Source: a virus. From it: a stretch of DNA of 63,818 bases. Every line of letters starts with the position of its first letter. Within the stretch, counting starts at the first letter, position 1. Location of the stretch: IMG/VR virus record IMGVR_UViG_3300034069_001263, positions 1 to 63,818 of that record. One strand, given 5' to 3'. The notes beneath the pieces are model-generated. The model did no database searches. It was not told the origin of the DNA and saw nothing but the letters and a program-made list of their open reading frames with translations. Positions 1 to 63,818 of this stretch are shown here, one piece after another. Position numbers and translations under genes: made by a program.

Positions 1-141
1 CGCATCCCGCTCACCAATCCGATCGGGCTCGTGAACTACTACTACTAAGTCTCAACATAATGTGGTAATTCCAGGTCATGCCGTTTCTTCTCCTACTGGC
101 TGTTGTCGTTGCCCTGTTCGTAATTAGCGTCGCGCTGATGC
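1..141. repeat. Terminal overlap copy 1 (identical to 63678-63818)
   Basis: Read base by base: cgcatcccgctcaccaatcc...cgcgctgatgc occurs at both ends; bases 1-48 are the 3' end of gene 62853-63725. Confidence 0.95.
52..66. repeat. Genome-wide palindrome copy TCAACATAATGTGGT
   Basis: Intergenic, 12 nt upstream of ATG 78; preceded by AGTC. Confidence 0.8.
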
Positions 142-305
142 CGAAGCCGAAGCAGCCAAAGCCGCCGGCTGCGCAAGATTTGGAGAACCCGACCGCCGAG
201 GCGGGCCGCGAAATTCCGGTAATCTTCGGCACTGTCACAATCAAGGGTGTAAATATCCTCGACTATACCGATAAGTCGATCCACACCTACGAGGTGAAGG
301 CGTGA
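78..305 (+). CDS. Small membrane-anchored protein of the tail-tip module
   Basis: 75 aa; N-terminal TM helix FLLLLAVVVALFVISVALM followed by a Pro/Lys linker; lies between the BR0599-type tail gene and the J-like gene. Confidence 0.5.
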   Translation: MPFLLLLAVVVALFVISVALMPKPKQPKPPAAQDLENPTAEAGREIPVIFGTVTIKGVNILDYTDKSIHTYEVKA

Positions 306-496
306 ACCTAATAACAATCGACGATATCCGCAACGCAGGCTATTGCGCCTTTGGGGCGCGCCGGTGGTTCGAGGCATACGGCCTTGATTTCCGTGCCTTC
401 ATCGAAAACGGGATCGACGAAGCCAAGTTCTTGGGCACCGGCGACGCCCTGGCCCAGCGAGTGGTGGACGTGAAGGCGGAACGCGCAAATGGGTAA
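302..496 (+). CDS. Hypothetical protein (tail-tip module)
   Basis: 64 aa; GTG start overlaps the previous stop and its own stop overlaps the next start; no family recognised. Confidence 0.4.
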   Translation: MNLITIDDIRNAGYCAFGARRWFEAYGLDFRAFIENGIDEAKFLGTGDALAQRVVDVKAERANG

Positions 497-3149
497 GAGC
501 GGCAGCGCCAAGCAGCAGGTCAACGAGTATCTGCTCTCAATGCACTTCGGCGTTGCGCAGGGCTTGGACGCCATCACAGGCATCTATGTCGGCGAGCGGC
601 AAGCTTGGTCGGGCAACGTCACCTCCGAAACGGCGATCCCGCTTACGAACGAGTATCTGTTCGGCGGTCCGAAGAAGGAAGGCGGCATCCGCGGGATCGC
701 CTACTATCTGCCCGGCGGCCCCACCCAGATCATGCCTGCGGGCCTCGCTGGACGCAGGGGCCTCACCAGTGCTTCGTCGCCGGCTTACCGGGGGCTGAGC
801 AGCGTCTATTTCGTGGGGTCAATAACGCCGGGTCTCGGTTACTACTGGGGTGCGACACCCTACCTGCCGAGCGTGTGGATTCAGGGTCGGCGCGCGCCCA
901 AGGGCCTCAATCCCGACTACGCGATGGTGGCGGACCAGCTCGCGGCGTCTTTCAACGGCTATGTCGCGACGGTGGCCGGAACAACCGTCACGCTGGCGGA
1001 TGGTCACCTAACAACCATCGGCACGCACAGCGCCAGCCTGACCGTGAGCGCGAGCGACGGCACCAAGACGATCATCTTGGACGGCACCACGATCGAGATC
1101 CAGCCCTTCACCACCGATGATGACGGCAACCAGCATTCCGGCACGACGGCGATCGTCAATGGGTATGATGGCGTAGTCGAGAACGACTATGTGACCCTGA
1201 ACGGCGTGACGGTAGAGGTGATCGGCAACACGGTGTCGATCACGATGGGCAACGCAGGTGGCACCGACGCTAATCCGTCCCACATCATCTTCGAATGCCT
1301 CATGAACCCGATCTGGGGTATGGGTGGCGTGCCCGCCCTGGTGGATCAGGACAGCTTCGAAGCGGCAGCGGTCACGCTCTACCATGAGGGCTTCGGGCTT
1401 TCCATGGTGTGGACGAAAGAGTCCTCCATTGAGGACTTCATCAGCGAAGTACTCGACCATGTGCAGGGCGCACTCTATGTTGATCCGGACACGGGTAAGC
1501 TGACCCTGAAACTGTTCCGCGACGACTACGACGTGACGACACTGCCGCTCATCACGCCGGACAACGCTGTGCTCGACAGCTTCCAGCGCAAGCTCTGGGG
1601 CGAAACTGTCAACGAGATCGTTGTCACCTGGACGAACCCGTCTAACGAGCAGGACGAAACCGTCACGCAGCAGGATCTCGGCAACATCGCGATGCAAGGC
1701 GATGTGGTCTCCGACAGCCGTAACTATTACGGGGTCCGAACGGCCGATCTCGCCACCCGGCTAGGCGTGCGCGACGTGCGCCAATCATCTGCGCCCTTGG
1801 CGAGCGTGGAGGCGCTGCTTGATCGAGCATCATGGAACTTGAAGCCCGGCAGCGTGCTCCGAGTGACTTGGCCCGAGTACGACCTCGAAAACCTCATCAT
1901 GCGAGTGGTTGAAATCGACTACGGCAAGATCGGGTCGCCTGAGATCACCGTGTCGCTGCTCCAAGACATCTTCTCGCTGGAGGATGCCGACTTCACATCC
2001 GCGCCCACCACCGGGTTTACGGGCAGCGCGCAACCGCCGTCACCCATGAACCACGCAAAGATCATCACCTCACCGTACTTCTTCTCCTCGCGGGTGCTTT
2101 CTGCGGCCGACGCGGCGGCGATCAGCTACCCCGAGGTCATGACGGCGATCCTTGGCGCGTCGTCCAACACGGATGCTTCCTTCTTCGAAATCGTGGATGT
2201 GAGCACGCTGCCGACCGGGCAACAGGTGTCGGAGGTGCGCGGCACTCGATCGCTGCTCGGCTACAGTCTGTTGCCATCACCTCTCGGCGAAGAGGCAACC
2301 AGCACGATCGCCGCCTTCGGTCCGATCACATCTGGCCTTGGCCCGAACGTGGCGGGCTTCATTTTCATCGGCGAGGACGAGGCTTCTCAAGAGATTGCGC
2401 TGATCGAGTCCTATGATGATGGGGACGGCTGGCACATCTCCCGCGGGGTTCTCGACACAATACCGCGGGCATGGGCTGCCGACACCCCCATCTGGTTCTA
2501 CGACGTTCGCACGACGCTGCTAGACGATCAGCGTTACTCCGATGGTGAGTCCGTCAACTACAAGTTCCTGACGGTCACCTCTCAAGGTATTCTCGACCCG
2601 TCCGACGCCCCTATTCAAGGCGCAGTGCTTAGCGCGCGCCCCTACATGCCGAACCGGCCGGCGAACGTGGTGGTTGGCGGCTCGCCGTTCGGCACCGTTG
2701 ACCTGTCGGCTTCGGCGCCCACGTCGGTGGACATAAGCTGGAGCAACCGCAACCGGTTAATGGAGGACACTGTCGTCGTCCGGTGGGCGGACGGCACCAT
2801 CGCGCCAGAGGCGAACCAGACCACCACTGTTGTGCTTACGAGCACAAGCGACGGCAGTGTCTTGTCAACCACGGATGGGCTGACGGGCACGACCTATTCC
2901 CTTCCGTCAAGCGCCTTCGGGTCTGAAATCCAGGCTGACGTGACGCTCTACTCGAAACGCGACGGCTACCGCTCCTTCATGGGTGTCACCCGTCGCGTAC
3001 GGATCAAGCCGGACCCATCCGATCCAGGTTCAAGCCCCGGCAATCCCGCTCCGCCAACCGGGGGCGGTTACACTCCGCCGACGACGTATCCGGACCCTCA
3101 AAATCCGCCGGCCTACACAGGCCATGGTTTGCGGACTGCCGTTCCTTGA
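489..3149 (+). CDS. Host-specificity / central tail fibre protein (lambda J-like)
   Basis: 886 aa; J-type core NPSHIIFECLMNPIWGMGG...GKLTLKLFRDDYD; Pro-rich C-terminus; last gene of the tail module. Confidence 0.75.
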   Translation: MGKSGSAKQQVNEYLLSMHFGVAQGLDAITGIYVGERQAWSGNVTSETAIPLTNEYLFGGPKKEGGIRGIAYYLPGGPTQIMPAGLAGRRGLTSASSPAYRGLSSVYFVGSITPGLGYYWGATPYLPSVWIQGRRAPKGLNPDYAMVADQLAASFNGYVATVAGTTVTLADGHLTTIGTHSASLTVSASDGTKTIILDGTTIEIQPFTTDDDGNQHSGTTAIVNGYDGVVENDYVTLNGVTVEVIGNTVSITMGNAGGTDANPSHIIFECLMNPIWGMGGVPALVDQDSFEAAAVTLYHEGFGLSMVWTKESSIEDFISEVLDHVQGALYVDPDTGKLTLKLFRDDYDVTTLPLITPDNAVLDSFQRKLWGETVNEIVVTWTNPSNEQDETVTQQDLGNIAMQGDVVSDSRNYYGVRTADLATRLGVRDVRQSSAPLASVEALLDRASWNLKPGSVLRVTWPEYDLENLIMRVVEIDYGKIGSPEITVSLLQDIFSLEDADFTSAPTTGFTGSAQPPSPMNHAKIITSPYFFSSRVLSAADAAAISYPEVMTAILGASSNTDASFFEIVDVSTLPTGQQVSEVRGTRSLLGYSLLPSPLGEEATSTIAAFGPITSGLGPNVAGFIFIGEDEASQEIALIESYDDGDGWHISRGVLDTIPRAWAADTPIWFYDVRTTLLDDQRYSDGESVNYKFLTVTSQGILDPSDAPIQGAVLSARPYMPNRPANVVVGGSPFGTVDLSASAPTSVDISWSNRNRLMEDTVVVRWADGTIAPEANQTTTVVLTSTSDGSVLSTTDGLTGTTYSLPSSAFGSEIQADVTLYSKRDGYRSFMGVTRRVRIKPDPSDPGSSPGNPAPPTGGGYTPPTTYPDPQNPPAYTGHGLRTAVP

Positions 3150-3153
3150 AATA

Positions 3154-3168
3154 TCAACATTATGTTGA
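3154..3168. promoter_or_regulatory. Palindrome copy TCAACATTATGTTGA inside a sigma70-like promoter spacer
   Basis: TTGAAA (3146-3151), 17-nt spacer containing the palindrome, TATAGC (3169-3174); ATG 3183 lies 9 nt after the -10 with no SD. Confidence 0.6.
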
Positions 3169-3182
3169 TATAGCTGCCATCC

Positions 3183-3443
3183 ATGGATAAGCAGCACAGC
3201 TTTTGGGCGTTCCTGGCGACGCTCGGAACCATGGCCTATGTCATAACGGTTGCAGCGTGGCTCGCCTACCACGGCAAGTATGCAGAGGCTCTGGGGATCG
3301 GCGGATTGCTGACCGCACTGGTAAGCGTGGCGACACTGCTGGCGCGCCCGAACTCGCCCCAGGGCAACACGCAGGCCGACGCGAACTTGGCAGCATTGCT
3401 CGACAAGGTGCCGAGTGCGGGCACCGCGGGAGCCCAATCGTGA
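3183..3443 (+). CDS. Putative holin
   Basis: 86 aa with 2-3 hydrophobic helices (FWAFLATLGTMAYVITVAAWLA, GIGGLLTALVSVATLLA); first gene of the lysis block, followed by a spanin pair. Confidence 0.5.
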   Translation: MDKQHSFWAFLATLGTMAYVITVAAWLAYHGKYAEALGIGGLLTALVSVATLLARPNSPQGNTQADANLAALLDKVPSAGTAGAQS

Positions 3444-3883
3444 GCATTTTGAGAGACATCGAAGGCTTTACCGGCATCCCGCAGAAAGTCGCGTTGGTGC
3501 TGGCGGGCGCCGTGGCGCTCACCATGGGAGGCATCGCTGGCGGCGAATGGTGGGAGAACCGAACGTTGACCGCGGCGAATGTGAAGCTCGACACCGCGAT
3601 CAACGATCCCAAGACGGGCTACGTCGTTCGCCTCACCCAGGCTGAGGGCAACACCGCCACCTGCACCGCCGCGATCGGCCGGCAGAACACCGCCATCAAG
3701 GCGCAGTCTGCGCGTGACGCCGCCACGGTCGCGGCGGTGCAGGCTCGCTACGACTCAGAACATGTCGCGCGCGTCACCGCAGAAAACGCCGCCGCCGCCT
3801 TCATGGCCGTCAAGCCGAAGGGAGCGACCCTGGTGGACCGCGTCAGCGATGTGGATCGCCGTATCGTGGGAGAACTGAAGTGA
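3440..3883 (+). CDS. i-spanin (Rz-like)
   Basis: GTG 3440 overlaps the holin stop (GTGA); N-terminal TM VALVLAGAVALTMGGIAG plus Ala/Gln-rich periplasmic coiled coil; the upstream extension of ORF 3203-3883 was trimmed. Confidence 0.55.
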   Translation: MSILRDIEGFTGIPQKVALVLAGAVALTMGGIAGGEWWENRTLTAANVKLDTAINDPKTGYVVRLTQAEGNTATCTAAIGRQNTAIKAQSARDAATVAAVQARYDSEHVARVTAENAAAAFMAVKPKGATLVDRVSDVDRRIVGELK

Positions 3884-3930
3884 TCGGCGATGGCGATGGC
3901 GGTGGCGGTTGCATCTCCGAGGGGTTGAGT

Positions 3931-4236
3931 GTGACCCGCCTGATTCCGATAGCGATGACGGCGGCAGCCATTCTTAGCGCCTGCGCGCACGTTCCTGCCC
4001 CATTGCCTGAACCGGTGCTCACCGCCGTGGAAGTGGCGACGCCGATTGCGACAGGTTGTGTTCCCGCCAACATGGCCGAGCCGCCTGTCTACCCGGACAG
4101 CGATGCGGCGCTCAAGGCAGCGACTGACGCTGCCGAGCGCTATCAGATCCTCTACGCCGGACGGAAGGTTCGCATCGCGCGCTTGGGGGAACTTGAGCCC
4201 GTCGTCGCAAACTGCCCGAAGGCACACGCTCGGTGA
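3931..4236 (+). CDS. o-spanin lipoprotein (Rz1-like)
   Basis: VTRLIPIAMTAAAILSAC is a signal peptide with lipobox LSAC; Pro-rich mature part; the alternative GTG 3880 overlaps the i-spanin stop. Confidence 0.55.
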   Translation: MTRLIPIAMTAAAILSACAHVPAPLPEPVLTAVEVATPIATGCVPANMAEPPVYPDSDAALKAATDAAERYQILYAGRKVRIARLGELEPVVANCPKAHAR

Positions 4237-4667
4237 GCGACATCGGCGATGACCTAACCCCTTCTGCAACCAACTCTCGCGACGCGCTTCTTGTCGCGCT
4301 GGCGGCGCGCGCCAAAGCTGAACAAGCCCAGCGCGACATCGACTCGCATGAAGATGTCTGTGCTGAGCGTTACGAGAACATCCACGCGAAGCTGACCGAG
4401 ATGAAAACCGAGTTTTCGGCTCAAAACCGTCGCATCTGGGGGCTGTTCGGATGGCTCGGCGGAACCGGCTTCCTCATTCTGATGGGCGTGCTCAGTTTCC
4501 TACTCAGGGCCCAGTACGACACCATTACCGCAATGAGCAAAGCGTCGCGCGACCGCATCGAACTCCGCGACCGCATTGAAGCAGTTCAGCCCCTGCCGCC
4601 GCAGGTCATCATTCAGCGCGCGCCAGGCTCACCCGAGATCGGAGCGACCGTTGAGCATCAGCCCTGA
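4233..4667 (+). CDS. Membrane protein with N-terminal coiled coil (lysis-associated?)
   Basis: 144 aa; GTG overlaps the previous stop; central TM IWGLFGWLGGTGFLILMGVLSFLL. Confidence 0.45.
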   Translation: MSDIGDDLTPSATNSRDALLVALAARAKAEQAQRDIDSHEDVCAERYENIHAKLTEMKTEFSAQNRRIWGLFGWLGGTGFLILMGVLSFLLRAQYDTITAMSKASRDRIELRDRIEAVQPLPPQVIIQRAPGSPEIGATVEHQP

Positions 4668-5931
4668 ACTGAAGCTGTGGGCGACTGCCGCCCAGGCTCG
4701 CTATATCGACGCGATCCTTGAACACGGCACGCAAGCAGCCGCCGCCCGCGTGCTGCAGATCAACCAGCGGACGATCGAGCGCGGCATCGCGGCGGTGCTG
4801 CGGAAATCACGCGCTGACGCCGAGGCGCCGAACGACAATGCGCCCGGTTTCGAGGTGCGAGGCGTAAGCACGTCCTATGACCAAGCTGGGCAGGTTCAAG
4901 CGCGCCATGTCCGTGAAGCGCCCGTCAGCCCTTTCGACGGAGGCGGGATCGGCGAAAGCCCTGCGCGCGACGGAGGCGATCATTACGTCGTGAAGGGGGT
5001 CAGCACCTACTTCGACGGAGAGGGGCAGCAGCGCGGCCAGTGGGTCAAGACGAAGCTGGACGATCAGCGCCGCGCAGATGCTGCTCGCGCCGCTTTTGCA
5101 GCCATGGCGGACGAACTCCCCCGCCTTAACCCCGTGGCAGCGCCCGCCCACAGCCTTCCACACCTGTGCAACCTCTACACCATGACCGACGCCCATGTTG
5201 GTATGCTGGCCTGGCACAAGGAAGGCGGCGCCAACTGGGATCTCAAGACGGCCGAGCGGGAACTGACCGGCTGCTTCCAGCAGATGATCGCCTCGTCGCC
5301 GGCCGCCGCAACTTGCGTCATCAACCAGTTGGGCGACTGGCTGCATTTCGACGGTCTCGATGCTGTGACGCCGACGAACCGGCACCTGCTCGACGCGGAC
5401 GCTCGCTTCCAGAAGGTAGTCGTCGCGTCGCTGCGCATCCTCCGCTCGATCGTGGATATGGCGCTCCGCCGGCACGAGACGGTCCACATCATCATGGCGG
5501 AGGGCAATCACGACGTGGCGTCGTCGGTATGGCTTCGGGTGATGTTCGGCGCGCTCTACGAGAACGAGCCGCGGGTCATCGTCAACGACTCCGCGCTGCC
5601 CTATTACATGCACCGCCATGGCAAAACGGCGCTTTGGTTCCACCATGGCCACCTGAAGAAGTTCGAAGGCTTGCCCGGTCTCATCGCCGCGCAGTTTTCG
5701 GTCGCGTGGGGCGAAACGACGAAGCGCTATATTCACATGGGGCACTGCCACCATGAGCGGGTGCAGGAGTTCCCCGGCGTCAAGGTCGTGCAGCATCCCA
5801 CCTTGGCAGCGCGCGACGCCTATGCGGCGCGGCACGGCTACCTGAGCGAGCGACAGGCGACGGCCTACACCTACCACGCCGAGTACGGGCAGGTGGGCGC
5901 ATACACCGTGACGCCCGAAATGCTTGCCTGA
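4651..5931 (+). CDS. HTH plus calcineurin-like metallophosphoesterase fusion protein
   Basis: Metal-binding motifs GDWLHFDG, GNHD, HHGH, GHCHH; N-terminal HTH-like QAAAARVLQINQRTIERG; start uncertain (TTG 4651 chosen, frame open from 4576). Confidence 0.6.
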   Translation: MSISPELKLWATAAQARYIDAILEHGTQAAAARVLQINQRTIERGIAAVLRKSRADAEAPNDNAPGFEVRGVSTSYDQAGQVQARHVREAPVSPFDGGGIGESPARDGGDHYVVKGVSTYFDGEGQQRGQWVKTKLDDQRRADAARAAFAAMADELPRLNPVAAPAHSLPHLCNLYTMTDAHVGMLAWHKEGGANWDLKTAERELTGCFQQMIASSPAAATCVINQLGDWLHFDGLDAVTPTNRHLLDADARFQKVVVASLRILRSIVDMALRRHETVHIIMAEGNHDVASSVWLRVMFGALYENEPRVIVNDSALPYYMHRHGKTALWFHHGHLKKFEGLPGLIAAQFSVAWGETTKRYIHMGHCHHERVQEFPGVKVVQHPTLAARDAYAARHGYLSERQATAYTYHAEYGQVGAYTVTPEMLA

Positions 5932-5935
5932 ACTC

Positions 5936-5950
5936 TCAACATTGTGTGGA
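5936..5950. repeat. Palindrome copy TCAACATTGTGTGGA
   Basis: Intergenic; the right half runs into GGAG, which serves as the SD for ATG 5955. Confidence 0.8.
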
Positions 5951-5954
5951 GTCG

Positions 5955-6668
5955 ATGATGGACGGCACTCGGGTTCAGACGGCGCTGACGAAGGCGGGTT
6001 ACCCGTGCGGCCGCATCGACGGCGCGATGGGGAAGCTCACCTACGGCGCGCTCTTCGCCTACGCGGCCGGCGCCGCGAGCACTTGCAGCGCAGAGCTCGG
6101 CGTGTCGGCTGTCACGGCGTTTCCGCTGTACGGGTGCGACACGCCACGGAAGATCTGCTTCGCCATCGCCGAGGTCAGCCATGAGACGGGCAACTACGCC
6201 GCTTGGGAGGAGGATTTCTCCGGCTACACGGCCAAGAACCTGCTGGACAACTGGGGGCCGGGCAAGGGTGGTCGGATCAAGAGCCTCGCCGACGCACAGG
6301 CGCTGATCGCTGCGGCACGGACGGACCCCGATGCGATCCCGAACCGGGTCTACGCCAGGCCGGAATACGGCAACACCAACCCCGGCGACGGTGCGCGTTA
6401 CAAGGGCCGCGGCGCCAACATGCAGACCTTCAAGTGCAACTACCAAGCTGCCCAGGACCACACGGGAGTTCAATTTGTTGCGCATCCGGAGTTGATGGCG
6501 CAGCCTGGCCCGTCGTTGTTGGTTGCGGCGTTCTACTGGCAGAGCCGAGGCTGCTGGGCGAAAGCCGAGAAGAACGATCCAGCCGCTTGGCGGAGCATCA
6601 CCAATGGCGGCGTGATCGGACTTCCCGACTTCACTGCTCGCACCAAGCGGCTGCTCGGCTTGTTCTGA
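5955..6668 (+). CDS. Endolysin: peptidoglycan-binding domain plus glycoside hydrolase family 19
   Basis: N-terminal VQTALTKAGYPCGRIDGAMG; GH19 signatures SHETG and KGRGANMQTFKCNY; GGAG 3 nt upstream of the ATG. Confidence 0.8.
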   Translation: MMDGTRVQTALTKAGYPCGRIDGAMGKLTYGALFAYAAGAASTCSAELGVSAVTAFPLYGCDTPRKICFAIAEVSHETGNYAAWEEDFSGYTAKNLLDNWGPGKGGRIKSLADAQALIAAARTDPDAIPNRVYARPEYGNTNPGDGARYKGRGANMQTFKCNYQAAQDHTGVQFVAHPELMAQPGPSLLVAAFYWQSRGCWAKAEKNDPAAWRSITNGGVIGLPDFTARTKRLLGLF

Positions 6669-6684
6669 ACGCGATTCGTTCCAT

Positions 6685-6987
6685 TCACCGGGTTGCGGGC
6701 GGCGTCATCGTAGCAAAGCCATCTGCTGCATGAGGCCCGTTCACGCAGATCAAGATGCCGATGTGCGAGCAGAAACCGGCTTCGATGCCGTCGAATTGTC
6801 CTGCCTCTGCAATCGCACGAGCGATGGTGCCGAAGAAGGCCGGATTGCCGGTCGAGGAGATCAGGTCAGCCACTTCGGCACCGATCTCCCGTCCGGCTGC
6901 ACAATCAGTAGCATAGTCGCCGCTGCGATCCGGTTGCCAGCGGCCGTCGTGAATGGCGGAGATGTCGCGAAACGTCTTGGCCGGCAT
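6685..6987 (-). CDS. Hypothetical protein (candidate prophage-expressed moron)
   Basis: 100 aa; AGGAGA 6 nt upstream of the ATG; divergent from the repressor gene; no family recognised. Confidence 0.5.
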   Translation of the reverse strand: MPAKTFRDISAIHDGRWQPDRSGDYATDCAAGREIGAEVADLISSTGNPAFFGTIARAIAEAGQFDGIEAGFCSHIGILICVNGPHAADGFATMTPPATR

Positions 6988-7034
6988 ATCGTGTCTCCTG
7001 AGTTTTTAGTGATTCCCTGCGGAACAAAACGACG

Positions 7035-7076
7035 CTATCAGATTTATCTGCGCTCGCAAGGGGGAGTTTCTGATAG
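7035..7076. promoter_or_regulatory. 8-bp inverted repeat CTATCAGA / TCTGATAG in the divergent region upstream of the repressor
   Basis: Arms at 7035-7042 and 7069-7076, between gene 6685-6987 (-) and the repressor (+); possible operator. Confidence 0.3.
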
Positions 7077-7141
7077 TGCAAGCGAACACAGATCGGTCTG
7101 TGTATGGACGGGTCGCAGCACGCTTCTATAGCCCCCTGGCC

Positions 7142-7864
7142 ATGAGCGAGCCTGTGAATCCCCCTCTCTACGATGCCCTGGTGGCGTTGAAGCCGGAGGG
7201 TTGGTCTCTGCACAAATGGATGCAGGAGGCGGGCGTCAGTCGGCAGTTTTTCGGGGATCTGAAGAAGAAGGGCAGCGATCCGAAGGGCGGCACGCTGGAG
7301 AAAGTGCTGGGTGCCATCGGCTACACTCCGGCACAATTCTACGATGAGAGCCCCATCCAGCCGCCCCGCGGACGAGGCAATGTGCTTCCGTTCCGAGCGG
7401 CCGGTGAGCATCGCGACGTTCCGCTCGTGGGTACGGCTCAGGCCAGCGAAATGGAAATCGATGGCGACGGCGAGGTACGCTTCGTGGAGCGGATGAGCCT
7501 CGACCTGGACAATCAGGTAGACTACCTACGCCGCCCGCCATCACTCGCGACTAAGCGCGATGTGTACGCCATCACCGTGGCTGGGGATTCAGCATCACCG
7601 AAATACGACGATGGGGAGCCTGCCTACGTCGATCCGAAGCGGCCACCGCGCTCCGGCGACTGGGTGGTAGTGCAGCTTGTCAAGGAGGAGCCGGAGGCGG
7701 AGGAGCGCCGCCTGCACATCGCTCTGCTCAAGCAGTTCGTACGCCGCACAGACAGCTACGTCGAACTGCACCAGCTCAATCCCGACGTGCGCTTCCAAGT
7801 GCCCAACCGGCAGGTTCATGCGATCCATCGCGTCATCCCGTGGTCGGAAATCGTGTTTTTCTAA
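7142..7864 (+). CDS. CI/LexA-type repressor with S24 autopeptidase domain
   Basis: N-terminal HTH region; C-terminal GDSASP (Ser) and LLKQF (Lys) dyad; adjacent to attP and int. Confidence 0.8.
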   Translation: MSEPVNPPLYDALVALKPEGWSLHKWMQEAGVSRQFFGDLKKKGSDPKGGTLEKVLGAIGYTPAQFYDESPIQPPRGRGNVLPFRAAGEHRDVPLVGTAQASEMEIDGDGEVRFVERMSLDLDNQVDYLRRPPSLATKRDVYAITVAGDSASPKYDDGEPAYVDPKRPPRSGDWVVVQLVKEEPEAEERRLHIALLKQFVRRTDSYVELHQLNPDVRFQVPNRQVHAIHRVIPWSEIVFF

Positions 7865-7866
7865 GT

Positions 7867-7946
7867 GGGCAAAAATTGTGGGTAATGCCTTATAATATGT
7901 TCTGCGTTCGAATCCCACCCTCTCCGCCAACCGGCATTTTTTGCCC
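7867..7946. repeat. 9-bp inverted repeat GGGCAAAAA / TTTTTGCCC flanking the attP core
   Basis: Arms at 7867-7875 and 7938-7946 bracket the tRNA-derived core. Confidence 0.7.
7903..7929 (+). other. attP core: 3' end of a tRNA gene (T-loop, acceptor 3' strand, CCA); probably tRNA-Ser
   Basis: GCGTTCGAATCCCACCCTCTCCGCCA: T-loop TTCGAAT, stem CCCAC, acceptor CCTCTCC, discriminator G, CCA; no 5' half is present, so this is a fragment and not a gene. Confidence 0.75.
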
Positions 7947-8002
7947 GATTACTGCTGAGGCAGTTTCGCCCGCTGAGAGTGGCAGAAATCTAGCATATAT
8001 CG

Positions 8003-8017
8003 TCTTCATTATGTTGA
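8003..8017. repeat. Degenerate palindrome copy TCTTCATTATGTTGA
   Basis: Between attP and int. Confidence 0.55.
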
Positions 8018-8068
8018 CGGGGACGGGCTACGCACCTCCTCAACGGCAATTTTCACTTTGCGAATCGC

Positions 8069-8083
8069 TCCACATAATGTTGA
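8069..8083. repeat. Palindrome copy TCCACATAATGTTGA
   Basis: 73 nt upstream of the int start; the right half forms TTGACA. Confidence 0.8.
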
Positions 8084-8155
8084 CATCGGGTCATGTGCGA
8101 TCAAGATGCAACCCACCACCTGAAGGCGGTAAATCGTGGGTAGCGGAGTCGTGCT

Positions 8156-9301
8156 GTGGGTAAGCTGACGGTGAAGTCGGTGGCGGCTCTGAATGAGCCC
8201 GGCCGCTACTCGGACCAGGACGGCAGTGGCTTCCATCTGCGTGTGGATGGTCAGGGGCGAAAGTACTGGCTGTTGCGCACGCAAGTGGATGGCAAGCGGC
8301 GCGACGTGAACATCGGCTCCGTAGCCCGAATGTCGCTCGCGACGGCCAGGGCCCGAGCGCAGGAGGTGTTGACCAAGAACGCGGAGAAAGGCGCATTTCG
8401 CAGTTTCAAGCCGACATTTGCCGAGGCGGTCGGACTTGCTCATGCGGCGCGGACCGATGGGTACAAGAACGAGAAGCACATCGCCCAGTGGCGGACAACG
8501 CTGGAGACTTACGCCAACCCGTCGATCGGCGGAAAATACATCGACACGGTGGATCGAGCCGATGTTGTGGGGATTCTCAGCCCCATCTGGCTTACGAAGC
8601 CTGAGACAGCTCGCCGGGTGCTCCAGCGTATCGACCGCGTCATGCGCTGGGCTGTAGGAAACGAGCATCGCGCGGATCGCATCGACATGGATCTTGTGCG
8701 AGACGCGCTACCTCGACAGCCTCAGCATCGCGCCACGGTGCGTCACATGCCTTCCATTCCCTGGGAAGAAGCGCCTGCCTTCTATCGCCAAATTCACGAC
8801 AGCCGCAGCGCGCCGGAGGTCCGCTGGGCCCTGTCACTGCTGATGCTGACGGCGGTGCGGCCGGGCAACATGCGAAGCGCCAAGCGTGAGCAATTTGATT
8901 TGAACAGCGGAGTCTGGCTGGTGCCAGCCGGAGATATGAAAAGCGGTCGCGCTCACCGTGTGCCGTTGTCTCAGGCTGCCGTCCGCATCGTCACTACCGC
9001 AATGGCAGCGCACGACTACGATCGCCTGTTCACGGTCAAGGGCGGGGAGTTTTCTCCTGACACGTTGCGCATGGCCATGCGGCGTCTCGGTCGCTCCGAG
9101 GTTCCCCATGGCTTTCGATCAACGTTCAAGGAGTGGAGTCGACACGCTGGATATGCGGATCACCTGAGCGAACAGGCGTTGGCTCATCTTGATCCGAATG
9201 AGGTACGGGCGGCTTATGCACGCCACGACATGCTAGAGGTCCGCCGGCCTATGATGGTTGCGTGGGCTTCATTTCTGGAAGGGACGCCACATACCCCTTG
9301 A
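8156..9301 (+). CDS. int: Tyrosine integrase (P4-type, DUF4102-like N-terminus)
   Basis: GKLTVKSVAALNEPGRYSDQDGSGFHLRV N-terminus; catalytic HGFRSTF and AAYARHD regions; next to attP. Confidence 0.9.
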   Translation: MGKLTVKSVAALNEPGRYSDQDGSGFHLRVDGQGRKYWLLRTQVDGKRRDVNIGSVARMSLATARARAQEVLTKNAEKGAFRSFKPTFAEAVGLAHAARTDGYKNEKHIAQWRTTLETYANPSIGGKYIDTVDRADVVGILSPIWLTKPETARRVLQRIDRVMRWAVGNEHRADRIDMDLVRDALPRQPQHRATVRHMPSIPWEEAPAFYRQIHDSRSAPEVRWALSLLMLTAVRPGNMRSAKREQFDLNSGVWLVPAGDMKSGRAHRVPLSQAAVRIVTTAMAAHDYDRLFTVKGGEFSPDTLRMAMRRLGRSEVPHGFRSTFKEWSRHAGYADHLSEQALAHLDPNEVRAAYARHDMLEVRRPMMVAWASFLEGTPHTP

Positions 9302-9479
9302 GCGCGGCAAGCTCGATCACAGTCCGGCAACCGCGCTTCAGAGCCTTCAAATCTCCGCGTCCTACCATGCGGTAAAGGGTTTGCTTGCTGCACCCGAGCA
9401 TACCGGCCGCCGTTCCGAAACCGACAACCAGAGGCTCCGGGGCAGGCGCTGCAGCGAAGCGGCGCCTTACAACGCCCAT
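9249..9479 (-). CDS. xis: Excisionase / AlpA-type HTH DNA-binding protein
   Basis: 76 aa; HTH GTAAGMLGCSKQTLYRMVGRGDLKALK; convergent with int and overlapping its 3' end. Confidence 0.6.
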   Translation of the reverse strand: MGVVRRRFAAAPAPEPLVVGFGTAAGMLGCSKQTLYRMVGRGDLKALKRGCRTVIELAALKGYVASLPEMKPTQPS

Positions 9480-9706
9480 ACGAGCTCGCGCGCCGTGGCA
9501 GTGGCGAGCACGCGCCGCGGCTGGTCCTCGCGGTAGAGCCGCAGCGAGAAGCGGGGCACTTCGCGGAGGTCGAAATGTAGGCCCGTTTCGTCGGCGCCGG
9601 TGAACACCTCTTCCAGGCGAGGGGTGAGGGCCAGTGACAGTTCGCTGGTGCGCCGGAACGCCGCTTCGAGGCCGCGGGTGATGAGGCGGCGGGCAGAAAA
9701 AATCAT
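9467..9706 (-). CDS. Hypothetical protein
   Basis: 79 aa from ATG 9706 (GGAGA upstream); the longer ORF to 9790 would run through the palindrome and the methylase gene end. Confidence 0.4.
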   Translation of the reverse strand: MIFSARRLITRGLEAAFRRTSELSLALTPRLEEVFTGADETGLHFDLREVPRFSLRLYREDQPRRVLATATARELVWAL

Positions 9707-9713
9707 CCCATTG

Positions 9714-9728
9714 TCTCCATTATGTTGA
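9714..9728. repeat. Palindrome copy (minus orientation TCAACATAATGGAGA)
   Basis: The gene-proximal half is GGAGA, the SD for ATG 9706. Confidence 0.75.
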
Positions 9729-9731
9729 AAC

Positions 9732-10355
9732 TCAGCCCAGCAAAGCGGTGAAGTCGTCAGGCGCGCCAGAGCCTCCGAGGAGGTCGTCAAAGTTTACGCT
9801 GTCGAACTTCTCGGTTTCGTTCCCCCAAACCTCCCAGCCTGGGCGGCTCGTGCGAGCGAACATTTCAAGATAAGGTCCGCCAACCAGCGCCTCAATGCGA
9901 TCGTACTGCTCATCGGGTTTGCGGCTGTGCTCGCGGCGCGGTGCGTCAATGATCTCGCGAACGCCTTTGTCGAGACGCTTTGGTGCGCCGCGGGTGAACA
10001 ACCAGCACATCTCGGTCTGCTTTCGGGTCCAGTAGCCCATCCCGATTTTCGGGATGCCCGTGGAGGTCAGCTTCCGCCATGTGAATGCGCGGGTTTTGAA
10101 GGTGAAGCCCCATGCAGCAGCAAGCTGAATTGCTTGATCAAGGTGCGAATCAACCACCCACATGAAGAGCGCGCAGTCTTTGGCAGCTACATCACCCACT
10201 GGCAGCGTCAGCATATTTGCCAGGGACATCGTCGAATAGTGATCGTTCTCCGAACGATGCGGCGTTCCTGTCTTGCCCGAGTATGACTTAAACGACCATG
10301 GCGGGTCGGCAAGAATGACGCCGAACGGGCCGGCGGGCAGCACAGGTACGATCAT
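9732..10355 (-). CDS. MT-A70 family N6-adenine DNA methyltransferase
   Basis: DPPW catalytic motif (ILADPPWSF), MT-A70 core WVVDSHL...GYWTRKQTE; C-terminus DDFTALLG. Confidence 0.85.
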   Translation of the reverse strand: MIVPVLPAGPFGVILADPPWSFKSYSGKTGTPHRSENDHYSTMSLANMLTLPVGDVAAKDCALFMWVVDSHLDQAIQLAAAWGFTFKTRAFTWRKLTSTGIPKIGMGYWTRKQTEMCWLFTRGAPKRLDKGVREIIDAPRREHSRKPDEQYDRIEALVGGPYLEMFARTSRPGWEVWGNETEKFDSVNFDDLLGGSGAPDDFTALLG

Positions 10356-10651
10356 CCCAGCAAATCCGCCAGTTCGTCGGTCGGATCGCAGCCGGTGTCT
10401 GCCCCCGTCGCCCCGGCCCGCGGCGCCAAGTCATAACGCCGCTGCCTGTCCCGCTCCCGCCGCTCATCCTCGATCAGCGCCGCTCGCAGCGCCTCCACGG
10501 GATCGCCATGGTAGGTGCCCATGTGGTGCGTCATCTCGCCCTGGAAGTGGCAGACCGACGCGCCCCATTGCCCATCGTGAACATCCAGGGCGATGCGTCC
10601 GTGAGTGAGGCTGGTAGCGCGGAGGAGGGCTTCGAGCGGAGTGTCAGACAT
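10352..10651 (-). CDS. Hypothetical protein with acidic-LLG tail
   Basis: 99 aa from ATG 10651, which overlaps the upstream stop (ATGTCTGA); ends DELADLLG. Confidence 0.45.
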   Translation of the reverse strand: MSDTPLEALLRATSLTHGRIALDVHDGQWGASVCHFQGEMTHHMGTYHGDPVEALRAALIEDERRERDRQRRYDLAPRAGATGADTGCDPTDELADLLG

Positions 10652-10895
10652 TGGCGGAGGTGGGCCACCACTGACCAGCGCGGAACTTGATACGGCCAGC
10701 CTTGCGCTCGGATTGGATAAGACGATCAGCGGCGCGCATGGCGATACCTTCCGCGCGAGGCACACCCGCCCGCATGAACGCTCCCTCTACCTGCATCGCC
10801 ACGAACGGCTGGTGCATCACCGCTAGCGCCGCGTCGCGCTGTTCCGCCGTGATACCAACCCCTAGCACCGTGAAAGCCGGTCCGCGCTTATCCAT
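10644..10895 (-). CDS. Hypothetical protein
   Basis: 83 aa from ATG 10895 (MDKRGPAFTVLGV); start overlaps the stop of the upstream small ORF. Confidence 0.4.
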   Translation of the reverse strand: MDKRGPAFTVLGVGITAEQRDAALAVMHQPFVAMQVEGAFMRAGVPRAEGIAMRAADRLIQSERKAGRIKFRAGQWWPTSANV

Positions 10896-11052
10896 GGCGA
10901 CGATCCAACTCCTCCAGCACCGCCCGAAGGTCGGCGCGCAGCTTGTCCCCGATCGGCTCGTAAGCTTGTGCGGAGTAGGCGTCCTGCAGCGTGGCGCCTT
11001 CCATGACGCGCTCCAGCCGCTGTCGAGCAAGCCCGAAATCAGTGGCGGCCAT
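10888..11052 (-). CDS. Small hypothetical protein (54 aa, below the ORF-track cutoff)
   Basis: Hand translation MAATDFGLARQRLERVMEGATLQDAYSAQAYEPIGDKLRADLRAVLEELDRRHG; overlaps both neighbours in coupling fashion. Confidence 0.3.
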   Translation of the reverse strand: MAATDFGLARQRLERVMEGATLQDAYSAQAYEPIGDKLRADLRAVLEELDRRHG

Positions 11053-11215
11053 TTTCGAGTGCCCTCCAGTTGCCGATCATTTCCCAACGAACCGTGGTAG
11101 AACCGTCGTGACGGCGTTCCTTCAGACGGTGGAAGCCTGCCTGCCGCAGATGGCGGGCGACGGCGGCGTAAGTCGCGTGATCCTTCACCGACTTGATACG
11201 GACGCGGACATTCAT
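11039..11215 (-). CDS. Hypothetical protein
   Basis: 58 aa from ATG 11215 (MNVRVRIKSVKDHATYAAVARHLRQAG). Confidence 0.4.
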   Translation of the reverse strand: MNVRVRIKSVKDHATYAAVARHLRQAGFHRLKERRHDGSTTVRWEMIGNWRALENGRH

Positions 11216-11216
11216 G

Positions 11217-11471
11217 TCAGAGGCCCAACGCCGCTTTGTACGTGTCGAGCAGCGCTTCAGCCTCGTCGCGCGCGTTCTTCTCCATGCGACGCAGACGGAT
11301 GATCGACCGCACCGTCTTTGAGTCATAGCCCTGCGACTTCAGTTCCTTGTAGACATCCGAGATGTCATCCGACATCCCCTTCTTCTCTTCTTCCAAGCGC
11401 TCAATGCGCTCGACGAAAAGACGGAGCTGGTCCGCCGCCACGTTGTCCGAGTTGTGTCCAATGCCGCTCAT
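11217..11471 (-). CDS. gapR: GapR-like (DUF2312) nucleoid-associated DNA-binding protein
   Basis: 84 aa; QLRLFVERIERLEEEKKGMSDDISDVYKELKSQGYDSKTVRSIIRLRR matches the Caulobacter GapR pattern. Confidence 0.8.
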   Translation of the reverse strand: MSGIGHNSDNVAADQLRLFVERIERLEEEKKGMSDDISDVYKELKSQGYDSKTVRSIIRLRRMEKNARDEAEALLDTYKAALGL

Positions 11472-11476
11472 AGCTG

Positions 11477-11491
11477 TCACCATTATGTTGA
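11477..11491. repeat. Palindrome copy (minus orientation TCAACATAATGGTGA)
   Basis: 6 nt upstream of the gapR-like ATG 11471. Confidence 0.75.
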
Positions 11492-11504
11492 GAGTTTGGG
11501 CCCG

Positions 11505-12182
11505 TCAATGGGAGAGGATGATTGCTTCCAGCTTGTCGTGCAGATCTGCTAGGGTGCCGTCGTTCACTACGACGTGGTCGGGCCGCAGCCGGTCCACGCG
11601 CTCGCTATCGTGCACGCCCCACATCAAGCCGCAACAGCGATACAGGAGCGGTCCCAAACGCTTCCACTTGAACGCTCGGGGCTGCGCACCTGGCCGCTGG
11701 ATCAGGATGGTGAAGCCGCCCGCGTCCCGGATAGCGTCCTCCTCGTTGCGAAAACGCACGCTGTCGTTCATCACCGCGCCGCCGGCTCGGTTAGCCTGAA
11801 GCATCCACAGCTTTGCCCACAGATCCTGTCCGACCTGCTCGCGACCCCACTCGGTGCCGAGCGTGATCTGGAGGTCGCGTGACGTGCGCCCGATCTCCGG
11901 GATCACCCAGCCATCCTTGAGGTCGCCGGTGAGAATGCGCGCGATGTTGCGGTCACTGTAGCCGAAGTCTTTGAGGAGCGACGCCAGCATCCGACGGAGG
12001 GGTTCAGCGATGTGTTGGCGCCTGTAGCCATGTTCGGCTTCAATCAGCAGCGCCGCGGCGGTCTTGCCCGTGCCGGCGTAACCGCTCAGGCCGATCGGAG
12101 GCCGGCGCCGCTTGGAAGCGGTGAGCGTAATGCCCGATGCGCTGATCGGGATACCGGGCCCGAGGTCCGTGAGTATGCTCAT
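11505..12182 (-). CDS. Deoxynucleoside monophosphate kinase-like P-loop protein
   Basis: IGLSGYAGTGKTAAALLIEAEHGYRRQHIAEPLRRML is typical of the phage dNMP kinase family. Confidence 0.7.
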   Translation of the reverse strand: MSILTDLGPGIPISASGITLTASKRRRPPIGLSGYAGTGKTAAALLIEAEHGYRRQHIAEPLRRMLASLLKDFGYSDRNIARILTGDLKDGWVIPEIGRTSRDLQITLGTEWGREQVGQDLWAKLWMLQANRAGGAVMNDSVRFRNEEDAIRDAGGFTILIQRPGAQPRAFKWKRLGPLLYRCCGLMWGVHDSERVDRLRPDHVVVNDGTLADLHDKLEAIILSH

Positions 12183-12559
12183 CCTAGCAGCTCCTCAAAT
12201 TCATCGGTTTCAGACTCCACCGCCACCGCCCCGCGCCCTAGCAGTCGGTCCAGTCCCACCCGCGCCAACGGTATGTCCCAGCCAGCCGCATTGAACGCCG
12301 CTTCCAGTGCCTCTGCCACGCCCGACGCTTTCGCCTGCGCCACCAACCAATAATCCCAGCAGCGCTCGCCACGGGTCGCCGTGAAGGCCGCCGCCGTCCA
12401 CTGCCGACCGTCGCGTTCGACATGGTCGAAAAAGAGCTTCCCGTGCGCGCAAGCCCGGTGGAAATCCGCCCAGCCGTCGCGGTGTCGCGCCGCTTGGACT
12501 TCGGGTGTGTCCTTCCAGAGCGTTTCGGGCTTCGGAATGTAACGGGGATAGTCAGGCAT
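12179..12559 (-). CDS. Hypothetical protein with acidic-LLG tail
   Basis: 126 aa from ATG 12559 (overlaps the upstream stop); ends TDEFEELLG. Confidence 0.45.
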   Translation of the reverse strand: MPDYPRYIPKPETLWKDTPEVQAARHRDGWADFHRACAHGKLFFDHVERDGRQWTAAAFTATRGERCWDYWLVAQAKASGVAEALEAAFNAAGWDIPLARVGLDRLLGRGAVAVESETDEFEELLG

Positions 12560-12875
12560 CGGTGTTGGCCAGAATGGCAGAGAGTGACTTCTGCGCCGCA
12601 TCGTTTGCAGCAGCGATACGCCGCTTCATCTCACCTCGAATGCCGCCGATCTTGTTGACTAGCACCACAGCGTCAGCACGGTCAGCAAACGTCGCAACAA
12701 TCTGTGATTTGCGATACTGCCGAGTAAGACCGTTGCTATCAACTTTCACCAACGATTCTGTGGTGCTCATAACGAGAAGCACGTCCGTTACATGAACGTC
12801 GAGCGGATCGGTGTAGCTACCCCGAGCTATTAATGCCCATCGACCAGGCGTGAAGTCGTGCTGGGGCTGGATCAT
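12552..12875 (-). CDS. Hypothetical protein
   Basis: 107 aa; visibly lower GC than its neighbours; ATGA overlap with the upstream small ORF. Confidence 0.45.
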   Translation of the reverse strand: MIQPQHDFTPGRWALIARGSYTDPLDVHVTDVLLVMSTTESLVKVDSNGLTRQYRKSQIVATFADRADAVVLVNKIGGIRGEMKRRIAAANDAAQKSLSAILANTDA

Positions 12876-13039
12876 GATTCCGTCCCCCGCGGTTTTCCGG
12901 CCGCTTCCCAGGACGCGACCGCTTCCAGCCAGCGCTCACCTTTGTTGACCTCATCGCGGATGCGGTTGGTCTCATCCTCGATCTGCTCGTCGGTCATGCC
13001 GTCGAAATCGGCAGCAAAGTCCTTCCATGCCTCGTCCAT
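12872..13039 (-). CDS. Small acidic hypothetical protein (55 aa, below the ORF-track cutoff)
   Basis: Hand translation MDEAWKDFAADFDGMTDEQIEDETNRIRDEVNKGERWLEAVASWEAAGKPRGTES; coupled at both ends. Confidence 0.35.
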   Translation of the reverse strand: MDEAWKDFAADFDGMTDEQIEDETNRIRDEVNKGERWLEAVASWEAAGKPRGTES

Positions 13040-13731
13040 CACAAGATACTCCGCACCACATGCAGCCCTTCATCGAGCGACGTGCAGCGGAACCCCACAG
13101 CCTCGTTCACCATGCAGTGCTCATGGGGGTTGCCCGTCGCTTCTATGCAGGCGACGATCGGCGTGCGCTTCAGGTCAGCCCAGGCGATTTCCATCACCGT
13201 CCCGATCGAAACCTTGGCGGCGCCGAGCAGGTTGACCAGCAGCACGTCACACCGCGTCGCGTCGAAGCGGTCGCGGGTCATGATGCCGCGGGGCGAGGAC
13301 AGCGGCGACAGGTGGCCGTATTCTTCGCAGGTGGCGGAGAAGCCCTGGGTGTCGATGGCTTCGACTTTGGAACGATGCCAGTGAGCGGTGCCGCCCAGTT
13401 CGTCGCTGAACTCGACGTAGTAGGAAACGTTCGCTTCGCCGAAACCGACGACCTTGCCTTCGCCTCCGTCCGGGCCAGCCACCTGTACCCGCGTCCCAAC
13501 CGGATACGGGTGCTCCATCTTCTTCTCCGCGCCGCGCAGATACTCCTTCGCGCGCATCGGCGAGAGGCCGCGGATACCCGCTTCGGCGAGCGACGCGATG
13601 GCTTGGTCGCGCCAGTCCGTGGCACCTTTATAGCTGAGTCCGGCGATCGGGCCGGCGAGGTAAACGGTGGGGGCGGTACCCGGAACAACGTTGATCTTCG
13701 TGCCGGGTGGGAAGAACGCTGCATCAGCCAT
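13039..13731 (-). CDS. Nucleoside 2-deoxyribosyltransferase-like protein with inserted beta domain
   Basis: 230 aa from ATG 13731; VYLAGPIAGLSYKGATDWRD and C-terminal DVLLVNLLGAAKVSIGTVMEIAWA motifs; the Arg-rich upstream part of ORF 13039-14031 was trimmed. Confidence 0.55.
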   Translation of the reverse strand: MADAAFFPPGTKINVVPGTAPTVYLAGPIAGLSYKGATDWRDQAIASLAEAGIRGLSPMRAKEYLRGAEKKMEHPYPVGTRVQVAGPDGGEGKVVGFGEANVSYYVEFSDELGGTAHWHRSKVEAIDTQGFSATCEEYGHLSPLSSPRGIMTRDRFDATRCDVLLVNLLGAAKVSIGTVMEIAWADLKRTPIVACIEATGNPHEHCMVNEAVGFRCTSLDEGLHVVRSIL

Positions 13732-13934
13732 CACATCATCCTTTCGAAGAAGCCGCCCCACCAGAGCACCGACGCCTCGCCCACGGCGGAAAGCGCCACG
13801 AGTGCCGCGCCGATGCGCTGCTGCTTGGGGGTGAGCACGATCCACCGTCGCGCCGGCCGCGCCGCGCCGAGCAGGCCGCTGGCGATCACGAGGAACAGCC
13901 AGGCGATGACGGTGAGTTGGGGGAGGCGGGTCAT
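13731..13934 (-). CDS. Small membrane protein
   Basis: 67 aa from ATG 13934; TM LTVIAWLFLVIASGLLGAA. Confidence 0.4.
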   Translation of the reverse strand: MTRLPQLTVIAWLFLVIASGLLGAARPARRWIVLTPKQQRIGAALVALSAVGEASVLWWGGFFERMM

Positions 13935-14230
13935 GCCGCCACCGTCTGTGGGCGATAGGTGAAGGCGTCTCGTGGCACTTGGGAGTACACCAGCACCCAA
14001 CCCTGCAACCGGATGCACAGCATCCCGTCACGGCGCATCCGGCGCTCCGCCACCATGCCGCGGCGTTCCAGGTAGCGCAGATGCACGGTGCGCCAGGGGC
14101 GTGGCGGCTCGGGCTTGAGGCAGTCGTAGATCGGCGGCTCGATCCAGCCCGTGGCGGATGCCGACGCGATGGCGGCCAGCTCGCCTTCGGTGATCTCGTC
14201 GGGAAGCGGTTCCCAGCGGAGGCGGCTCAT
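13931..14230 (-). CDS. Hypothetical protein
   Basis: 99 aa; ATGA overlaps at both ends. Confidence 0.45.
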   Translation of the reverse strand: MSRLRWEPLPDEITEGELAAIASASATGWIEPPIYDCLKPEPPRPWRTVHLRYLERRGMVAERRMRRDGMLCIRLQGWVLVYSQVPRDAFTYRPQTVAA

Positions 14231-14373
14231 TGGATCAGCCCCGCGGCAAGCAGCAAGGCTGCAAAAGCGACGATGCAGGCACCAAACCCTTGCGGATAGT
14301 TGGCGTCCTCATTCGCGTAACCTGCCATGCACAATGCAACGGCAGAGAGGATTACAGCGACCGCGACGCGCAT
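14227..14373 (-). CDS. Small membrane protein (48 aa, below the ORF-track cutoff)
   Basis: Hand translation MRVAVAVILSAVALCMAGYANEDANYPQGFGACIVAFAALLLAAGLIQ. Confidence 0.35.
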   Translation of the reverse strand: MRVAVAVILSAVALCMAGYANEDANYPQGFGACIVAFAALLLAAGLIQ

Positions 14374-14735
14374 CACGCCGTCACCTTCTTGGCGCGGGGC
14401 TTCTTCATGCCCTCGACCACAGCCGCCACCTTCGGCTTCCGCACACGCTTCACCTTAGCCGCTACCGTCGCGACCTCCACCACCCGCTCCCGGCAGCGGT
14501 TGTGCGCGCCGACCGTCTTGCCCTCCGGCCAGATCGACTTCCGGTAAGCCGGATCGGAGTTTCGGGTGGGGACGAAGGTCAGACTGCGCTTCGTGTTCTG
14601 ACCCGTGCGGCTGCTGCGCCACGACTTGGCATCAACAGGAAAGAAACCGAGACGCGCACCACGTTCGCGCTCCTCGATCTTGAACGTCATCTTGGCGCGG
14701 TGCGCGACGTAGTGCTTGTGCTGCTGTGCGTCCAT
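14373..14735 (-). CDS. Basic hypothetical protein
   Basis: About 120 aa; Lys/Arg-rich C-terminus (KVKRVRKPKVAAVVEGMKKPRAKK); first gene after a palindrome copy. Confidence 0.45.
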   Translation of the reverse strand: MDAQQHKHYVAHRAKMTFKIEERERGARLGFFPVDAKSWRSSRTGQNTKRSLTFVPTRNSDPAYRKSIWPEGKTVGAHNRCRERVVEVATVAAKVKRVRKPKVAAVVEGMKKPRAKKVTA

Positions 14736-14744
14736 GTTGCTCAA

Positions 14745-14759
14745 TCCACAATATGTTGA
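14745..14759. repeat. Palindrome copy (minus orientation TCAACATATTGTGGA)
   Basis: Intergenic between MazG and gene 14373-14735; preceded by CAGTC. Confidence 0.8.
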
Positions 14760-14765
14760 GACTGT

Positions 14766-15521
14766 TCAGAAAGCTTTGCCACCAGCGGCGGCGCGAACCT
14801 CTGGCCGATGATCGGCCCTGGTGGCGTTGAACTGCCGCTTCTCGGCAATCGCGCCCGTCAGGTCGAAACTGAACGTGCCGGCGGAGAGGTCCACCAGGGC
14901 AAGCAGCGACGTGAGACTCTGGACACCAATCACGTTCGAGCCCTTGCGGAAGCCTTCCAGCGCCTTGGTGGTCTGGCGGTGCATCGCGCGACACCAGGCG
15001 TGCCAGTCGTCGGTGCCTGGCACTTCGAGCACGCCGCCGCGGTACTCGTCATCGGGATCGGACCAGCCCTTCCACTGGTAGAAGCCGAGCATGTCGAGTA
15101 CGCGGATCGCCACGTCGGCGAGTTCCACCTCGACCATGCGACGGTGCGGCAGCTTGTCATCCATCAGGCCGCCCTCGAAGCCTTCGTCGGCCTCGCTGAT
15201 CTCGCTGTGGACGAGCGCCAGCATCTCGCCGGTGTTGCGGTGAAGCGTGCGGCCTGTCTCGGGATCGGTCTTCCACCAGCCTACGGCGATGTTCCCTGCA
15301 TGAATCTCCGCAGCGAGCCCACCAATATCCAAGGGCAGGCCGGAAACGATGGTAGTGGTCACGGTTGGGTGCCTTTCGCCATAGGACCAGCGCGCGCCGC
15401 ACGAGCAGGCGATTTCGTCACCTTCGCGACGGTGGGCATGGTCGGTTTTGATTTCGGGACGGTTCATCGCTTGACGGGCGAAGCGGCGTCCCGAGTTGAA
15501 GGTCTGGTAGCCAGCGTTCAC
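14766..15521 (-). CDS. MazG-like nucleoside triphosphate pyrophosphohydrolase
   Basis: EMLALVHSEISEADEG and EVELADVAIRVLD helices are typical of MazG; N-terminal Cys/His segment; GTG start. Confidence 0.7.
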   Translation of the reverse strand: MNAGYQTFNSGRRFARQAMNRPEIKTDHAHRREGDEIACSCGARWSYGERHPTVTTTIVSGLPLDIGGLAAEIHAGNIAVGWWKTDPETGRTLHRNTGEMLALVHSEISEADEGFEGGLMDDKLPHRRMVEVELADVAIRVLDMLGFYQWKGWSDPDDEYRGGVLEVPGTDDWHAWCRAMHRQTTKALEGFRKGSNVIGVQSLTSLLALVDLSAGTFSFDLTGAIAEKRQFNATRADHRPEVRAAAGGKAF

Positions 15522-15523
15522 GC

Positions 15524-16168
15524 TCAGGCTCCCACGTCGGTGAAGTTGATATTCGGAAAGGCCGCGTCCACGTCGAACCAGCCATTGACAGACTTCTTCT
15601 CCTCGACGGGATCGACCTCCCAGCCGTAGAGTTGAACATGCTCCACTGCGCGATCCAGCTTCGCCATGACGGCGATGTTGAGGTCGGTCTGTCGATCAGC
15701 TTCGGCGATCCGTTGCGCCAGCGTGGCGTCGATCAGATTGTGGCCTTCACCCGTAAAGCCGAGCCTCCGTCGCATCTCCTTCATATCGCTCTTCGCGTTG
15801 GCGACCTGCTGGTTGGCGACCTCGCCTTTTGAGCGATCCTGCTGAAGCAGATTCACCATCTTCTTGATGATATCAATGCGCTTGAACGATGCCGACTGCG
15901 CGATGGCGCGGTCAAAGGCGCCGAGCACCAGATGCGCGACCTCTTCGAGTTCGGTGGGCGGGCGGACACTGCCGTCGTCGCCTGTCTCATCGTAGCGCTG
16001 GCGACGCTCCGGGTCGGACAGGATCACGTAGGCACGCTGCACCTGCTCGAAAGCGTCACGCTCTCCGCCCTTATCGGGATGGTGCTGCTGAACGCCGCGG
16101 CGGTGCGCCTGCTTGATTGCTTCGGGCGAGGCGTCACGCTCGACACCGAGGGCCTGGTAGGGGTCCAC
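15524..16168 (-). CDS. J-domain (DnaJ-like) protein
   Basis: DPYQALGVERDASPEAIKQAHRRGVQQHHPDKGG with the HPD tripeptide; the C-terminal 140 aa is unassigned. Confidence 0.85.
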   Translation of the reverse strand: MDPYQALGVERDASPEAIKQAHRRGVQQHHPDKGGERDAFEQVQRAYVILSDPERRQRYDETGDDGSVRPPTELEEVAHLVLGAFDRAIAQSASFKRIDIIKKMVNLLQQDRSKGEVANQQVANAKSDMKEMRRRLGFTGEGHNLIDATLAQRIAEADRQTDLNIAVMAKLDRAVEHVQLYGWEVDPVEEKKSVNGWFDVDAAFPNINFTDVGA

Positions 16169-16170
16169 GC

Positions 16171-16725
16171 TCAGGCCTCCAAGAATTCGTCGGCGCGCAC
16201 ATCGAAGCTGCGCCCATCGCGAATTTCGATGATACGAGGATCAACCTTGATGCCGGATGCTTCGTAGGCAGGACGTATCCTGATCGGCCAGCCCAGGCGG
16301 TTCAGATGATCGGCAAGCTGTGTCTTGCCCGAGCCCTGCGGCCCATCAATCGTCACCGTCAGCCGATCCGGCGTCTCTCGCTGCGCCCGACCATGGTTGA
16401 TCGCTGAGAGGATCGTTTGAACTTCTTTGGAACGATCCAAGCGTCCAGAACGGAAAGCCGCAGCGATTGCCTTCGGTCCGCCACGCATCAGCTCGGCGCC
16501 CATCAGATCAAAGACGAAGCCCTCCATCCCGTAGGGCAGTGACGACGACAGCCCGTCCGCTGCCATCTCGCGCGCCGCCAAGAGATCCGGCGTGACGCCC
16601 ATCGCCTTGATCCGCTCCGCCATGCCTGCAAGCGCGACGGCGTCGTCATGTCGCGGTCCGTCCTTCAGCACGGTAGCCACCGCGCCCAGGCTCTTCACCG
16701 CTTCGTCGATCAGGTCGGAAAGCAT
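16171..16725 (-). CDS. P-loop protein (Walker A near the C-terminus)
   Basis: GPQGSGKT at about residue 130 of 184; AAGGAG 7 nt upstream of the ATG. Confidence 0.6.
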   Translation of the reverse strand: MLSDLIDEAVKSLGAVATVLKDGPRHDDAVALAGMAERIKAMGVTPDLLAAREMAADGLSSSLPYGMEGFVFDLMGAELMRGGPKAIAAAFRSGRLDRSKEVQTILSAINHGRAQRETPDRLTVTIDGPQGSGKTQLADHLNRLGWPIRIRPAYEASGIKVDPRIIEIRDGRSFDVRADEFLEA

Positions 16726-16774
16726 CGCTCGACTCCTTCAATGCGTCGAACCTAACCGCGCCGACTCACTCATG

Positions 16775-16789
16775 TCAACACAATGTTGA
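16775..16789. repeat. Palindrome copy TCAACACAATGTTGA in a divergent control region
   Basis: Between the leftward operon start (16725) and the rightward gene 16839. Confidence 0.85.
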
Positions 16790-16838
16790 AAGTGTCGGCT
16801 CATTTGCCGATCCGGCCCTGCCATGGCAAAACCCTCAC

Positions 16839-17153
16839 GTGCTTCTCCCCGTCGCCCTCGCTGCCGCGGCCATTGTCATGCCGACCTGTGCCGACCAAAC
16901 GGACTGCACCGCCAAGTGGGGCAGGGCGCTGCATTGGGTGTTGGAGCATAATCCGGCGATCATCGAATCAACGGACACGCTTATCCGCACCGCGCCGGCC
17001 GAAGTGGCGGGGCCAAACTATCTGCAGGTCACACGCATTCCCGAGACCGGTGGCGGCGCGACGCTGGATCTGCGAGTCGGGTGTGCCTCACTGCTCATTG
17101 GCTGCGACTGGAAGCGCTTGAAGCGCGACTTCGTCGAGGCCGTAGGTCAATAA
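16839..17153 (+). CDS. Putative secreted protein
   Basis: 104 aa; hydrophobic N-terminus LLPVALAAAAIVMPTCA; GTG start with no clear SD. Confidence 0.4.
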   Translation: MLLPVALAAAAIVMPTCADQTDCTAKWGRALHWVLEHNPAIIESTDTLIRTAPAEVAGPNYLQVTRIPETGGGATLDLRVGCASLLIGCDWKRLKRDFVEAVGQ

Positions 17154-17175
17154 AATGTTGACACACTGTGTGGAG
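17147..17175. repeat. Double palindrome copy TCAATAAAATGTTGA overlapping TGACACACTGTGTGGAG
   Basis: Overlaps the stop codon of 16839-17153; about 40 nt upstream of ATG 17215. Confidence 0.7.
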
Positions 17176-17214
17176 ACTGTTTAGCGTCGGTCCGTAAGCA
17201 ATCGGAGTCGACGC

Positions 17215-17463
17215 ATGACCCAGCCTGACCTTGAAGCGCTGGTGGGGCGGGAAGATGACGCCGACACAATAGCTGCATCGCTGACACAGGAAGAACGCGA
17301 CCTGTTGCTTGGTAACCCGAACGGATGGGGTTCTTGGATGTGGTCCTGTGCGTGCGGCATGATTGGCAAAGGGATTGCCCGTCGTACTGCTGCCGGCATC
17401 GACTTCGACACTGATCTCGCTCGCAATGTCCGCGCCCGTCTCCGCACGGACCCCGCGTCATGA
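17215..17463 (+). CDS. Hypothetical protein
   Basis: 82 aa; GGAG 7 nt upstream. Confidence 0.45.
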   Translation: MTQPDLEALVGREDDADTIAASLTQEERDLLLGNPNGWGSWMWSCACGMIGKGIARRTAAGIDFDTDLARNVRARLRTDPAS

Positions 17464-17738
17464 GCGGGCTTTATCAAAGCGGCTTTCGCCCGGCTGGAAC
17501 GCCCAAGAGTTGGGAGGCCACAAGCATGTCCTGCACTGGCGAGGCGCAGGCGGGCGATATTATGCGCCGCTACTCTGTGCCAACTACTTATGGCGACCCC
17601 GTCGAAGCGGTCGGCTTCATCGAACTCGAAGAAGCCGAATTGAAGCAGCTTGTGGCTGACTACGAGAATGGCAATCGTGCCGTACTCCGGTTCAACAAGC
17701 GCGGCTACCGGCTCGAACTTACAAGGACGCCTGTATGA
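17460..17738 (+). CDS. Hypothetical protein
   Basis: 92 aa; ATGA overlap with the previous gene. Confidence 0.45.
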   Translation: MSGLYQSGFRPAGTPKSWEATSMSCTGEAQAGDIMRRYSVPTTYGDPVEAVGFIELEEAELKQLVADYENGNRAVLRFNKRGYRLELTRTPV

Positions 17739-18301
17739 CCCCCGCACCCGCGAGCGCGGCGGAGGAGGTGGTGCTGACGGCGGCTGAAGCGATCCTGGAA
17801 GCGCTGATATACGACTGCTCGCCTGACATGATCTGGGCGAGCGAGTTGGCCATGTCCTCCGGGGCACGTCGCTGCGACTTCTGGACGATCGCCCCTTGGC
17901 AGTCGAAGGGCTACGCGGCCACGGCCTACGAGATCAAGGTATCGCGAGCGGATTTCCGGCGGGACACGCATGAGAAGCAGCGCGAGAGCCGGCTATTCAG
18001 CGATCGGTTCTACTACGTCACGCCAGTTGGTCTGCTTCGCAAAGACGAGGTGCCGGATTGGGCCGGGCTGATCGAGATCGTAGACGGCAAGAAGCACATC
18101 ATCGTTCCCGCTCCACTGCGCGACAAAGACGCACCATCGTGGGAGCTGATCGTCTCACTGCTTCGCAACAGCGGTCGAATCAGGCGCGACACGGATATCG
18201 TGAAAGCGGAACGTGCGCGCTTCAAACACATGCTTCAGACGGCATCGCAGAAGCTGCGCGATGCTGGTCAGCAACCTTGGCAGTTTGGGATACACCTATG
18301 A
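17735..18301 (+). CDS. PD-(D/E)xK nuclease-fold protein (MmcB-like)
   Basis: CDFWTI...YEIKVSRADFRRD motif is typical of the MmcB/DUF-type restriction-fold family. Confidence 0.55.
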   Translation: MTPAPASAAEEVVLTAAEAILEALIYDCSPDMIWASELAMSSGARRCDFWTIAPWQSKGYAATAYEIKVSRADFRRDTHEKQRESRLFSDRFYYVTPVGLLRKDEVPDWAGLIEIVDGKKHIIVPAPLRDKDAPSWELIVSLLRNSGRIRRDTDIVKAERARFKHMLQTASQKLRDAGQQPWQFGIHL

Positions 18302-18921
18302 CTAGCACCCCCATGCCTGACCCCACCCCTGATGCGGCGCCTGTGACGAACAAGGCGACCGCCGAACAGATGCTAGAACTGCTTCGATCTTGGTCAGACA
18401 GCGATTTTGCAGTTGTCGCCTCTGGAGAACAAGGCGAAGACCTGAAAGCTAAGCTAGAAGGAGAAATCTCCCGTTCCCTAGACCGCCTCGCCGCCGAAGC
18501 GCAACATCGGGAGCGGGCGGAGAAGGCTGGATTGATACATCGAGCATCATACGTGGCGCTTGAAGATGTGACGATCAAGCTTGTCGCCGCCGAAGCCGCC
18601 CTCGCCGCATCCGAGCAGCGGGCGGAGAAGGCGGAACGGGAGCGGGATGAGGCGCTGCTGGAAATAACGCGTTTGAACGATCTAGCGCTCTCTGGCTTCA
18701 ATCGAGGCTATGCGACCGGACAGGAACAAGCCGAAGCCGCCCTCCTCGCATCCGAGCAGAGCAACCGGGCGCCGGTGGAAGGGATCAGGCAAGCAGCGAG
18801 TGACGCTCACCTAGTCACTTTGCACGGCAATGTGCCTGACATGTGGAAAGCCGCCAAGGCTCTGCGCGATCACCTACTCGCCCTGCTCCCTGCGGCGGTA
18901 GCCGAGAGGGGGCAAGGGTGA
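18298..18921 (+). CDS. Coiled-coil protein
   Basis: 207 aa from ATG 18298 (overlaps the previous stop); repeated AAEAALAASEQRAEKAERE segments. Confidence 0.5.
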   Translation: MTSTPMPDPTPDAAPVTNKATAEQMLELLRSWSDSDFAVVASGEQGEDLKAKLEGEISRSLDRLAAEAQHRERAEKAGLIHRASYVALEDVTIKLVAAEAALAASEQRAEKAERERDEALLEITRLNDLALSGFNRGYATGQEQAEAALLASEQSNRAPVEGIRQAASDAHLVTLHGNVPDMWKAAKALRDHLLALLPAAVAERGQG

Positions 18922-19097
18922 TGAATAGCTTGCGCGAGCCCAAGGGGAGGTTTCAGGAGGTCGTGCGGCGTCTTGCGGAGGCAGCGATGTCCGTGACGCA
19001 TCACGACGCCAGTGAAGATGAGCCGGGCTACATTTTCGAGGTTCAATCCATGGAACGCAAGTTTACCAACATTCTTCGTGGAAAGATGCGCCAATGA
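18921..19097 (+). CDS. Hypothetical protein
   Basis: 58 aa; TGATG overlap. Confidence 0.35.
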   Translation: MNSLREPKGRFQEVVRRLAEAAMSVTHHDASEDEPGYIFEVQSMERKFTNILRGKMRQ

Positions 19098-19636
19098 CCG
19101 ATGCAGCAACGGAAGCGCGGGCTCGCGCTATCTTGGCGGAAGCGTATGGATGCGCTGACGACTTTCACTCCGTCAACACGGAGGTCATGCTTCAAGGTAT
19201 CGGACCCATCCTCGCGCTACCCGCTCTCACCGCCGATCGCGACCGCATCAGGGGTGAGGCGATCGAGGAAGCGGCGGCACGGGCCAGAACCGTTGATCTA
19301 TTCGACGGCGAGCGCCTGAAGAACAGCGATCCGCGTATCACCGTGTCGGACGCCATCCGCGCCCTCGCGCAGCCCGGCCCGGTTGACGATGGGTGGCGGG
19401 ATATCGCGACGGCGCCGAAGGATCAGCAGCTAATCGGCTGGTGGCCGTTATTCGGCGGCACGGATGGCTATCTTGAGTGGAACGACGACAAGTACGCCAA
19501 GCGTCCGCGCCCGTATTGGAGCGCAGGTCGAGATGAGCGTGTCTGGGGCGCCTTAGCGGTTCGAGCGAACCAGCCCACCCATTGGCGCCATCGTTTTACT
19601 CCGCCGGCCAGCACGGGCGGGGAGGTGGCGAAGTGA
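19094..19636 (+). CDS. Hypothetical protein
   Basis: 180 aa; ATGA overlap; Trp-rich C-terminal half. Confidence 0.5.
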   Translation: MTDAATEARARAILAEAYGCADDFHSVNTEVMLQGIGPILALPALTADRDRIRGEAIEEAAARARTVDLFDGERLKNSDPRITVSDAIRALAQPGPVDDGWRDIATAPKDQQLIGWWPLFGGTDGYLEWNDDKYAKRPRPYWSAGRDERVWGALAVRANQPTHWRHRFTPPASTGGEVAK

Positions 19637-19863
19637 GGGTGATACTCGACTGCGACCGCGAGCATATGATTGCGGCCATGGACCTTGCATGTGCGGAAAT
19701 GCCCGGCTGGGAGCAACGCTACAACCGCATCGGCTGGGGATGGGATAAGCGACAGGGCAACGCCAAATTTTTCGTCCGGCGGATCAAGGACGGTTTGTCG
19801 CTGCGGCAAGTCGCACCGGTTCGCATTCCACCCACCCCCGCCACGGTGGCGGCCAATGCCTGA
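19633..19863 (+). CDS. Hypothetical protein
   Basis: 76 aa; GTG overlaps the previous stop. Confidence 0.4.
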   Translation: MRVILDCDREHMIAAMDLACAEMPGWEQRYNRIGWGWDKRQGNAKFFVRRIKDGLSLRQVAPVRIPPTPATVAANA

Positions 19864-20029
19864 ATCTGACGAAGATATCATCTGGATACCCCGTCACACC
19901 GACGCGCTCCACGACCAAACAATCACCCGGCGCTGCACTGAGGCGGCGGATCGGCTCTACCCGGATCGCAAGGACCCGCGGTGGCAGGCGGCTTTCGATG
20001 GGGCGCGTGTGGTGCTTGGTGTAAGCTGA
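19856..20029 (+). CDS. Hypothetical protein
   Basis: 57 aa from ATG 19856. Confidence 0.4.
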   Translation: MPESDEDIIWIPRHTDALHDQTITRRCTEAADRLYPDRKDPRWQAAFDGARVVLGVS

Positions 20030-20033
20030 CCCG

Positions 20034-20948
20034 ATGGCGGCCAAGCTGTCTCACCTTCAAGCGCTGCGTGCTGTCGCCGCTTCACTCGTAATCGTTGACC
20101 ATGCAACGGGCAGCATGGGGCTAGATCACCGACTGCCTGCCAGGACTGCTCCCGTTGCATGGCACATCGGATGGCTTGGCGTCGCGGTTTTCTTTGTCAT
20201 CAGCGGTTTCATCATGCGGCGCGCTGATCCGAGCCGATTTCTCTGGCATCGGTTTCGCCGCATCGCTCCGCTTTACTGGCTCGCCACGGCGGCGTCGATC
20301 CTGATTGGTGGCCGCCATTACCTCTTCAGCGAGATCCTGCGCTCGGTTCTGCTCATTCCCATGCAGCACGATGGCAGCCTGCAGTTCACGCCTATTCTGA
20401 CTCAGGGTTGGACGCTGAGCTTGGAGGTTCTGTTCTATCTGTTGTTCGCTGCCCTAGCGGCGCGGAGAGCGGCGATCACGGCTGCTCTGGTTGGGCTGGT
20501 GATGATAAGCGCGGTTCTGCCATCGGGTGGCCTTGCTGGCTTCTACACGCAGCCGATCATCATTTTCTTCGTCATCGGATTGTGGATCCACCGGGGTCGG
20601 GGTGGGGTCAGCGTCGCGATTGTGCTGCTCATCGTCGCAGCGGCTTATCCCGGTTGGCCCGCTGCACTGTTGACGGTGGCAGCGGTATGGTGCTGCACTG
20701 GTGAAAGCCGCGCTCCTAGGTGGCTGGAGCGGGCAGGCGATGCGTCCTACTCGACGTACCTATTCCACGGCTTTGCTCTAGCGGCGCTGCACAAGGCAGT
20801 AGGGTGGTTGCCGCCGGTCGCGTATGTCGGCGTGGCGGTGGTGGCCTGTAACTTGGTGGGGTGGGCGCTCTACCGGGTGGTGGAGCGCCCGTTGATTGTG
20901 GGCACGGAGCGCCTATCTGCTATCAGCCGGCGAGCCAGACTGGCTTGA
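20034..20948 (+). CDS. Acyltransferase family 3 membrane protein (O-antigen/polysaccharide O-acetylase type)
   Basis: LQALRAVAASLVIVDH N-terminus, about 8 TM helices, FFVISGFIM motif. Confidence 0.8.
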   Translation: MAAKLSHLQALRAVAASLVIVDHATGSMGLDHRLPARTAPVAWHIGWLGVAVFFVISGFIMRRADPSRFLWHRFRRIAPLYWLATAASILIGGRHYLFSEILRSVLLIPMQHDGSLQFTPILTQGWTLSLEVLFYLLFAALAARRAAITAALVGLVMISAVLPSGGLAGFYTQPIIIFFVIGLWIHRGRGGVSVAIVLLIVAAAYPGWPAALLTVAAVWCCTGESRAPRWLERAGDASYSTYLFHGFALAALHKAVGWLPPVAYVGVAVVACNLVGWALYRVVERPLIVGTERLSAISRRARLA

Positions 20949-21789
20949 GCGCCGCGAAGGCGTTGGCCGCCAGCACGTCGTGCCCGCCGGCCCGGCCGGC
21001 CGCATCGGCCCGCGTCCGGGTGCAGTTCAGGTGCTGGTTGTTCAGGATCGGCGCCCAGCAGTTCGAGTTGGCCGCTTCCGCCCCGCTACTGATGAGCGCC
21101 CGCATGGCGGCGAGGTTGTCGACATAGACGGCATCGGCGCCGGCCGTGACCAGGTCGGCCACCGCGCCCTGCTGCGCGACCCGGCAGGAGGCGTAGTAGC
21201 TTTCCTCGGTCGTGAGCGTGTCACCGCCCTGGCCGGTGGCCCAGTTCTTCATGTGCTGGCCATGCACCAGCATCCGCTTGCACCCGGCGGCCAGCAGCAG
21301 CTTGCCCATCTGGGCGAGGTTCCTGCGGGTGTCGATCGCGACGGCCGCGCCGCTGGCGGGCGCGCTGGCGAGCGCCGTGGCGGCGGTCAGCGTGAGGGTG
21401 TCGCCCGACACCGACAGCACCTGGGCGCTGGCGCCGGCGACCTGGATCCAGGAGCCCGCCCCGTAGAGCGTGCCCAGGCCGGCCTGGAGCGGCACGCTGG
21501 TGGTGGTGGCCGTGCCGTTCACCGTTGTGGCGCCGTTGCCGTCGTTCGCACCGCCATAGAGGATGCCGATGTTCGGCACCTCGTACTGGGTCATGGCGCC
21601 GAAGCGCGCGACCATCTGGGCGGTGGTGTTGCCGCCGATGCCGTAGCCCCGCATGATGAAGCCGATGGCCGGGTACTTGGCCCGGAGCAGCGCCACCAGA
21701 CGGTAGAGGTGCGTGTCGGCCGGCGTGTTGCCGTAGCCGTATGGCGCGGTGAGGCTGTCGCCCATGCCGGCGAGCGCGATGGTCGTCAT
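20923..21789 (-). CDS. SGNH/GDSL-family hydrolase (esterase)
   Basis: GDSLT (block I), GIGGNT (block II), GGANDG (block III); ATG 21789. Confidence 0.7.
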   Translation of the reverse strand: MTTIALAGMGDSLTAPYGYGNTPADTHLYRLVALLRAKYPAIGFIMRGYGIGGNTTAQMVARFGAMTQYEVPNIGILYGGANDGNGATTVNGTATTTSVPLQAGLGTLYGAGSWIQVAGASAQVLSVSGDTLTLTAATALASAPASGAAVAIDTRRNLAQMGKLLLAAGCKRMLVHGQHMKNWATGQGGDTLTTEESYYASCRVAQQGAVADLVTAGADAVYVDNLAAMRALISSGAEAANSNCWAPILNNQHLNCTRTRADAAGRAGGHDVLAANAFAALKPVWLAG

Positions 21790-21790
21790 G

Positions 21791-22708
21791 TCAGTTCTGC
21801 CCCACAAGGGTGAGAAGGAGGGCGTTTGCCGTGTCGCATCGGACCAGCATCGTGCCGCACAACGGGCCCGGCAGCGGGAACCAGCCGCTTGCCCCGGCCG
21901 CGATCGTGATGGTCGCGAAAGGGAGCGCTTGGCCCAAGTTGCTGGTCAGCGTCATGAGGATCGAAGCGCCACCAGCGGGGTTCGTGTTGCGGTAGTAGAA
22001 GCCCAGCATGGACTTGAGCGCCACGCCGCCCGGGGGAATGATCGTGTCCGCATTGGCCGTCGCCAGGGTGAACTGGCTGTTGGCACCGCTGCCGTTGTAG
22101 AAGGAGATGCCGCGGGGCTGCGGAACGTAGCCGGCGTTCGCATCGGCCAGATAGCCGTGCAGCAGCATCGTCCTGGTCACGGCTGCGTCGTTGGGCACGG
22201 CGATCAGCACGTCGTGCGGCCCCGGGCCGAAGTTGGTCCCCAGGATGATGTTCCGGGCGTGCCCGAAGGCGAGCGCCGGCCCACGGAGGTTCTGGCTCTC
22301 CGGCACGACCTCCGCCGCCCATGGCACCTCGATCGGCTGGCCGTCGACGGATACGCCGAACGGACAACCGTTGTTGTAGCCGCCATACAGCCCGATCCGC
22401 AGGCCGATGACGTTGCCGTTGATGCTCCGCCGGATCGCGACATCGCCCGCATAGGTGGTGGATGCGACCGAGTTGATGGCGATGCCGGCGGCGCTGCCAT
22501 CCTCGTTGTCGAGCGCAAGGTAGGTCAAGGAAGCGTTCGAGCTGCCGGACACGCTGATGACGTCCTCGCCGCGCTGCACCGGCAGCATCACGAGGCGGGG
22601 CTGGGTGATCTTGGCGATGACTGCCGCGAGCTGGGCCTGCTGGCCGGCATTGAGCCCCGCGGCGAGTTGCGCCGCCTGCGCGGCGGCGTCCTGCGCGATG
22701 ATGTCCAT
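21791..22708 (-). CDS. Hypothetical protein (Gly/Ala-rich beta protein)
   Basis: 305 aa; tightly packed between the secreted protein and the SGNH hydrolase. Confidence 0.5.
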   Translation of the reverse strand: MDIIAQDAAAQAAQLAAGLNAGQQAQLAAVIAKITQPRLVMLPVQRGEDVISVSGSSNASLTYLALDNEDGSAAGIAINSVASTTYAGDVAIRRSINGNVIGLRIGLYGGYNNGCPFGVSVDGQPIEVPWAAEVVPESQNLRGPALAFGHARNIILGTNFGPGPHDVLIAVPNDAAVTRTMLLHGYLADANAGYVPQPRGISFYNGSGANSQFTLATANADTIIPPGGVALKSMLGFYYRNTNPAGGASILMTLTSNLGQALPFATITIAAGASGWFPLPGPLCGTMLVRCDTANALLLTLVGQN

Positions 22709-22711
22709 TGG

Positions 22712-23293
22712 TCAGTTCCCCCAGTCGTAGCTGAGCGCGCCGCCGGTGACGGAGCAGGTCATGGACCAGCTCGCCGGCACGACCTGGTCGTTCATCACCG
22801 GCGCTTGCAGCTGAAGATTGGCGGCCGACGTGCTGGTCCAAACAAACTTGGCGTTGCCGCTGCCGTCGGTGACGGGCAGGAACGGCGCTCCGGCGGCGGG
22901 CGAGCGGAAGAGCTGGCAGCTACCCTGCCAAGTGCCCCATAGCGCCATCCACAGGTCCCGACCGGCCTGGAGCGCCACCGGCCCGATTGTGGCGGTGCCG
23001 CCGGCGAACGCGACGGCACCGCTCGTCTTGCTGGCGGCTGAACTGGTCACGGTGCCGGCTTGAACCGTTGAAGGCGCTGAGACATAGGTCGGTGCAGGTA
23101 CGCTTGTTTGGTACACGAGGGCTGCGCCCGTTGCAGGATCACGCGGACACGCCGTCCCATCCAACCGCACACAGACCGCCGCCCCAGCCGCCACCGGCAG
23201 TCCGTTCCCGTTCTTCACCAACGGCATCTGCAGCGGATCGGCCCAGGCGACACCAGCCAGTCCCACGGCGGCGAGCAACATCCATGCGCGCAT
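22712..23293 (-). CDS. Secreted protein
   Basis: Signal peptide MRAWMLLAAVGLAGVAWA; GGAGA 9 nt upstream of ATG 23293. Confidence 0.5.
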   Translation of the reverse strand: MRAWMLLAAVGLAGVAWADPLQMPLVKNGNGLPVAAGAAVCVRLDGTACPRDPATGAALVYQTSVPAPTYVSAPSTVQAGTVTSSAASKTSGAVAFAGGTATIGPVALQAGRDLWMALWGTWQGSCQLFRSPAAGAPFLPVTDGSGNAKFVWTSTSAANLQLQAPVMNDQVVPASWSMTCSVTGGALSYDWGN

Positions 23294-23328
23294 CAGTCTA
23301 TTTCTCCGGCTCATTTCTCCGACGTATA

Positions 23329-23343
23329 TCAACAAAATGTGGT
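23329..23343. repeat. Palindrome copy TCAACAAAATGTGGT in a divergent control region
   Basis: Followed by GGTGTGGAGTCGGTGAATGTTGACGG (a second partial copy). Confidence 0.75.
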
Positions 23344-23433
23344 GGTGTGGAGTCGGTGAATGTTGACGGACCCTGCCGAGTCAATCTATTTCTCTGGGTG
23401 GGGTGTCTGTATTTCTCCGGGTGGGGTGCGACG

Positions 23434-23652
23434 ATGAAGCGCTGCCAATGTGGAAAGATGATCCATCCCAGCCAGGGCGCGGCACACGCCGCTCGGAAGC
23501 GGCTCAAAAACGTCGCGCTTGACGTTTACCGGTGCGAGCACGGCAACTGGCACCTTGGCCGGACACGCGATCCCCTCCGCTGCGCATGGCGGATTGACGA
23601 TATCTTGAAGCGGCATGAGGCGGCGCTACGGGCGCGGCTGGCGGCACGGTGA
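23434..23652 (+). CDS. Small zinc-ribbon-like protein (paralogue of 45248-45421)
   Basis: 72 aa; CQCGK...YRCEHGNWHLGR pattern. Confidence 0.45.
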   Translation: MKRCQCGKMIHPSQGAAHAARKRLKNVALDVYRCEHGNWHLGRTRDPLRCAWRIDDILKRHEAALRARLAAR

Positions 23653-24008
23653 TAGTTCTGGTAACCGGTGGGCGCGACTATACGGACGCGGAATCGCTGG
23701 AGTCCGCGCTTTCGACACTCAGCCCTTCCATCATCATGCATGGGGCGGCCCGCGGCGCCGATCGGATCGCCGACGCATGGGCGCGCCGCCACAGGGTTAC
23801 GGTCAAAGCCTTTCCGGCCAACTGGGCGGAGGAGGGCCCCTCAGCCGGCCCAAGGCGCAACGCCGCCATGCTGGCAGCCTCGCAACCCGACATCGTGCTG
23901 GCGGCGCCTGGCGGGCGTGGGACGGCTGACATGGTGCGACGCGCTACCAGGGCAGGCGTGGAGGTGCGGCACGTTACTCCCACCGGCTTGGACGCGCTGC
24001 TAGGCTAG
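23649..24008 (+). CDS. DUF2493 / SLOG-family Rossmann protein
   Basis: IVLVTGGRDYTD...IMHGAARGADRIADAWA...APGGRGTADMV; ends GLDALLG. Confidence 0.6.
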   Translation: MIVLVTGGRDYTDAESLESALSTLSPSIIMHGAARGADRIADAWARRHRVTVKAFPANWAEEGPSAGPRRNAAMLAASQPDIVLAAPGGRGTADMVRRATRAGVEVRHVTPTGLDALLG

Positions 24009-24100
24009 GCGAGATCGGGCGGCTTTGGTGCGTTTGGCGCCTATCTCCACATGCGACATCGCGGGGTGAAGCTGGCAACGCCCCGCCGCACGCGCACAAA

Positions 24101-24130
24101 GCAAAACCGCCGCCCGTTGCGGGGCGGCGG
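24101..24130 (-). terminator. Rho-independent terminator (for leftward gene 24160-24315)
   Basis: Stem CCGCCGCCC/GGGCGGCGG (24107-24130); on the minus strand it is followed by TTTTGCTTTG. Confidence 0.55.
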
Positions 24131-24159
24131 CTAAGAGGTTTGGCGGCCAGCTACCGAGG

Positions 24160-24315
24160 TTAGCGGCGCGGCATCAGTATCAAGATCCACAGCACGGCCG
24201 TGGCCACCGCCACCCATCGGCCCCACCGTTTCACCATCTCCCGGCCGGCGGTGCGCGTGGCAGCCGTGGAGGTGACGGCGAATAGGAGAACCATCGCTAT
24301 GGCTAGGCCGATCAT
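24160..24315 (-). CDS. Small two-TM membrane protein
   Basis: 51 aa from ATG 24315 (MIGLAIAMVLLFAV...VAVATAVLWILILM). Confidence 0.4.
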   Translation of the reverse strand: MIGLAIAMVLLFAVTSTAATRTAGREMVKRWGRWVAVATAVLWILILMPRR

Positions 24316-24461
24316 GTCGGATCTACCATTTGTGCGCCGCATAGGGCGCGCGCCATGAGAACTTGGGCGGTGGTGAAAGCGGGAGTCGGTTCGCCCGGCT
24401 CTTGCAGCAACTCCGGTTCATCTAGCCAAGTGACGATGTCGATTGCGTCAGAAAGGGTCAT
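24312..24461 (-). CDS. Small acidic hypothetical protein (49 aa, below the ORF-track cutoff)
   Basis: Hand translation MTLSDAIDIVTWLDEPELLQEPGEPTPAFTTAQVLMARALCGAQMVDPT; coupled at both ends. Confidence 0.3.
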   Translation of the reverse strand: MTLSDAIDIVTWLDEPELLQEPGEPTPAFTTAQVLMARALCGAQMVDPT

Positions 24462-24910
24462 CACAGAGTCTCCCCGCCCACAATCCACGCCTGGCCATCG
24501 TCGCCGATATAAAGCTCCAGCGTGCCGCGGGGCTCCACCGAACCGGAAAGCGCTTCACCGATGCGGCGGTTCTCGTCGCGGTCGGCGCTGTAATGGTCGC
24601 GGTCCTGAAACCCGACGCCATGGCCAGCGCGTTCCATGTAAAGGTCAGAGCCCAACCGTTCCGCGTCCGCGTAGTCAATCATCGCCATCGTCGGGCCGGC
24701 TGCCTTGGCGAACGCCTCGCATTCTGCCTTGGCACGGAGGAACGTGGCGTCGGGGCAGGTGTAAATCGTGCCACAGTCGCGCGCCTCGCGATCTTCTACT
24801 ATGGCTTCCTCGTTCTCACGAAGCTGCAAATCTTCCAGCGCCGTGGACAGGAAGCCTTCTACCATGGGGCAAGCCGTGAAGATGGCGCGCCGCTCAATTT
24901 CAGTCAGCAT
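24461..24910 (-). CDS. Hypothetical protein
   Basis: 149 aa from ATG 24910; AGGAGG 7 nt upstream. Confidence 0.5.
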   Translation of the reverse strand: MLTEIERRAIFTACPMVEGFLSTALEDLQLRENEEAIVEDREARDCGTIYTCPDATFLRAKAECEAFAKAAGPTMAMIDYADAERLGSDLYMERAGHGVGFQDRDHYSADRDENRRIGEALSGSVEPRGTLELYIGDDGQAWIVGGETL

Positions 24911-24975
24911 CGCAGTACCTCCTAATAAAGATGGGTTCATCATCGCGGCGGATCGCACACGCCGCTAATGGGAAC

Positions 24976-24990
24976 TCACTACTATGTTGA
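24976..24990. repeat. Degenerate palindrome copy (minus orientation TCAACATAGTAGTGA)
   Basis: Preceded by CAGTC on the minus strand; 66 nt upstream of ATG 24910. Confidence 0.6.
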
Positions 24991-25004
24991 GACTGTGGGC
25001 GTGA

Positions 25005-25328
25005 TTACTTGGCTGCGGGAACGATAAACCAATCAACCCCATCGGCTCCGATCCGGCTTAAAAGCGGAAAGGTTGAAGCGTCGGGCAGGGGCAGGTTCAC
25101 ATAGTGGAAACCGTCGCCTGCCGCGTTGCCGCCGCCGACCCACAGGCCCGACCATCCGAGCTTTTCGGCGCACGCCTTGGCAGCGCGGGTGTGGTTCGCC
25201 TCGACCGCTAAGGCCCGATCCCCATTCAACTGAACGACCGCATTGACCATAACCATGTCGCGCGTGGGATTGGCCTCCGCCATGAACAAGTGGCCGCGAC
25301 GGTAAGAAGTGCTGATACCCTGGCGCAT
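25005..25328 (-). CDS. Hypothetical protein
   Basis: 107 aa; AGGAAAG upstream of ATG 25328. Confidence 0.45.
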   Translation of the reverse strand: MRQGISTSYRRGHLFMAEANPTRDMVMVNAVVQLNGDRALAVEANHTRAAKACAEKLGWSGLWVGGGNAAGDGFHYVNLPLPDASTFPLLSRIGADGVDWFIVPAAK

Positions 25329-25340
25329 GTTCTTTCCTAC

Positions 25341-25355
25341 TTACCATTATGTTGA
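25341..25355. repeat. Palindrome copy (minus orientation TCAACATAATGGTAA)
   Basis: 13 nt upstream of ATG 25328. Confidence 0.65.
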
Positions 25356-25369
25356 GATCGTTGGGACGG

Positions 25370-25927
25370 TTAAATAGCGGTGAGGATTTTATAGCCAAGC
25401 GCCTCCAAGTACTTTAGACCGCTGTCACGAAAACAGGAGCCGTAGCCTTCTTCACCGTCGTAATTCGGATTGGGATGCTTCTCAGGATTGAAGCCGAAGG
25501 TGATGAACTGCGGAACGTAGTTCGCCAGGGAGTAACCACGCGGCGTCTTGAAATCGCGTGGGTAAAGCTTGCGACCCTTGGGCGGCTTGGGCGCGCCGAC
25601 GCGGCTGCAATGATCCGTCATCCTGTGCCCGTCGATATACAGGCCCACCAGGGCGGCCGTTTCCTTGTCGTAACCGTATCCGCCGGCCGATGCGGATTGG
25701 AAGTGCATCGCTTGGCCGTAAGCATCGGTTTGCACTTTCGCCTTATCCTTTTGCGCCGCTTTGAGGGAGCGCGCGACTGCATCGCCCTGCTGGAAAATGT
25801 TCACCAACACATTGCCCGACGCGCCTTGATGTACCTGAACGGTCGCAACAACTTTACCATTCTTCATGATGATCTTGGCGGAGACAGCGCGTCCAGCGGC
25901 GGTTTCGTTTACATACTTGCTCATCAT
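25370..25927 (-). CDS. Hypothetical protein
   Basis: 185 aa from ATG 25927 (MMSKYVNE...); the upstream part of ORF 25370-26146 is repeat-derived and was trimmed. Confidence 0.5.
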   Translation of the reverse strand: MMSKYVNETAAGRAVSAKIIMKNGKVVATVQVHQGASGNVLVNIFQQGDAVARSLKAAQKDKAKVQTDAYGQAMHFQSASAGGYGYDKETAALVGLYIDGHRMTDHCSRVGAPKPPKGRKLYPRDFKTPRGYSLANYVPQFITFGFNPEKHPNPNYDGEEGYGSCFRDSGLKYLEALGYKILTAI

Positions 25928-25998
25928 CCGATTCCCTCTTTGAAAGTCACACTCCGCATAACGCACACTCATTCGCATGTGTCCACATAATGTTGACA
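25928..25998 (-). promoter_or_regulatory. Control region copy A: palindrome plus two GAGTGTG iterons plus SD
   Basis: The minus strand reads TGTCAACATTATGTGGACACATGCGAATGAGTGTGCGTTATGCGGAGTGTGACTTTCAAAGAGGGAATCGG-ATG; near-identical to 27777-27852. Confidence 0.7.
25982..25996. repeat. Palindrome copy TCCACATAATGTTGA
   Basis: Part of control region copy A. Confidence 0.8.
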
Positions 25999-26000
25999 CT

Positions 26001-26171
26001 CTACGCATTATTTTCCGGTTCTGAGGTCTCCCAAGGGCGAGGCCGAAGCGTGCCCCACGCCAGCGCGCGAACGGTGGCGGGTAGCGGCCGGATCTCGCCC
26101 AAGCGAAACCCTTCGGCGCGGCGAATGCGGTCGCGCTGCAGTTCAAGGTCGGCGGTTTGTTGAGCGGTCAT
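26001..26171 (-). CDS. Small hypothetical protein (56 aa, below the ORF-track cutoff)
   Basis: Hand translation MTAQQTADLELQRDRIRRAEGFRLGEIRPLPATVRALAWGTLRPRPWETSEPENNA; ATGA overlap with the upstream gene. Confidence 0.3.
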   Translation of the reverse strand: MTAQQTADLELQRDRIRRAEGFRLGEIRPLPATVRALAWGTLRPRPWETSEPENNA

Positions 26172-26371
26172 CCTAGTAGCTCCTCAAACTGAATGGGGTC
26201 CATCACGGGCGTTCCGCGGCGGCGGCGCTGGCCCATGGCTTGGCACACCACGCACGCGCCCGATCGGGTGAAGCGTTCGCCCGTGTGGCCCTGTGTGCAC
26301 GGGGCGCCCTGGTAGCGTGGGGCTCCGACCTTTCGCGCTTCCAGGCGGGTGGGGATCGCTACGCGGGACAT
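26168..26371 (-). CDS. Small zinc-ribbon-like protein with acidic-LLG tail
   Basis: 67 aa from ATG 26371; YQGAPCTQGHTGERFTRSGACVVC; ends IQFEELLG. Confidence 0.45.
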   Translation of the reverse strand: MSRVAIPTRLEARKVGAPRYQGAPCTQGHTGERFTRSGACVVCQAMGQRRRRGTPVMDPIQFEELLG

Positions 26372-26547
26372 CACCGAGTCAGCGCCGATAGCGCCAAGTG
26401 AAGGTGTGACGCGGCGCGTTCGAACCGTTGCGCGTCGGCTTCGGTTGTCGGGTGGCCTGGCGATACCTGAAGCGCCTTGGCGACCGCGGCAAGGTAGACC
26501 GTTGCTTCGTTGGTCGCGACGGCGCGGCGTTGTGAGGGGGTGGCCAT
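26371..26547 (-). CDS. Small hypothetical protein (58 aa, below the ORF-track cutoff)
   Basis: Hand translation MATPSQRRAVATNEATVYLAAVAKALQVSPGHPTTEADAQRFERAASHLHLALSALTR; TGATG overlap downstream. Confidence 0.3.
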   Translation of the reverse strand: MATPSQRRAVATNEATVYLAAVAKALQVSPGHPTTEADAQRFERAASHLHLALSALTR

Positions 26548-26550
26548 GGC

Positions 26551-27147
26551 TCAGCACGCCTCCCGCTGAAGCTGGCGGAGGCGCTGCATTTCCGCCTCAA
26601 ACGCTTTGCGATGCGCGGGAGTCATGCGCTGGTAGACCTGCAGGCGATAGACAGGGTCACCCGGCCCCATGCTGCGACCGTAGATACCCTCCAGTTCCGC
26701 CAGCAAATCCGCGTATTCGTCGGGGCGCGCCGCCTTGGTGCGGCTATACCAGTTCCATGCCGCGCCGCCGTGCTGGCCCACGTGGGCGTAAACGGTCAGA
26801 TGACGGCCCGTCTGATCGTGGGGCAGAGTCGGGAACACGGCGGTGACCTCGCCCTCCGACTTGCGGAAGATAACGGGAAGCGTCTCGACCTCCACCAATG
26901 ACGTATAACGCTGGCAGTCGGACGCCATGGTTGCGGGCTGGCGGGGCAGGGCGCGCAAAGCGTCATGGTTCCACATGAAGCCCGCATCCTCGCACGTGGA
27001 AGGCGCCACGCCCTGCAGGCATTCGACAACGAAAGCATCCGCGGCGGCGCGCTCGTCGTCCTCCAAGGCGGAACCATCGCCGTTGATGAGGTAGGTGGCC
27101 CATGCGCTCGGGGCAGTGGCGGTGATCGGGGTGAGGTTCATCGTCAT
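26551..27147 (-). CDS. Hypothetical protein
   Basis: 198 aa; first gene after a palindrome copy (GGAG-TT-ATG). Confidence 0.5.
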   Translation of the reverse strand: MTMNLTPITATAPSAWATYLINGDGSALEDDERAAADAFVVECLQGVAPSTCEDAGFMWNHDALRALPRQPATMASDCQRYTSLVEVETLPVIFRKSEGEVTAVFPTLPHDQTGRHLTVYAHVGQHGGAAWNWYSRTKAARPDEYADLLAELEGIYGRSMGPGDPVYRLQVYQRMTPAHRKAFEAEMQRLRQLQREAC

Positions 27148-27150
27148 AAC

Positions 27151-27165
27151 TCCACAATGTGTTGA
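27151..27165. repeat. Palindrome copy (minus orientation TCAACACATTGTGGA)
   Basis: The right half supplies GGAG 2 nt before ATG 27147; preceded by CAGTC. Confidence 0.8.
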
Positions 27166-27178
27166 GACTGAGAGCGCG

Positions 27179-27517
27179 TCAACGCTGGTAGAAAGCCACC
27201 ATCCGCTCCCCCACGGTGTCCGATCGCTCGCCCGGCTGCAGGACGTGATAGGCGAGCGTGGCGCCCGTGGTGGCGTCGAATAGCTCGACGGCGGGAACGA
27301 CCTGGCCAGCGGCGTTCGTCACCGTGGCGGGGCTGTAGTCGAGGGTTCGGGCGCGGTTGGTGACGCAATTAGAAACTGCCCATTCGGCGGCAAACGCGAG
27401 AATATCGTCGCGCATTCCAGGGTGCACGTTGGCGATCTCGCGTACGCGTGCACCACTAGCTCCGGCTTCAAGTTCCTCATGTAAATCAAATAGAATGCTG
27501 TCTCGTTCATTCGACAT
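27179..27517 (-). CDS. Hypothetical protein
   Basis: 112 aa from ATG 27517; GGAGG upstream. Confidence 0.45.
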   Translation of the reverse strand: MSNERDSILFDLHEELEAGASGARVREIANVHPGMRDDILAFAAEWAVSNCVTNRARTLDYSPATVTNAAGQVVPAVELFDATTGATLAYHVLQPGERSDTVGERMVAFYQR

Positions 27518-27609
27518 TACCAGCCTCCACCCGTGAAGATGCTGACAATCGGAGCCATGCAGCCCACGGTGATGAGGGCGCAAAGCGCGTAAATAAAGCG
27601 CTCGTTCAC
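27517..27609 (-). CDS. Possible 30-aa membrane micropeptide
   Basis: Hand translation VNERFIYALCALITVGCMAPIVSIFTGGGW; GTGA and TAATG overlaps with neighbours; very short, so weakly supported. Confidence 0.2.
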   Translation of the reverse strand: MNERFIYALCALITVGCMAPIVSIFTGGGW

Positions 27610-27776
27610 AGCGTGAACCCTTCCCAATCGAAGGCCGACTGAGTGGCAATAGCGGAGCTACGCTCGACCATAAGACGGAACGCGTTCTGCCAGTCGGCTT
27701 TGCAGGACTTGCTCGGCTCATCGTTGATTTCGATCAGGGTTAGATCGCTGTCCGATGTCTGTTGAACCGTAGCCAT
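27606..27776 (-). CDS. Small acidic hypothetical protein
   Basis: 56 aa from ATG 27776 (MATVQQTSDSDLTLIEINDEPSK...). Confidence 0.4.
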   Translation of the reverse strand: MATVQQTSDSDLTLIEINDEPSKSCKADWQNAFRLMVERSSAIATQSAFDWEGFTL

Positions 27777-27852
27777 CGTCCCGAGTCCCTCTCTGAAAGT
27801 CACACTCCGCATAACGCACACTCAACGCGGTGTGTCCACACAATGTTGACAG
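27777..27852 (-). promoter_or_regulatory. Control region copy B: palindrome plus two GAGTGTG iterons plus SD
   Basis: The minus strand reads CTGTCAACATTGTGTGGACACACCGCGTTGAGTGTGCGTTATGCGGAGTGTGACTTTCAGAGAGGGACTCGGGACG-ATG. Confidence 0.7.
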
Positions 27853-28078
27853 AGAGGGCGAGAAATAACGCACACTCACGGCGGGGCGACGGCGCCGAAA
27901 GTCACACTCAACGCTCGGCGCTCGGCGCTCGGCGCGAGACAACATCGAAAGTCACACTCAGCGGACGGGGTGGGCTGCGAGGAGCAAGCTTCGGTGCGAC
28001 GGCGCTGCAGCGCTGAAAGTCACACTCATAACGCACACTCATGCGGGCAAAGTCACACTCATAACTCACACTCATTGT
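27795..28078. repeat. Iteron family A field: GAAAGTCACACTC and ATAACGCACACTCA direct repeats
   Basis: GAAAGTCACACTC at 27795, 27897, 27947, 28015, 28048 (CAAAG variant), with outliers at 25942 and 28566; (A)TAACGCACACTCA at 27811, 27865, 28028, 28061; inverted GAGTGTGCG at 28184; GCTCGGC x3 tandem at 27914-27934. Confidence 0.85.
27835..27849. repeat. Palindrome copy TCCACACAATGTTGA
   Basis: Part of control region copy B. Confidence 0.8.
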
Positions 28079-28228
28079 ACTGGTGTGTTGTGACAGTGCT
28101 ACAGCTAAGTCATTGGCAACGGGCCCCAATCCGGCTCTGGACACGTCGGGGGCGGCGCTGAGCCGTCCTCCTCGCAACATTCTGAGTGTGCGCTAAGGCC
28201 AAATGAGATCTGTCAGGAGCGATTTGCT

Positions 28229-28560
28229 CTATGTGACAGGGTGACAGGCTCATATGGACCCAGTCACACCCCAGTCACAGCATATTTGCCGGTTTTCCGG
28301 GCAGGATGGCATCTATGTGACAGGGTGACAGCAATTTCTTAGAAGTTTGTCGTCTGAAGGGGGATATTCGATTAGCCGTACGGCAATGTTGTGGAAGTGC
28401 TGCTAGGCCAAATGAAAATACCGCCTGTGGGGAAACTTATAGGAAGGCCGAAAAAGCTGTCACCCTGTCACATTGAGTAGTAAGCTACTGTAATTATTCA
28501 TGAAAAGCTGTGACAGGGGGTGTGACAGGGGGTGTGACAGGGTCGGACCCTGTCACATAG
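28229..28560. repeat. Iteron family B field: TGTGACAGGG direct and inverted repeats
   Basis: Identical 19-mers CTATGTGACAGGGTGACAG at 28229 and 28313; inverted copy at 28457-28473; TGTGACAGGGGG x2 plus TGTGACAGGG at 28509-28542; 12+12 palindrome at 28533-28557; CAGTCACA x2 at 28261-28279. Confidence 0.85.
28332..28508. other. AT-enriched spacer inside iteron field (candidate DNA-unwinding element of a replication origin)
   Basis: Runs such as aatttcttagaagtttg, aaatgaaaatacc and taagctactgtaattattcatgaaaag in an otherwise GC-rich genome; flanked by family B repeats in opposite orientation. Confidence 0.45.
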
Positions 28561-28589
28561 AGCACGAAAGTCACACTCACCTGCAGTTA

Positions 28590-29318
28590 TCAGAGTCCGC
28601 CCTGACTTAGCGCAACCATGCGATCCATCCCGAATGCGATCTCGAAAACGAGACACGGCTTGAAGCCTGGCACCTCCGGGAAGTCGGTCCGGCGCGACGT
28701 GGAAGCGACCTCGCGCCAATCGCCGTTGTCCAGCCTACACTCGATGTCGGTCGTCTCCGTGGCGTAGGGCGGCAGGCGGTCCGAAGGGATGAGCCGCGTC
28801 TCCAAGCCGGTCAGGCGCTGAACGACCGGCACGAGAGCCTCGCGGATCGGTATCGCGATCTCAGCCTTGGTATCGGCCGCGTGGATGAGCTGCAGTTCGA
28901 GCTGGGTGAAGGCGTTGAGCCGCAGCTTCGCCGCGGTGGCGCCGTCCGTCGTCTCGCGCCGGTGGGAGTAGCCCATCTGCCAGACGCAAAGCGGAGGCTT
29001 CAGCTTGGTGGTGCGCATGATCTGGACTGCCGTCGCGTAGGTGCCGTCCGTCGTCTCTGCTCGCAGCGCGTAAGGATTGGTGCCGCCGGGCGGATCGGTC
29101 AGCATGAACACGTCCGAACGGTCGTAGGCTGCCGACATGCGCGCGAGCGGCATCATCGGTGGTGTCTCGACCTCCTCAAACGCCCACATCTGGTTGATGT
29201 CAGCCAGGGAGACCTGCACCGTGTCGAGGATAGTGTCGCGGATGCGGCGGCGGAGATGGAGCTCGCGCTGGCGCCAGAAGCGCAGGCCGGCAAGGTCGTC
29301 GTAGAGGGCGTAAGACAT
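28590..29318 (-). CDS. Class II aminoacyl-tRNA synthetase-like catalytic-core paralogue (HisRS/HisZ-like), no anticodon-binding domain
   Basis: 242 aa. Motif 1-like FEEVETPPMMPL. Substrate loop ALRAETTDGT. Motif 2-like WQMGYSHRRETTDGATAAKLRLNAFTQLELQ. Motif 3-like FEIAFGMDRMVAL. Assignment by eye only. Confidence 0.6.
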   Translation of the reverse strand: MSYALYDDLAGLRFWRQRELHLRRRIRDTILDTVQVSLADINQMWAFEEVETPPMMPLARMSAAYDRSDVFMLTDPPGGTNPYALRAETTDGTYATAVQIMRTTKLKPPLCVWQMGYSHRRETTDGATAAKLRLNAFTQLELQLIHAADTKAEIAIPIREALVPVVQRLTGLETRLIPSDRLPPYATETTDIECRLDNGDWREVASTSRRTDFPEVPGFKPCLVFEIAFGMDRMVALSQGGL

Positions 29319-29342
29319 GGCGGCGCGACTAGCGCCGTGCGG

Positions 29343-31874
29343 TCAACCCGCCAAGCCCTGGCGTTGCAGATACCCTTCGTCGCCAAACAGGGAATAGAAT
29401 CGCTGCTGCCCGTGCCGCGGGAAGCGCTTCCGACCGCTGCCTATGGTGCAGAGGTGCCAATCCGGAACGAGCGCCATTGCCCGCCCAAGGCTTTGCGAAG
29501 CCACCTGGTTGTACGTTTTCACGTCGTTGCCGAGGCAGTCGGTCCATACCTCGATGAGGCAGGTCTCAGTACGCAGCCTCGGCTTGCCGTCCTCAGTCAG
29601 ATCGTCGTCGATGCTGCCGGTGTTGATCGGCTGAGACAGCCACTCGGCAATACGGCCAGCGGTGGCATCGTCGGCGCTCTCGACCCTCCGGGACTCTTGG
29701 AGCCGTGCGGCTGTGACTAGGGCTTCGCGCTCGGATAGGTAGAGCGGCAGGATGCCGGAGGGCTGTGTCGCGCGCATCGCCCGGTACAGCACAAGGGCTT
29801 CGGCCCATAGCTGGTTGAGGTTCAGTTCGAGCCGCGGAATGTCGATCTCGCCGTCGAGTTGGCACGGCATCGGCCACCAGCGGCGCGCGCCCGTGTCATC
29901 CTTGAGGTAGCGCTTGTCATTGGTCGAACCCAAGAAGATGCACTGCCGCGGGAACACGCCCGCCCGCCGCGCATAGGCCAGCCGGGCCTTGTCATGGGTA
30001 CGCGACATGAATGCCTTGATCGTCTGAACCTCGCCGCGCTGGAAGCCGGAAAGTTCAGGTATTTCCATGATCCAGGCACCTTGCATCGCCTCGATCATTT
30101 GCTTTTGATCGTGAAAGTCGCCGTCGAGTTCGGCAAACCAGCCGTGACCGAGCGTCTTGATGAAGGTGGACTTGCGCTTACCTTGCAGACCTTCAAGAAT
30201 GACGGCGAAGTCGAACTTGTGGCCGGGCTCGTAGATCCTGGTAACTGCCGCGATCAGCATGAGGCGCGACACGGATCGGCTATAGCTGTCGTTCGGGGCG
30301 CCGACGTAGTCGTGGAACAACGTCTCGACCCTGGCAGTGCCGTCCCATGTGTGGCTTTCGAGGTATTCGCGCACGGGATGGAAGGAGTGGTCGGTCGCGG
30401 CGAGTACGATCGAGGCCTTGAGATCCCGGTCGGTGACTTTCACACCGTAGCCACCCTGCGTCTTGGGTGCCTCCATGATCGAACGAACAGCATAGTCGCG
30501 ATCCTCCGACCATAGGTCTCCGTTCAGTTCGTCCTTCACCTGCCACACGCGGCCGGCGAGCTGGCGCGTTTGCTTTGCGGGATTGCTGCGAAGGTTCGGC
30601 TTGCTGCCAGGCTGCGTGCGCTGGACAGGTTCGAGCGTGAACTCGTTAAGCTGGGGCAGGCCTGCGAGACGTAGGTCGTTGCGGACCATCAACTCGACGT
30701 TATGCAGCGTCGGCTTGATTGCCCCTTCATCATTCCGGTCAAGCAGGCTCAGCCAGCCCCCCTTGGCGGAGATGGTGTCGTCATCGTCGTCGTCCGCGCC
30801 GCCGAGGAGATCGATGTCGGACTTTGGGGGCGGGACTTCGGCGGGGGCGTCGGCGCCGAGCAGGTCGTCGAAATCAGCCGGGGCCTCGTCATCAGCATCT
30901 TCGAACGCATCAACGAACGCCGCCGTTCGCGCGTCCTGGGCCCACTCTACCACCGTTGCCATGGTAACAGGCTTGCCGCGGTAGCGACCAAACGACTTCC
31001 ACTTCACGCGCCGCATCTCGCGCACCTGCTTGTCGCCGGTGAACTTGGTCGAGCGCTTGGTGTGTTTCAGCCAGAGATCGAAGCCTTCGTCGCTGCCCCC
31101 GAATTGGTGGTGCAGCGCCTGGCCGATACGCAGCCAGTCGTTGTAGTGCAGCTCGCTGATGTTGATCGCGCTCAGCGTTCGTTCGAGTTGGTCCCCCTTG
31201 AAGGTCAGAGGTTCGCGCGTTTCGAATTCGTACGTGGCGTGTTCAACCAATGACAGGCGTTCAATCGCCGAAGAGGATACAAACGGCCCAACGCCCAACT
31301 CCAACAGCGTGAAGTCGAGCTCGCGAAGCCAGCGATAAGGCTTACCGCTTTCGGGGTGGATGCTAGGCGGAACGACGACCTGCTTACTGGTGCCGTAGAG
31401 TTCCACTTCCCAATCGTACGACCATCCCTCTTTCCCGTCCTTGACGCGCTTATGCTTGCCGGGGCTGGTTGCCAGCAGCTTGGACCGGAAGGGTTTGTCG
31501 AGAATGAGGTAAAGATGCCGAGACTCGCCACCTGAGCCCGATTGGACGCACGGCAGTTCGGAGATGTTCACGTCTGGGAACAAGGCGCGGACCGCGTCCC
31601 ATGCCTCGTCTTTAAGGTCGTCAATCCTAATGTCGATGTCGAGGACATGGAGAAAGCCACCCGCGACTTGCGAGGGCTCACCTAGTCGAACGCCAACATT
31701 ATAGTTCGACTGATGTGATAAGCTAAGCTGCTCATGCGAAAGCACCGCGCTTTCGGACCAACCTGCTATGACAGGTCGCTTGTCCCGTGCTTTGAGCCAA
31801 TGAAGCGCGAAACCGGCAGCACGCAACGGCTCGACGGCGGCAAGCATGGCAGTGTCGAAGTCGTTGCGGCTCAT
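29343..31874 (-). CDS. Bifunctional primase-polymerase (Prim-Pol) / PriCT-2 / VirE-type P-loop helicase
   Basis: N-terminal GFALHWLKARDKRPVIAGW; PriCT-2-like YNDWLRIGQALHHQFGGSDEGFDLW; Walker A LEGLQGKRKST; acidic linker with two DxxLLG peptides. Confidence 0.85.
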   Translation of the reverse strand: MSRNDFDTAMLAAVEPLRAAGFALHWLKARDKRPVIAGWSESAVLSHEQLSLSHQSNYNVGVRLGEPSQVAGGFLHVLDIDIRIDDLKDEAWDAVRALFPDVNISELPCVQSGSGGESRHLYLILDKPFRSKLLATSPGKHKRVKDGKEGWSYDWEVELYGTSKQVVVPPSIHPESGKPYRWLRELDFTLLELGVGPFVSSSAIERLSLVEHATYEFETREPLTFKGDQLERTLSAINISELHYNDWLRIGQALHHQFGGSDEGFDLWLKHTKRSTKFTGDKQVREMRRVKWKSFGRYRGKPVTMATVVEWAQDARTAAFVDAFEDADDEAPADFDDLLGADAPAEVPPPKSDIDLLGGADDDDDDTISAKGGWLSLLDRNDEGAIKPTLHNVELMVRNDLRLAGLPQLNEFTLEPVQRTQPGSKPNLRSNPAKQTRQLAGRVWQVKDELNGDLWSEDRDYAVRSIMEAPKTQGGYGVKVTDRDLKASIVLAATDHSFHPVREYLESHTWDGTARVETLFHDYVGAPNDSYSRSVSRLMLIAAVTRIYEPGHKFDFAVILEGLQGKRKSTFIKTLGHGWFAELDGDFHDQKQMIEAMQGAWIMEIPELSGFQRGEVQTIKAFMSRTHDKARLAYARRAGVFPRQCIFLGSTNDKRYLKDDTGARRWWPMPCQLDGEIDIPRLELNLNQLWAEALVLYRAMRATQPSGILPLYLSEREALVTAARLQESRRVESADDATAGRIAEWLSQPINTGSIDDDLTEDGKPRLRTETCLIEVWTDCLGNDVKTYNQVASQSLGRAMALVPDWHLCTIGSGRKRFPRHGQQRFYSLFGDEGYLQRQGLAG

Positions 31875-31916
31875 ATACTCGCCTTGATCGCGTGAAACCC
31901 AGTCGAGAGGGTCCGA

Positions 31917-32216
31917 TCAGGCAAGGAAAGGCACGAAGTCGGAGAACTCCACAGGCTGAGTGCCGTTTGCGTGCAGTACAGCGAGGTTGCGAGTGGTACG
32001 GGCAAGCTCGACGAGGCGCTTGGCGTTGCGGGTGTTCACCGAGCCGGCCCGCAGCCAGCGATAGATGATTTCGCGGCTGATCTTGAGTTCCTTGGCCACC
32101 GCAGCGACGCAAAGACGCGGCGAGTCAGTCGTGGAGTCGATCAAAAAGCCCGGCAGCGCCGCCACGAGAGCCTTGTAAAGCGGTCCTTGCGCCCACTCTG
32201 CCGCTTCGCTCGCCAT
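31917..32216 (-). CDS. Cro-like HTH regulator
   Basis: 99 aa; HTH VAAVAKELKISREIIYRWLRAG; first leftward gene at the divergent switch region. Confidence 0.6.
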   Translation of the reverse strand: MASEAAEWAQGPLYKALVAALPGFLIDSTTDSPRLCVAAVAKELKISREIIYRWLRAGSVNTRNAKRLVELARTTRNLAVLHANGTQPVEFSDFVPFLA

Positions 32217-32272
32217 CCGTCACGCGCTCCATGCTTCTACCACCGTGCTTCTATGCTCGGATGGCGTGAACG

Positions 32273-32287
32273 TCAACATAATGTTGA
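32273..32287. promoter_or_regulatory. Perfect palindrome TCAACATAATGTTGA in the divergent early switch region
   Basis: Centre of the 143-bp gap between 31917-32216 (-) and 32360-33016 (+). Confidence 0.85.
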
Positions 32288-32359
32288 AACTATGCGTCGG
32301 TTAGGCTTATATGAAGCCGACTCGCCGGCGGATCGGCGGGACTTTCGAAGAGGAACCGC

Positions 32360-33016
32360 ATGACCACCGCATCCATCGCCATCCCGAACCCGGTCGAGAT
32401 GCTGCTCAACGGCATGGCCGATCTCACCAAGGCGCTGAACCTCGTTGCGGGTAACCAGGAGCGGCTGATCGCCGGTCAAGCCGCGGCGATGGAAAAGCTG
32501 GAAGGTGGCGCGACGGCGACCAGCGGGCGCAAGCCCCGCGGCAGCAGCAGCAGCAGCAGCAGCAAGCCGGCCGAGGCGGCCGAACCCGTCGTTGCGGCGC
32601 CTGTCGTCGAGACCAAGCCCGCCGTGCATGTGCTGCTCGCCAGCCCGAACGCTTCGACCAAGAAGAACGCCAAGGGCGAGGACGAAGCGACCGGCGCCTA
32701 TCGCGCGGCGGCGTTCACCCGCGAAGAACTGAAGAACGAGACGATCGGCTGGCTGGGCGACACGACCGACGCCGCCGAGCGCAAGGCGCGCATGGAATTC
32801 GTCAAGGCGATGGCCGATCACTTCGGCGTGAAGCAGCTCCTCGCGGCGGACGGCGGCATCTCCGAGCCGGAGCAGTTCAAGCAGGCGCTGTTCTATCTGC
32901 GCCGCAAGCGCGCGGGCTTGGCCGTCAATTTCAGCCAGGATTACGACTTCGACGCCGACCCGCTGGCGGACACCACGCCCGAGCCGGCTGCGGAGGACGT
33001 GGACGCGCTCGGGTGA
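32360..33016 (+). CDS. Hypothetical protein with poly-Ser linker
   Basis: 218 aa; first rightward gene; ends AEDVDALG. Confidence 0.5.
   Translation: MTTASIAIPNPVEMLLNGMADLTKALNLVAGNQERLIAGQAAAMEKLEGGATATSGRKPRGSSSSSSSKPAEAAEPVVAAPVVETKPAVHVLLASPNASTKKNAKGEDEATGAYRAAAFTREELKNETIGWLGDTTDAAERKARMEFVKAMADHFGVKQLLAADGGISEPEQFKQALFYLRRKRAGLAVNFSQDYDFDADPLADTTPEPAAEDVDALG
32541..32564 (+). repeat. (GCA)8 trinucleotide microsatellite encoding Ser7
   Basis: gcagcagcagcagcagcagcagca read directly; in frame within 32360-33016. Confidence 0.9.
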
Positions 33017-33115
33017 TGAGCGCCGGGGTTTAAGCCTCGTCCACGTCCCGACATCGCCGGGCGGCCGGTGGTCGAAGTAGCCGCCCACACCCCAGAGAAG
33101 AAGGAACACGTCACC

Positions 33116-33285
33116 ATGTCCCATGCCATCGGCAGTAAGGTTCGTTTCAAGCCGGGTCCGCGCTCCACGTCCACCGTCGTCGGCACCGTGAAGGCGGTCG
33201 GCGTCGGCGCGCCGGGCAACACCTCGAGGTGCAGACGCATGATCGCACCTACAAGGTGTTGCCCGGCGCCGCGACGGCGGCCTGA
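33116..33285 (+). pseudogene. Small gene apparently split by a frameshift near 33215-33220
   Basis: Frame A reads MSHAIGSKVRFKPGPRSTSTVVGTVKAVGVGAPG, then turns Arg/Cys/Pro-rich. Frame B continues plausibly as QHLEVQTHDRTYKVLPGAATAA-stop (TGA 33283). Confidence 0.3.
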
Positions 33286-33303
33286 ACTCAATATTTCGGC
33301 CAA

Positions 33304-33337
33304 GCCCCCGCTGCCGATGGTGGCGGGGGCCGTTTCT
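33304..33337 (+). terminator. Rho-independent terminator
   Basis: Stem GCCCCCGC/GCGGGGGC (33304-33330) followed by CGTTTCT. Confidence 0.55.
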
Positions 33338-33377
33338 GGCGGCTCGTGTGAAGATCACGGGCCTCCCGAGATGAGAT

Positions 33378-33869
33378 GTGAGCACCATGACACCCGACGA
33401 TGACTTTTCTCGCCGCCTGATCGCGCTGCGTCGCTTCTTGCTCAACAACGCAAGGAATATGACCCGCGACTCTGATGCGGCAGAAGATCTCGCGAGCGAA
33501 ACGGTGCTTCGCGCATGGCGATATCGTCACCAGTTCGACCCCGCCACCAATCTGCAATCATGGTGCTGCATCATCATGCGCAACCAGTGGCTGACGACGC
33601 TGCGTCGCGCCAAGTTCAACGTTGGTTCGACCGAGGGTCTGCCCGAGCCGTCCTGCCCGGCGCCGCAGCACATCATTCTCGACGCGCTCGACGCGGAGCG
33701 AGCCATGGCGCGACTGCCGGCAGCGATGCGCGAGACGGTGACGCTGATCGCGGTCGGAGCGACCATCGAGCAGGCTGCCAAGGTAACAGGCGTTGCCGAG
33801 GGAACAGTGAAGAGCCGCACTGGACGCGGTCGCAAGATGCTCGCGGAGATGTGCCATGTGCCAGGATGA
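33378..33869 (+). CDS. ECF-type sigma-70 family sigma factor
   Basis: Region 2 DAAEDLASETVLRAWRYRHQFDPATNLQSWCCIIMRNQW; region 4 LPAAMRETVTLIAVGATIEQAAKVTGVAEGTVKSRTGRGRKML; start at GTG 33378 or ATG 33387. Confidence 0.8.
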   Translation: MSTMTPDDDFSRRLIALRRFLLNNARNMTRDSDAAEDLASETVLRAWRYRHQFDPATNLQSWCCIIMRNQWLTTLRRAKFNVGSTEGLPEPSCPAPQHIILDALDAERAMARLPAAMRETVTLIAVGATIEQAAKVTGVAEGTVKSRTGRGRKMLAEMCHVPG

Positions 33870-33963
33870 TCTGCCCTGGTGGTGGAGCGCGGTGTTGGTG
33901 CTGCTGGTTGGGCTGCTCGCTGCGGTGCTGAAGGTGACGCTTGGCGCGGGGTATTGGGCATGA
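33856..33963 (+). CDS. Possible 35-aa single-TM protein overlapping the sigma gene end
   Basis: Hand translation MCQDDLPWWWSAVLVLLVGLLAAVLKVTLGAGYWA; ATGA overlap with the next gene. Confidence 0.25.
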   Translation: MCQDDLPWWWSAVLVLLVGLLAAVLKVTLGAGYWA

Positions 33964-34166
33964 GCGCGCCGATAACAGACGATCCATGCGACGAATGGGA
34001 TATCGATACAGTTCTTGGGTTGCCGGATGGTCTAATATACCGGCAGGGACAACTACAGTGTCAATGTTTCATTTGTGATAGGTGGCACGAGTGGCCTTGT
34101 GATATAGCCGACTTTGATTCCGATGAGCGCAACTATTGCGGCGGATCGCCAAGGTGCTGTCCATGA
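33960..34166 (+). CDS. Cys-rich small protein (putative zinc-binding)
   Basis: 68 aa, 9 Cys: CQCFICDRWHEWPC...YCGGSPRCC; visibly lower GC than its neighbours. Confidence 0.45.
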   Translation: MSAPITDDPCDEWDIDTVLGLPDGLIYRQGQLQCQCFICDRWHEWPCDIADFDSDERNYCGGSPRCCP

Positions 34167-35377
34167 GCGACACGCTCGAAGAGTCCCAGCCAGCGCACGC
34201 CCCGCTCGGCCCTTCGTCGGCCGAAGGGTGGAGCACCTGCGCCGACTACGTGAATGCGAACCGAGGCCTGCCGGATAGCACGACCGAGCCGGCCGCCGAG
34301 GGCACCGCTGCCCACCTCATCAGCGAGGTGTGCCTGCTGCTCGGCATTGATGCCGAGGAACTGCTCGGGATGCCGACCCAGGTGGCGGGTCACATGTTCG
34401 CGTGGGAAGAGGACGATGCCGAGCTGCTGCAGATCGGGCTCGACGAGATACGCGACGAGATCGGCGACGGACAGTTCTGGGGCGAGCAGCGCGTAGACAT
34501 CAGCCCTTGGACGCTGCCAGGCCAGTTCGGAACGCTTGATCGGGCCTACGTCCTCCCCGACGAGATCGTCATCCGCGACCTGAAATGGGGTAGGGGCGTT
34601 CCGGTAAGCCCGGTCGAGAACAAGCAGCTCATGCTCTACGCGCTAGGGTTCTGGGCGTCGATCGGTCGTCCCGACATTCAGCGCTTCCGCTTGGTGATTG
34701 ACCAACCGCGGCACGCGGGTGGCGGCGGCGTCTGGAACACGACGCTGGATGAACTGCTGCGCTTCGGCGATTGGATCAAGGAGCGGGCCGTCGCCACGGC
34801 GCGACCCGGCGCTCCCCGAACCGCCTCCCTTCAGGGCTGCATGTGGTGCCGTCGCCGCCGCGTGCCGGGCGTCTATGGCGGCTGCAACACCTATGACGCC
34901 TACATGGTCGCGCTGCTCGGCGCGACCTGGGACAACATTGACATGGGAATCCTCATGGACACCGAACTGGCGCTATCCGCTCCACGCGACCTCACGCCCG
35001 AGCGTCGTTCCTACCTGCTGCTGCACCGCGACGCCATCAAGCGTTGGCTCGACCAGCTTTCGGAAGAGACAATGGCGGACGCGCTGGCGGGATCGGACAC
35101 GGGGCTGGTGAAGGCCGTCGAGGGCAACAAGGCACCGGACCGCTGGAGCGAAAAGGGAGTGGCGGCGCGCCCCGTCGTGGAGCGGCTTCTCGGTGAGAAG
35201 GGTTTCAACAAAATGTTGAAATCACCTAAGCAAGTCGCTACAGCGGTCGAGGGTGATGCGGAGGCGTCGAAGGAAGTCGCCCAGCACGTCACGCGGGGAC
35301 AGCGCAAGCCGATCCTCGTGCCGCTGGCCGACGCCCGGCGCCCGATCACGACAGGCTCTGCATTCGAAGAGGAGTGA
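34163..35377 (+). CDS. DUF2800-type PD-(D/E)xK nuclease (Cas4-like Cys cluster)
   Basis: N-terminal PSSAEGWSTCADY...EGTAAHLISE; DRAYV...IRDLKWG core; CMWC...GGC cluster. Confidence 0.7.
   Translation: MSDTLEESQPAHAPLGPSSAEGWSTCADYVNANRGLPDSTTEPAAEGTAAHLISEVCLLLGIDAEELLGMPTQVAGHMFAWEEDDAELLQIGLDEIRDEIGDGQFWGEQRVDISPWTLPGQFGTLDRAYVLPDEIVIRDLKWGRGVPVSPVENKQLMLYALGFWASIGRPDIQRFRLVIDQPRHAGGGGVWNTTLDELLRFGDWIKERAVATARPGAPRTASLQGCMWCRRRRVPGVYGGCNTYDAYMVALLGATWDNIDMGILMDTELALSAPRDLTPERRSYLLLHRDAIKRWLDQLSEETMADALAGSDTGLVKAVEGNKAPDRWSEKGVAARPVVERLLGEKGFNKMLKSPKQVATAVEGDAEASKEVAQHVTRGQRKPILVPLADARRPITTGSAFEEE
35205..35219. repeat. Perfect palindrome TCAACAAAATGTTGA, the only intragenic copy
   Basis: Inside the 3' end of 34163-35377 (encodes FNKML); 165 nt upstream of the next gene. 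Confidence 0.8.
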
Positions 35378-35383
35378 GATTTG

Positions 35384-35647
35384 ATGGAATACGAACTGCA
35401 GTTGGGTGACAAGGCTCGACATGCGATCACGGGGTTCGAGGGCATCGTCGTTGCGAAGGTGCAGTACCTTACCGGCTGCGATCAGGTGTGCCTCCAGCCT
35501 CAGGGGCTGACGGATAAGGGCGACACCTTCGACCATCGCTACTTCGACGCTCCCTACGTGGATCTCGTTCAGGCTGGCGCGGTGCTGAACCGCACACCTG
35601 GGCGCGTCACCGGCTGCGATATCGCGCCGCCAAGCCGCCGCGGCTGA
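35384..35647 (+). CDS. Hypothetical protein
   Basis: 87 aa. Confidence 0.45.
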   Translation: MEYELQLGDKARHAITGFEGIVVAKVQYLTGCDQVCLQPQGLTDKGDTFDHRYFDAPYVDLVQAGAVLNRTPGRVTGCDIAPPSRRG

Positions 35648-35677
35648 TCCTCATTCATATCACCGGAGAGCACCAAC

Positions 35678-35914
35678 ATGGCTGACAACGACACCGTGAA
35701 CAGCACGTCCGACGATCGGACGGTGAACAACGTCATGCGGCACGCCTATCGCGTGCTGGGCGATGCCGAGAAGGCCACCATGCAGAAGATCAAGGACGAC
35801 GGCCTCTCGCTGCACGACTTCCTGTCGTCGCTCGGCAACAGCCGCGAACTCTCCGTCGCCAAGACGAAGATCGAAGAGGCCGTCATGTGGGCGGTCAAGC
35901 ACATCACCGCCTGA
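35678..35914 (+). CDS. Conserved phage hypothetical protein
   Basis: 78 aa; C-terminal KTKIEEAVMWAVKHIT helix; shares the initiation context GGAGAGCACCAACATGGCTGA with the next gene. Confidence 0.5.
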   Translation: MADNDTVNSTSDDRTVNNVMRHAYRVLGDAEKATMQKIKDDGLSLHDFLSSLGNSRELSVAKTKIEEAVMWAVKHITA

Positions 35915-35928
35915 TCGGGAGCACCAAC

Positions 35929-36606
35929 ATGGCTGAAGCACCGAAGAAAGACCCGCGCACCGTCACCTTCAAGCGGGTGCGTCTTGCGTTCGCTGATGGT
36001 CTCGTCGAGCAGACGACCCCGAAGGGCGTGGATGACGCCCAGCCCAAGTTCAACGCGCAACTCCTGATCGAGTGCGTCGGCGACGATGCTAAGGCGCGCG
36101 CGGAAGCCGAGGGTAACAAGGCGCGGGCGCTCGGCGGCATCGAAGCGGCCTGCGACCAGCAGTGGGGCAAGAAGGACCGCTGGAAGACGATCCAGGAAGA
36201 CAGCCCCAAGCGCATCGCGTTCCGCAAGGGCGAGCGGTTCAAGAACGACGATGGCGAGGTATATCTGGGCTACGCCGGCAACTTCGTCGTGTCGGCTGCT
36301 GGCCCTGGCGCCGGCAAGCGCCGCCCGAAGCTGTTCGACCGCCACCGCCAGGAGGTTACCGGCGACGAAGCCAAGCTGAAGGAGAAGTTCGCTCAGCTCG
36401 CCTACTCCGGCTGCTACGCGGACGCGATCGTGTCGTTTTACGGCGGCGACAAGGGCGGCGTGGGCGTGTTCGCTTCGATCGACGCCATCCGCTCCTGGGA
36501 AGAAGGCGCGCGCACCGGCGGCGGTGGCTACGTCGCGTCGGCCGACGACTTTGACGCAGCGGACGACGAAGGCGCGTTCGACACCTCCACGGACGCGCTG
36601 GGCTGA
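35929..36606 (+). CDS. DUF2815-type single-stranded DNA-binding protein candidate
   Basis: 225 aa; TVTFKRVRLAFADGLVE N-terminus; acidic C-terminal tail DDFDAADDEGAFDTSTDALG; position after the DUF2800 gene. Confidence 0.55.
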   Translation: MAEAPKKDPRTVTFKRVRLAFADGLVEQTTPKGVDDAQPKFNAQLLIECVGDDAKARAEAEGNKARALGGIEAACDQQWGKKDRWKTIQEDSPKRIAFRKGERFKNDDGEVYLGYAGNFVVSAAGPGAGKRRPKLFDRHRQEVTGDEAKLKEKFAQLAYSGCYADAIVSFYGGDKGGVGVFASIDAIRSWEEGARTGGGGYVASADDFDAADDEGAFDTSTDALG

Positions 36607-36617
36607 CCGTGGCAGCA

Positions 36618-36654
36618 ACAGGCGAGCATCCCAGAGCACGGCTTGCTCGCCTGT
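36618..36654 (+). terminator. Stem-loop after the SSB-like gene (weak terminator candidate)
   Basis: ACAGGCGAGC/GCTCGCCTGT with a 17-nt loop, followed by TCGGCTT. Confidence 0.35.
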
Positions 36655-36762
36655 TCGGCTTGGCGCTGGCCTACGACGCGCGCGGGCTGGAGCGAGTTCA
36701 GTGGCTCGCTCCATCCATGCTGCCGGCGATACCGGGGCCGTGGCGCGTGTATCGGTTTTGAT

Positions 36763-38208
36763 ATGCTGATGTTCGGAAGCGTCTGTTCTGGCATCGAAGC
36801 GGCGTCGGTCGCCTGGGAGCGCCTGGGCTGGACGGCCTGCTGGTTCGCCGAGGTGGACCGTGCTGCCAGCGAGGTGCTGGCCTACCGCTTCCCTAACGTC
36901 CCCAACCACGGGGACATGATGTTGCTCGCTGCGATGGTGCGGAGCCGGACTATCCCCGCGCCGGACGTGCTGGTGGGCGGAACGCCGTGCCAAGCTTTCT
37001 CGGTAGCGGGGCTGCGCCTCGGGTTGGCTGACGAGCGCGGCCAATTGACGCTCGCCTACGTAGATCTTGTCAACGCCATCGACGAGGTGAGGGCGGCTGA
37101 CTGCCTGCCGCCCTGCATCGCCATCTGGGAGAATGTGCCGGGTGTCCTCTCATCCAAGGATAACGCCTTCGGTTGCTTCCTTGCTGGCCTTGCCGGGGAA
37201 GATTGCGAACTTCGACCGGCAGGGAAGCGGTGGACGAACGCTGGTTGTGTGCTTGGACCCGAAAGGGCAATCGCATGGCGGATCATCAACGCCCAATATG
37301 TCGGACTGGCCCAACGACGCCGTCGTGTGTTCGTTGTCGCAGGTGCTGGTGCGGGGTTTGATCCCGCCGCAATACTTCTTGAGTTCGACGGCCTGCGCCG
37401 GGATTCTGCGCCGCGCCGAGGCTCGGGGGAAGGCACTACCCACCCCGTTGCTCCGAGCCTTACAAGCAGTGGCCGGGGAGTTGAGCGCGTCGGAGGGCCC
37501 CGTGGCCAAGATCCTGTCGTGGCCGTCAGCGGAATGGATCGCGGCCTTCCTGGCGTAGCCTATGGCCGCAACAACTGCTCCGGCCCCATCGACGCCGCGG
37601 CGGCGCTGAACGCCCACGGCGGTCCGTGCGGTCGCCTGGACTTCGAGACGGAGACGTTCATCGTCCAGCAGCCAATACCGTTCGACACGACCCAGATCAC
37701 CTCGCCGGGTAACTACTCTGTCCCGCGCGCTGGCGATCCGTGCCATCCTTTGGCAGCGGGCGCCCATCCGCCTGCGATCGTCGTTCATGGTTCGCAGTCG
37801 CCGATCGTTAACTTCGACCTAGCGGATGCGCTAGGTCGAAACAGCGGTCAGGAGAACGCCGTCGCGTTCCAGGCGAGCCAATCCGGCGTCCGCATTAGCC
37901 ACACCGCGGGCACCCTGGATGCGAACTATGGCCCGCGGCGGCACAACGGCGTCCTCGCCGGCATGGCAGTGCGCCGTCTGATGCCGGTCGAGTGCGAGCG
38001 GTTGCAGGGCTTCCCCGATGGCTGGACGTTGGTCCCGACCGGCCCGAAGCGCAAGCCCGCGGCGGACGGCCCCCGCTACAAGCAGCTCGGCAACAGCATG
38101 GCGGTGAACGTGATGCGCTGGATAGGTCAGCGCGTGGACGCCTGGGTGCGGCTGAACTGGCCCAGCCTGGGACACAGCTACTTTGACTATTCAGATCTCC
38201 TGGGATGA
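36763..38208 (+). CDS. DNA (cytosine-5)-methyltransferase
   Basis: Motif IV GGTPCQAFS, motif VI IWENVPG, motif X QLGNSMAVNV; ATG 36763 (MLMFGSVCSGIE); ends DYSDLLG. Confidence 0.85.
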   Translation: MLMFGSVCSGIEAASVAWERLGWTACWFAEVDRAASEVLAYRFPNVPNHGDMMLLAAMVRSRTIPAPDVLVGGTPCQAFSVAGLRLGLADERGQLTLAYVDLVNAIDEVRAADCLPPCIAIWENVPGVLSSKDNAFGCFLAGLAGEDCELRPAGKRWTNAGCVLGPERAIAWRIINAQYVGLAQRRRRVFVVAGAGAGFDPAAILLEFDGLRRDSAPRRGSGEGTTHPVAPSLTSSGRGVERVGGPRGQDPVVAVSGMDRGLPGVAYGRNNCSGPIDAAAALNAHGGPCGRLDFETETFIVQQPIPFDTTQITSPGNYSVPRAGDPCHPLAAGAHPPAIVVHGSQSPIVNFDLADALGRNSGQENAVAFQASQSGVRISHTAGTLDANYGPRRHNGVLAGMAVRRLMPVECERLQGFPDGWTLVPTGPKRKPAADGPRYKQLGNSMAVNVMRWIGQRVDAWVRLNWPSLGHSYFDYSDLLG

Positions 38209-38268
38209 CCAGCCCAGTTGATGGCACGTCGCCTGTAGTGGCGACTCCCCAAAGGAAAGGTCAACATC

Positions 38269-40281
38269 ATGGCCGGTGACGTTCTAATCTCTGACACCGA
38301 ATGCTACCCCAATTTCTGGAGCATCGGTTTTCTCCGTCACAGCGACAAGAAGCTGCGGGTGTTTGAGCATTCCGTGCGGAAGCCGCTCACCGATGAAGAG
38401 CGCGACTTGATCCGCGCCATCATGCGGCAGAACACCATCGTCGGCTATAATTTCAACAACTACGATGCACCAATGATCGCAGTCCTGCTCGACGGCGCCG
38501 ACAACGCTCGCCTGAAGCAAGCGAACGACCGCATCATCGTAGGCGGAATGAAGCCGTGGCACGCGGAGGACGTGCTCGGCGTGGTGGTGCCTCGCTGGAA
38601 GATCATCGACCTGATGGAGCCGCAGCCGAACGCTTTTGCGGGTCTCAAGACGCTCGCGGGGCGGATGCACGCCCCGTTCATGCAGGATTTGCCGTATCAG
38701 CCGGACCAAGCGCTCACGCCGGAGGAAATGGATCGCGTCCTCTCGTACATGGGGAACGACCTGGAAAATACTGCGCTTCTCTACGACGCCCTGGAAGAGC
38801 CGCTGGCGCTTCGAACTGCGATCAGCGCTGAATATGACATCGACGTGATGTCGAAGTCGGATGCGCAAACCGGCGAAGCGATCATCAAGAAGCGCGTCGA
38901 GAAGGAACGGGGACAGCGCGTCTACAAGGTGGACACGCCCGGCGGCACCATGTTCAAGTACCCGGTTCCCGATTGGCTGGCCTATCAGCGCGACGATCTG
39001 CGTGTGATGCTGGAGCGGCTTCGCGGCACCGAGTTCATGGTGCAGCACAACGGCAAGGTAGCGCTGCCCGAGTGGTTGGCTGAGATGACGGTCGTAATCG
39101 GCGATACAATCTATCAGATGGGTATCGGCGGCCTTCACTCGACGGAGTCGAACCGATCCATCCACAGCGATGACGAGCGCGTCCTCTTGGACTTCGACGT
39201 TGCGTCGTATTACCCAGCCATCATCATCAACTCGGGTCTCTACCCGCGAGCGCTCGGCCCCCAGTTCCTGGTCGAGTATCGGAAGATCCGCGATGAGCGT
39301 GTCGTTGCCAAGCGGGCCGGCGAGAAGTCGAAAGCCGAAGGGCTCAAGATCGCGCTGAACGGCTGCTTCGGTAAGCTCGGCAGTCCCTACAGCGTTCTCT
39401 ACGCGCCGCACCTGATGATCTTTGTCACGTTGACGGGTCAGCTCGCACTGCTGATGTTGATCGAGCGCGCCGAGGCGGCAGGCATTCCGGTGGTGTCGGG
39501 AAACACGGACGGCGTCGTGTTCCACTGCCCGCGTGATCGTGAAGCCGATCTGCTGGCGATCACCGCTCAGTGGGAGCGCGACACCGGCTTTGATCTGGAG
39601 CGCACGGCCTACCGTTCGCTCTACAACGCCTCGGTCAACAGCTACATCGCCATCAAGGAGGACGGCAAGGCCAAGTGGAAGGGCCCCATCGCCAACCCCT
39701 GGCGCTCCGACGACGGCTGGAAGCCTGACATCCGCGGCTATCTGATGAAGAACCCGCAGATGCAGGTAATTGCCAATGCCGTGGTGGACCTGATCCTCTA
39801 CGATCGGCCGCTGGAGCAGACGATCCGCGCATCTCAGGACATTCGCGACTTCGTGACGGTTGTGAAGGTGGACGGCGGCGCCACGTGGAATCCAAGGCTG
39901 CATGTTGAACAGAAACAAGTGGAATGGACGGGTACGAGCGAAGTCAACCCTCCCGATTTTTACAACGCTACAGTTCACGATGGGCCGGGCCAATACCTGG
40001 GTAAGGTTGTTCGTTTCTATTGGGCAAAGAACGGAGCGCCCATCTATAAAGCCAAGCCGCACGCTAGCACCGGAAATTATGCCAAGGTGCCGAAGTCTGA
40101 CGGCTGCCGGCCGGCAATGGAACTGCCTTCGGTTCTGCCGGACGATGTGGACTATGAGGCGTATATCGCTGCTGCCGGAGAGGTGCTGATGGACCTCGGG
40201 TACACGGATCGGCCCCGGACGGTTAAACCGCTGCGGGTATGGAAGCACTCTGCGGTGCTGCACTGGGCGGTGGCGGTGTGA
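38269..40281 (+). CDS. DNA polymerase with 3'-5' exonuclease and family-B-type motifs
   Basis: Exo I SDTECYPN, Exo II GYNFNNYDAP, Exo III YMGNDLEN; motif A DFDVASYYPAII, motif B KIALNGCFGKLG, motif C SGNTDGVVFH. Confidence 0.8.
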   Translation: MAGDVLISDTECYPNFWSIGFLRHSDKKLRVFEHSVRKPLTDEERDLIRAIMRQNTIVGYNFNNYDAPMIAVLLDGADNARLKQANDRIIVGGMKPWHAEDVLGVVVPRWKIIDLMEPQPNAFAGLKTLAGRMHAPFMQDLPYQPDQALTPEEMDRVLSYMGNDLENTALLYDALEEPLALRTAISAEYDIDVMSKSDAQTGEAIIKKRVEKERGQRVYKVDTPGGTMFKYPVPDWLAYQRDDLRVMLERLRGTEFMVQHNGKVALPEWLAEMTVVIGDTIYQMGIGGLHSTESNRSIHSDDERVLLDFDVASYYPAIIINSGLYPRALGPQFLVEYRKIRDERVVAKRAGEKSKAEGLKIALNGCFGKLGSPYSVLYAPHLMIFVTLTGQLALLMLIERAEAAGIPVVSGNTDGVVFHCPRDREADLLAITAQWERDTGFDLERTAYRSLYNASVNSYIAIKEDGKAKWKGPIANPWRSDDGWKPDIRGYLMKNPQMQVIANAVVDLILYDRPLEQTIRASQDIRDFVTVVKVDGGATWNPRLHVEQKQVEWTGTSEVNPPDFYNATVHDGPGQYLGKVVRFYWAKNGAPIYKAKPHASTGNYAKVPKSDGCRPAMELPSVLPDDVDYEAYIAAAGEVLMDLGYTDRPRTVKPLRVWKHSAVLHWAVAV

Positions 40282-40286
40282 AAGGG

Positions 40287-40601
40287 ATGACCATGGATAT
40301 CGATCTCATCAAGTCGCTTTTGCTGGAGGCAGACGCGACAAATGCTCCTAGCAGCATTGGCCGCGGAGAGTTCGAAAATCGCGAGTTCATCATGTCGAGC
40401 GGTTGGAAAGTGGTTATATTCTATGACTCCGGCGATCTCGACTATATTGACCATTTCGTGTCGCCAGATGGTAGGCGCATAGAAGTCTGGGGAGAGGAAG
40501 CCGATCCGCGGCTCAACGATAGCGGAGATGATAGGTGTTTCACCTCTCTGCAAAACTGGAGGGACGTTGGGGACGGCCATAGGCTTAGCGCCTTGCTATG
40601 A
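40287..40601 (+). CDS. Hypothetical protein (low-GC insert between polymerase and helicase)
   Basis: 104 aa; visibly lower GC; no family recognised. Confidence 0.5.
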   Translation: MTMDIDLIKSLLLEADATNAPSSIGRGEFENREFIMSSGWKVVIFYDSGDLDYIDHFVSPDGRRIEVWGEEADPRLNDSGDDRCFTSLQNWRDVGDGHRLSALL

Positions 40602-42037
40602 ACTTCACCCCCGTAGCGTTCAGAGCCGCCACGCTGCTGCCTTACGTCGAGCCGCTGCCTTTCGACCCTTACGACCTCCGCCGTCACGGCTGTTACCCTC
40701 ACCAGCTCGACCTGCTCCAGCAGGTGGTAGACCGCATCCGCCAGGGCTATCGCCGCATTCTGATCCAGCTTCCGACCGGCGGCGGAAAGACGAAGCTGGC
40801 CACGGCGCTGCTCGCGTCCGCCGACTGCGCCCAGTTCATCGTGCATCGCAAGGAGCTGATCGAGCAGACCAGCCGAGCGTTCTGGCGGGCCGGCCTGGCG
40901 CACAGCTTCGTGGCGGCCGGGAAGCCCTTCGAGCCGGACGCGGCGCTGCTGCTCGCGGGGATCGCGACGCTGGCGGAGCGGCTGGGCGTGGTGCTGCCGC
41001 CGGAGATGGCGGTGTGGGATGAGGCCCATCATCTCAACGCTTCGACCTGGGCAGAAGCCATGGCGGCGTACCCCGATGCCCTGCATATCGGCCTTACCGC
41101 GACGCCGCAGCGGCTCGACGGGCGGGGGTTGGGCGATCACTTCGAAACGATGGTGCTCGGCCCCTCGGTGAAGTGGTTGATCGCCGAGGGCTACCTGTCC
41201 GACTTCGACTATTACGGACCGCCGCCGGTCGATGAGGATGATGATGCGCTACTGGGCGACGTGGTGGACCACTACCAGCGGTTTGCGCTAGGCGAGCAGG
41301 GCATCGTTTTTGCGTCCAGCCGGGATCACAGCCGCGCCCTGGCAGAGGAGTTCCGGCGGCGCGGTGTCTCGGCGCTGCATGTCGATGGCAGCATGTCAGC
41401 GGCTAAGCGGGAGGAGGCCGATCGGTTGTTCCGCTCCGGTGAGGTGCAGGTCGAGACGAACGTCAACCTGTTCGGCGAAGGCTACGATGTTCCTAACATA
41501 GGTTATGTCGGCCTCGCGCGCCGGACGCAGTCGCTCTCCTGGTTCCTCCAAATGGTTGGTCGCGCGCTGCGGGTTGCACCGGGGAAAACAAGGGCCGTCA
41601 TCTGCGACCACGGGAACAACTGGTTCCACCATGGTATGCCGGACGACGATCGGGCGTGGACGCTGGACGGACGGCTGAAAGGCTCGGGGCCCGGCGGTTG
41701 TAACGCCGATGCGGAGCCGATCCACCAATGTCTGCAATGTTATCTGATCGTTAAATCGTTCATCAAAGTATGCTCACGCTGCGGCACGCCGTTCCCGGTC
41801 AAGTCGAGGAACATGCGGCTGCGTGCCGGGGAGTTGGTGAAGATCGAGCGCGCTGAGGCGCGGGAAGGGGCCGAGGCGGCGAGGAAAGCCGCTGAGCGAG
41901 CGCGGAAGTCGGAAGAACGGGCGTGCGCCGGTCACGGCGAGCTGGTCCAACTGGCTCGGTCTCGCGGTTACAAGAACCCGGAAGGCTGGGCGCGCCTGCG
42001 CATGTCGTTCCGATCATCATGGAAAGGCGCAGCGTGA
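40598..42037 (+). CDS. Superfamily 2 DEAH-box helicase
   Basis: Walker A LPTGGGKT, DEAH (VWDEAHHL), helicase C-terminal motifs, C-terminal zinc ribbon CLQC...CSRC. Confidence 0.8.
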   Translation: MNFTPVAFRAATLLPYVEPLPFDPYDLRRHGCYPHQLDLLQQVVDRIRQGYRRILIQLPTGGGKTKLATALLASADCAQFIVHRKELIEQTSRAFWRAGLAHSFVAAGKPFEPDAALLLAGIATLAERLGVVLPPEMAVWDEAHHLNASTWAEAMAAYPDALHIGLTATPQRLDGRGLGDHFETMVLGPSVKWLIAEGYLSDFDYYGPPPVDEDDDALLGDVVDHYQRFALGEQGIVFASSRDHSRALAEEFRRRGVSALHVDGSMSAAKREEADRLFRSGEVQVETNVNLFGEGYDVPNIGYVGLARRTQSLSWFLQMVGRALRVAPGKTRAVICDHGNNWFHHGMPDDDRAWTLDGRLKGSGPGGCNADAEPIHQCLQCYLIVKSFIKVCSRCGTPFPVKSRNMRLRAGELVKIERAEAREGAEAARKAAERARKSEERACAGHGELVQLARSRGYKNPEGWARLRMSFRSSWKGAA

Positions 42038-42474
42038 CCACCGCCTACGACGATTTGCTCGGCGCCGACCTCGACATCGACACGCGGTCCGAGAAGGCGA
42101 TCCAGAACGACGCGTTGGTGCGACTCAGCGCGCATCCCGACAGCCTATACTGGCGGCAGAACACCGGCCAAGCGTGGCAAGGCCAGCGCCTCCGGCTCAA
42201 AGTCGGTCAGACTTTCCGAGTTGAACACCAAATGGTGATACTTCGCTCAGCCCGCCCGGTCAGTTTCGGGCTGGAAGGCTCGGGCGATATAATGGGCGCG
42301 GAGCAGGGTGTTCCGGTTGCCGTCGAGATGAAGGACCGCGATGGTCAGCAGCGGAAATCTCAAGAAATATTCGAGCGCTGCTGGACGAAGGCGGGTGGTA
42401 TCTATGTGCTCGCGCGCACCGCGGCAGAGGCATCGAACGGAGTCCGGCGGGCCCTCCAAGCCGGTAAAACGTGA
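42034..42474 (+). CDS. VRR-NUC domain nuclease
   Basis: GSGDIMG...VAVEMKDRDGQQRKSQ core; GTG overlaps the helicase stop; N-terminus VTTAYDDLLGAD. Confidence 0.7.
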   Translation: MTTAYDDLLGADLDIDTRSEKAIQNDALVRLSAHPDSLYWRQNTGQAWQGQRLRLKVGQTFRVEHQMVILRSARPVSFGLEGSGDIMGAEQGVPVAVEMKDRDGQQRKSQEIFERCWTKAGGIYVLARTAAEASNGVRRALQAGKT

Positions 42475-42481
42475 AAGTATG

Positions 42482-42496
42482 TCAACTTAAAGTTGA
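42482..42496. promoter_or_regulatory. Palindrome variant TCAACTTAAAGTTGA (perfect 17-bp GTCAACTTAAAGTTGAC, 42481-42497)
   Basis: The right arm forms TTGACA (42493-42498), about 55 nt upstream of ATG 42551 of the XRE regulator. Confidence 0.8.
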
Positions 42497-42550
42497 CACA
42501 TGTTACCGACAGGCCCAATGCCGCGCCGCAGCACAGATGGGAGCGCGACG

Positions 42551-43231
42551 ATGGCATGGGAAGACGTGATCCGGGACCCCGATTTCGGGCGTCGGTTCAA
42601 CCAGGCGTGCGCTGCCAACCGCGAATGCCCTGATGCTGATTACGGCCGTTACAAGTGGCTGGTTGATCAGGCTGCCGTGGTAGGCAAACTGAAGGTCTCG
42701 CAGGAGAGCATCCGCCGATATCTCTACGGGATCAACAAGCCACGTAAAGCCACGTCCGATTTCTTCGCGAAACTGCTCGGCGTGGACGCGACTTGGCTGT
42801 ACCTCGGCGTTGACCCCGGCGTTGCGACGCGGGAACGCAAGGTGCGCAACGCGGAAGCCGATGGTGTGGTCAACGTGATCGCCGGACTTATCCAGATGGA
42901 CGGAGGGCAACCGTCCTTTCCGGCACCGGACGATGTCGAAGCGAATGACCGCAGCATTGACGTGCGCGCCATTATCCGGGGAGCGCACTACAACTTCCAT
43001 GTGACGATCGCGCACAAGAACAAAGGAAAATGGGAGTTCCCGATCCCGGTTCAGCAGAACCTACCCACTATTCTGGGCGTGGTACGAGACGGCTTCGCTC
43101 TGCGAGTCATCGAGATCACTGATGAGGTGATCGAAGGGCATCTTGTGAAGCGTGCTGCGGGTCGTACCGTGGTGCTTTCCGACGACGACATCGAGCCGTT
43201 GCGTTTGAAGTCGTTTCAGAACCGGCTGTAG
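42551..43231 (+). CDS. XRE-family HTH regulator with unknown C-terminal domain
   Basis: HTH LKVSQESIRRYLYGINKPRKATSDFFAKLLGVDATWLYLG; GGGAG upstream of ATG 42551. Confidence 0.55.
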   Translation: MAWEDVIRDPDFGRRFNQACAANRECPDADYGRYKWLVDQAAVVGKLKVSQESIRRYLYGINKPRKATSDFFAKLLGVDATWLYLGVDPGVATRERKVRNAEADGVVNVIAGLIQMDGGQPSFPAPDDVEANDRSIDVRAIIRGAHYNFHVTIAHKNKGKWEFPIPVQQNLPTILGVVRDGFALRVIEITDEVIEGHLVKRAAGRTVVLSDDDIEPLRLKSFQNRL

Positions 43232-43239
43232 GTGGTAGA

Positions 43240-43264
43240 CCCCACCGCGCATCACGCGGTGGGG
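43240..43264 (+). terminator. Stem-loop terminator candidate
   Basis: CCCCACCGCG-catca-CGCGGTGGGG directly after the stop; weak T-tract. Confidence 0.45.
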
Positions 43265-43355
43265 TATCAAGGCTGTCCGGTGGCGGCCGGTCCGATCCGC
43301 TGTTTACTTCATAGCGACCTCCCGGCGACTCGATTGCCACAGCCAGATTGCCAAA

Positions 43356-43370
43356 TCAACAAAATGTTGA
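43356..43370. promoter_or_regulatory. Perfect palindrome TCAACAAAATGTTGA inside a promoter-like spacer
   Basis: TTGCCA (43348-43353), 17-nt spacer, TATCGA (43371-43376). Confidence 0.65.
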
Positions 43371-43405
43371 TATCGACTGAGGTCTTAGGCTGACCGGGAT
43401 CTCCA

Positions 43406-45196
43406 ATGACCAGTGCTATTCAGTTCCAGGCGATGGTGGAGAAAGCCGGCCTGAACATGGATCGGCTGGATAGGATCGTAAACGGCGATGCGTCAACGGC
43501 GGTGAGCGTAGACAACGCCATCGTGCTTTCCATGGCTGCGCTTGCTGCGCAATTGGTTGCAAAGACGCTGATATTCAACCCGCGGGGTCCGTGGCAGAGC
43601 AACACGCCCTACAGTGTTCGCGATCTCGTAGTTGCCAACGGTCTCATCTATGTGGCCGTGCAAGATTTCATCTCCGGCGGCAGCATCGGCGCGGACATCG
43701 CGGCCGGCAAAGTCGCGCTCTACCAGACGGACTTAGTCTCGCAGGGAACGTCAAAGCTCGTTGATGCCTCAACAGGGTTCGCAGGGTCTCAGCAGACTAG
43801 CCTGCAAGATTTCGTCACTAGTTCCGAAATCGACATCTGGCAGGCTTTGACGCTTGCGATGCGAGCCGACGCGATTGGCGGTGGGCTATCGGTGGACATC
43901 TCGCCCGCGATCAACGCGATCCTGGGCTCCGCGACATCCCATTCCATCGACAATAACTCCAACATCAGCGGGCCGACGATCAAGTTCCGCAACTACCGCT
44001 ACTTCGTCGGTAGCACGATCAACCTGAAGCGTACGACCCGACTTCTGGGTGAAGGCTCCGGTATGCCCTGGCAGGGCACAGCAACGCTCGTGTTCCCCGC
44101 GGGCGTCACTGGCATCATCCTGAACCGCATCGACACGATGGGTGCAGGTTTGGAGAATCCGACGACGGCCGGTGCCGACGGGTCGATCATCGAAGGCCTC
44201 AACCTGCATGGCGCGAAGGGCAACGCGGATGCGGCTGGCGGTCCCGGCATCTGGATGCGTGCGCGCGGGCTGATCCGCAACACGCTCATCAGTAGCTTCC
44301 AGGGGGACGGTGCTCGGGTGTTCGCAACCGCTGGCGGCGCCTCGAACGTGCAGGGCAACGCGAACAACTGGCGCATCGAAGGGGGCCGATTCCAAGGTAA
44401 CGGGGGCAATGGCTTGAGCGTCGGTGGCGCACCGGGCTCGGCCGACGTGAACGCCGGAACCTGCGTCGGGCTGGATTGCTCGGGTAACGCCGGCTGGGCC
44501 TTCTATGACGGTTCGTTCCTCGGCAATACCTACATGGGATGCCACGCGGCAGACAACCAGACGGGTGCTTATCACACGGATAACAACAACGCCTGCAATG
44601 TCCTGCTCGGTTGCTACTCCGAAGGTGGGCAGCCGCCATCGGATCTCGCTTATCCGACGATCGTGATGGGCGGGCAGCACGCCGCTGGCATCAAAGGCAC
44701 GGCCGCCTGGCTGAACAATTATCAAGGCCAGCTCGTGGCGATGTACCAGTCAGCCCAGGGCGCGAAGCCTGCCAAATTTGGCATCGTCGATCAGTCCACG
44801 GGTATGGGCATTCGGTTCGACGCCGATCCCAACGCCTACGGGTGGGCGATGGATGTCGCCGATGGCAGCACGCAGCATACCTATGGTTTGGAGACCAGCG
44901 GAAACGACTTCCGCTTCACCCGCGATCACGGCGATACTCCCGTGGCAGCGGTTTGGACCCGCACCAACACGACCAAGCATTGCGGTGGCGATCGGTTTGC
45001 CTTCCCGAACGGATACGGCAACGGGCCTGGTTATGCCAAGGTCGAGTATGGTTACGCGCCGCCGACTTCGGGCTCATACAAGTCGATGGATCGGGTAGAG
45101 AATCTAGGGCCGCTCCCTGGCGGCTTTATCGGCTGGGTCTGCACCGCCGATGGCACGCCAGGCACTTGGAAGGGCTACGGGCTGATCGCGACGTGA
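43406..45196 (+). CDS. Tailspike / tail fibre with right-handed beta-helix (pectate-lyase-like) domain
   Basis: 596 aa; Gly/Asn-rich repeats (GNANNWRIEGGRFQGNGGNGLSVGG, GNAGWAFYDGSFLGN). Confidence 0.6.
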   Translation: MTSAIQFQAMVEKAGLNMDRLDRIVNGDASTAVSVDNAIVLSMAALAAQLVAKTLIFNPRGPWQSNTPYSVRDLVVANGLIYVAVQDFISGGSIGADIAAGKVALYQTDLVSQGTSKLVDASTGFAGSQQTSLQDFVTSSEIDIWQALTLAMRADAIGGGLSVDISPAINAILGSATSHSIDNNSNISGPTIKFRNYRYFVGSTINLKRTTRLLGEGSGMPWQGTATLVFPAGVTGIILNRIDTMGAGLENPTTAGADGSIIEGLNLHGAKGNADAAGGPGIWMRARGLIRNTLISSFQGDGARVFATAGGASNVQGNANNWRIEGGRFQGNGGNGLSVGGAPGSADVNAGTCVGLDCSGNAGWAFYDGSFLGNTYMGCHAADNQTGAYHTDNNNACNVLLGCYSEGGQPPSDLAYPTIVMGGQHAAGIKGTAAWLNNYQGQLVAMYQSAQGAKPAKFGIVDQSTGMGIRFDADPNAYGWAMDVADGSTQHTYGLETSGNDFRFTRDHGDTPVAAVWTRTNTTKHCGGDRFAFPNGYGNGPGYAKVEYGYAPPTSGSYKSMDRVENLGPLPGGFIGWVCTADGTPGTWKGYGLIAT

Positions 45197-45204
45197 TTGC
45201 AGTC

Positions 45205-45219
45205 TCAACACAATGTTGA
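45205..45219. promoter_or_regulatory. Palindrome TCAACACAATGTTGA inside a promoter-like spacer
   Basis: TTGCAG (45197-45202), 17-nt spacer, TACGGC (45220-45225). Confidence 0.6.
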
Positions 45220-45247
45220 TACGGCTAAGCCGGTATCGGAGGAATAG

Positions 45248-45421
45248 GTGCGTGACAGCGAGGTCAAGGCGGGATGCTCGGGCAAGACGCCCTATCTCGC
45301 TTGGAACCATGCCAAGCGCGCCATTTCACGGCCGCGGTTCAGAGACCGAGAAGGGCGGGGCTTGGTAAACATCTACCGCTGCCGGTTCTGCTCGGCATGG
45401 CACATCGGTCGTAGCGCGTGA
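45248..45421 (+). CDS. Small zinc-ribbon-like protein (57 aa, below the ORF-track cutoff; paralogue of 23434-23652)
   Basis: GGAGGAATAG-GTG; hand translation VRDSEVKAGCSGKTPYLAWNHAKRAISRPRFRDREGRGLVNIYRCRFCSAWHIGRSA; GTGA overlap with terS. Confidence 0.4.
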   Translation: MRDSEVKAGCSGKTPYLAWNHAKRAISRPRFRDREGRGLVNIYRCRFCSAWHIGRSA

Positions 45422-46173
45422 GCGAGTTCGACGAATTGCTGGGCAGTGATGCGCCCGCCGCCACTGACGTGCCCGAGCGCCGTCGCATGGGTCGTCCCAC
45501 CAATGAGGAACGCGCGCGCCGCGCCGAGCAGCTTCAGAGAGATGCGCAGTTCCAGCGCGAAGTCCGCATGGCAGGACAGGGGAAGGGTGCGTTCCAACCC
45601 GAGGAGTATTTCGGACTCTGCACGCAGAACCAGATCGGGCGGCTGCTCGGCATGGACCCGATGACGGTGAAACAGCGTCTCCAGGCGGGCGGCGCGAAAC
45701 CGGCCGGCACGGTGGGCTCAGGGCGCCCCGTGTGGATGTTCCGCGACGTGATTCCGTATCTCGTCAAGCCGAAGATGGACATCGACACCTACATCAAGAC
45801 GCTCAACCCGACCGATCTGCCAAACTCAATAAACAAGACCTACTGGGAAGCGCAGCGTATCAAGAACAAGGCGCTGATCGAGACGGGCGAGGCATGGGAC
45901 GATGCTTCGGTGTTGGAAGTGTTCGGCGCGGTGTTCATGCTCTTCAAGGATCGCCTGCCTCTGGTGACGGAGGGGATGCGTGAAGAGGGCTTGACTGAGA
46001 AGCAGTCCGACAAGCTGGCGGGTTTCATCGACCAGTTGCAGCGGGATTTGCACGCCCGGTTGGTTGAGATGCCGCAGCAGCGACGCCTCACGCTGTCGCG
46101 ACAGCAGTCGGTGATGCCCGACGACGGCCCGACCGTGGCTGAGTTTTATGGGGACGAGGTGGAGGCGGACTGA
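45418..46173 (+). CDS. Terminase small subunit candidate
   Basis: 251 aa immediately upstream of the GpA-type large subunit (TGATG junction); HTH-like QNQIGRLLGMDPMTVKQRL; N-terminus MSEFDELLGSD. Confidence 0.6.
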   Translation: MSEFDELLGSDAPAATDVPERRRMGRPTNEERARRAEQLQRDAQFQREVRMAGQGKGAFQPEEYFGLCTQNQIGRLLGMDPMTVKQRLQAGGAKPAGTVGSGRPVWMFRDVIPYLVKPKMDIDTYIKTLNPTDLPNSINKTYWEAQRIKNKALIETGEAWDDASVLEVFGAVFMLFKDRLPLVTEGMREEGLTEKQSDKLAGFIDQLQRDLHARLVEMPQQRRLTLSRQQSVMPDDGPTVAEFYGDEVEAD

Positions 46174-48278
46174 TGGCCTTCCTCTCGCTCGAACACATGG
46201 TGCTGGCCTCCGCGCAGGCTGTGCGCCCACCGGAACGCCTCAGCGTTTCCGAGGCCGCTGAGCGCTACCACATCGTCAAGAACCCCGGCAGCCACTCGGG
46301 CCCGTTCGACTTCGACAAGACGCCCTATCTGCGTGAACCGAACGACCTCCTTACCAGCCTCGACTTCCGCGCCGTCGTGCTAGTCGCGCCAGCGCGGACC
46401 GGCAAATCCGCCACGTTCATCAACTGGCTGTGCCACACCGCCATCTGTGACCCGAGCGACATGATGCTCGTTCACATGGCGCAGCACACGGCGCGCACCT
46501 GGAGCCAGGGCGACCTGTCCAAAGCCATCCGCCACAGCGATGAGCTTAAGAAGCGGATCGCGCCAGGCAAGGCCAACGACAACGTTTACGACAAGACGTT
46601 CCTTTCCGGGATGCGCCTGGAAGTAACGTGGCCGACGATCAAGAACCTGTCCGGCAAGACCTACCGCTACGTCGGCATCATGGACAACGATCGCGTCAAG
46701 CCGCAGATCGTCGAGCAAGAGGCGTTTCTCTTCGACGCCGCGAGGAAGCGCACCGGCACCTACAAGCGTTACGGCATGACCTATGCCGAGACGAGCCCCG
46801 GCTTTCCGATTACTGATCCGAAGTGGTCGCAGCCGGCCGCCGAGCCGCATCAGGCACCGCCCTGCGATGGTCTGCTGTCAGTCTACAATCGTGGCGATCG
46901 ACGCCGCTGGTATTGGCAGTGTCCTTGGTGCGGCGACTGGTTCCAGCCTCGCTTCAACCTAATGCGGTGGCCGAACAGCACCGACTTCATGGAGTCGGCC
47001 GAGCAGGCGTATATCGCCTGTCCGCACTGCTTTGAGGTGAACAAAGACCCGATCATCCATTCAATGATGGGCGAGTTGAACAACGCGGGGAAGTGGCTGA
47101 TCGAGGGTCAGCGGTTTGACGGCGACCAGATCGTCGGTCGGCCGCGTCGCTCGCAGATTGCATCCTTCTGGATGTTCGGGCCGGCGGCGGGACTGGCGAC
47201 CGACTGGAAGGAGTTGGTGCTCAACTACCTTCAGGCGACGGAGGAGTTCAAGAACACCGGCAATGACGGCAACCTCATGACCACGATCACCGTGGATCAG
47301 GGCGAAGCGTACCTGCCTCCGGCGCTGGAAGGCGGCCTACTGCCCGAGCTGCTGAAGAGTCGGGCGGAGGAATGGGGCGGACGCGACGAGCATGGCACGC
47401 CCTATGTGCCCGATGGCGTTCGCTTCCTGATGGCCATGATCGACGTGCAGGCCGGCACGCGACCGAACTTCGTGGTTCACATCTTCGGCGTTGGTGTGGG
47501 CTTCGATATCTGGCACATCGACATGTTCAAGATTGAGCGCTCCGACCGCATCAATCTTGAAACCGGAGAGCGCCACCTGATCGACCCGGCAGCGTACCCC
47601 GAGGATTGGGACGTGCTGATCGGGCAGGTGATGGAGCGGACTTGGCCGCTGAACGACGGCTCCGGCCGACGCATGGCGCTGAAGATGACGGCTTGCGACA
47701 GCGGTGGTCGCGACGGCGTGACCCGCAACGCCTATGAGTTCTACCATCGGCTGCGTGAGGCCGGAAAGGAGAAGCGCTTCCACCTCCTGGCGGGTCGGCC
47801 GAGCCAGACCGATCTTTCCACGTTGCGGTTGTCGCACATCGAGAACTGGACGGGTACCAAGCGGCTGGCTGGCGCGGTCGGCGCGATTCCGCTGTGGCTG
47901 GTTAACTCGAACATCGTGAAGGATGCGGCCGACAGCAAGCTGCGGCGCACCGAGCCGGGCGGCATGATCCACTTCCCGAACTGGGCGCCGGATTGGCTCT
48001 ACTCCCAGCTTACCAACGAGGTGCGGTTGCCGAAGGGGTGGGACAACCCCAACAAGAAGCGGAACGAAGCCTGGGACCTTCTGTCCTACTGCATCGCGTT
48101 CTGCGACCACACAGACATCCGGATGCGGTTCATCAACTGGGAGGCGCCGCCGGGCTGGGCCGCACCGTGGGATCGGAACGACATGGTGGTGGCTTCTAGT
48201 GAGGCGGCGTTGCCGTTTCAAGAGAAGACGGCTAGGCCGAAGAAGTCACTGGCGGATCTGGCGCGGGATATGGCGTAA
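46173..48278 (+). CDS. Terminase large subunit (lambda GpA family)
   Basis: 701 aa; FDFDKTPYLREPNDLLT and Walker A VAPARTGKS; zinc-like CPWCGDW...CPHC. Confidence 0.9.
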   Translation: MAFLSLEHMVLASAQAVRPPERLSVSEAAERYHIVKNPGSHSGPFDFDKTPYLREPNDLLTSLDFRAVVLVAPARTGKSATFINWLCHTAICDPSDMMLVHMAQHTARTWSQGDLSKAIRHSDELKKRIAPGKANDNVYDKTFLSGMRLEVTWPTIKNLSGKTYRYVGIMDNDRVKPQIVEQEAFLFDAARKRTGTYKRYGMTYAETSPGFPITDPKWSQPAAEPHQAPPCDGLLSVYNRGDRRRWYWQCPWCGDWFQPRFNLMRWPNSTDFMESAEQAYIACPHCFEVNKDPIIHSMMGELNNAGKWLIEGQRFDGDQIVGRPRRSQIASFWMFGPAAGLATDWKELVLNYLQATEEFKNTGNDGNLMTTITVDQGEAYLPPALEGGLLPELLKSRAEEWGGRDEHGTPYVPDGVRFLMAMIDVQAGTRPNFVVHIFGVGVGFDIWHIDMFKIERSDRINLETGERHLIDPAAYPEDWDVLIGQVMERTWPLNDGSGRRMALKMTACDSGGRDGVTRNAYEFYHRLREAGKEKRFHLLAGRPSQTDLSTLRLSHIENWTGTKRLAGAVGAIPLWLVNSNIVKDAADSKLRRTEPGGMIHFPNWAPDWLYSQLTNEVRLPKGWDNPNKKRNEAWDLLSYCIAFCDHTDIRMRFINWEAPPGWAAPWDRNDMVVASSEAALPFQEKTARPKKSLADLARDMA

Positions 48279-48284
48279 GAAGAA

Positions 48285-48336
48285 GGGGCGCCAACCCGCG
48301 GAAGGTTAGCGCCCCTATCCGCTGCCAAGCCAGCGG
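48285..48336 (+). terminator. Two consecutive stem-loops after the terminase gene
   Basis: GGGGCGC/GCGCCCC (48285-48315) and CCGCTG/CAGCGG (48319-48336). Confidence 0.4.
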
Positions 48337-48519
48337 GTGGATAATGCTGCGACGGGCCGTTTCCTTCCCGTTTGCGGAGGGTCCGGTATCGCTTGACCCT
48401 GGTTATGGGCGCGACCGGCGTCTAATCTGCTTCGATGCCATTCCCGGTCTAGGGACTTGCGCAGCACAGCCTAACTATCACCGCTACCGATCACGAGCAA
48501 CACCGCCGCGCTTGTAATA

Positions 48520-48534
48520 TCCACATAATGTTGA
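48520..48534. promoter_or_regulatory. Palindrome TCCACATAATGTTGA inside a promoter-like spacer; downstream gene looks leaderless
   Basis: TTGTAA (48512-48517), 17-nt spacer, TATCAG (48535-48540), then 6 nt, then ATG 48547 with no SD. Confidence 0.65.
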
Positions 48535-48546
48535 TATCAGGCGCCC

Positions 48547-48783
48547 ATGGCATCGCTGAGTGAACTTCAACAGCTCATCACGGAAGCCAAAACCGCATAC
48601 CATAAGCTCCAGATCGGTCAGGCGCTTGCGCTTGTCCGCGATCAGAACGGCGAAGAGGTGCGCTACACGCAAGCTGATCGCGGCTCGCTGCGCGCGTATA
48701 TCGACGATCTCCAGGCGCAGATCGACGCGCTGACCCTGCCGCCGAACCCGTGCGCCAGCGGGCCGATGCGGCTCTGGTTCTGA
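48547..48783 (+). CDS. Head-tail joining protein (lambda gpW-like)
   Basis: 78 aa; LSELQQLITEAKTAYHKLQIGQ...LRAYIDDLQAQIDAL pattern; immediately precedes the portal gene. Confidence 0.65.
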   Translation: MASLSELQQLITEAKTAYHKLQIGQALALVRDQNGEEVRYTQADRGSLRAYIDDLQAQIDALTLPPNPCASGPMRLWF

Positions 48784-50516
48784 TGAAGCCCAGCTCGCGC
48801 TTCGACGACATTCTCGGCGCGCCGCTCGCCCCCGGTGGTGAGCGCGCCTTCGGTGCGTTCGAGGGCGCTGATCGTACCAATCATGCGCTTGCCCTATGGC
48901 AACCGTCACTCGGTTCGGCCGATCTCGACATCATCCCCGACATGCAGCTTGGTGACGCGCGCTCGCGCGACATGCTGAACAATGACAGCTACGTCCTTGG
49001 CGGCGCAACGCTTCGCAAGGACAACATCGTCGGGTCGCAATATGTCCTGAACGCGAAGCCCTCGTCCAGGGTGCTGTTCGGCAAGCTCGACGACGCCTGG
49101 GAGGCCGAGTTTCAGGAAGAGGTCGAAGAACTGTTCGACCTCTGCGCTGAGTCCCCCGACAATCTGTTCGACGCCTCGCGCATGAACACCTTCACGGGGC
49201 TGGTCCGCTTGGCCGTGGGGGTGCATCTGGCCGGCGGAGAGACGCTGTCCACGGTCGAGTGGGTGCAGGACGGGCGACCCTTCACCACGGCTATCCAGAT
49301 GATCGACAAGGATCGGCTGGCGACGCCGACCATGGCACCGATGGGCTACGCAGGGCCGCCGCTCGCGACGCTCAACATCCGCGCCGGTGTGGAACTCAGC
49401 CCGCAGAACGCTCCGCAAGCGTACTGGATCTCGACCCGCCACCCGAACGACTTCTTCTCGGGTTTCGGCTCGTATCCGATGTTCCCCACGTCGAAGCGGG
49501 TGCCGATCCGCAAGCCGTGGGGGCGCATCCAAGTCATCCATATCTTGGAGCAGATGCGGCCGGCGCAGACCCGCGGCATCTCCGCCATGGTATCCGCGCT
49601 CAAGGAGATGCACATCACGCGGCGGTTCCGCGACGTGACGCTGCAGAACGCCGTTGTGCAGGCGATGTATGCCGCGGCGATCACGTCCGATCGTCCCCAA
49701 GCCGAGGCCTTCCAGTTGCTTGGCGGCGGGCAGATGAACGCCGAGACGTTCCAGCAGATGCAGACAGACTACCTCGTCGGCTACATGAACACAATCAACG
49801 AGTTCGCGGGCAACGCGAAGAACCTCCAAGTCGATGGCGTACGCATCCCGTGGTTGCCGCCTGGCACCAAGCTCGACATGGTGGCGCCTGGGAAGGGCGG
49901 TCCGCTCGGCATGGAGTTCGAGCAGTCGCTGCTGCGTTACATCGCGGCGACGTTGAACGTCAGCTACGAACAGCTTTCCCGCGATTACACGAACACGAAC
50001 TACTCCTCTGCGCGTGCCGCCATGGCGGAGACGTGGAAGGCGATGTCGTCGCTGAAGAAGCTGATCGCCGATCGGTTCGCGACTATCGTCTACCGGCTCT
50101 GGCTGGAAGAGCAGATCAACAACAACCGCATTACGACGTTGCCCGCCAAGCGCGCGCAGCCGCTCATCTATTCGGGCGGCGTGCTGGGACTCGGTTTCGA
50201 CGCATTGACGCGGTGCGACTGGATCGGGGCTTCTCGCGGTCAGATCGACGAGCTGAAGGAGACGCAGGCTGCGGTGCTGCGCATCAACAACGGCCTGTCC
50301 ACGCTCGAAGAGGAAATTGCCCGGCTCGGCGGGGACTGGCGGAAGAAGCTGCGTCAGCGGGCGCGTGAATTGGTGCTCGTAAAGGCGCTCGAAGAGGCGA
50401 ATGATATCACGATCCTCAACGCCACCGACACGACCGGCATGGAGAACGCCGTCGAGGGCGGCGCTCAGCCGACCAACGAGCCGGCGGCCGATGGCGAAGG
50501 GAAGAAGAAAAAGTGA
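48783..50516 (+). CDS. Portal protein (lambda gpB family)
   Basis: 577 aa from ATG 48783; DARSRDMLNNDSYVLGGATLRKDNIVGS core; position between W and the protease. Confidence 0.85.
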   Translation: MKPSSRFDDILGAPLAPGGERAFGAFEGADRTNHALALWQPSLGSADLDIIPDMQLGDARSRDMLNNDSYVLGGATLRKDNIVGSQYVLNAKPSSRVLFGKLDDAWEAEFQEEVEELFDLCAESPDNLFDASRMNTFTGLVRLAVGVHLAGGETLSTVEWVQDGRPFTTAIQMIDKDRLATPTMAPMGYAGPPLATLNIRAGVELSPQNAPQAYWISTRHPNDFFSGFGSYPMFPTSKRVPIRKPWGRIQVIHILEQMRPAQTRGISAMVSALKEMHITRRFRDVTLQNAVVQAMYAAAITSDRPQAEAFQLLGGGQMNAETFQQMQTDYLVGYMNTINEFAGNAKNLQVDGVRIPWLPPGTKLDMVAPGKGGPLGMEFEQSLLRYIAATLNVSYEQLSRDYTNTNYSSARAAMAETWKAMSSLKKLIADRFATIVYRLWLEEQINNNRITTLPAKRAQPLIYSGGVLGLGFDALTRCDWIGASRGQIDELKETQAAVLRINNGLSTLEEEIARLGGDWRKKLRQRARELVLVKALEEANDITILNATDTTGMENAVEGGAQPTNEPAADGEGKKKK

Positions 50517-50716
50517 GCATCCTTCAAGAAAGCCTGACTGATATCACGGTCGATCAGTTCCCTGGCTACATCAACGTCTCGCGTAATGCCGACGACGTGA
50601 CTGTGACTATCCGCAGCGCGCCAAAGGGCGATCAGGAAGCCGCGACCGCGACGCGCCAATTCACGCGATCGGAGGCCATTGGTTTCTTCGCCAGCGTGCT
50701 CCAGGTGCTGGCATGA
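50513..50716 (+). CDS. Hypothetical protein
   Basis: 67 aa; GTGA and ATGA overlaps. Confidence 0.4.
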   Translation: MSILQESLTDITVDQFPGYINVSRNADDVTVTIRSAPKGDQEAATATRQFTRSEAIGFFASVLQVLA

Positions 50717-52047
50717 GCAATCCGCTGTTCGCAGGTTTCGCTGGCGTGCCGGCGCTCGTGCATCCGGAGATGTCGGAGCGCTTCGAACTGTGCCTCCGTG
50801 AAGCCGTCGCGCATCCCGACTTCGCGCGCACCGTCACGGCCGGCGACGATGGCGACTTCTGGCCCGCGTCGGATGACGCCTGGGGGCAGCGGGTCCGCCC
50901 GTACGTGGTGAAGGACGGCATTCTCCAAATCCCGGTGAAGGGCGTCCTACTTCACAACTTCCCCTATGCGCTTGGCTCCTGGGCGACGGGCTACGATTAC
51001 ATCTGGCGCGCCTTCCAGCGTGGTTGCGGCGATTACGCGACCGGTGTCGTCAAGGGCATCGCCCTGATCGAGGACACGCCCGGCGGCATGGTGGCGGGCT
51101 GCTTCGACGCCGTGGACAAGATGGTGGCGTTGAAGGCGTCGGTCGGCGTGCCGGTGCGGGCGTTCGCCCACGAAGCTGCCTATTCGGCAGGCTATGCCAT
51201 CGCCACCGTCGCGGACAAGATCGTTGTCAGCCGCACGGGCGGCGTCGGCTCGATCGGTGTCGTGACTAGCCACATCGACATCTCCGGCGCGCTTCAGCAG
51301 GCCGGGATCAAGGTGACGTTCATCGCCAGCGACCCTTCCAAGGTCGAGGGCAACCCTACCGAGCCGCTGTCGGATGATGCCAAGGAGCGCATCCAGGCGC
51401 GGATCGACGAACTCTACGGGATCTTCGTGGCCGCCGTGTCACGGAGTCGTGGCCTGTCGCCGGACGCCATTCGGGGAGACCTGAAGGCCTACTGCTACAC
51501 CGCCACGCAGGCAACGTCGAACGGCCTGGCCGATCTGATCGGATCTCTCGACGACGAGGTGGCGGCCTTCTCGGCGAACCCGTGTGACACCCCAGACGAC
51601 CAAGGAGACGACGAAATGGCGACGGAACAGAAGGGCGTTGATCAGGCGACCCATGACAAGGCTGTGGCGGATGCGCGCACCGAGGGCCACGCGGCCGGTC
51701 TGAAGGAAGGCGGCGAGGCGGCGACGACCCGCATCGGCGCGATCCTCGGCAGCGAGGAAGCAAAGGAGCGCGGCGCGCTGGCGAATCACTTCGCTTTCAA
51801 GACCGGCATGTCGTCCGACGACGCCAAGGCGGCGCTGGCGGTGGCGCCGAAGGAGCAGAAGCCGGGCGGCGAACAGTCGCAGGGTGGCGGCTTCAACGAC
51901 GCGATGGGCAAGGACAACCCGAACGTTGGTGCTGGCCATGAGCAGCAGCAGCAGAACGGTGGCAAGCCCGACTCCGCCAGCGCCGACGATGTGCTCGCGA
52001 TCATCGGCGCGGCCGGCACGCCCGGCTTCACCATCCCGAAGAAGTAA
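50713..52047 (+). CDS. S49-family head maturation protease fused to a scaffold-like C-terminal domain (lambda gpC-like)
   Basis: IALIEDTPGGMVAGCFD...AAYSAGYAIATVADKIVVSRTGGVGSIGV; Ala/Glu/Lys/Gly-rich C-terminal 150 aa. Confidence 0.85.
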   Translation: MSNPLFAGFAGVPALVHPEMSERFELCLREAVAHPDFARTVTAGDDGDFWPASDDAWGQRVRPYVVKDGILQIPVKGVLLHNFPYALGSWATGYDYIWRAFQRGCGDYATGVVKGIALIEDTPGGMVAGCFDAVDKMVALKASVGVPVRAFAHEAAYSAGYAIATVADKIVVSRTGGVGSIGVVTSHIDISGALQQAGIKVTFIASDPSKVEGNPTEPLSDDAKERIQARIDELYGIFVAAVSRSRGLSPDAIRGDLKAYCYTATQATSNGLADLIGSLDDEVAAFSANPCDTPDDQGDDEMATEQKGVDQATHDKAVADARTEGHAAGLKEGGEAATTRIGAILGSEEAKERGALANHFAFKTGMSSDDAKAALAVAPKEQKPGGEQSQGGGFNDAMGKDNPNVGAGHEQQQQNGGKPDSASADDVLAIIGAAGTPGFTIPKK

Positions 52048-52071
52048 CGCCAGGACAAGGAGAACGCCACC

Positions 52072-52527
52072 ATGGCGAACGTTGATACCACCTACAAGCC
52101 GAGCATCGTGAACCGCCCGTCCTTCGAGCAGATGGACACCTACGTGCAGTCCGATCTGACGGCGGGCGCCGAGCCGGGCCGCGAGCAGCCTGTTCGCATC
52201 ATGCTCAGTGACAACCAGAACCTGGCGAAGTTCGCGGTCGTCGGCCTCGCCGCGGACAAGCGCTTGGTCATGGCGACCTACAATGCCACCCCCGCGAACG
52301 CCATCACGCCGATCGGTGTGCTGGAGCACGCTTCGGTCTCCGGCGCGGCGAACACCACGACCATGGGCGAGGTCGTGCTGACCGGCGTCTACAACGTCGG
52401 CGACGACGACCTCGGCACGGGCAGCCCGCTCGTGTGGGACGCTTCGTTCACCACCGCAGCGCAGAAGATTGCTTCCGTGGTCGGCAACGCGCTGCTCATC
52501 TTCCGCCGCCGCAAGGTGCTTTCGTAA
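52072..52527 (+). CDS. Head decoration protein (lambda gpD-like)
   Basis: 151 aa between the protease and the major capsid gene. Confidence 0.55.
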   Translation: MANVDTTYKPSIVNRPSFEQMDTYVQSDLTAGAEPGREQPVRIMLSDNQNLAKFAVVGLAADKRLVMATYNATPANAITPIGVLEHASVSGAANTTTMGEVVLTGVYNVGDDDLGTGSPLVWDASFTTAAQKIASVVGNALLIFRRRKVLS

Positions 52528-52547
52528 ACCTAACTGCGCCCGCAGTC

Positions 52548-52562
52548 TCAACAAAAGGTTGA
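52548..52562. repeat. Palindrome copy TCAACAAAAGGTTGA
   Basis: Preceded by CAGTC; 8 nt upstream of ATG 52570. Confidence 0.75.
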
Positions 52563-52569
52563 CAGGACT

Positions 52570-53694
52570 ATGACCACCTACGCGACCCAGAACCCGTATG
52601 AACTGTGGCAGCGTTCCAAGCTGCTCGGCGTCATGCGCGCGCGCACCAAGGAGACGTTCTACTTCGGCCAGTTCTTCCCGGACTCGAACACGTTCCTCTC
52701 CGACGAGGACTATATCGACTTCGAGAAACTGCCGATCCACAGCCGGGCGCTCGCGCCTTACGTGCTGCCGAAGGGCCGCGGTCTGTCCGTCTACGACGAC
52801 AGCGCTCGCACCTACCGCTTCCGCCCCGCCAACGTGGTGGTGGAGGAGTCGGTGGACGACGACAAGGCGCTCCAGCCGCTCGCCGGCATCGACGTTTCGA
52901 TGTTGCATCCCGAACTGAACCTGCGCGACCCGATGGTGCGGCGCGCTCAGCTCAAGGCGGCGATGACCGCCGAGGCGATGCTGTCCATCTGGCGCCGGTG
53001 GGAGCACCAGCGGGCGCGCTCGATCATCGACGGCTTCCTCGACATCACCTATCTGTCGGGCGAGACCTACCACGTCGATTTCCAGCGCAACGCCAACCAG
53101 ACGGAGATCCTGACCTCCGGCAACCGCTTCGGCGACGCGGGTGTGTCGATCTTGGACAAGTTCCAGTCCATCGGCGACACGATGAACAATGCCGAGTTCG
53201 GCGGCATGTTCACCAAGGCCACCATGGGTGGCGGTGTCTGGTCCGTCCTTCGCAAGGACCCGGAGATGAAGGCGGCGATGGACGCCTATCGTCCCTATGG
53301 CGGCATCAGCCTGGAGCGCGGCCTCACCACGGGCGGCGTCGATGGCGGCAAGGTGTTCAAGGTCGGGACGATCACGGTCGGCGGCGCGGGCGGCCAGGAG
53401 ATCGAGTTGTGGGTCAACAATGAGACCTACGGCCCGCGTGGCCAGCAGACCCGCTACGTCGGCACGAACGAGATGGTGTTCACTTCGACGCCCGATGCCA
53501 TCATGGGCGTGTCCGCCTTCGGTCGGATCAAGGACATTGACGCCCAGTTCCAGGCGATCCCGATCTTCCCGAAGAATTTCGTCACCGGCGAGCGCGTCAA
53601 GGTCGAGAACATGTCGTTCGAGAGCGCACCGCTGATGGTGCCGATCAACCCGAACGCCACCTACAAGCTCACCCCGACCAACGTCGCGGGCTGA
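52570..53694 (+). CDS. Major capsid protein (lambda gpE family)
   Basis: 374 aa; N-terminal LWQRSKLLGVMRARTKETFYFGQFFP...IDFEKLPIHSRALAPYVLPKGRG pattern. Confidence 0.85.
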   Translation: MTTYATQNPYELWQRSKLLGVMRARTKETFYFGQFFPDSNTFLSDEDYIDFEKLPIHSRALAPYVLPKGRGLSVYDDSARTYRFRPANVVVEESVDDDKALQPLAGIDVSMLHPELNLRDPMVRRAQLKAAMTAEAMLSIWRRWEHQRARSIIDGFLDITYLSGETYHVDFQRNANQTEILTSGNRFGDAGVSILDKFQSIGDTMNNAEFGGMFTKATMGGGVWSVLRKDPEMKAAMDAYRPYGGISLERGLTTGGVDGGKVFKVGTITVGGAGGQEIELWVNNETYGPRGQQTRYVGTNEMVFTSTPDAIMGVSAFGRIKDIDAQFQAIPIFPKNFVTGERVKVENMSFESAPLMVPINPNATYKLTPTNVAG

Positions 53695-53702
53695 TCTTTC
53701 CC

Positions 53703-53733
53703 AAGCCGGCGGGTCAAGCCAGCCCGCCGGCTT
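53703..53733 (+). terminator. Stem-loop after the major capsid gene
   Basis: AAGCCGGCGGG/CCCGCCGGCTT; weak T-tract, so possibly an attenuator. Confidence 0.45.
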
Positions 53734-53758
53734 CCTCTCGTGAAGGAGAACCACCACC

Positions 53759-54049
53759 ATGGCCGACAAGACCGACAACGCCGCCGACGACAAGAAGGTC
53801 ACCGCGAAGGATGTGGCGCAGCCCGCCGCCGCGGCGACGCCGCCCGTGGCGGACGCCAAGACCGACATCAAGCCCGTCTTCGCGCTGCACCTCATCAACG
53901 GCAAGCAGCAGCCTGGCACGATGTTCCGGCCCAAGGATGCGCAGGAGGACTCCGATTTGCGCGCGCTCGGTGCCGTGCGTGACCTGAAGGACGCCGAAGC
54001 GGCCGTGTTCAAGCAGATGGAGGACACTTCCTCCGATCCGCTCGGCTGA
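53759..54049 (+). CDS. Hypothetical head-module protein
   Basis: 96 aa; GAAGGAGA upstream; ends DTSSDPLG. Confidence 0.45.
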   Translation: MADKTDNAADDKKVTAKDVAQPAAAATPPVADAKTDIKPVFALHLINGKQQPGTMFRPKDAQEDSDLRALGAVRDLKDAEAAVFKQMEDTSSDPLG

Positions 54050-54054
54050 TCGTC

Positions 54055-54432
54055 GTGAGCCGCGCACGAGACGCTGTGCGGCAGATGCGCCGGGACCTGC
54101 ACAAGGATCGTGCGGTCCCGGCGCTTTACCTTGCCACCCGTTCATCTGACCCGCATCCCTGCACCGTGCGCGTGTTCGAGAAGTTCGAACCGCTCGGCAC
54201 GCTGGCGAATGCAAAGGGATACGCCCAGATGCAGAGCGAGACGCCGCGTCTCGTTTTCATCGCTGATGACGCTCCGCCTGTTATCCGTCGAGGCGCTATC
54301 GTCTCCGTTGAGCCGGGTGAAGCGTATCTGATTGATACCGTTCAACCGCCGGACGACATCACCACCACCGCCACAGTGACGCGGCTTGACGCGGCCGATG
54401 CGGCGGATCTGCCGCTACCGTCCGATGGCTGA
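54055..54432 (+). CDS. Head-tail connector protein candidate
   Basis: 125 aa; position and the C-terminal pattern IRRGAIVSVEPGEAYLIDTVQPPDD resemble head-tail joining proteins. Confidence 0.5.
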   Translation: MSRARDAVRQMRRDLHKDRAVPALYLATRSSDPHPCTVRVFEKFEPLGTLANAKGYAQMQSETPRLVFIADDAPPVIRRGAIVSVEPGEAYLIDTVQPPDDITTTATVTRLDAADAADLPLPSDG

Positions 54433-55045
54433 GGATTTCGTGGTAGCGGTTGACGGGCTGTCGGCCGATCGCCCACTTGAAGCGCTTCCGGCTCGAATCG
54501 TCAACGCCGCGTTGAGGGCCGTGAACGCCACGGCTGACCGCACCTCCCCAGAGGCGCGCCGGCGCATCCGCGCACAGGTCAATTTTCAAGCGCAGTACCT
54601 TACCGGCACTGACAGCAGCGGCCAGCAGCGCCTGGGCGTATCTCAACGCGCCACCAGTGGTAGCCTCGAAGCCGTAATCACCGGGCGATCCAAGCCGACT
54701 AGCCTCGCCCGCTTCGTGCAGGGCAGTCCCGCAATCGGCAAGCCTGGCGTCACCGTCAGCGTCGCCCCAGGCTTCGCCCGCTTCATGGAGCGCGCTTTTG
54801 TGATCCGCCTGCCAGCTGGGCGCAGCGACATCGAGACGCAGAACAATCTAGGACTGGCGATCCGACTCAAACCCGGCGAGGTCGTTCACAACAAGCGCGT
54901 CATGGCTCGTTTGAGCGGCAATTTATATCTGCTCTACGGGCCGGCGGTGGATCAGGTATTCGCTACGGTTCGTGAAGATGTTGCGCCGGGAGCCGAGCAG
55001 TTTCTTGGTGACGAGTTCATGCGCCTTTGGGAGTTGAACCTGTGA
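54425..55045 (+). CDS. Neck / tail-completion protein candidate
   Basis: 206 aa from ATG 54425; structural operon position only. Confidence 0.45.
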   Translation: MAEDFVVAVDGLSADRPLEALPARIVNAALRAVNATADRTSPEARRRIRAQVNFQAQYLTGTDSSGQQRLGVSQRATSGSLEAVITGRSKPTSLARFVQGSPAIGKPGVTVSVAPGFARFMERAFVIRLPAGRSDIETQNNLGLAIRLKPGEVVHNKRVMARLSGNLYLLYGPAVDQVFATVREDVAPGAEQFLGDEFMRLWELNL

Positions 55046-55587
55046 CTGTTCCCTTTCGGCTGCTGTTGCTTCGAGCGCTCACCTCATCCCTCAAAGAGAT
55101 CGTTCCTAGCGACGGCTACACGAACGATCTTTCCGACTTTGACCCCGGCGACGGCTCGACGCAGGAACGCGTGTTCCGTGGCAGGGCTTGGTTCGGCGAC
55201 AGTGATCCCATTCCCATGGTGAGCGTGCTGGAAGCAGTTGAGCCGGGCGAAGAGCTGTTTCCATCTCCACAGGACAGCTCGCAAGCCGAGTATCTGTGGG
55301 GGCTCTTGATCCAGGGGTTCGTCAAGGACGATCCCACGCATCCCACCGATCCGGCATACTATCTGCTCCAGGACGTGCGACGCCGCCTTATCTTCGAGCG
55401 CAACCGCCGGAAAATCGGACGGCAAGGTAGCACGGACCCGTTCAGCGCTTCCACGTTCGCGCCCGATGGTTGCGCCTTGGCTGCGATGTCGATCGGAAGA
55501 GGCGTCGTGCGGCCCGCCGACGACGTTTCGGCAAAGGCGTACTTCTGGCTGCCCGTGACGCTCACCATCGTGGAAGCGCCGCTCTAG
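55042..55587 (+). CDS. Tail terminator / completion protein candidate
   Basis: 181 aa from GTG 55042 (GTGA overlap); position only. Confidence 0.45.
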   Translation: MTVPFRLLLLRALTSSLKEIVPSDGYTNDLSDFDPGDGSTQERVFRGRAWFGDSDPIPMVSVLEAVEPGEELFPSPQDSSQAEYLWGLLIQGFVKDDPTHPTDPAYYLLQDVRRRLIFERNRRKIGRQGSTDPFSASTFAPDGCALAAMSIGRGVVRPADDVSAKAYFWLPVTLTIVEAPL

Positions 55588-55601
55588 ACTTTTCCACAGT
55601 T

Positions 55602-55616
55602 TCAACATAATGTGGA
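55602..55616. repeat. Palindrome copy TCAACATAATGTGGA
   Basis: Upstream of the tail tube gene; a GAGGAG SD follows. Confidence 0.8.
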
Positions 55617-55639
55617 TGTGAGCAGAGGAGACCACCCGC

Positions 55640-56437
55640 ATGGCCGTCACGCCCGTCAACAATAACTACACCGTTGGGCGAGGCGAGACGCACCTCGCAC
55701 GGTTCGCGCCTGGCACGCAGAATCCGCTGGGCTTCCGATACATCGGCAACAACCCGGCGTTCGGCTTTACCGTCACGACGCAGGATCTCGACCACTACGG
55801 CATGGATCACGGCGTCGGCGAGATGGACTTCACCGTCCCCGTGCAGACCAACCGGGCCGGCACGTTCTCGACCGACAATGTGTCGAACGACAATCTGGCC
55901 ATGACCTTCCTCGGCACGTCGTTGATCGCCAGCGCGACGGCGGCCACGGGACTGACCGAGACGTTGCCGGACGTGATCGCCGGGCTGACCTATCAGCTCG
56001 GCATGGCGACCGCCACGCCTTACGGCCGGCGCAGCCTCGCCAATCTGGTCGTGAAGGTCGGCGGCACGACCAAGATGCCCGGCACCGATTACGTGGCGGA
56101 CCTGAAGCGCGGCGAGATTTACATCGTTCCTGCGTCGGCCGGCGGCACGATCGTCAGCGGCACCGATGACCTTGCCGTCACCTACGACCAGCTCGCGAGC
56201 AGTGTCGCTCAGGTGATTTCGGGCAGCACGCCGTTCGAAGGCGCGGTCAAGTTTGTCGCCGACAACACCTGGGGCACTAACAACGACTTCTTCATGCCGT
56301 GGGTGCGTATCACGCCGAACGGTGAGTTTGCGCTCAAGGCCGAGAACGCGCTTCAGGTGTTGTCTTTCAACATGAAGATCCTGAAGAAGCCCGGCGCCGC
56401 GGCGTTCTACATAAACGGTCAGCCGTACAGCGCCTGA
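55640..56437 (+). CDS. Major tail (tube) protein
   Basis: 265 aa; strong SD; directly precedes the chaperone pair and the tape measure. Confidence 0.6.
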   Translation: MAVTPVNNNYTVGRGETHLARFAPGTQNPLGFRYIGNNPAFGFTVTTQDLDHYGMDHGVGEMDFTVPVQTNRAGTFSTDNVSNDNLAMTFLGTSLIASATAATGLTETLPDVIAGLTYQLGMATATPYGRRSLANLVVKVGGTTKMPGTDYVADLKRGEIYIVPASAGGTIVSGTDDLAVTYDQLASSVAQVISGSTPFEGAVKFVADNTWGTNNDFFMPWVRITPNGEFALKAENALQVLSFNMKILKKPGAAAFYINGQPYSA

Positions 56438-56922
56438 TGTCCACTCTGCTCAAGTTGAAGCGGCCGATCCGCGAAGCAACCGTTCAGGCCTCGGATGACG
56501 ACTCGTTCGTCGTTCGGGGCCTGAACCCCATTCAGGTGTTCGCGTTGTACCGCCGGCACACCGGTCAGTTCGGCGACCTGTTCAAACAGGCGATGGCGTC
56601 CGAGGCGTCCCAGGCGGACATCTACGACGTTGCGACGAAGCTGGCTGCGGACGCGCCGACGCTGCTGGCGGAACTGATCGTCGTGGCGTCCGGCGGTTCT
56701 CCCGACATCGTTGACGAGTTCGACGATGCCTACGCAGTGGCTGCGGCTCTACCGTTTCCGGTGCAGGCCGACGCGCTGGCCAAGATCGGCGACTTGACCT
56801 TCACGTCGGAGATGCCGCCGGGAAAGTTCCTCGCCCTCGTCGTGAAGATGGCAAAGGCGGCGACGGGGGCGATCGGCCAGCAAGCATCGACGAGTGGCTC
56901 TGGGGCATCCGGCGCAGTCTGA
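56437..56922 (+). CDS. Tail assembly chaperone (G-like)
   Basis: 161 aa between tube and tape measure; contains the slippery heptamer. Confidence 0.65.
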   Translation: MSTLLKLKRPIREATVQASDDDSFVVRGLNPIQVFALYRRHTGQFGDLFKQAMASEASQADIYDVATKLAADAPTLLAELIVVASGGSPDIVDEFDDAYAVAAALPFPVQADALAKIGDLTFTSEMPPGKFLALVVKMAKAATGAIGQQASTSGSGASGAV

Positions 56923-57134
56923 GCCTCCTCGTCGGAGCGGGCTATGCGGAAGATGCCGTTTGGCAGTGGCCCTTGGTGCTGGTGATGGATGAGGCAGCCC
57001 TGATCGTCGAGCGCGAGAATGGACGCATTTCGACTGAGGCAATCACGCTCCGCGCTGCCGCCGCCGCCGTCATGTCGAAGGAAGGGGCTCAATACTTCGA
57101 CTCGATCATCGCCCGACTGACCGGAGAACAGTAG
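56437..57134 (+). CDS. Tail assembly chaperone frameshift product (GT-like), -1 shift at 56820-56826
   Basis: The -1 frame is open from 56715 to TAG 57132 and reads IDEWLWGIRRSLSLLVGAGYAEDAVWQWPLVLVMDEAALIVERENG... Confidence 0.55.
56820..56826 (+). promoter_or_regulatory. Programmed -1 ribosomal frameshift slippery site G GGA AAG
   Basis: Zero-frame codons CCG GGA AAG; same heptamer as the lambda G/GT site. Confidence 0.7.
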
Positions 57135-60100
57135 ATGGCTACCAGTCGGAACTCCGATGTTAATCTAGTCATCAAGGCTCGCACTGAGGGCGAGAAAGCT
57201 ATCGCTTCACTCGGTGAAGCTTTGCAGCAGGTATTTCAGGGTGCTAAAGATGGATCTTCCGATCTCGGTAGATTAGCGGGGGCACTCGCCAGTCTGGACA
57301 AGGCTGCTGCGTCGGTTGTGGGCACGAGTGAGCGCACTTCGGCTTCAATCAGTAAATCAGCTACTGCGGCCCATGCTGCGGCTGCCGCACTTAGCGAGCA
57401 ACAGGGGCGAGTCGAGACCCTGACTCGGGCCGTTTCACTACTTCAAACTGAAGCGGATAAGGCGTTTATTGGACCGAAGCGAGATGGCTTGAGCGAAACG
57501 CTCAAGTCCGCGCAAGGTCAGTTGCGTCAAGCCGAGTCGGCTGTTCAGCGTTTCGAGCGTGCCTACGAGAAAGCAATTAACGGCGTACAGTCTGGACGAT
57601 CTTCTCTTCTTGATCTCAAGTCTGTGTATCGTGACGTTGCCGATGGCCAGAACATTGCACGAGAGCGCATAGACCAAGCAACTGAGTCCCTGAACAGGCA
57701 AAGCGAAGCCGCTCGCACTCTCAATAATATCCAAGCATCGCAGTACCGCGACTCGGGTAAAAGTGCAGAAAGATCAGCGAGTATATTCGCGGCAGGCTTG
57801 ACTGCAACTGAGCGTTCATTGAACGCGGCTGATGAATTGCGGCGCAAAGAAGACGCTGTTGCTCAGACGCTTCGGCAGCAGAATGAACTACGCGAAAAAG
57901 GCGCGGCGCTTCGATCTATCCAAGCATCGCAGTACCGGGACTCGGGCAAGTCGGCCGAACTCTCGGCTCAGGTGTTCGCGGCCGGGCCGACGACGTTCGA
58001 GCGCAACACCGCTGCCGCCGCTTCGCAGGCCGATGCCGTGGAGGCGAAGAACGCTGAAGCGCAGGCGAATCGCGAGGCAGCCGTCGCCCACGCCATGTTT
58101 GAGGCGCGGGTGCGTGCTGGCGTTCAGGCGCTGAAGGAAGAGGAGCAAGCCGCTCGCGACGCCGCCAAGGCCGTCAACGATCAGGCCATTCACGAAGCCG
58201 CTGTCGCGCATCAGATGTTTGAGGCGCGGGTGCGTGCCGGTGTCGAGGCGTTGAAAGCGGAAGAGCAGCAGGCGGCGCGTGATGCGGCCGACGCCAAGGC
58301 GCTGGCCGCAGCGCTCGACCCCCTGGCGGTGCTGCAGGAACGGTACAACGTCGCACTCGCCCGCGCCCGCGAGCTGAAAGACGCCGGCCGGCTGAGCGGC
58401 GAAGCGCTGGCCCGTACCGAGGTGCGTCTCGCCGCCGAACTGGAAGCGGGCAAGAAGTCGCTGGAGGCGGGCGCTGCGGTCGGCAAGCTGGGGTTGTTCG
58501 GTCTCAAGCCCTACGAGGTGCAGAACCTCAGCTACCAGATCAACGACGTTGTGACCGGCCTCGCTTCCGGTCAGCACCTCTCCCAGGTGGTAGCGCAGCA
58601 GGGCGGCCAGATCCTGCAGCTTTTTCCGAAGGTTGGCGGGGTGGTGCTCGGCGCGCTGTCGAACCCCGGCATCCTGGCGGGTGTCGCGACGTTCGTGGCG
58701 CTGGGCGTAGCGATCAAAGGCGCCGCGGACGACGCGGGCCGGCTTCGCGGCTGGACGGCGCAACTCAGCTTCCGATCGGACGGTGGCAGCTACAACGCCG
58801 CCGCGCTGGCCGACGAGCAGAAGCAGCTTCAGCGGCTGGGCGCATCAGCCGACGACGCCAAGGCCGCCCTCAGCACATTTCTCGACCACGGCATTTCGCC
58901 GGACCGGCTCGCCACGTTCGGCCGCGTCGCTTCAGAGACGGCGGAGACCCTGGGCATCAAACTGCCCGAAGCGGCGACGCTGCTCGCCGAGGCGTTCTCC
59001 GGCGGGTATGACGCCGTCGTGAAGCTGGACGACAAGCTCAACTTCCTGACCGCCAGCCAGCGCACCCAGATCCGCACCCTGTTCGAACAGGGTGACGCGC
59101 AGAAGGCTCAAGCCGAAGCGCTCGACATCTACATCGGCAAGCAGGATGAGCTCGCCCGTAAATCAAGGGGCGAGTGGGGCGATGCCGTTCGGTCGCTGAC
59201 CAGTTCCGTCCACGCGCTGTTCGACGCGCTGGGCGGCAACGTCGTCATCCAGCACCTTCTGGCGGACTTCACCGAGTTCGCGCGCAAGATCAGCGACATC
59301 GCGCGCGACGTGGACCGCATCGTCAACGCGGCCAAGATCGCCGAAGCGGCCCGTGACCTGAACAGCAGCGCCGATGCGGTGGCGGCAGCCGAAAAGTCGG
59401 GCGATCCGGTGAGGGTTGCTGCGGCGCGGCGTGCCAACGCCGATGCGGCGCGACGGCTTGAAGCCGCCCAGGGCAACCCGCAGGACGCCGCTGACCCTGG
59501 TGGCGCGGTCACGACCGGTGGTGGAAACAGCACGCAGGCCAAGCAGGACGCCGACAAGGTCCACCAAATCCAGATCGAGGAGGACTTGCAGCGGCTCCGC
59601 GACGCCGGCCAGCAGCGGCTCCTCACCACACAGGAGCGCACCCAGCGCGAGTTCCTGGCAGGGGAGCAGGCTGCCCGATCCGCCACGGATGCCGCGGTCG
59701 CAGCAGCGGAGCGCCGTCGCGCCGTCGCGCATGAGACGGCCACGATCGAGAAGGAGAGCGACGCGCGCTCGAAACAGGCCGCCGCCGATCGCGAGAAGGA
59801 GATCCACCAGTTCGAGGGTCGCGTCATCGGCGCGGAAGGCGGGGCGGGGAAGAACCCGTACTCCTCCGCGTCGGGCTATGGGCAGTTCACCGAGACGACG
59901 TGGCTGAGCCTGGCGAAGAAGGTCTACCCCGACATGACCTCGGGGATGAGCCGCGACCAGGTGCTGGCGCTGCGTCAGAACGAGGCCGTCGCGCGCGGCA
60001 TCATCGACGAATATGCGCGCGAGAACGCCAAGTTCCTAGAATCGTTCGGCGGCAAGGTCACCGCCGGCAACCTGTACCTCGCTCATTTCCTGGGTGGGGC

Positions 60101-61535
60101 AGGGGCCAAGGCGGTGCTGACCGCGGGCGCCGACACGCCGGTTGATACGGTGCTGCGCCGGATGCCCAACGCCGATGCGGTCCTATCAGGGAACAAGTCG
60201 TACCTCCGCACCGATGGCGGGAAGGGTCGCTATCGCACGTCGGGCGAACTGCAGACGTTCATGGCGGCGCGCATGGGCGACACGGGACAGGCCCAGACGG
60301 AGGGGCAGGCCGCCATCGCGAACCTAATCCAGGAAGCGACCAACCGGCAGAACAACTTCAACGAAGCGGTGCGGCACGGCGTGGAGGATCGCCAGGACGC
60401 CGTAAAGGCGTTGCAGCAGGAAGTGGGGCTCTACGGCACGGCGCTGATCGCGGCGCAGCGCCAGAAGGCCATCACCGACGCCGAGCGCGAGTTGCGGCAG
60501 AAGGCGGAGGACGCCAACAAGAACCTGAAGCCCGGCGAGACGCGCGTCGAAGTGTCGCCCGAGCAGATCGCTGCGGCGAAGGACGTGGCGGGGGCGCTGT
60601 TCGACGCGCAGCACGCGGCCGAGATGCTGAAGGCGTCACTAGCCGATAATCAGCGCCCGGTGGACGCCCTGGAAGAACAGAAGCGGCTCCTGGAGGCGCA
60701 GGCCGAATTCCTGCGGTCGATCGGCGAGAACAGCGCCGCCGACCATATCGACAAGCAGGTGGAGGCGCTGACGCCGAAGCTGAAAGCCGCTTACGATCAA
60801 CTCATCCAGTTCTACCAGGCGCTGTCGCCAGAGCAGCGCGTGCAGTTGGGGATCGTTGACACGAAGCAGTTCGACAACGTGATCGAGAAGCTGCAACAGG
60901 GCAAGGAACAGAGCCAGGAATGGGGGAAGGTTGCTGGCGTCTCCGCGAAGCAAATCGCACAGTCGTTCTCGTCGAGTCTGACAAACTCAATCACCAGCTT
61001 CTTGACGAAGATTACCCAGGGCAAGAACGTGTTCAAGTCGTTGGGCGAGAGCGTTCGCGAGTTCGCGGCCTCGTTCATCCAGTCAATTGCGCAGATGATC
61101 TTGCAGTTGCTGGCTTACGCCGCTGCGGTGCAGATTCTGAAAGCGCTGGGCGTTCCGGTGCCGAGCGGCGCCATGGCGGGCGTGTTCCACGGCGGCGGCA
61201 TTGTCGGTGGCAACGCTACCATGCGTTCGGTCAGCCCTGCGTGGTTTGCGACCGCACCTCGCTATCACACAGGCGGTATTGTTGGCCTCGCTCCGGATGA
61301 GCGGCCCGCCGTTTTGAAGGTCGGCGAGGAGGTGCTTCCGGACACCGACCCCCGCCACCGCGCCAATGCCGGCCGGTCGGGTGGCGGTTCGGATGCCTCG
61401 GGTCAACAGCCTCAGAACATTACCGTCATCAATGCGCAGGACCCTGAACACGCCGCCGAGATGATGCTTCGCACCAAGTCCGGTGAGCGCGCCGTGCTGA
61501 ACATTATTCGCAACAACCCGAAGGCGCTCGGTTGA
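57135..61535 (+). CDS. Tape measure protein with internal lytic transglycosylase-like domain
   Basis: 1466 aa; coiled-coil repeats; GAGKNPYSSASGYGQFTETTWL...LYLAHFLGGAGA domain. Confidence 0.9.
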   Translation: MATSRNSDVNLVIKARTEGEKAIASLGEALQQVFQGAKDGSSDLGRLAGALASLDKAAASVVGTSERTSASISKSATAAHAAAAALSEQQGRVETLTRAVSLLQTEADKAFIGPKRDGLSETLKSAQGQLRQAESAVQRFERAYEKAINGVQSGRSSLLDLKSVYRDVADGQNIARERIDQATESLNRQSEAARTLNNIQASQYRDSGKSAERSASIFAAGLTATERSLNAADELRRKEDAVAQTLRQQNELREKGAALRSIQASQYRDSGKSAELSAQVFAAGPTTFERNTAAAASQADAVEAKNAEAQANREAAVAHAMFEARVRAGVQALKEEEQAARDAAKAVNDQAIHEAAVAHQMFEARVRAGVEALKAEEQQAARDAADAKALAAALDPLAVLQERYNVALARARELKDAGRLSGEALARTEVRLAAELEAGKKSLEAGAAVGKLGLFGLKPYEVQNLSYQINDVVTGLASGQHLSQVVAQQGGQILQLFPKVGGVVLGALSNPGILAGVATFVALGVAIKGAADDAGRLRGWTAQLSFRSDGGSYNAAALADEQKQLQRLGASADDAKAALSTFLDHGISPDRLATFGRVASETAETLGIKLPEAATLLAEAFSGGYDAVVKLDDKLNFLTASQRTQIRTLFEQGDAQKAQAEALDIYIGKQDELARKSRGEWGDAVRSLTSSVHALFDALGGNVVIQHLLADFTEFARKISDIARDVDRIVNAAKIAEAARDLNSSADAVAAAEKSGDPVRVAAARRANADAARRLEAAQGNPQDAADPGGAVTTGGGNSTQAKQDADKVHQIQIEEDLQRLRDAGQQRLLTTQERTQREFLAGEQAARSATDAAVAAAERRRAVAHETATIEKESDARSKQAAADREKEIHQFEGRVIGAEGGAGKNPYSSASGYGQFTETTWLSLAKKVYPDMTSGMSRDQVLALRQNEAVARGIIDEYARENAKFLESFGGKVTAGNLYLAHFLGGAGAKAVLTAGADTPVDTVLRRMPNADAVLSGNKSYLRTDGGKGRYRTSGELQTFMAARMGDTGQAQTEGQAAIANLIQEATNRQNNFNEAVRHGVEDRQDAVKALQQEVGLYGTALIAAQRQKAITDAERELRQKAEDANKNLKPGETRVEVSPEQIAAAKDVAGALFDAQHAAEMLKASLADNQRPVDALEEQKRLLEAQAEFLRSIGENSAADHIDKQVEALTPKLKAAYDQLIQFYQALSPEQRVQLGIVDTKQFDNVIEKLQQGKEQSQEWGKVAGVSAKQIAQSFSSSLTNSITSFLTKITQGKNVFKSLGESVREFAASFIQSIAQMILQLLAYAAAVQILKALGVPVPSGAMAGVFHGGGIVGGNATMRSVSPAWFATAPRYHTGGIVGLAPDERPAVLKVGEEVLPDTDPRHRANAGRSGGGSDASGQQPQNITVINAQDPEHAAEMMLRTKSGERAVLNIIRNNPKALG

Positions 61536-62863
61536 TGCCGCTTGATCCGATTCCGCTTTGGCCATTCCCGCCCAACTGGCGGCAACCCTACACGGTGTCT
61601 TACGAGTTCAAGACGGACATCTTCACCAGTCGATCGGGCAAGGAGCAGCGGCGCGCTCAGCGCACCACGCCGCGACGGACGTTCCATTTCACGGCGACGA
61701 CGCGCGACGATGACACGCGGCTGTTCCGTCGCACCTTGGCGCTGCTGCAGGGCAAAACGCTGCTCGCGCCCGACCTGTCCCGATTCGCCACCCTGGCAAC
61801 GGCAGCGGGCGCAGGCTCCAACGCACTCCAGATCGCGGGCTCCATCCCGTCGTGGTGCGCAGGCGCCGAAGAAATCATCGTGGCGGCACGCGGCCAGCCG
61901 TATCAACTCGCACAGGTTCAGTCGGTCAAGGGCGCAACGGTCTATTTAGTTGATCCGCTCTCTGCGCCGGTGCCTGGTTTCGCGTCGCTACATCCTATCG
62001 TGCGCGGGCGGCTTCGCGACTCCACCTCGGTGAGTGACTACACTGATACGGTGCAGGAAGCCGAGGTGACGATCGCGGCCGACCCAGCGGCTGGATTGCC
62101 TGAGGATCTTGGCTCTCCGGACGATGTGTTCAACAAGCGGGAAGTGTTCACCTTCGCACCGAACCGCGTCAAGCCAATCGAAGGCGAGTTCCGCAAGTTC
62201 ATCGACACGGTGGACTTCGGAAGAGGTCGGGTGATTAATTATTTCCCCGTCGCTTTCAGCGTTCGCATGAAGCAACTGCAGATGCTGACGCCGACCGTGG
62301 ACGATCGCACGCGACTGGTTGCACTGTTCCTGCGCATGAAGGGGCAGCGCGGTGAGTTCTACATGCCGTCCTATGAGGATGACTTCACAATCCTGGACAG
62401 CACCTCGACGACGGTGACGGTGCAGGGGAACTGGGCCAATGACCTCTACCAGGGGGACGACACTCGCCGCGCGATCATGGTGGAGTGGAACGGCATCAAG
62501 TTCTATCGGCGGGTCACGGCGAGTGGTCTAAGCGGATCGAACACGGTCCTTACCACTGATGAGCCGTGGCCTTGCCCGCTGGATGATCTCGCGGTGTTGC
62601 GGTGGCTGTCGGTCTATCGGATGGGGGTCGATCAGCTATCGCTCGATTGCGTGACCAGCACCGTCTCCCAGACGCAATTGACGGTGCTGTCCCTGGAAGA
62701 TCTGCCCGTCGCACCGCCGGATGACATCTTCCCGCTGACCGATGCCGCGGCGTGGCTGGCCGACGCTTGGGGCGTGGCGTTCTCTGTGTCGCGCATTCTC
62801 GACCCACTCGACCGCATCGTCAACATCAGCTTTCCTGAGGTGAGCCGGCGCTATGTCTCTTAG
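61535..62863 (+). CDS. Distal tail protein (GTA g12 / DUF2460-like N-terminus)
   Basis: WPFPPNWRQPYTVSYEFKTDIFTSRSGKEQRRAQRTTPRRTF; TGATG junction with the tape measure (alternative TTG 61532). Confidence 0.6.
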   Translation: MPLDPIPLWPFPPNWRQPYTVSYEFKTDIFTSRSGKEQRRAQRTTPRRTFHFTATTRDDDTRLFRRTLALLQGKTLLAPDLSRFATLATAAGAGSNALQIAGSIPSWCAGAEEIIVAARGQPYQLAQVQSVKGATVYLVDPLSAPVPGFASLHPIVRGRLRDSTSVSDYTDTVQEAEVTIAADPAAGLPEDLGSPDDVFNKREVFTFAPNRVKPIEGEFRKFIDTVDFGRGRVINYFPVAFSVRMKQLQMLTPTVDDRTRLVALFLRMKGQRGEFYMPSYEDDFTILDSTSTTVTVQGNWANDLYQGDDTRRAIMVEWNGIKFYRRVTASGLSGSNTVLTTDEPWPCPLDDLAVLRWLSVYRMGVDQLSLDCVTSTVSQTQLTVLSLEDLPVAPPDDIFPLTDAAAWLADAWGVAFSVSRILDPLDRIVNISFPEVSRRYVS

Positions 62864-63725
62864 CAGTTATGAAGCATCGCGTTTCTCTGGTGATCCCGTC
62901 AATCTGTACTTGTTCAAGTACGGAGTCGGTCAAGCAAGCTATTTCGGATACACTGATGCTGAAGAAACCGTAAATTTTGGCGGTAACGATTACCAACCGA
63001 TCCCGATCGACCGCGGCAAGCTGAAGTCTACGGCTTCGATAGACAAATCTACCCTGACTGTTACGACGGAACAGGACAGCGAACTGGCAGGGCTGTATCT
63101 GAACTATCCGCCATCGTCGGTGACCACTCTTGTGATCTACCAGGGGCACGTGGACGATCCTGATCGTGACTACCGCGTGGTGTGGAGTGGAATCGTCACC
63201 TCCTGCTCCCGCAAAGGTTCGCAGGCCGAGTTCTCCTGCAAGCCGATCAGCACGATGCTCCAACGCAACGGCTGCCGGCGTCGGTACCAGTATGGTTGCC
63301 CGCATGTCCTCTACAGCCAGGGCGACGGGCTGTGCAACGCCTCCAAGGTTGATGCGACGGTCACCACCACGGTGCAGAGCATCAACGGCGCGCGCGTGAT
63401 CCTGCCGAATGGATGGTGGGGCCAGCGCGGTGCGGACAAGTTCCTCCAGGGCATGGTCGAGTGGATCGGTCTCAACGGGAACATCGAGACGCGAACGATT
63501 CTGCGCGTCGAAAGCGGTGGTTTGCGCCTACTGCTGAGCGGGCCTGCGACAGGGCTCGGACCGGGCGCGCTACTAAACGTGGTCCTGGGCTGCAACCACA
63601 AGTCCGGCACCGATGCGCAGCCTGACGGCGATTGCGGGCCGCTGCACAACAACGTGCTGAACTTCGGTGGGCAGGAGCGCATCCCGCTCACCAATCCGAT
63701 CGGGCTCGTGAACTACTACTACTAA
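62853..63725 (+). CDS. Tail protein of the DUF2163 / phage BR0599 family (GTA g13-like)
   Basis: N-terminal PVNLYLFKYG; C-terminal CNHKSGTDAQPDGDCGPLHNNVLNFGGQERIPLTNP. Confidence 0.75.
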   Translation: MSLSSYEASRFSGDPVNLYLFKYGVGQASYFGYTDAEETVNFGGNDYQPIPIDRGKLKSTASIDKSTLTVTTEQDSELAGLYLNYPPSSVTTLVIYQGHVDDPDRDYRVVWSGIVTSCSRKGSQAEFSCKPISTMLQRNGCRRRYQYGCPHVLYSQGDGLCNASKVDATVTTTVQSINGARVILPNGWWGQRGADKFLQGMVEWIGLNGNIETRTILRVESGGLRLLLSGPATGLGPGALLNVVLGCNHKSGTDAQPDGDCGPLHNNVLNFGGQERIPLTNPIGLVNYYY

Positions 63726-63818
63726 GTCTCAACATAATGTGGTAATTCCAGGTCATGCCGTTTCTTCTCCTACTGGCTGTTGTCGTTGCCCTGTTCGTAA
63801 TTAGCGTCGCGCTGATGC
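63678..63818. repeat. Terminal overlap copy 2 (identical to 1-141); includes palindrome copy 63729-63743 and the first 64 nt of the gene equivalent to 78-305
   Basis: Base-by-base identity with 1-141. Confidence 0.95.

Follow-up and report, generated by a model that had tools for sequence, protein, structure and literature searches.

A Dispersed Set of 24 Dyad Sites in a Circular Phage Genome, Putative Operators of a Phage-Encoded HTH Regulator

Results

Number and Sequence of the Dyad Sites

The window, i.e., the whole stretch of 63,818 nucleotides that was analyzed, corresponds to the circular 63,677-bp genome of a temperate phage with a 141-bp wrap, so that the site at 63729 duplicates the site at 52. 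The circular genome carries 24 unique copies of TCAACA-N3-TGTTGA, and we found the motif at all 25 coordinates (24 unique plus the wrap duplicate) listed in the initial annotation. Four copies had been counted as perfect; there are actually six, with the addition of those at 16775 and 45205. Exact matches to TCAACANNNTGTTGA numbered 6 in the genome versus 0 in 100 shuffles, and matches with two mismatches or fewer numbered 30 versus 1.33 ± 1.17 expected from the shuffles, the largest shuffle value being 5. The five extra matches of the latter kind (1225, 15853, 54501, 60991, and 63646) are all in coding DNA and four of them have G/C-rich centers; they thus look like chance matches. By our own gene map, the non-coding fraction represents 9.3% of the DNA and holds 23 of the 24 sites (binomial P = 4.6e-23). 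The site at 35205 is the only one fully within a gene, as had been noted initially, and the one at 17147 shares 7 nt with the end of a called ORF. Both the enrichment over shuffled sequences and the intergenic bias, by which the initial annotation had proposed to check the motif, were recovered, and the dispersed site set is real. We found no earlier report of this dyad network in the literature that could be searched.

The extended consensus first proposed for the sites is to be corrected, the conserved unit being a 19-bp dyad, T-n-TCAACA-N3-TGTTGA-n-A. A T is present at position -2 in 21 of the 24 sites and one perfect TCAACA half is kept in all of them, while the second half varies chiefly at position 13, which is T in 12 sites and G in 10 (TGTTGA to TGTGGA). 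Seven sites are symmetric and 17 asymmetric. Such a dyad form would suit a dimeric HTH protein.

Position of the Sites Along the Genome

The plus-strand site TCAACATAATGTGGT (52-66; wrap duplicate 63729-63743) lies 11 nt 5' of the first gene of the block 78-3149. It is followed by a perfect dyad (3154-3168; extended form ATATCAACATTATGTTGATAT) located 4 nt past the gene of an 886-aa tail protein, with the next gene 14 nt on, and by the plus-strand site TCAACATTGTGTGGAg (5936-5950), 4 nt 5' of the endolysin gene, whose GGAG comes from the proximal half. Two minus-strand sites are opposed to their flanking genes, TCTTCATTATGTTGA (8003-8017) between the putative attP and int, and TCCACATAATGTTGA (8069-8083) 72 nt 5' of int. 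Three other minus-strand sites, given in gene orientation, closely precede minus-strand genes: TCAACATAATGGAGA (9714-9728) is 7 nt 5' of the gene 9467-9706, TCAACATAATGGTGA (11477-11491) 5 nt 5' of the gene 11217-11471, and cagtcTCAACATATTGTGGA (14745-14759) 9 nt 5' of the gene 14373-14735. The perfect dyad at 16775-16789 occupies a divergent gap, 49 nt from the start codon on either side. The minus-strand site TCAATAAAATGTTGAca (17147-17161) overlaps the end of the ORF 16839-17153 and is 53 nt 5' of the gene starting at 17215, and the plus-strand site TCAACAAAATGTGGT (23329-23343) is in a divergent gap, 35 nt upstream of a minus-strand moron block (20923-23293).

Five further minus-strand sites, again in gene orientation, are cagtcTCAACATAGTAGTGA (24976-24990), flanked by minus-strand genes, TCAACATAATGGTAA (25341-25355), 12 nt 5' of the minus-strand gene 25005-25328, gtgTCAACATTATGTGGAcac (25982-25996), cagtcTCAACACATTGTGGAg (27151-27165), 9 nt 5' of the minus-strand gene 26551-27141, and TCAACATTGTGTGGAcac (27835-27849), at the edge of an iteron-rich gap; the flanks of the sites at 25982 and 27835 are paralogous. 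Perfect dyads are then found in the divergent early control region (32273-32287) and inside the gene of a DUF2800/Cas4-like exonuclease (35205-35219). The symmetric site TCAACTTAAAGTTGA (42482-42496) is 54 nt 5' of the gene that we call g71, and its right half overlaps a consensus -35 hexamer, TTGACA (42493-42498). Directly downstream of g71, a perfect dyad (43356-43370) lies 35 nt 5' of the gene starting at 43406, and another (45205-45219) heads the packaging and late genes; a small, uncalled Cys-rich ORF (45248-45421) comes directly after it, as does TerS. The minus-strand site at 48520-48534, again TCCACATAATGTTGA, is located between TerL and a gpW-like gene, with its weak half turned toward a short ORF on the minus strand (48467 to 48315), at the end of which there is a strong hairpin (48284-48316). 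The last two sites are on the plus strand, TCAACAAAAGGTTGA (52548-52562) 7 nt 5' of the major capsid gene and TCAACATAATGTGGA (55602-55616) 23 nt 5' of the major tail gene. The late genes of highest expression (capsid and major tail) thus have a site before them, a placement that would also suit a positive element.

Asymmetry and Ribosome-Binding Sites

In tight gaps the sites are separated from the start codon by 3-14 nt, and in divergent regions by larger distances, in agreement with what had been described initially; the frequent gene overlaps reported between sites were also recovered (36 of 81 adjacent same-strand gene pairs). The intact half had been said to lie distal to the gene. This was the case in 14 of the 17 asymmetric sites, the weak half pointing toward the start of a gene reading away from the site, with the opposite orientation at 8003, 8069, and 48520. 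All eight sites at 12 nt or less from a start codon are asymmetric and all seven symmetric sites are farther off (Fisher P = 0.033), and the phages N133 and DSS3-P1 repeat this pattern, which upholds the Shine-Dalgarno role proposed for the gene-proximal half. The orientation bias may therefore reflect a ribosome-binding-site constraint. Nine asymmetric sites are far from any start codon, so that this constraint leaves part of the asymmetry unexplained; for at least nine sites the nearest start codon is over 20 nt away, and one site lies within a gene.

The Same Dyad in Other Phages

The search in related phages suggested at the outset was positive. The dyad TCAAC-N5-GTTGA is enriched in Achromobacter phage AchV4 (18 versus 1.07 expected, P = 2e-16) and in Klebsiella phage N133 (16 versus 1.04 expected, P = 4e-14), Ruegeria phage DSS3-P1 has a degenerate form of it, and variant dyads are present at the same landmarks in RcRios and in uncultured relatives (L045, L056, and L128-L131). 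Variants occupy the major capsid position in L045 and L056, and the major tail position has a site in AchV4, N133, L045, L056, and RcRios. Close site pairs occur in AchV4 and L129. Three of these phages were isolated on hosts from three proteobacterial classes, which favors a phage-encoded reader. AchV4 behaved lytically in the laboratory (PMC7996906), so that a role of the network in lysogeny is putative for every member.

Overlap With Predicted Promoters and the Intragenic Copy

The two halves of the dyad at 32273 overlap the -35 hexamers of two predicted back-to-back promoters of the sigma70 type. The rightward one, PR, combines TTGAAA (32284-32289) and TTATAT (32307-32312) with a spacing of 17 nt, and the leftward one, PL, combines TTGACG (32271-32276) and TAGAAG (32248-32253) on the minus strand with the same 17-nt spacing. 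L129, L130, and L131 all preserve the rightward arrangement. The site over TTGACA 5' of g71 is found again in L045, L128, and L130; a perfect site abuts the start codon of gp78 in AchV4 and a site precedes gp07 in N133. Since it is normally the host polymerase in its unmodified form that transcribes from early promoters, binding of a protein over an early -35 hexamer should repress.

The intragenic copy at 35205 is written in rare codons (TTC AAC AAA ATG TTG AAA) and is kept at the same place in L128, L129, L130, and AchV4. Rare codons are found there in all five genomes (P = 0.002 given the peptide), and in L130 the copy has switched to the half-site proper to that genome, TTCACT, which costs the protein an Asn-to-Thr change. 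On sequence grounds, these data demonstrate selection at the DNA level on this copy.

Candidate Readers

The prime candidate reader is the CI-like product of g71 (42551-43231, plus strand), predicted to combine an N-terminal HTH with a C-terminal domain of PD-(D/E)XK nuclease-like fold (AF2 model, mean pLDDT 84). In all relatives the gene keeps its place between the helicase/small nuclease genes and TerS, and it is clearly shared with AchV4 (36%, E = 7e-44) and N133. Its HTH matched the N-terminal domain of TP901-1 CI in a profile search against all PDB chains, in which the only hits of the family profile at E ≤ 1 were TP901-1 CI, a putative DNA-binding protein, and the LexA HTH. Neither a domain scan nor Foldseek detected an S24 domain in g71. 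By Foldseek, the C-terminal domain resembles I-Ssp6803I (E = 7e-5), Hjc, NhoI, and EcoRV. D137 is conserved in 87% of the 172 family members and E95 in 62%, and the canonical (D/E)xK motif is absent. Most of the conserved residues of the domain are Gly or Ala, so that its conservation looks structural, and the L045 homolog has no nuclease-fold domain.

A second protein, g58 (31917-32216, minus strand), is a Cro-like HTH protein encoded by the first gene of the leftward early operon and could be a co-reader. It is shared weakly with AchV4 and N133, and distant homologs with an x-Y-x-W recognition helix are found in every genome with a TCAAC network. The dense network tracks this Cro-like family at least as well as g71. 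Phage DSS3-P1 uses TCAAC despite a differing g71 helix, and in AH2, whose g71 homolog has a recognition helix of similar type, there are only a few weak sites. We regard g71 and/or g58 as the likely readers.

The S24 repressor (7076-7864) and the ECF sigma factor (33378-33869) were also considered. Like g59, another DNA-binding candidate, they have no homologs in AchV4 or N133, both of which carry the same dyad network, and the sigma gene is missing from its slot in L129-L131; we thus rejected them as general readers. The list of four readers in the initial annotation is thereby reduced to g71 and g58, both of them possible readers.

Discussion

Comparison With Known Systems

Cluster A mycobacteriophages (L5, with its repressor gp71, Bxb1, and TipsytheTRex) carry more than 20 copies of a single repressor site across the genome, some at early promoters and others within the short gaps between genes of the early and late operons; most copies follow the direction of transcription, and the site sequence differs among related phages (PMC9283540; see also PMC6550527). 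The set described here is similar in having 24 dispersed sites, 23 of them non-coding, with one at the early promoters and one at the g71 promoter. In L5, the site is an asymmetric 13-bp sequence, the repressor that binds it is a monomer having two DNA-binding domains, and reversing the orientation of the site abolishes the effect (PMC9283540). In contrast, the present site is a 15-19-bp dyad with six perfect palindromes, and a symmetric site has no orientation dependence; a strict stoperator analogy thus fails on symmetry. The stoperator-like network initially proposed holds for the layout, the -35 overlaps, and the short gaps on both arms, and the sites do form a dyad. Other differences from L5 are that the candidate reader g71 is modeled with one HTH and a nuclease-fold domain, that no mycobacteriophage repressor, L5 gp71 included, was among its PDB profile matches or its 50 best Foldseek matches, that the orientation bias may here stem for the most part from the requirement for a ribosome-binding site, and that the hosts are Proteobacteria instead of Actinobacteria.

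The symmetry recalls lambda CI/Cro and TP901-1 CI (OR/OL/OD), in which a dimeric HTH protein binds palindromic operators of ~17 bp over divergent early promoters. Such a palindrome over divergent early promoters is found here at 32273, CI-like and Cro-like proteins may share sites as in lambda, and the HTH of g71 is closest by sequence to the N-terminal domain of TP901-1 CI. In the lambda and TP901-1 systems, however, three to six operators are clustered at the switch, whereas the 24 sites here are dispersed over 64 kb and include the late structural operon, and g71 has a C-terminal domain that resembles neither S24 nor the corresponding domain of TP901-1 CI. Phage P1 C1 offers an example of one repressor with many operators scattered on the genome of a Gram-negative phage, with a different operon at each of them. 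These 17-bp operators are asymmetric, monomer-bound, and located at promoters, unlike the present sites, which are packed into intercistronic gaps and fused to ribosome-binding sites. Oriented genome-wide intergenic repeats, unexplained, have also been described in the T1-like phage TLS and in the Nostoc cyanophages A-1/N-1, where the authors considered them "reminiscent of stoperators" or possible promoters (PMC11447400; PMC4916379). Those repeats have other sequences and belong to other phage families, and no candidate reader or promoter overlap was identified there. The best reading of our data is that the layout is stoperator-like and the symmetry lambda-like.

Alternative Readings

The motif could instead be a compact phage-specific or activator-dependent promoter restarting transcription at each gene block, its CATAAT center acting as a -10 element for the host polymerase with the phage ECF sigma factor or with g71 as activator. 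This would account for the orientation of 14 of the 17 asymmetric copies with transcription, for the -10-like center, and for the sites preceding TerS, the portal block, the capsid, major tail, and lysis genes, as in multi-promoter late systems. The genome does encode an ECF sigma factor, g71 lies where the replication module meets the late module, a frequent place for late activators, and in relatives some copies come straight after terminator-like hairpins. However, no -35 partner was found above background 16-18 nt upstream of the center, which also weakens the -10 role initially assigned to CATAAT, and sigma70 consensus scans matched only 2 of the 24 sites. Since the motif contains the ribosome-binding site and start codons follow at 3-14 nt, a transcript starting downstream of the central -10 would lose that site, and an activator centered at -41 would put the transcription start inside the downstream gene. 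Dyad symmetry is foreign to sigma-type promoters, and AchV4, N133, and L129-L131 have the network but lack the sigma factor. No RNA polymerase domain was found among the proteins scanned, single-subunit enzymes included, as the initial annotation had stated while still considering a phage-specific promoter, a possibility that we regard as unlikely. We consider it highly improbable that the motif works at the RNA level, as an intercistronic hairpin hiding the ribosome-binding site or as a start-associated sequence tuning translation or mRNA processing. In many copies, indeed, a start codon follows at 3-12 nt and the proximal half holds the ribosome-binding site, folding is predicted for perfect copies (-4 to -8 kcal/mol), and in relatives a distal half ATCAC/TTCAC complements ribosome-binding sites of the GGTGA type. 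The layout also recalls the start-associated sequences (SAS/ESAS) of cluster K mycobacteriophages, reportedly a short conserved motif a few bases upstream of some start codons and containing the ribosome-binding site. SAS are asymmetric and always tied to start codons, whereas seven of our sites are symmetric, many are far from start codons, in divergent promoter regions, or, in one case, intragenic, and three -35 hexamers are overlapped. Practically no hairpin (MFE above -2 kcal/mol) is predicted at 8 of the 24 sites, several of them directly before genes; the proximal half changes to TGTGGA, TGGAGA, or TGGTGA while the distal half stays TCAACA, the resulting stem mismatches are A.G or C.U, never G.U, without compensatory changes, and Rfam gave no family matches. 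The features of N4-type hairpin promoters (a compensated stem and a stable fold in all copies) were likewise not found across the 24 sites. The N4 virion RNA polymerase is far larger than the product of the largest ORF here (1,466 aa; 57135-61535), which is taken to be the tape-measure protein because of where it lies and because tblastn matched it to the AchV4 gene annotated as tape measure.

A DNA function other than transcription control, with the nuclease fold of g71 active (site-specific nicking, recombination or replication marking) or architectural (genome bridging or compaction), seems very unlikely to us. It would fit the PD-(D/E)XK likeness of g71 (to I-Ssp6803I at E = 7e-5, and to Hjc, NhoI, and EcoRV), the 87% conservation of D137 among the 172 family members, the DNA-level selection on the intragenic copy, and the close site pairs of AchV4 and L129. 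Against it, g71 has no canonical (D/E)xK, E95 reaches only 62%, the conserved Gly/Ala residues look structural, and the nuclease-fold domain is wholly missing from the L045 homolog; moreover, the strong bias of the sites against coding DNA and their overlap with promoter hexamers, both predicted by transcription control, are not required for nicking. Promoter, hairpin, and start-associated readings all fit poorly.

A Dispersed Operator Network

We thus favor, with a probability of about 0.6, the reading of the 24 sites as putative operators for a dimeric phage-encoded HTH regulator, with g71 as the most likely reader and g58 possibly sharing its sites, as lambda CI and Cro do. We infer which protein binds the sites, that its binding represses, and that it would block elongation at the intercistronic copies. 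A dimer at 32273, over both early -35 hexamers, should shut off both early operons, and the site over the -35 hexamer of the g71 promoter suggests autoregulation. The remaining copies fill nearly every usable gap between gene blocks, and one of them is intragenic. These gaps being only 23-40 nt, the gene-proximal half must presumably double as a ribosome-binding site, which would account both for the replacement of T by G (TGTTGA to TGTGGA) and for the bias that the sites seem to show in orientation. Two of the remaining copies appear to lie just inside the prophage junction adjoining a host tRNA gene. The most plausible role of a protein bound at these remaining copies would be that of a roadblock or local silencer, keeping the whole genome quiet, as with the L5 stoperators.

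Number, placement and structure of the dyad sites

The window comprises a 63,677-bp circular genome and a 141-bp wrap, and site 63729 repeats site 52. The sequence TCAACANNNTGTTGA had six exact matches, for none in shuffled sequences, and the number of perfect copies thus had to be raised from the four reported in the initial annotation. With up to two mismatches allowed, we obtained 30 matches (29 on the circle) for 1.33 ± 1.17 expected, and the 24 unique sites previously listed were all recovered among these 29. The five remaining matches all fell inside genes and are probably due to chance; four of the five have a G/C-rich centre. Based on a self-trained map of 90 genes, non-coding DNA makes up 9.3% of the genome and contains 23 of the 24 sites (P = 4.6e-23), confirming the intergenic bias noticed at first reading. 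A scan of IMG/VR with GTCTCAACANNNTGTGGA retrieved 44 single-copy chance matches and zero relatives.

When all sites were turned so that the better half comes first, a perfect TCAACA half was present in 24/24 sites and a T at -2 in 21/24, while the second half read T-G-T-(T in 12, G in 10)-G-A, with an A at +17 in 14/24 sites. From the conservation of the half-sites and of these two flanking positions, the conserved unit is a 19-bp dyad, TnTCAACA-N3-TGTTGAnA. The bases at -1 and +16 of the 15-mer were complementary in 13 of the 24 sites (about 6 by chance) with all four pair types seen, partly due to the paralogous sites 25982 and 27835 and to GGAG ribosome-binding sites.

In tight gaps, the site begins 4-9 nt past the stop codon of the preceding gene, and its end is 3-14 nt ahead of the next start. 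The weak half was on the side of the gene reading away from the site in 14 of the 17 asymmetric sites. The eight sites with a start codon at most 12 nt away were all asymmetric, their proximal half carrying GGAG, GGTGA or TGGA, and the seven symmetric sites were all farther from a start codon than these eight (Fisher P = 0.033). The proposal that the gene-proximal half doubles as a Shine-Dalgarno sequence is thus reasonable for the sites close to a start, although it does not account for nine asymmetric sites located far from any start codon.

Genome content and prophage context

The virus is a temperate Chi/Enc34-like siphovirus of the Casjensviridae type. Its TerL shares 47-48% identity with the TerL proteins of Rhizobium phage RHph_X2_30 and Achromobacter phage AchV4. 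It encodes an integrase (int, 8156-9301), an S24-peptidase protein (7076-7864), an ECF-type sigma factor with regions 2 and 4 (33378-33869, plus strand), a primase-polymerase/VapE protein, a DUF2800 exonuclease, an Enc34-type ssDNA-binding protein, a polymerase, a helicase and, directly ahead of the packaging genes, the XRE-type, CI-like HTH protein g71 (42551-43231, plus strand). No RNA polymerase domain was detected in any window protein scanned.

Positions 7907-7929, between the S24 gene and int, read TTCGAAT-CCCAC-CCTCTCC-G-CCA, a geometry that matches exactly a tRNA 3' end (T-loop, T-stem, acceptor strand, discriminator, CCA), with an acceptor strand resembling that of tRNA-Ser. Because of this geometry and position, the segment is probably the attP core; ARAGORN found no complete tRNA gene. 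Integration would leave sites 8003 and 8069 between the host tRNA gene and int, where they would suit an insulator role against read-through transcription.

Several other features were observed. A 0.8-kb non-coding gap beside the primase operon (27850-28590, read on the minus strand) holds a separate repeat system. About 10 CTGTCAC(A/C)CC iterons, pointing both ways, are accompanied by an AT-rich segment and by about 12 repeats of GAGTGTG(ACTTTC or CGTTAT), GAGTGTG being the most non-coding-enriched 7-mer of the genome; the gap looks like a replication origin or the array of a second regulator. For the 242-aa protein encoded at 28590-29318 (minus strand), the class II aminoacyl-tRNA synthetase core (PF00587) scored weakly, below the Pfam cut-off (E = 2e-5); such a match is unusual in a phage early gene. 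The Acb2/Tad1 hairpin domain (PF24729, E = 2e-17) was recognised in the 78-aa protein encoded at 35678-35914 (plus strand), probably a sponge of cyclic-nucleotide immune signals (anti-CBASS or anti-Thoeris). Sites 17147 and 23329 flank a moron-like block (20034-23293) with an O-acetyltransferase on the plus strand and, on the minus strand, a weak GDSL-lipase-like match and two unknown genes; this block probably modifies the host surface polysaccharide. An uncalled Cys-rich ORF of 57 aa (45248-45421, plus strand), directly 5' of TerS, is kept in the matching gaps of four metagenomic relatives, L128-L131 (..GKTPY.SW..A..A..R.RFRDR.G...MN.YRC.FC..WH.G), and may encode a zinc-ribbon late regulator or packaging factor; Pfam gave zero matches for this ORF or for several small early proteins. 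The third "reversed" site, 48520, is turned towards a short ORF on the minus strand (48315-48467), inserted between TerL and the gpW-like gene, a position where L129 also has inserted morons. A 14-bp G+C-rich hairpin immediately past TerL (48284-48316) forms the terminator-like end of this ORF.

The dyad network in related phages

Relatives were found via TerL and via a large protein database plus contig look-ups, single-query related-locus searches of IMG/VR with g71 or the sigma factor having returned no loci. In the closest ones, a Sphingomonas hankookensis prophage (L045) and the metagenomic contigs L056 and L128-L131, the landmark positions of the window are occupied by variant dyads. The prophage has TTTCACTA-N5-GTGAA 7 nt ahead of its capsid gene, whose first codons match those of the window; the variants of L056 and L129 are TTGTCAGCTTA-N5-GACAA and TTTCAACA-N5-GTGAAA, respectively.

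As to the search of related phages suggested in the initial annotation, the TCAAC-N5-GTTGA dyad was enriched in AchV4 (18 copies for 1.07 expected) and in Klebsiella phage N133 (16 for 1.04). In AchV4, we recovered about 25 good TTCAAC-N5-GTTGAA sites, most of them inside its 5% of non-coding DNA. In Ruegeria phage DSS3-P1, GTCAAC-CGAAA-G occurs about 10 times with AAGGAG after it; this corresponds to the dyad with a ribosome-binding site in place of its proximal half. This form was recovered by a search limited to non-coding DNA; plain k-mer and dyad enrichment missed it, the proximal halves being too degenerate. In Rhodobacter phage RcRios the set is smaller and consists of GCAC-N7-GTGC sites. 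Recurrent landmarks were the divergent early region, both sides of the g71 homolog, the end of TerL, the positions ahead of the capsid and major tail genes, and the interior of the exonuclease gene. These sites are mentioned neither in the AchV4 paper (PMC7996906) nor in the Rhodobacter phage paper (PMC8601537), and literature searches on the dyad yielded no relevant report.

The intragenic copy, site 35205, encodes F-N-K-M-L-K as TTC AAC AAA ATG TTG AAA, in a genome where TTG represents 11.6% of Leu and AAA 15.6% of Lys codons; for that peptide, such a choice of codons has a probability of about 0.002. The string is identical in L128 and L129, and AchV4 retains it around another spacer. The L130 equivalent carries TTCACT, the preferred half-site of that genome, at the cost of an Asn-to-Thr change. 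Judging from these comparisons, the intragenic copy is under DNA-level selection.

Two Burkholderia phages compared as a natural experiment on the reader, AH2, which has g71, and BcepNazgul, which lacks both g71 and int, were not TCAAC-enriched in non-coding DNA, AH2 having just a few weak dyad sites. The word enriched in both, ATTCGGACC, is a terminal iteron, and this array is unrelated to the dyad network. Clusters of ATTCGGACC(T) are located at the genome ends near cos, at 191-208 and 57538-58013 in AH2 (L139/L141) and at 301-370 and 56876-57235 in BcepNazgul (L140/L142).

Candidate readers of the dyad

Four phage proteins had been put forward as readers. Two of them, g71 and the Cro-like HTH protein g58 (31917-32216, minus strand), have homologs in AchV4, whereas homologs of the S24 protein and the sigma factor, as well as of g59, were not found in AchV4 and N133. 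The sigma gene was also missing from the equivalent slot in L129-L131, and by this distribution the ECF-type factor is an accessory gene.

Clear g71 homologs, syntenic everywhere, were present in AchV4 (36%, E = 7e-44), N133, RcRios and DSS3-P1. The family includes 353 clusters (50% identity, E ≤ 1e-30), for which HTH_3 is the only Pfam domain on record among the retrieved homologs and "HTH protein" the only function described so far. The HTH of g71 matches in sequence the N-terminal domain of TP901-1 CI (E = 3e-4). In the AF2 model (pLDDT 84), the C-terminal ~130 aa are predicted to adopt a PD-(D/E)XK nuclease-like fold (I-Ssp6803I, E = 7e-5, along with Hjc and NhoI). In 172 family members, D137 is conserved at 87% and E95 at 62%, and the canonical (D/E)xK motif is absent; dimerisation is the more likely role of this domain, catalysis the less likely one. 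The homolog in L045 (5905-6384, 159 aa) has the HTH and lacks the nuclease-fold domain, in a prophage with variant dyads.

g71 is not the sole shared regulator, since in a pairwise BLASTP the Cro-like proteins were distantly homologous (g58 and AchV4 gp71, 24%, pairwise E = 3e-6). The g58 family, with an x-Y-x-W recognition helix, was found in all genomes with the TCAAC network; AH2 and BcepNazgul have a different Cro type and no dense network, even though AH2 has a g71 homolog. On these sequence grounds g58 is also a candidate reader, and lambda offers a precedent for one operator used by both a CI-like and a Cro-like protein. Comparison of recognition-helix residues with half-site variants in 10 genomes gave no clean code. 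Host factors (DnaA box, LexA, IHF) were also considered; a phage-encoded reader fits better, because the relatives use variant dyads at identical positions and because the TCAAC dyad is common to phages whose isolation hosts belong to three proteobacterial classes.

Possible functions of the dyad

At site 32273, in the divergent early region with the putative promoters PR and PL, the right half begins a TTGAAA hexamer with TTATAT 17 nt on, and the left half reads TTGACG on the opposite strand with TAGAAG 17 nt on. The rightward arrangement and a conserved GCGACTCGCC leader are also found in L129, L130 and L131. The leader itself (32313-32359, 3' of putative PR, GCGACTCGCCG...CGGCGG), common to the window and these three contigs, can form a stem-loop. 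In L045, L128 and L130, as in the window, the site ahead of g71 shares bases with a consensus TTGACA, and in AchV4 a perfect site adjoins the start codon of gp78. Since transcription from early promoters normally relies on host polymerase in its unmodified form, a protein bound on the -35 would be expected to repress.

The dyad could instead be a phage-specific promoter, as also proposed initially, but it has no -35 partner above background, its geometry would strip the ribosome-binding site off the transcript, and, among the proteins scanned, no conserved sigma factor or polymerase goes with the motif. Sigma70 models, with the centre as -10 or the right half as -35, failed except at 32273. 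Against an RNA or DNA hairpin, 8 of the 24 sites do not fold, the stem is without compensatory changes and no Rfam family was matched. As for a start-associated sequence, many sites do not adjoin a start codon. The sites may serve a DNA transaction by the nuclease-fold domain of g71, but the catalytic motif is incomplete and the sites are placed as transcription control predicts.

Discussion

The dyad network resembles the stoperators of L5 and Bxb1 in layout: the sites are numerous, occupy promoters as well as intergenic gaps, and for the most part follow the direction of transcription. However, the defining molecular features of those stoperators are an asymmetric 13-mer, a monomeric repressor with two DNA-binding domains and orientation dependence (PMC9283540). 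The dyad network differs in its symmetric sites and in its candidate reader g71, which has one HTH, and its orientation bias may reflect the ribosome-binding-site constraint. Symmetry and promoter overlap are rather reminiscent of lambda or TP901-1 operators, although the sites are here far more numerous and widespread. We tentatively suggest, with a probability of about 0.3, that Casjensviridae-type phages of alpha-, beta- and gamma-proteobacteria have in common a stoperator-like silencing of the whole genome that evolved independently, in which a CI-like HTH/PD-(D/E)XK-fold fusion binds about 20-25 dyads dual-coded with ribosome-binding sites and stops transcription at initiation as well as during elongation. 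In a still bolder form of this proposal, the modelled nuclease-fold domain would be active and the sites also cut or nicked.

To our knowledge, detailed work on genome-wide networks of repressor sites has been confined to the stoperators of actinobacteriophages and to P1. A comparable network is indicated here in a widespread group of proteobacterial siphoviruses, with three cultured members, AchV4, N133 and DSS3-P1, that make the questions it raises directly testable: whether a dimeric repressor on a symmetric site can stop an elongating polymerase, how one sequence serves as operator and ribosome-binding site, and what role a nuclease-fold domain plays inside a repressor. The reader/site pair could serve as an orthogonal regulatory part in Gram-negative hosts, and the dyad is usable as a marker of operon boundaries and immunity groups in these phages.

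Follow-up and report, generated by a model that had tools for sequence, protein, structure and literature searches.

A repeat-rich intergenic field in a chi-like sphingomonad phage as the most likely site of a combined replication origin, predicted cos and putative regulator-binding region

What does a phage do with 0.8 kb of densely repetitive DNA that encodes no protein? The window analyzed here, a 63,818-nucleotide stretch of viral DNA (IMG/VR record IMGVR_UViG_3300034069_001263), holds such a field at 27795-28578, in which two families of repeats, A and B, are both concentrated. A sequence-only reading had presented it as the largest non-coding stretch of the genome and as a candidate replication origin or partition site, with a cos/terminase-binding region or an RNA locus as further options. 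The field is indeed non-coding, since a gene prediction made independently for a second assembly of this phage places nothing there; that it is the largest such stretch is plausible, a crude gene caller being no strict proof. We find that the field is most likely a control hub, which harbors a replication origin, a cos site, and sites for a putative regulator. The complete explanation, that is, a composite hub in which family B and its AT-rich DNA act as origin, a 13-mer as cosN, and family A as regulator sites, we regard as probable.

The window covers the whole genome of a temperate, chi-like (Casjensviridae-type) siphovirus of sphingomonads. This genome has a GC content of 62.8% and encodes a tyrosine integrase and an S24 repressor, and its relatives L002, L003, and L004 (L numbers denote related loci) sit within bacterial chromosomes or large scaffolds. 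The terminase genes, encoding a DUF1441 TerS and a TerL, are found at 45418-48278 on the plus strand, 17 kb from the predicted cos, and the order of genes in the window equals that of chi. TerL groups in the chi-like clade, shows 42-48% identity over its full length to its counterparts in AchV4, Loktanella pCB2051-A, DSS3-P1, and RcD, and has 93 Salmonella (chi-type) records among its matches. A DNA similarity search against known phages produced no match except for the aaRS-like gene (jumbo Caulobacter and Brevundimonas phages), megablast with 19 kb of the window produced none, and a TerL scan of viral contigs picked up a single one of the contigs that bear the primase (L151, which is L007). 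The cumulative GC skew is uninformative on the origin, its minimum near 17 kb being the gene-orientation switch.

The family B iteron module, at 28229-28557, is the candidate origin core, which is based on its position, its enrichment, and its presence in relatives. Sites of the TGTGACAGG type are found on one strand at 28232, 28240, 28316, 28324, 28509, 28521, and 28533, and on the opposite strand at 28457-28472 and 28549-28557. Two degenerate copies, CCCAGTCACA, at 28259-28279 come in addition to those listed by the sequence-only reading, and an outlier copy is located at 28089-28097. The repeats described in that reading are all there: the 20-mers at 28228 and 28312 are identical, their inverted copy is present at 28457-28472, and the three tandem copies at 28509-28543 run into a perfect 12+12 palindrome (28533-28557). 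All exact copies of TGTGACAGG in the genome (7/7) fall within 28089-28557, as do 11 of the 24 one-mismatch copies (11.7 expected). The segment at 28332-28508, said to be AT enriched, has a GC content of 43.5% against 62.8% for the genome, and both the genomic GC minimum (in 100-, 150-, 200-, and 300-bp windows) and the 100-bp duplex of lowest stability in the genome lie inside 28201-28510. Within this DNA, a 36-bp segment of 30.6% GC (28473-28508) has two iteron copies (28457-28472) on one side and, facing the opposite way, three copies on the other strand (28509-28543) on the other side; it most likely represents a candidate unwinding element. As single-stranded DNA, 28440-28575 folds with a z score of -5.2. 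The inverted iteron pairs are separated by a 124-bp spacer (28333-28456), which carries the motif ACTTCTAAGAAA, also found, as AGTTTCTAGGGAAAA, in L001, L002, L233, L234, and RcPescado. The whole module is collinear with that of L002, with the same order and orientations and a spacer identical at 124 bp. By eye, the counterpart of this spacer in L002 is less AT-rich, and that of the window has only 45% GC, which counts against an origin.

The predicted initiator is encoded nearby, at 29343-31874 on the minus strand, and is an 843-aa protein that combines PrimPol, PriCT-2, and a VapE/D5-type SF3 helicase. The VapE-like domain is detected with an E value of 1.9e-71 (Pfam), and residues 483-751 match residues 100-362 of SaPI1 Rep1 (7PDS_A) with an E value of 1.1e-51. 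The C-terminal part (encoded by approximately 29346-29567) corresponds to a winged-helix domain. A model of the last 150 aa (pLDDT 86.7) displays a helix-helix-wing topology, and its only significant matches in the PDB are 7PDS chains (E = 5e-4, probability 1.00, TM 0.56), after which winged-helix proteins rank. When a 114-aa C-terminal fragment was used alone as homologue query, no match was found.

The architecture around this protein recurs in related phages. Approximately 35 related loci have inverted iteron clusters downstream of the primase gene, either directly 3' of it (L002, L003, L014, L233, L234, and L235) or, where genes intervene, 0.5-7 kb away, the iterons in the window coming after an inserted 0.75-kb gene. 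Distant primase homologues (L020 and L133, 32-33% identity) also have iteron clusters downstream. The class of iteron tracks the residue X of a C-terminal G-X-QR motif in the primase-helicase. X = Q is paired with CTGTCA(C/T) or CTGTCT in 10 of 11 non-redundant loci and X = K with GGAAC in 9 of 10, so that window-type loci have GQQR with CTGTCAC and others GKQR with GGAAC. Overall relatedness is not what the iteron class follows, because the primase of L232, 67% identical to that of the window, belongs to the K/GGAAC class, whereas those of L010 and L012, merely 53-54% identical, belong to the Q/TGTCAC class. As R-class (GRQR) C-terminal domains pair with many different iterons, this one residue cannot be the whole specificity code. 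Part of the covariation could reflect physical linkage, since the coding sequence of the C-terminal domain lies 0-7 kb from the origin.

Judged from these sequence comparisons, family B and its AT-rich core are best read as a SaPI-type replication origin. The origin initially proposed for the whole field is thus retained for family B with the AT-rich core, on the strength of the homology to Rep and of the covariation between iterons and C-terminal domain, and is not retained for the field as a whole. We infer that the 9-bp iterons of 28229-28557 would be bound by the C-terminal winged-helix domain of the primase-helicase, which, by analogy with SaPI Rep, may then load itself to both sides of the AT-rich segment, melt the DNA, and prime synthesis. 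No DnaA boxes were found, the near-matches GTGTCCACA being part of a genome-wide palindrome (see below). The literature searched contained no origin assignment for chi-like phages, and we know of none for chi itself.

The SaPI origin consists of 6-12 iterons directly downstream of rep, with at least two opposite-facing iterons on each side of a central AT-rich region; these iterons are read by the C-terminal winged-helix domain of Rep, and in SaPI5 primase and Rep are fused (PMC9371898). The window resembles this system (PDB 7PDS and 7OLA) by its Rep1-homologous SF3 helicase with a primase fusion as in SaPI5 and a C-terminal winged-helix domain, and by iterons located downstream of the gene that have opposite orientations on the two sides of a central AT-rich segment. 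However, its iterons are longer (9-11 bp versus 5-6 bp), its primase domain is of the PrimPol/PriCT-2 type, and a 0.75-kb aaRS-like gene precedes the origin. Its layout also differs, since it consists of three to four direct copies, the 36-bp AT-rich segment, a pair, the 124-bp spacer, and three pairs. Moreover, the window is a full temperate siphovirus of Alphaproteobacteria, in which the origin abuts a predicted cos. Another comparison is offered by the alpha protein of P4, which unites primase, helicase, and a C-terminal winged-helix origin-binding domain and recognizes short repeats in both orientations. Its primase has a TOPRIM fold, and only some of its sites lie in ori, the others being in crr, some distance away. 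The likeness to the window protein, by description, lies in the assembly of primase, helicase, and winged helix in a single polypeptide, whereas the fold and the split of the sites differ.

Between families A and B lies a 13-mer, GCTCAGCGCCGCC on the minus strand (GGCGGCGCTGAGC on the plus strand), at 28151-28163, which we predict from sequence conservation to be the cosN of the window phage. Its 10-mer core occurs exactly once in the window and is invariant in at least 17 relatives, whatever their A or B class. The 13-mer is 17 kb from TerS and 1.2 kb from the primase stop codon, and the ends of chi (GGTGCGCAGAGC) and RcD (GGGACGCCGACC) can be aligned with it in the same register and orientation. 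In the sense of the primase gene, the ends read GCTCAGCGCCGCC in the window, GCTCTGCGCACC in chi, and GGTCGGCGTCCC in RcPescado, L116 carrying GCTCTGCGC, and the cohesive-end motifs align as GCTC(T/A)GCGC. Primer extension has mapped the ends of chi to 5'-GGTGCGCAGAGC, >10 kb away from its terminase genes (PMC4342425). Similarly, RcD phages have a 12-nt 5' overhang adjoining gene 1, which encodes the primase, and a terminase that is likewise displaced (PMC8601537). As for chi, its primase is 0.9 kb from the mapped end, with GTTACAA iterons between the two. The window was assembled as a circle, and the contig-end evidence on cos comes only from relatives: contigs L233, L088, L125, L096, and L106 (the latter with one additional base) terminate at the distal boundary of the 13-mer, and contig L006 terminates directly before its expected start. 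Physical genome ends in the field had been named as an observation that would favor cos, and in relatives ends are found here, both as mapped ends in the corresponding non-coding DNA downstream of the primase (chi and RcD) and as contig ends at the 13-mer. The corresponding alternative of the sequence-only reading therefore stands insofar as the field holds a predicted cos, but the element is a 13-mer that had gone unnoticed, and neither repeat family is TerS-site-like. A break in the Logan assembly near 27795 was considered as a physical end and rejected, being explained by a 31-bp exact repeat shared with 25942-25972.

The 13-mer is embedded in conserved flanks (28100-28175, minus strand), which are candidates for terminase recognition and include GGGGCCCGTTGCCAA at 28113-28127, the counterpart of AGGGACCCGT(T/A)GCCA in relatives. 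The putative helix-turn-helix of TerS is nearly invariant in eight relatives, with DPMTVK(Q/K/R)RL as putative recognition helix, which, at the level of sequence, fits a conserved rather than a variable recognition site. A point against the cos prediction is that the flanks of the window are the most divergent of the family, with GGGGCCC in place of GGGACCC and the upstream TTTGAA..GAAAA missing. Cutting of the 13-mer by a chi-type terminase encoded 17 kb away would generate 5' cohesive ends of ~12-13 nt. In virion DNA, the origin and family A would then occupy opposite extremities, left and right respectively, and would be joined only upon circularization.

This arrangement has close parallels in cultured phages. 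With chi (Salmonella, Chivirus, PMC4342425), the window shares the succession of cos, iteron/AT-rich region, minus-strand primase, and minus-strand regulator, the divergent genes (exonuclease, gp2.5-like SSB, Pol I, helicase, TerS, and TerL), terminase genes >10 kb from cos, and a direct-repeat array near the right end. The core of the cohesive end reads GCTCTGCGC in chi and GCTCAGCGC in the window. In contrast to the window, chi is lytic, with iterons of the sequence GTTACAA and, as right-end repeat, a 19-mer that is restricted to the end. Its cos and iterons are separated by 220 bp rather than 65 bp, and it has a small helix-turn-helix gene (gp1) between iterons and primase. The closest cultured relatives by primase (43% identity) are the RcD phages of Rhodobacter capsulatus (RcPescado etc., PMC8601537), which are ~68 kb and, like the window, temperate. 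They too have the primase as gene 1 by a left end with a 12-nt 5' overhang, a repeat-rich right end, and (C)TCTCAC iterons in both orientations between primase and end. However, their right-arm genes converge on cos, whereas those of the window leave it, and their overhang is GGGACCGCCGACC-like, i.e., GGGACGCCGACC, with records of sister phages starting elsewhere. Some RcD-like GenBank records (RcKeef type) begin 353 bp from the RcPescado end, which is another point against the cos prediction.

The family A array (27795-28074, minus strand) consists of 11 same-orientation 14-bp boxes, TGAGTGTG(A/C)(C/G)TT(T/A)(C/T), in which three pairs of boxes make composite units. It is located on the predicted right virion end, upstream of the gene starting at 27776. 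One inverted box (28183-28196, plus strand) lies on the origin side of the predicted cosN, at a distance of 20 bp, and another single box (28566-28579, minus strand) lies between the stop codon of the aaRS-like gene and the B module. Outside the field, a promoter-like unit at 25942-25998 (minus strand), made of a palindrome and an A-box pair, is found upstream of the gene at 25370-25927 and duplicates 27795-27851, the site being a ~62-bp duplicate of 27780-27851. All family A repeats are where the sequence-only reading placed them, although it overlooked the second box of this unit, at 25958-25971. Searching for TGAGTGTGMSTTWY with up to two mismatches gave 14 matches against 2.2 +/- 1.5 expected, 13 of them in 25942-28579, and of the 14 genomic occurrences of the 7-mer CACACTC, all but one lie within 25948-28572.

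In relatives, family A is present in some lineages and missing in others. Boxes occupy the same position in L002, L232, and L235, those of the latter two being GATTGTG...-type, the inverted box at 28183 has counterparts in L002 and L235, and the cosN of the window, L002, and L235 has boxes to either side of it. Arrays are absent from L110 and L234, though both carry the cos 13-mer. Extra boxes are intergenic and upstream of genes, at 25942-25971 in the window and at 10024, 12474, and 3946 in L235. As family A is lineage-specific, optional, and recurrent upstream of other genes, the suggestion that its boxes are origin iterons does not hold. We rather suggest that they may be sites for a putative lineage-specific DNA-binding protein, which would most likely regulate transcription of the operons that begin at 27776 and 25927. 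A TATAAT element in L002 has boxes before and after it, and a scan for sigma-70-like promoters found none in the field, family A included. The right-end repeats of chi and RcD lie downstream of convergent genes, so a purely transcriptional role is not general. Several proteins were considered as binders and rejected. A 99-aa helix-turn-helix protein encoded upstream of the primase has a recognition helix that is near-invariant across classes, which disqualifies it for both A and B; a 60-aa two-pass membrane peptide (24160-24342) is the sole match specific to phages with GA(G/T)TGTG boxes but an implausible binder; and an ECF-type sigma factor (33378-33869) is absent from L002, which has the boxes.

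Could either repeat family serve packaging instead? The cos of lambda (cosQ-cosN-cosB), with 12-nt 5' overhangs and flanking protein-binding elements, adjoins the terminase genes, which in the window lie 17 kb from the predicted cos. Its flanking repeats are TerS sites, and those of cosB surround an AT-rich IHF site and occur in both orientations. Family B, with bidirectional repeats around an AT-rich site just ~65 bp from the predicted cosN, resembles this, and equivalent clusters lie 220-280 bp from the mapped left end in chi and RcPescado. It might therefore be a lambda-like cosB, with R sites for TerS around a bend at the first-packaged end and the origin elsewhere. We consider this unlikely. 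The variable repeats show no correspondence with TerS: the TerS of L232 is the closest to that of the window (66% by BLASTP, 69% in the alignment) and has an almost identical helix-turn-helix, yet L232 has GGAACAC where the window has TGTGACAGG, and TerS is thus not what the iteron class follows. Instead, B class tracks the C-terminal motif of the primase, the neighboring protein is homologous to an initiator known for reading such sites, and clusters are also found with the distant primase homologues L020 and L133. The covariation of cosN-adjacent repeats with TerS that characterizes lambda is not seen for either family, since the helix-turn-helix is constant and the A and B classes differ. 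For family A, the corresponding proposal is a cosB/cosQ-type packaging signal at the right end, for terminase or an accessory protein, which has some appeal but which we hold doubtful. Direct-repeat arrays do occur within a few hundred base pairs of the right end in chi (TGATATACGCGGCGTGCGT, four copies) and RcD phages, A boxes are found on both sides of cosN in three genomes, and all four genomes that combine a window-like DUF1441 TerS with an at least partly readable right side (the window, L232, L233, and L235) carry GA(G/T)TGTG-type boxes. However, the boxes vary (GAGTGTG versus GATTGTG) when the recognition helix of TerS is near-invariant, L110 and L234 have the 13-mer with no array, and extra boxes upstream of genes reach as far as 3.5 kb past cos toward the right end, with L235 having them on the side of the origin as well, at a distance of ~5 kb. 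In addition, L002-type phages share the boxes, and a TerS homologue was not found in them, which is weak evidence as the search was word-limited.

Two other explanations concern the field as a whole, and both appear very improbable compared with a hub of origin, cosN, and regulator sites. Centromeres of the parC/parS type are direct-repeat arrays upstream of an operon, and in the window direct repeats do precede an operon and the assembly is circular, as would suit the partition site of an extrachromosomal prophage. Scanning ~60 ORFs (Pfam and PHROG) revealed no ParA-, ParB-, ParM-, or ParR-like protein, and the integrase, the S24 repressor, and the integrated relatives argue against the partition site that had been put forward. 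The field could also be imagined to encode a structured non-coding RNA, as it is long, lacks coding sequence, and contains conserved blocks. This earlier suggestion finds little favor, since Rfam gave no match at the gathering threshold or at E <= 1, promoter and terminator scans of the field came back empty, conservation is limited to short boxes and the 13-mer with indels free between them, and the repeat sequences are swapped wholesale between lineages while the layout is kept. A tRNA scan of the field was negative as well.

Two further features touch the field. A 19-bp palindrome, TGTCCACACAATGTTGACA (TGTCAACAnAATGTTGACA), has one copy at 27833-27851 and is not field-specific, as it occurs at 13 sites in the genome against 0.5 expected, all of them intergenic save 35203 (in the exonuclease gene). 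Neither this palindrome nor the invariant 13-mer was mentioned in the sequence-only reading. The gene at 28590-29318 (minus strand), which resembles the core of class II aminoacyl-tRNA synthetases, is inserted between primase and origin; it is absent from every relative examined and is therefore outside the origin mechanism.

A more ambitious proposal is that origin, cosN, and A array form a single circularization-dependent switch conserved across chi-like phages, which we think improbable. If true, the full nucleoprotein hub would exist only after annealing of the cohesive ends, and an unrecognized, lineage-specific family of A-reading DNA-binding proteins would couple early transcription, loading of the SF3 helicase, and terminase access 65 bp away, for example by holding cos uncut during origin firing. 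It would then be a bacterial counterpart of the arrays for auxiliary transcription factors at the SF3-helicase origins of papillomaviruses and polyomaviruses.

No new kind of system is revealed by this analysis. The three elements of the hub are of known, ordinary kinds, yet they are undissected in this phage family. Chi-like phages (Casjensviridae) are widespread and little studied, and the distance between their cos and terminase genes has been noted before and left unexplained. What emerges is a testable map, with a SaPI/Rep-type iteron origin right beside a predicted cosN, and with a candidate specificity residue in the winged-helix domain of the helicase (GQQR, GKQR, or GRQR). Family A is isolated as a third component, whose putative binding protein is worth seeking. 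For an uncultured sphingomonad phage, the map predicts the virion ends to the base, and the 13-mer provides a marker with which metagenomic genomes of this family may be oriented and trimmed.

The repeat-filled noncoding gap at 27777-28589 (hereafter, the field), bounded by the stop codon of an aminoacyl-tRNA synthetase (aaRS)-like gene and, on the other side, a minus-strand gene that starts at 27776, is probably a composite of a candidate replication origin of the Staphylococcus aureus pathogenicity island (SaPI) type, a predicted cohesive-end cut site (cosN) of the type found in Salmonella phage chi, and an array for a separate putative binder. All the repeats listed in the sequence-only reading are present, and the field is indeed noncoding, an independent gene call placing no genes there. 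Allowing at most two mismatches, family A (TGAGTGTGMSTTWY) matches at 14 places (2.2 expected), of which 13 fall in 25942-28579. Family B (TGTGACAGG) has all 7 of its exact copies within 28089-28557, along with 11 of its 24 one-mismatch copies. The AT-rich core surrounded by family B (28332-28508) was also recognized correctly, with 43.5% GC vs. 62.8% for the genome, and the genome-wide GC minima, in windows of 100 to 300 bp, fall within 28201-28510, as does the least stable 100-bp duplex. Relatives showed no counterpart of the GCTCGGC x3 tandem (27914-27934) that lies between two of the A boxes.

The window is a complete genome of ~63.7 kb, annotated as that of a temperate siphovirus. Its ends are identical over 140 bases (1-140 = 63679-63818), so the record is a circular assembly whose start, within a tail-region gene, is arbitrary. 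Small genes form minus-strand blocks, and annotated products include an S24 (CI/LexA-like) repressor (7076-7864), a tyrosine integrase (8156-9301), tail proteins, and an endolysin. The replication module is divergent, with, on the minus strand, genes for a 99-aa helix-turn-helix protein (31917-32216), an 843-aa PrimPol + PriCT-2 + VapE/D5 helicase (29343-31874; hereafter, the primase), and the 242-aa class II aaRS core-like protein (28590-29318; tRNA-synt_2b, E = 1.8e-5, weak and under the family cutoff), and, on the plus strand, genes for a sigma factor, a Cas4-like exonuclease, a gp2.5/Enc34-type SSB, a methyltransferase, Pol I, and a helicase. Downstream on the plus strand are the small (TerS, 45418) and large (TerL) terminase subunits, portal, protease, capsid, and tail genes. 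This gene order is that of phage chi; TerL is 42-48% identical to its counterparts in chi-like phages, and relatives reside in Sphingomonas and Sphingopyxis chromosomes.

Several genes deserve comment in their own right. The aaRS-like gene is an insertion between the primase and its candidate origin, present in none of the relatives examined, and at the DNA level is related only to genes of jumbo phages of Caulobacter and Brevundimonas, labeled "aminoacyl-tRNA synthetase" there. Since the relative L232 has an HNH endonuclease gene (8509-8994) in the same position, between primase and origin/cos region, this junction seems to be an insertion hot spot. The ECF-type sigma factor (33378-33869, plus strand; Sigma70_r2 + r4_2) is shared, among relatives, with L012 only (43% identity), and small ORFs of ~61 aa take its place in L232, L233, and L234; in the gene call of another assembly, no gene is placed in the ~370 bp (33017-33377) that separate the sigma factor gene from a 218-aa gene. 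A 78-aa product (35678-35914, plus strand), for which the precomputed Pfam annotation of this phage's other assembly gives Acb2_Tad1_hairpin (PF24729), is a candidate sponge against CBASS or Thoeris signaling. The early genes on the minus strand include those for a DnaJ-domain protein (15524-16168; E = 2.6e-18) and a protein resembling nucleoside 2-deoxyribosyltransferase (13039-14031), as chi gp41 is also annotated.

Loci with primases 45-76% identical to that of the window show that relatives keep the layout of the repeats and change their sequences. In the closest, L002, which is collinear with the field, the B sites have the same order and orientation, the 124-bp spacer is identical, the A boxes are the same, and the block between them is conserved. 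Other relatives have, in the same place, short clustered repeats, some in each orientation, made of different words (e.g., TGGAACGAG, TGGAACAAGA, ACCTGTCCAC, ACTGTCCCA, and GCAACGCT), and many have a second family of direct repeats (e.g., AAACCTTAGAC, GCCTAAGTGTTTC, CATGGGAAGC, and CGCATGCG) that varies independently of the first.

The case for family B as a candidate origin starts from the primase, whose helicase body matches SaPI1 Rep1 (7PDS; E = 1.1e-51). SaPI Reps are self-loading SF3 helicases, fused to a primase in SaPI5, with a C-terminal winged-helix domain that reads 6-12 iterons located directly downstream of rep, in which a central AT-rich region has at least two iterons per side in opposite directions (PMC9371898). 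The window has a 36-bp segment (28473-28508; 30.6% GC) with two iterons at one side and three, on the opposite strand, at its other side, and a single strand of the candidate origin segment folds (z = -5.2). The AlphaFold model of the last 150 residues of the primase (pLDDT 86.7) has a helix-helix-wing topology, and its only significant PDB matches are 7PDS chains, followed by Fox, IRF, CodY, and CAP winged helices. Moreover, similarity across relatives is structured by iteron class in the last 75 residues of the primase and nowhere else in it, with one residue on the predicted wing tracking that class. GQQR is paired with CTGTCA(C/T) or CTGTCT (window, L002/L086, L110, L009, L010, L012, L233, L234, L235, and L125; exception, L005) and GKQR with GGAAC (L001/L095, L003, L014, L093, L087, L092, L006, L232, and L115; exception, L121), while GRQR, GLQR, and GNTR pair with other words. 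The L232 primase is 67% identical to that of the window, yet K/GGAAC, and those of L010 and L012 are only 53-54% identical, yet Q/TGTCAC; iteron class therefore does not follow overall relatedness. This association persists across 2-7 kb of intervening genes, with the caveat that the DNA encoding the domain is linked to the nearby origin. The origin proposed for the whole field is thus retained for the half comprising family B and the AT-rich core, and not for the rest. A centromere finds no support. Neither does a noncoding RNA: Rfam and tRNA scans of the field, like those for promoters and terminators, returned no matches.

The proposal of a cos region probably does not hold for the repeat families themselves but fits a 13-mer at 28151-28163 that the earlier reading had missed. 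Between B and A, whatever their class, all sphingomonad relatives have GCTCAGCGCC, then a run rich in C, then (A)GGGACCCG. Judged by primase, the nearest phages in culture are those of the Rhodobacter RcD cluster (43% identity), in which gene 1 encodes the primase and lies 690 bp from the left end. Phage chi, whose ends were mapped by primer extension to 5'-GGTGCGCAGAGC (PMC4342425), shows the same arrangement: its primase ends 0.9 kb from the mapped end, 7 of the 8 GTTACAA copies in its first 50 kb are gathered at 226-476, with an AT-rich stretch in their midst, and four direct 19-mers are found near its right end. In primase sense, the motifs of chi (GCTCTGCGCACC), RcPescado (GGTCGGCGTCCC), and the window family (GCTCAGCGCCNNN) align. 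Metagenomic contig ends provide independent support for a cos at this motif: L233, L088, and L125 end exactly 13 nt past its start, L096 at CCTCAGCGCCACG, L106 one base further, and L006 directly before the expected start. On the basis of this alignment with mapped ends and of these contig ends, we read the 13-mer, of which an exact 10-mer is unique in the genome, as the predicted cosN. Deposited ends are inconsistent within the RcD cluster: RcKeef-type records (L147/L148, OP009273) start 353 bp from the RcPescado cohesive end, with GGGACGCCGACC internal, and in the RcPescado record (L145/L146, MW677521) the 12-mer stands at each end, with an additional A.

Could TerS read one of the repeat families? 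We paired TerS homologs (DUF1441) with primase-bearing contigs of matching length. The closest, that of L232 (66% by BLASTP, 69% by alignment), has a near-identical putative helix-turn-helix (QNQIARLL...DPMTVKRRL vs. QNQIGRLL...DPMTVKQRL), and the B class of L232 differs from that of the window and is the one predicted by its primase. Across eight relatives, the putative recognition helix is nearly invariant while A and B words vary, which fits TerS reading conserved cos flanks, such as the candidate site GGGACCCGT(T/A)GCCA, and not either repeat family.

Family A consists of 14-bp boxes, 11 of which share one orientation (27795-28074), with composite units in which a ...CTTTC box comes after a ...GTTAT box. 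A single inverted box is found on the origin side of the predicted cosN, 20 bp away, and one more box past the origin. A 62-bp unit (palindrome, box pair, and ribosome-binding site) has a second copy before the gene at 25370-25927. Close variants of the boxes occupy the same place in L232 and L235 (GATTGTGACTTAT and GATTGTGCGTTAC), L235 has further intergenic A-type copies upstream of genes, and A boxes bracket a TATAAT element in L002; L110 and L234 have no such array, though origin and cos are present. A role for family A in packaging or at the genome ends is possible, given that chi and the RcD phages have their right-end arrays behind convergent genes. The intergenic copies before genes, the related boxes in L232 and L235, and their absence from L110 and L234 lead us to favor candidate sites for a lineage-specific regulator.

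The 19-bp palindrome T(G/A/C)TC(A/C)ACAnAATGTTGA(C/T/A)A occurs at 13 sites in the window vs. 0.5 expected (3152, 8067, 11475, 16773, 17145, 25980, 27833, 32271, 35203, 42480, 45203, 48518, and 52546), with a weaker copy near 50-66. Only the site at 35203, within the exonuclease gene, is not intergenic, and many sites precede a start codon, on one strand or the other, by 3-30 bp. The palindrome could be a stoperator-like operator for the S24 repressor or form an RNA/DNA hairpin. A TTCAAC-N5-GTTGAA copy is present in L010, and the everted form, GTTGAA-N5-TTCAAC, in L002. Another assembly of the same phage (L144, Logan contig SRR23972082_16698) breaks exactly at the last A-box pair (~27795). We rejected this break as a physical end, since it is accounted for by a 31-bp exact repeat shared with 25942-25972, a length that we take to be the k-mer size of the assembler.

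With cosN at the 13-mer, the candidate origin would lie at the extreme left, and family A at the extreme right, of virion DNA.
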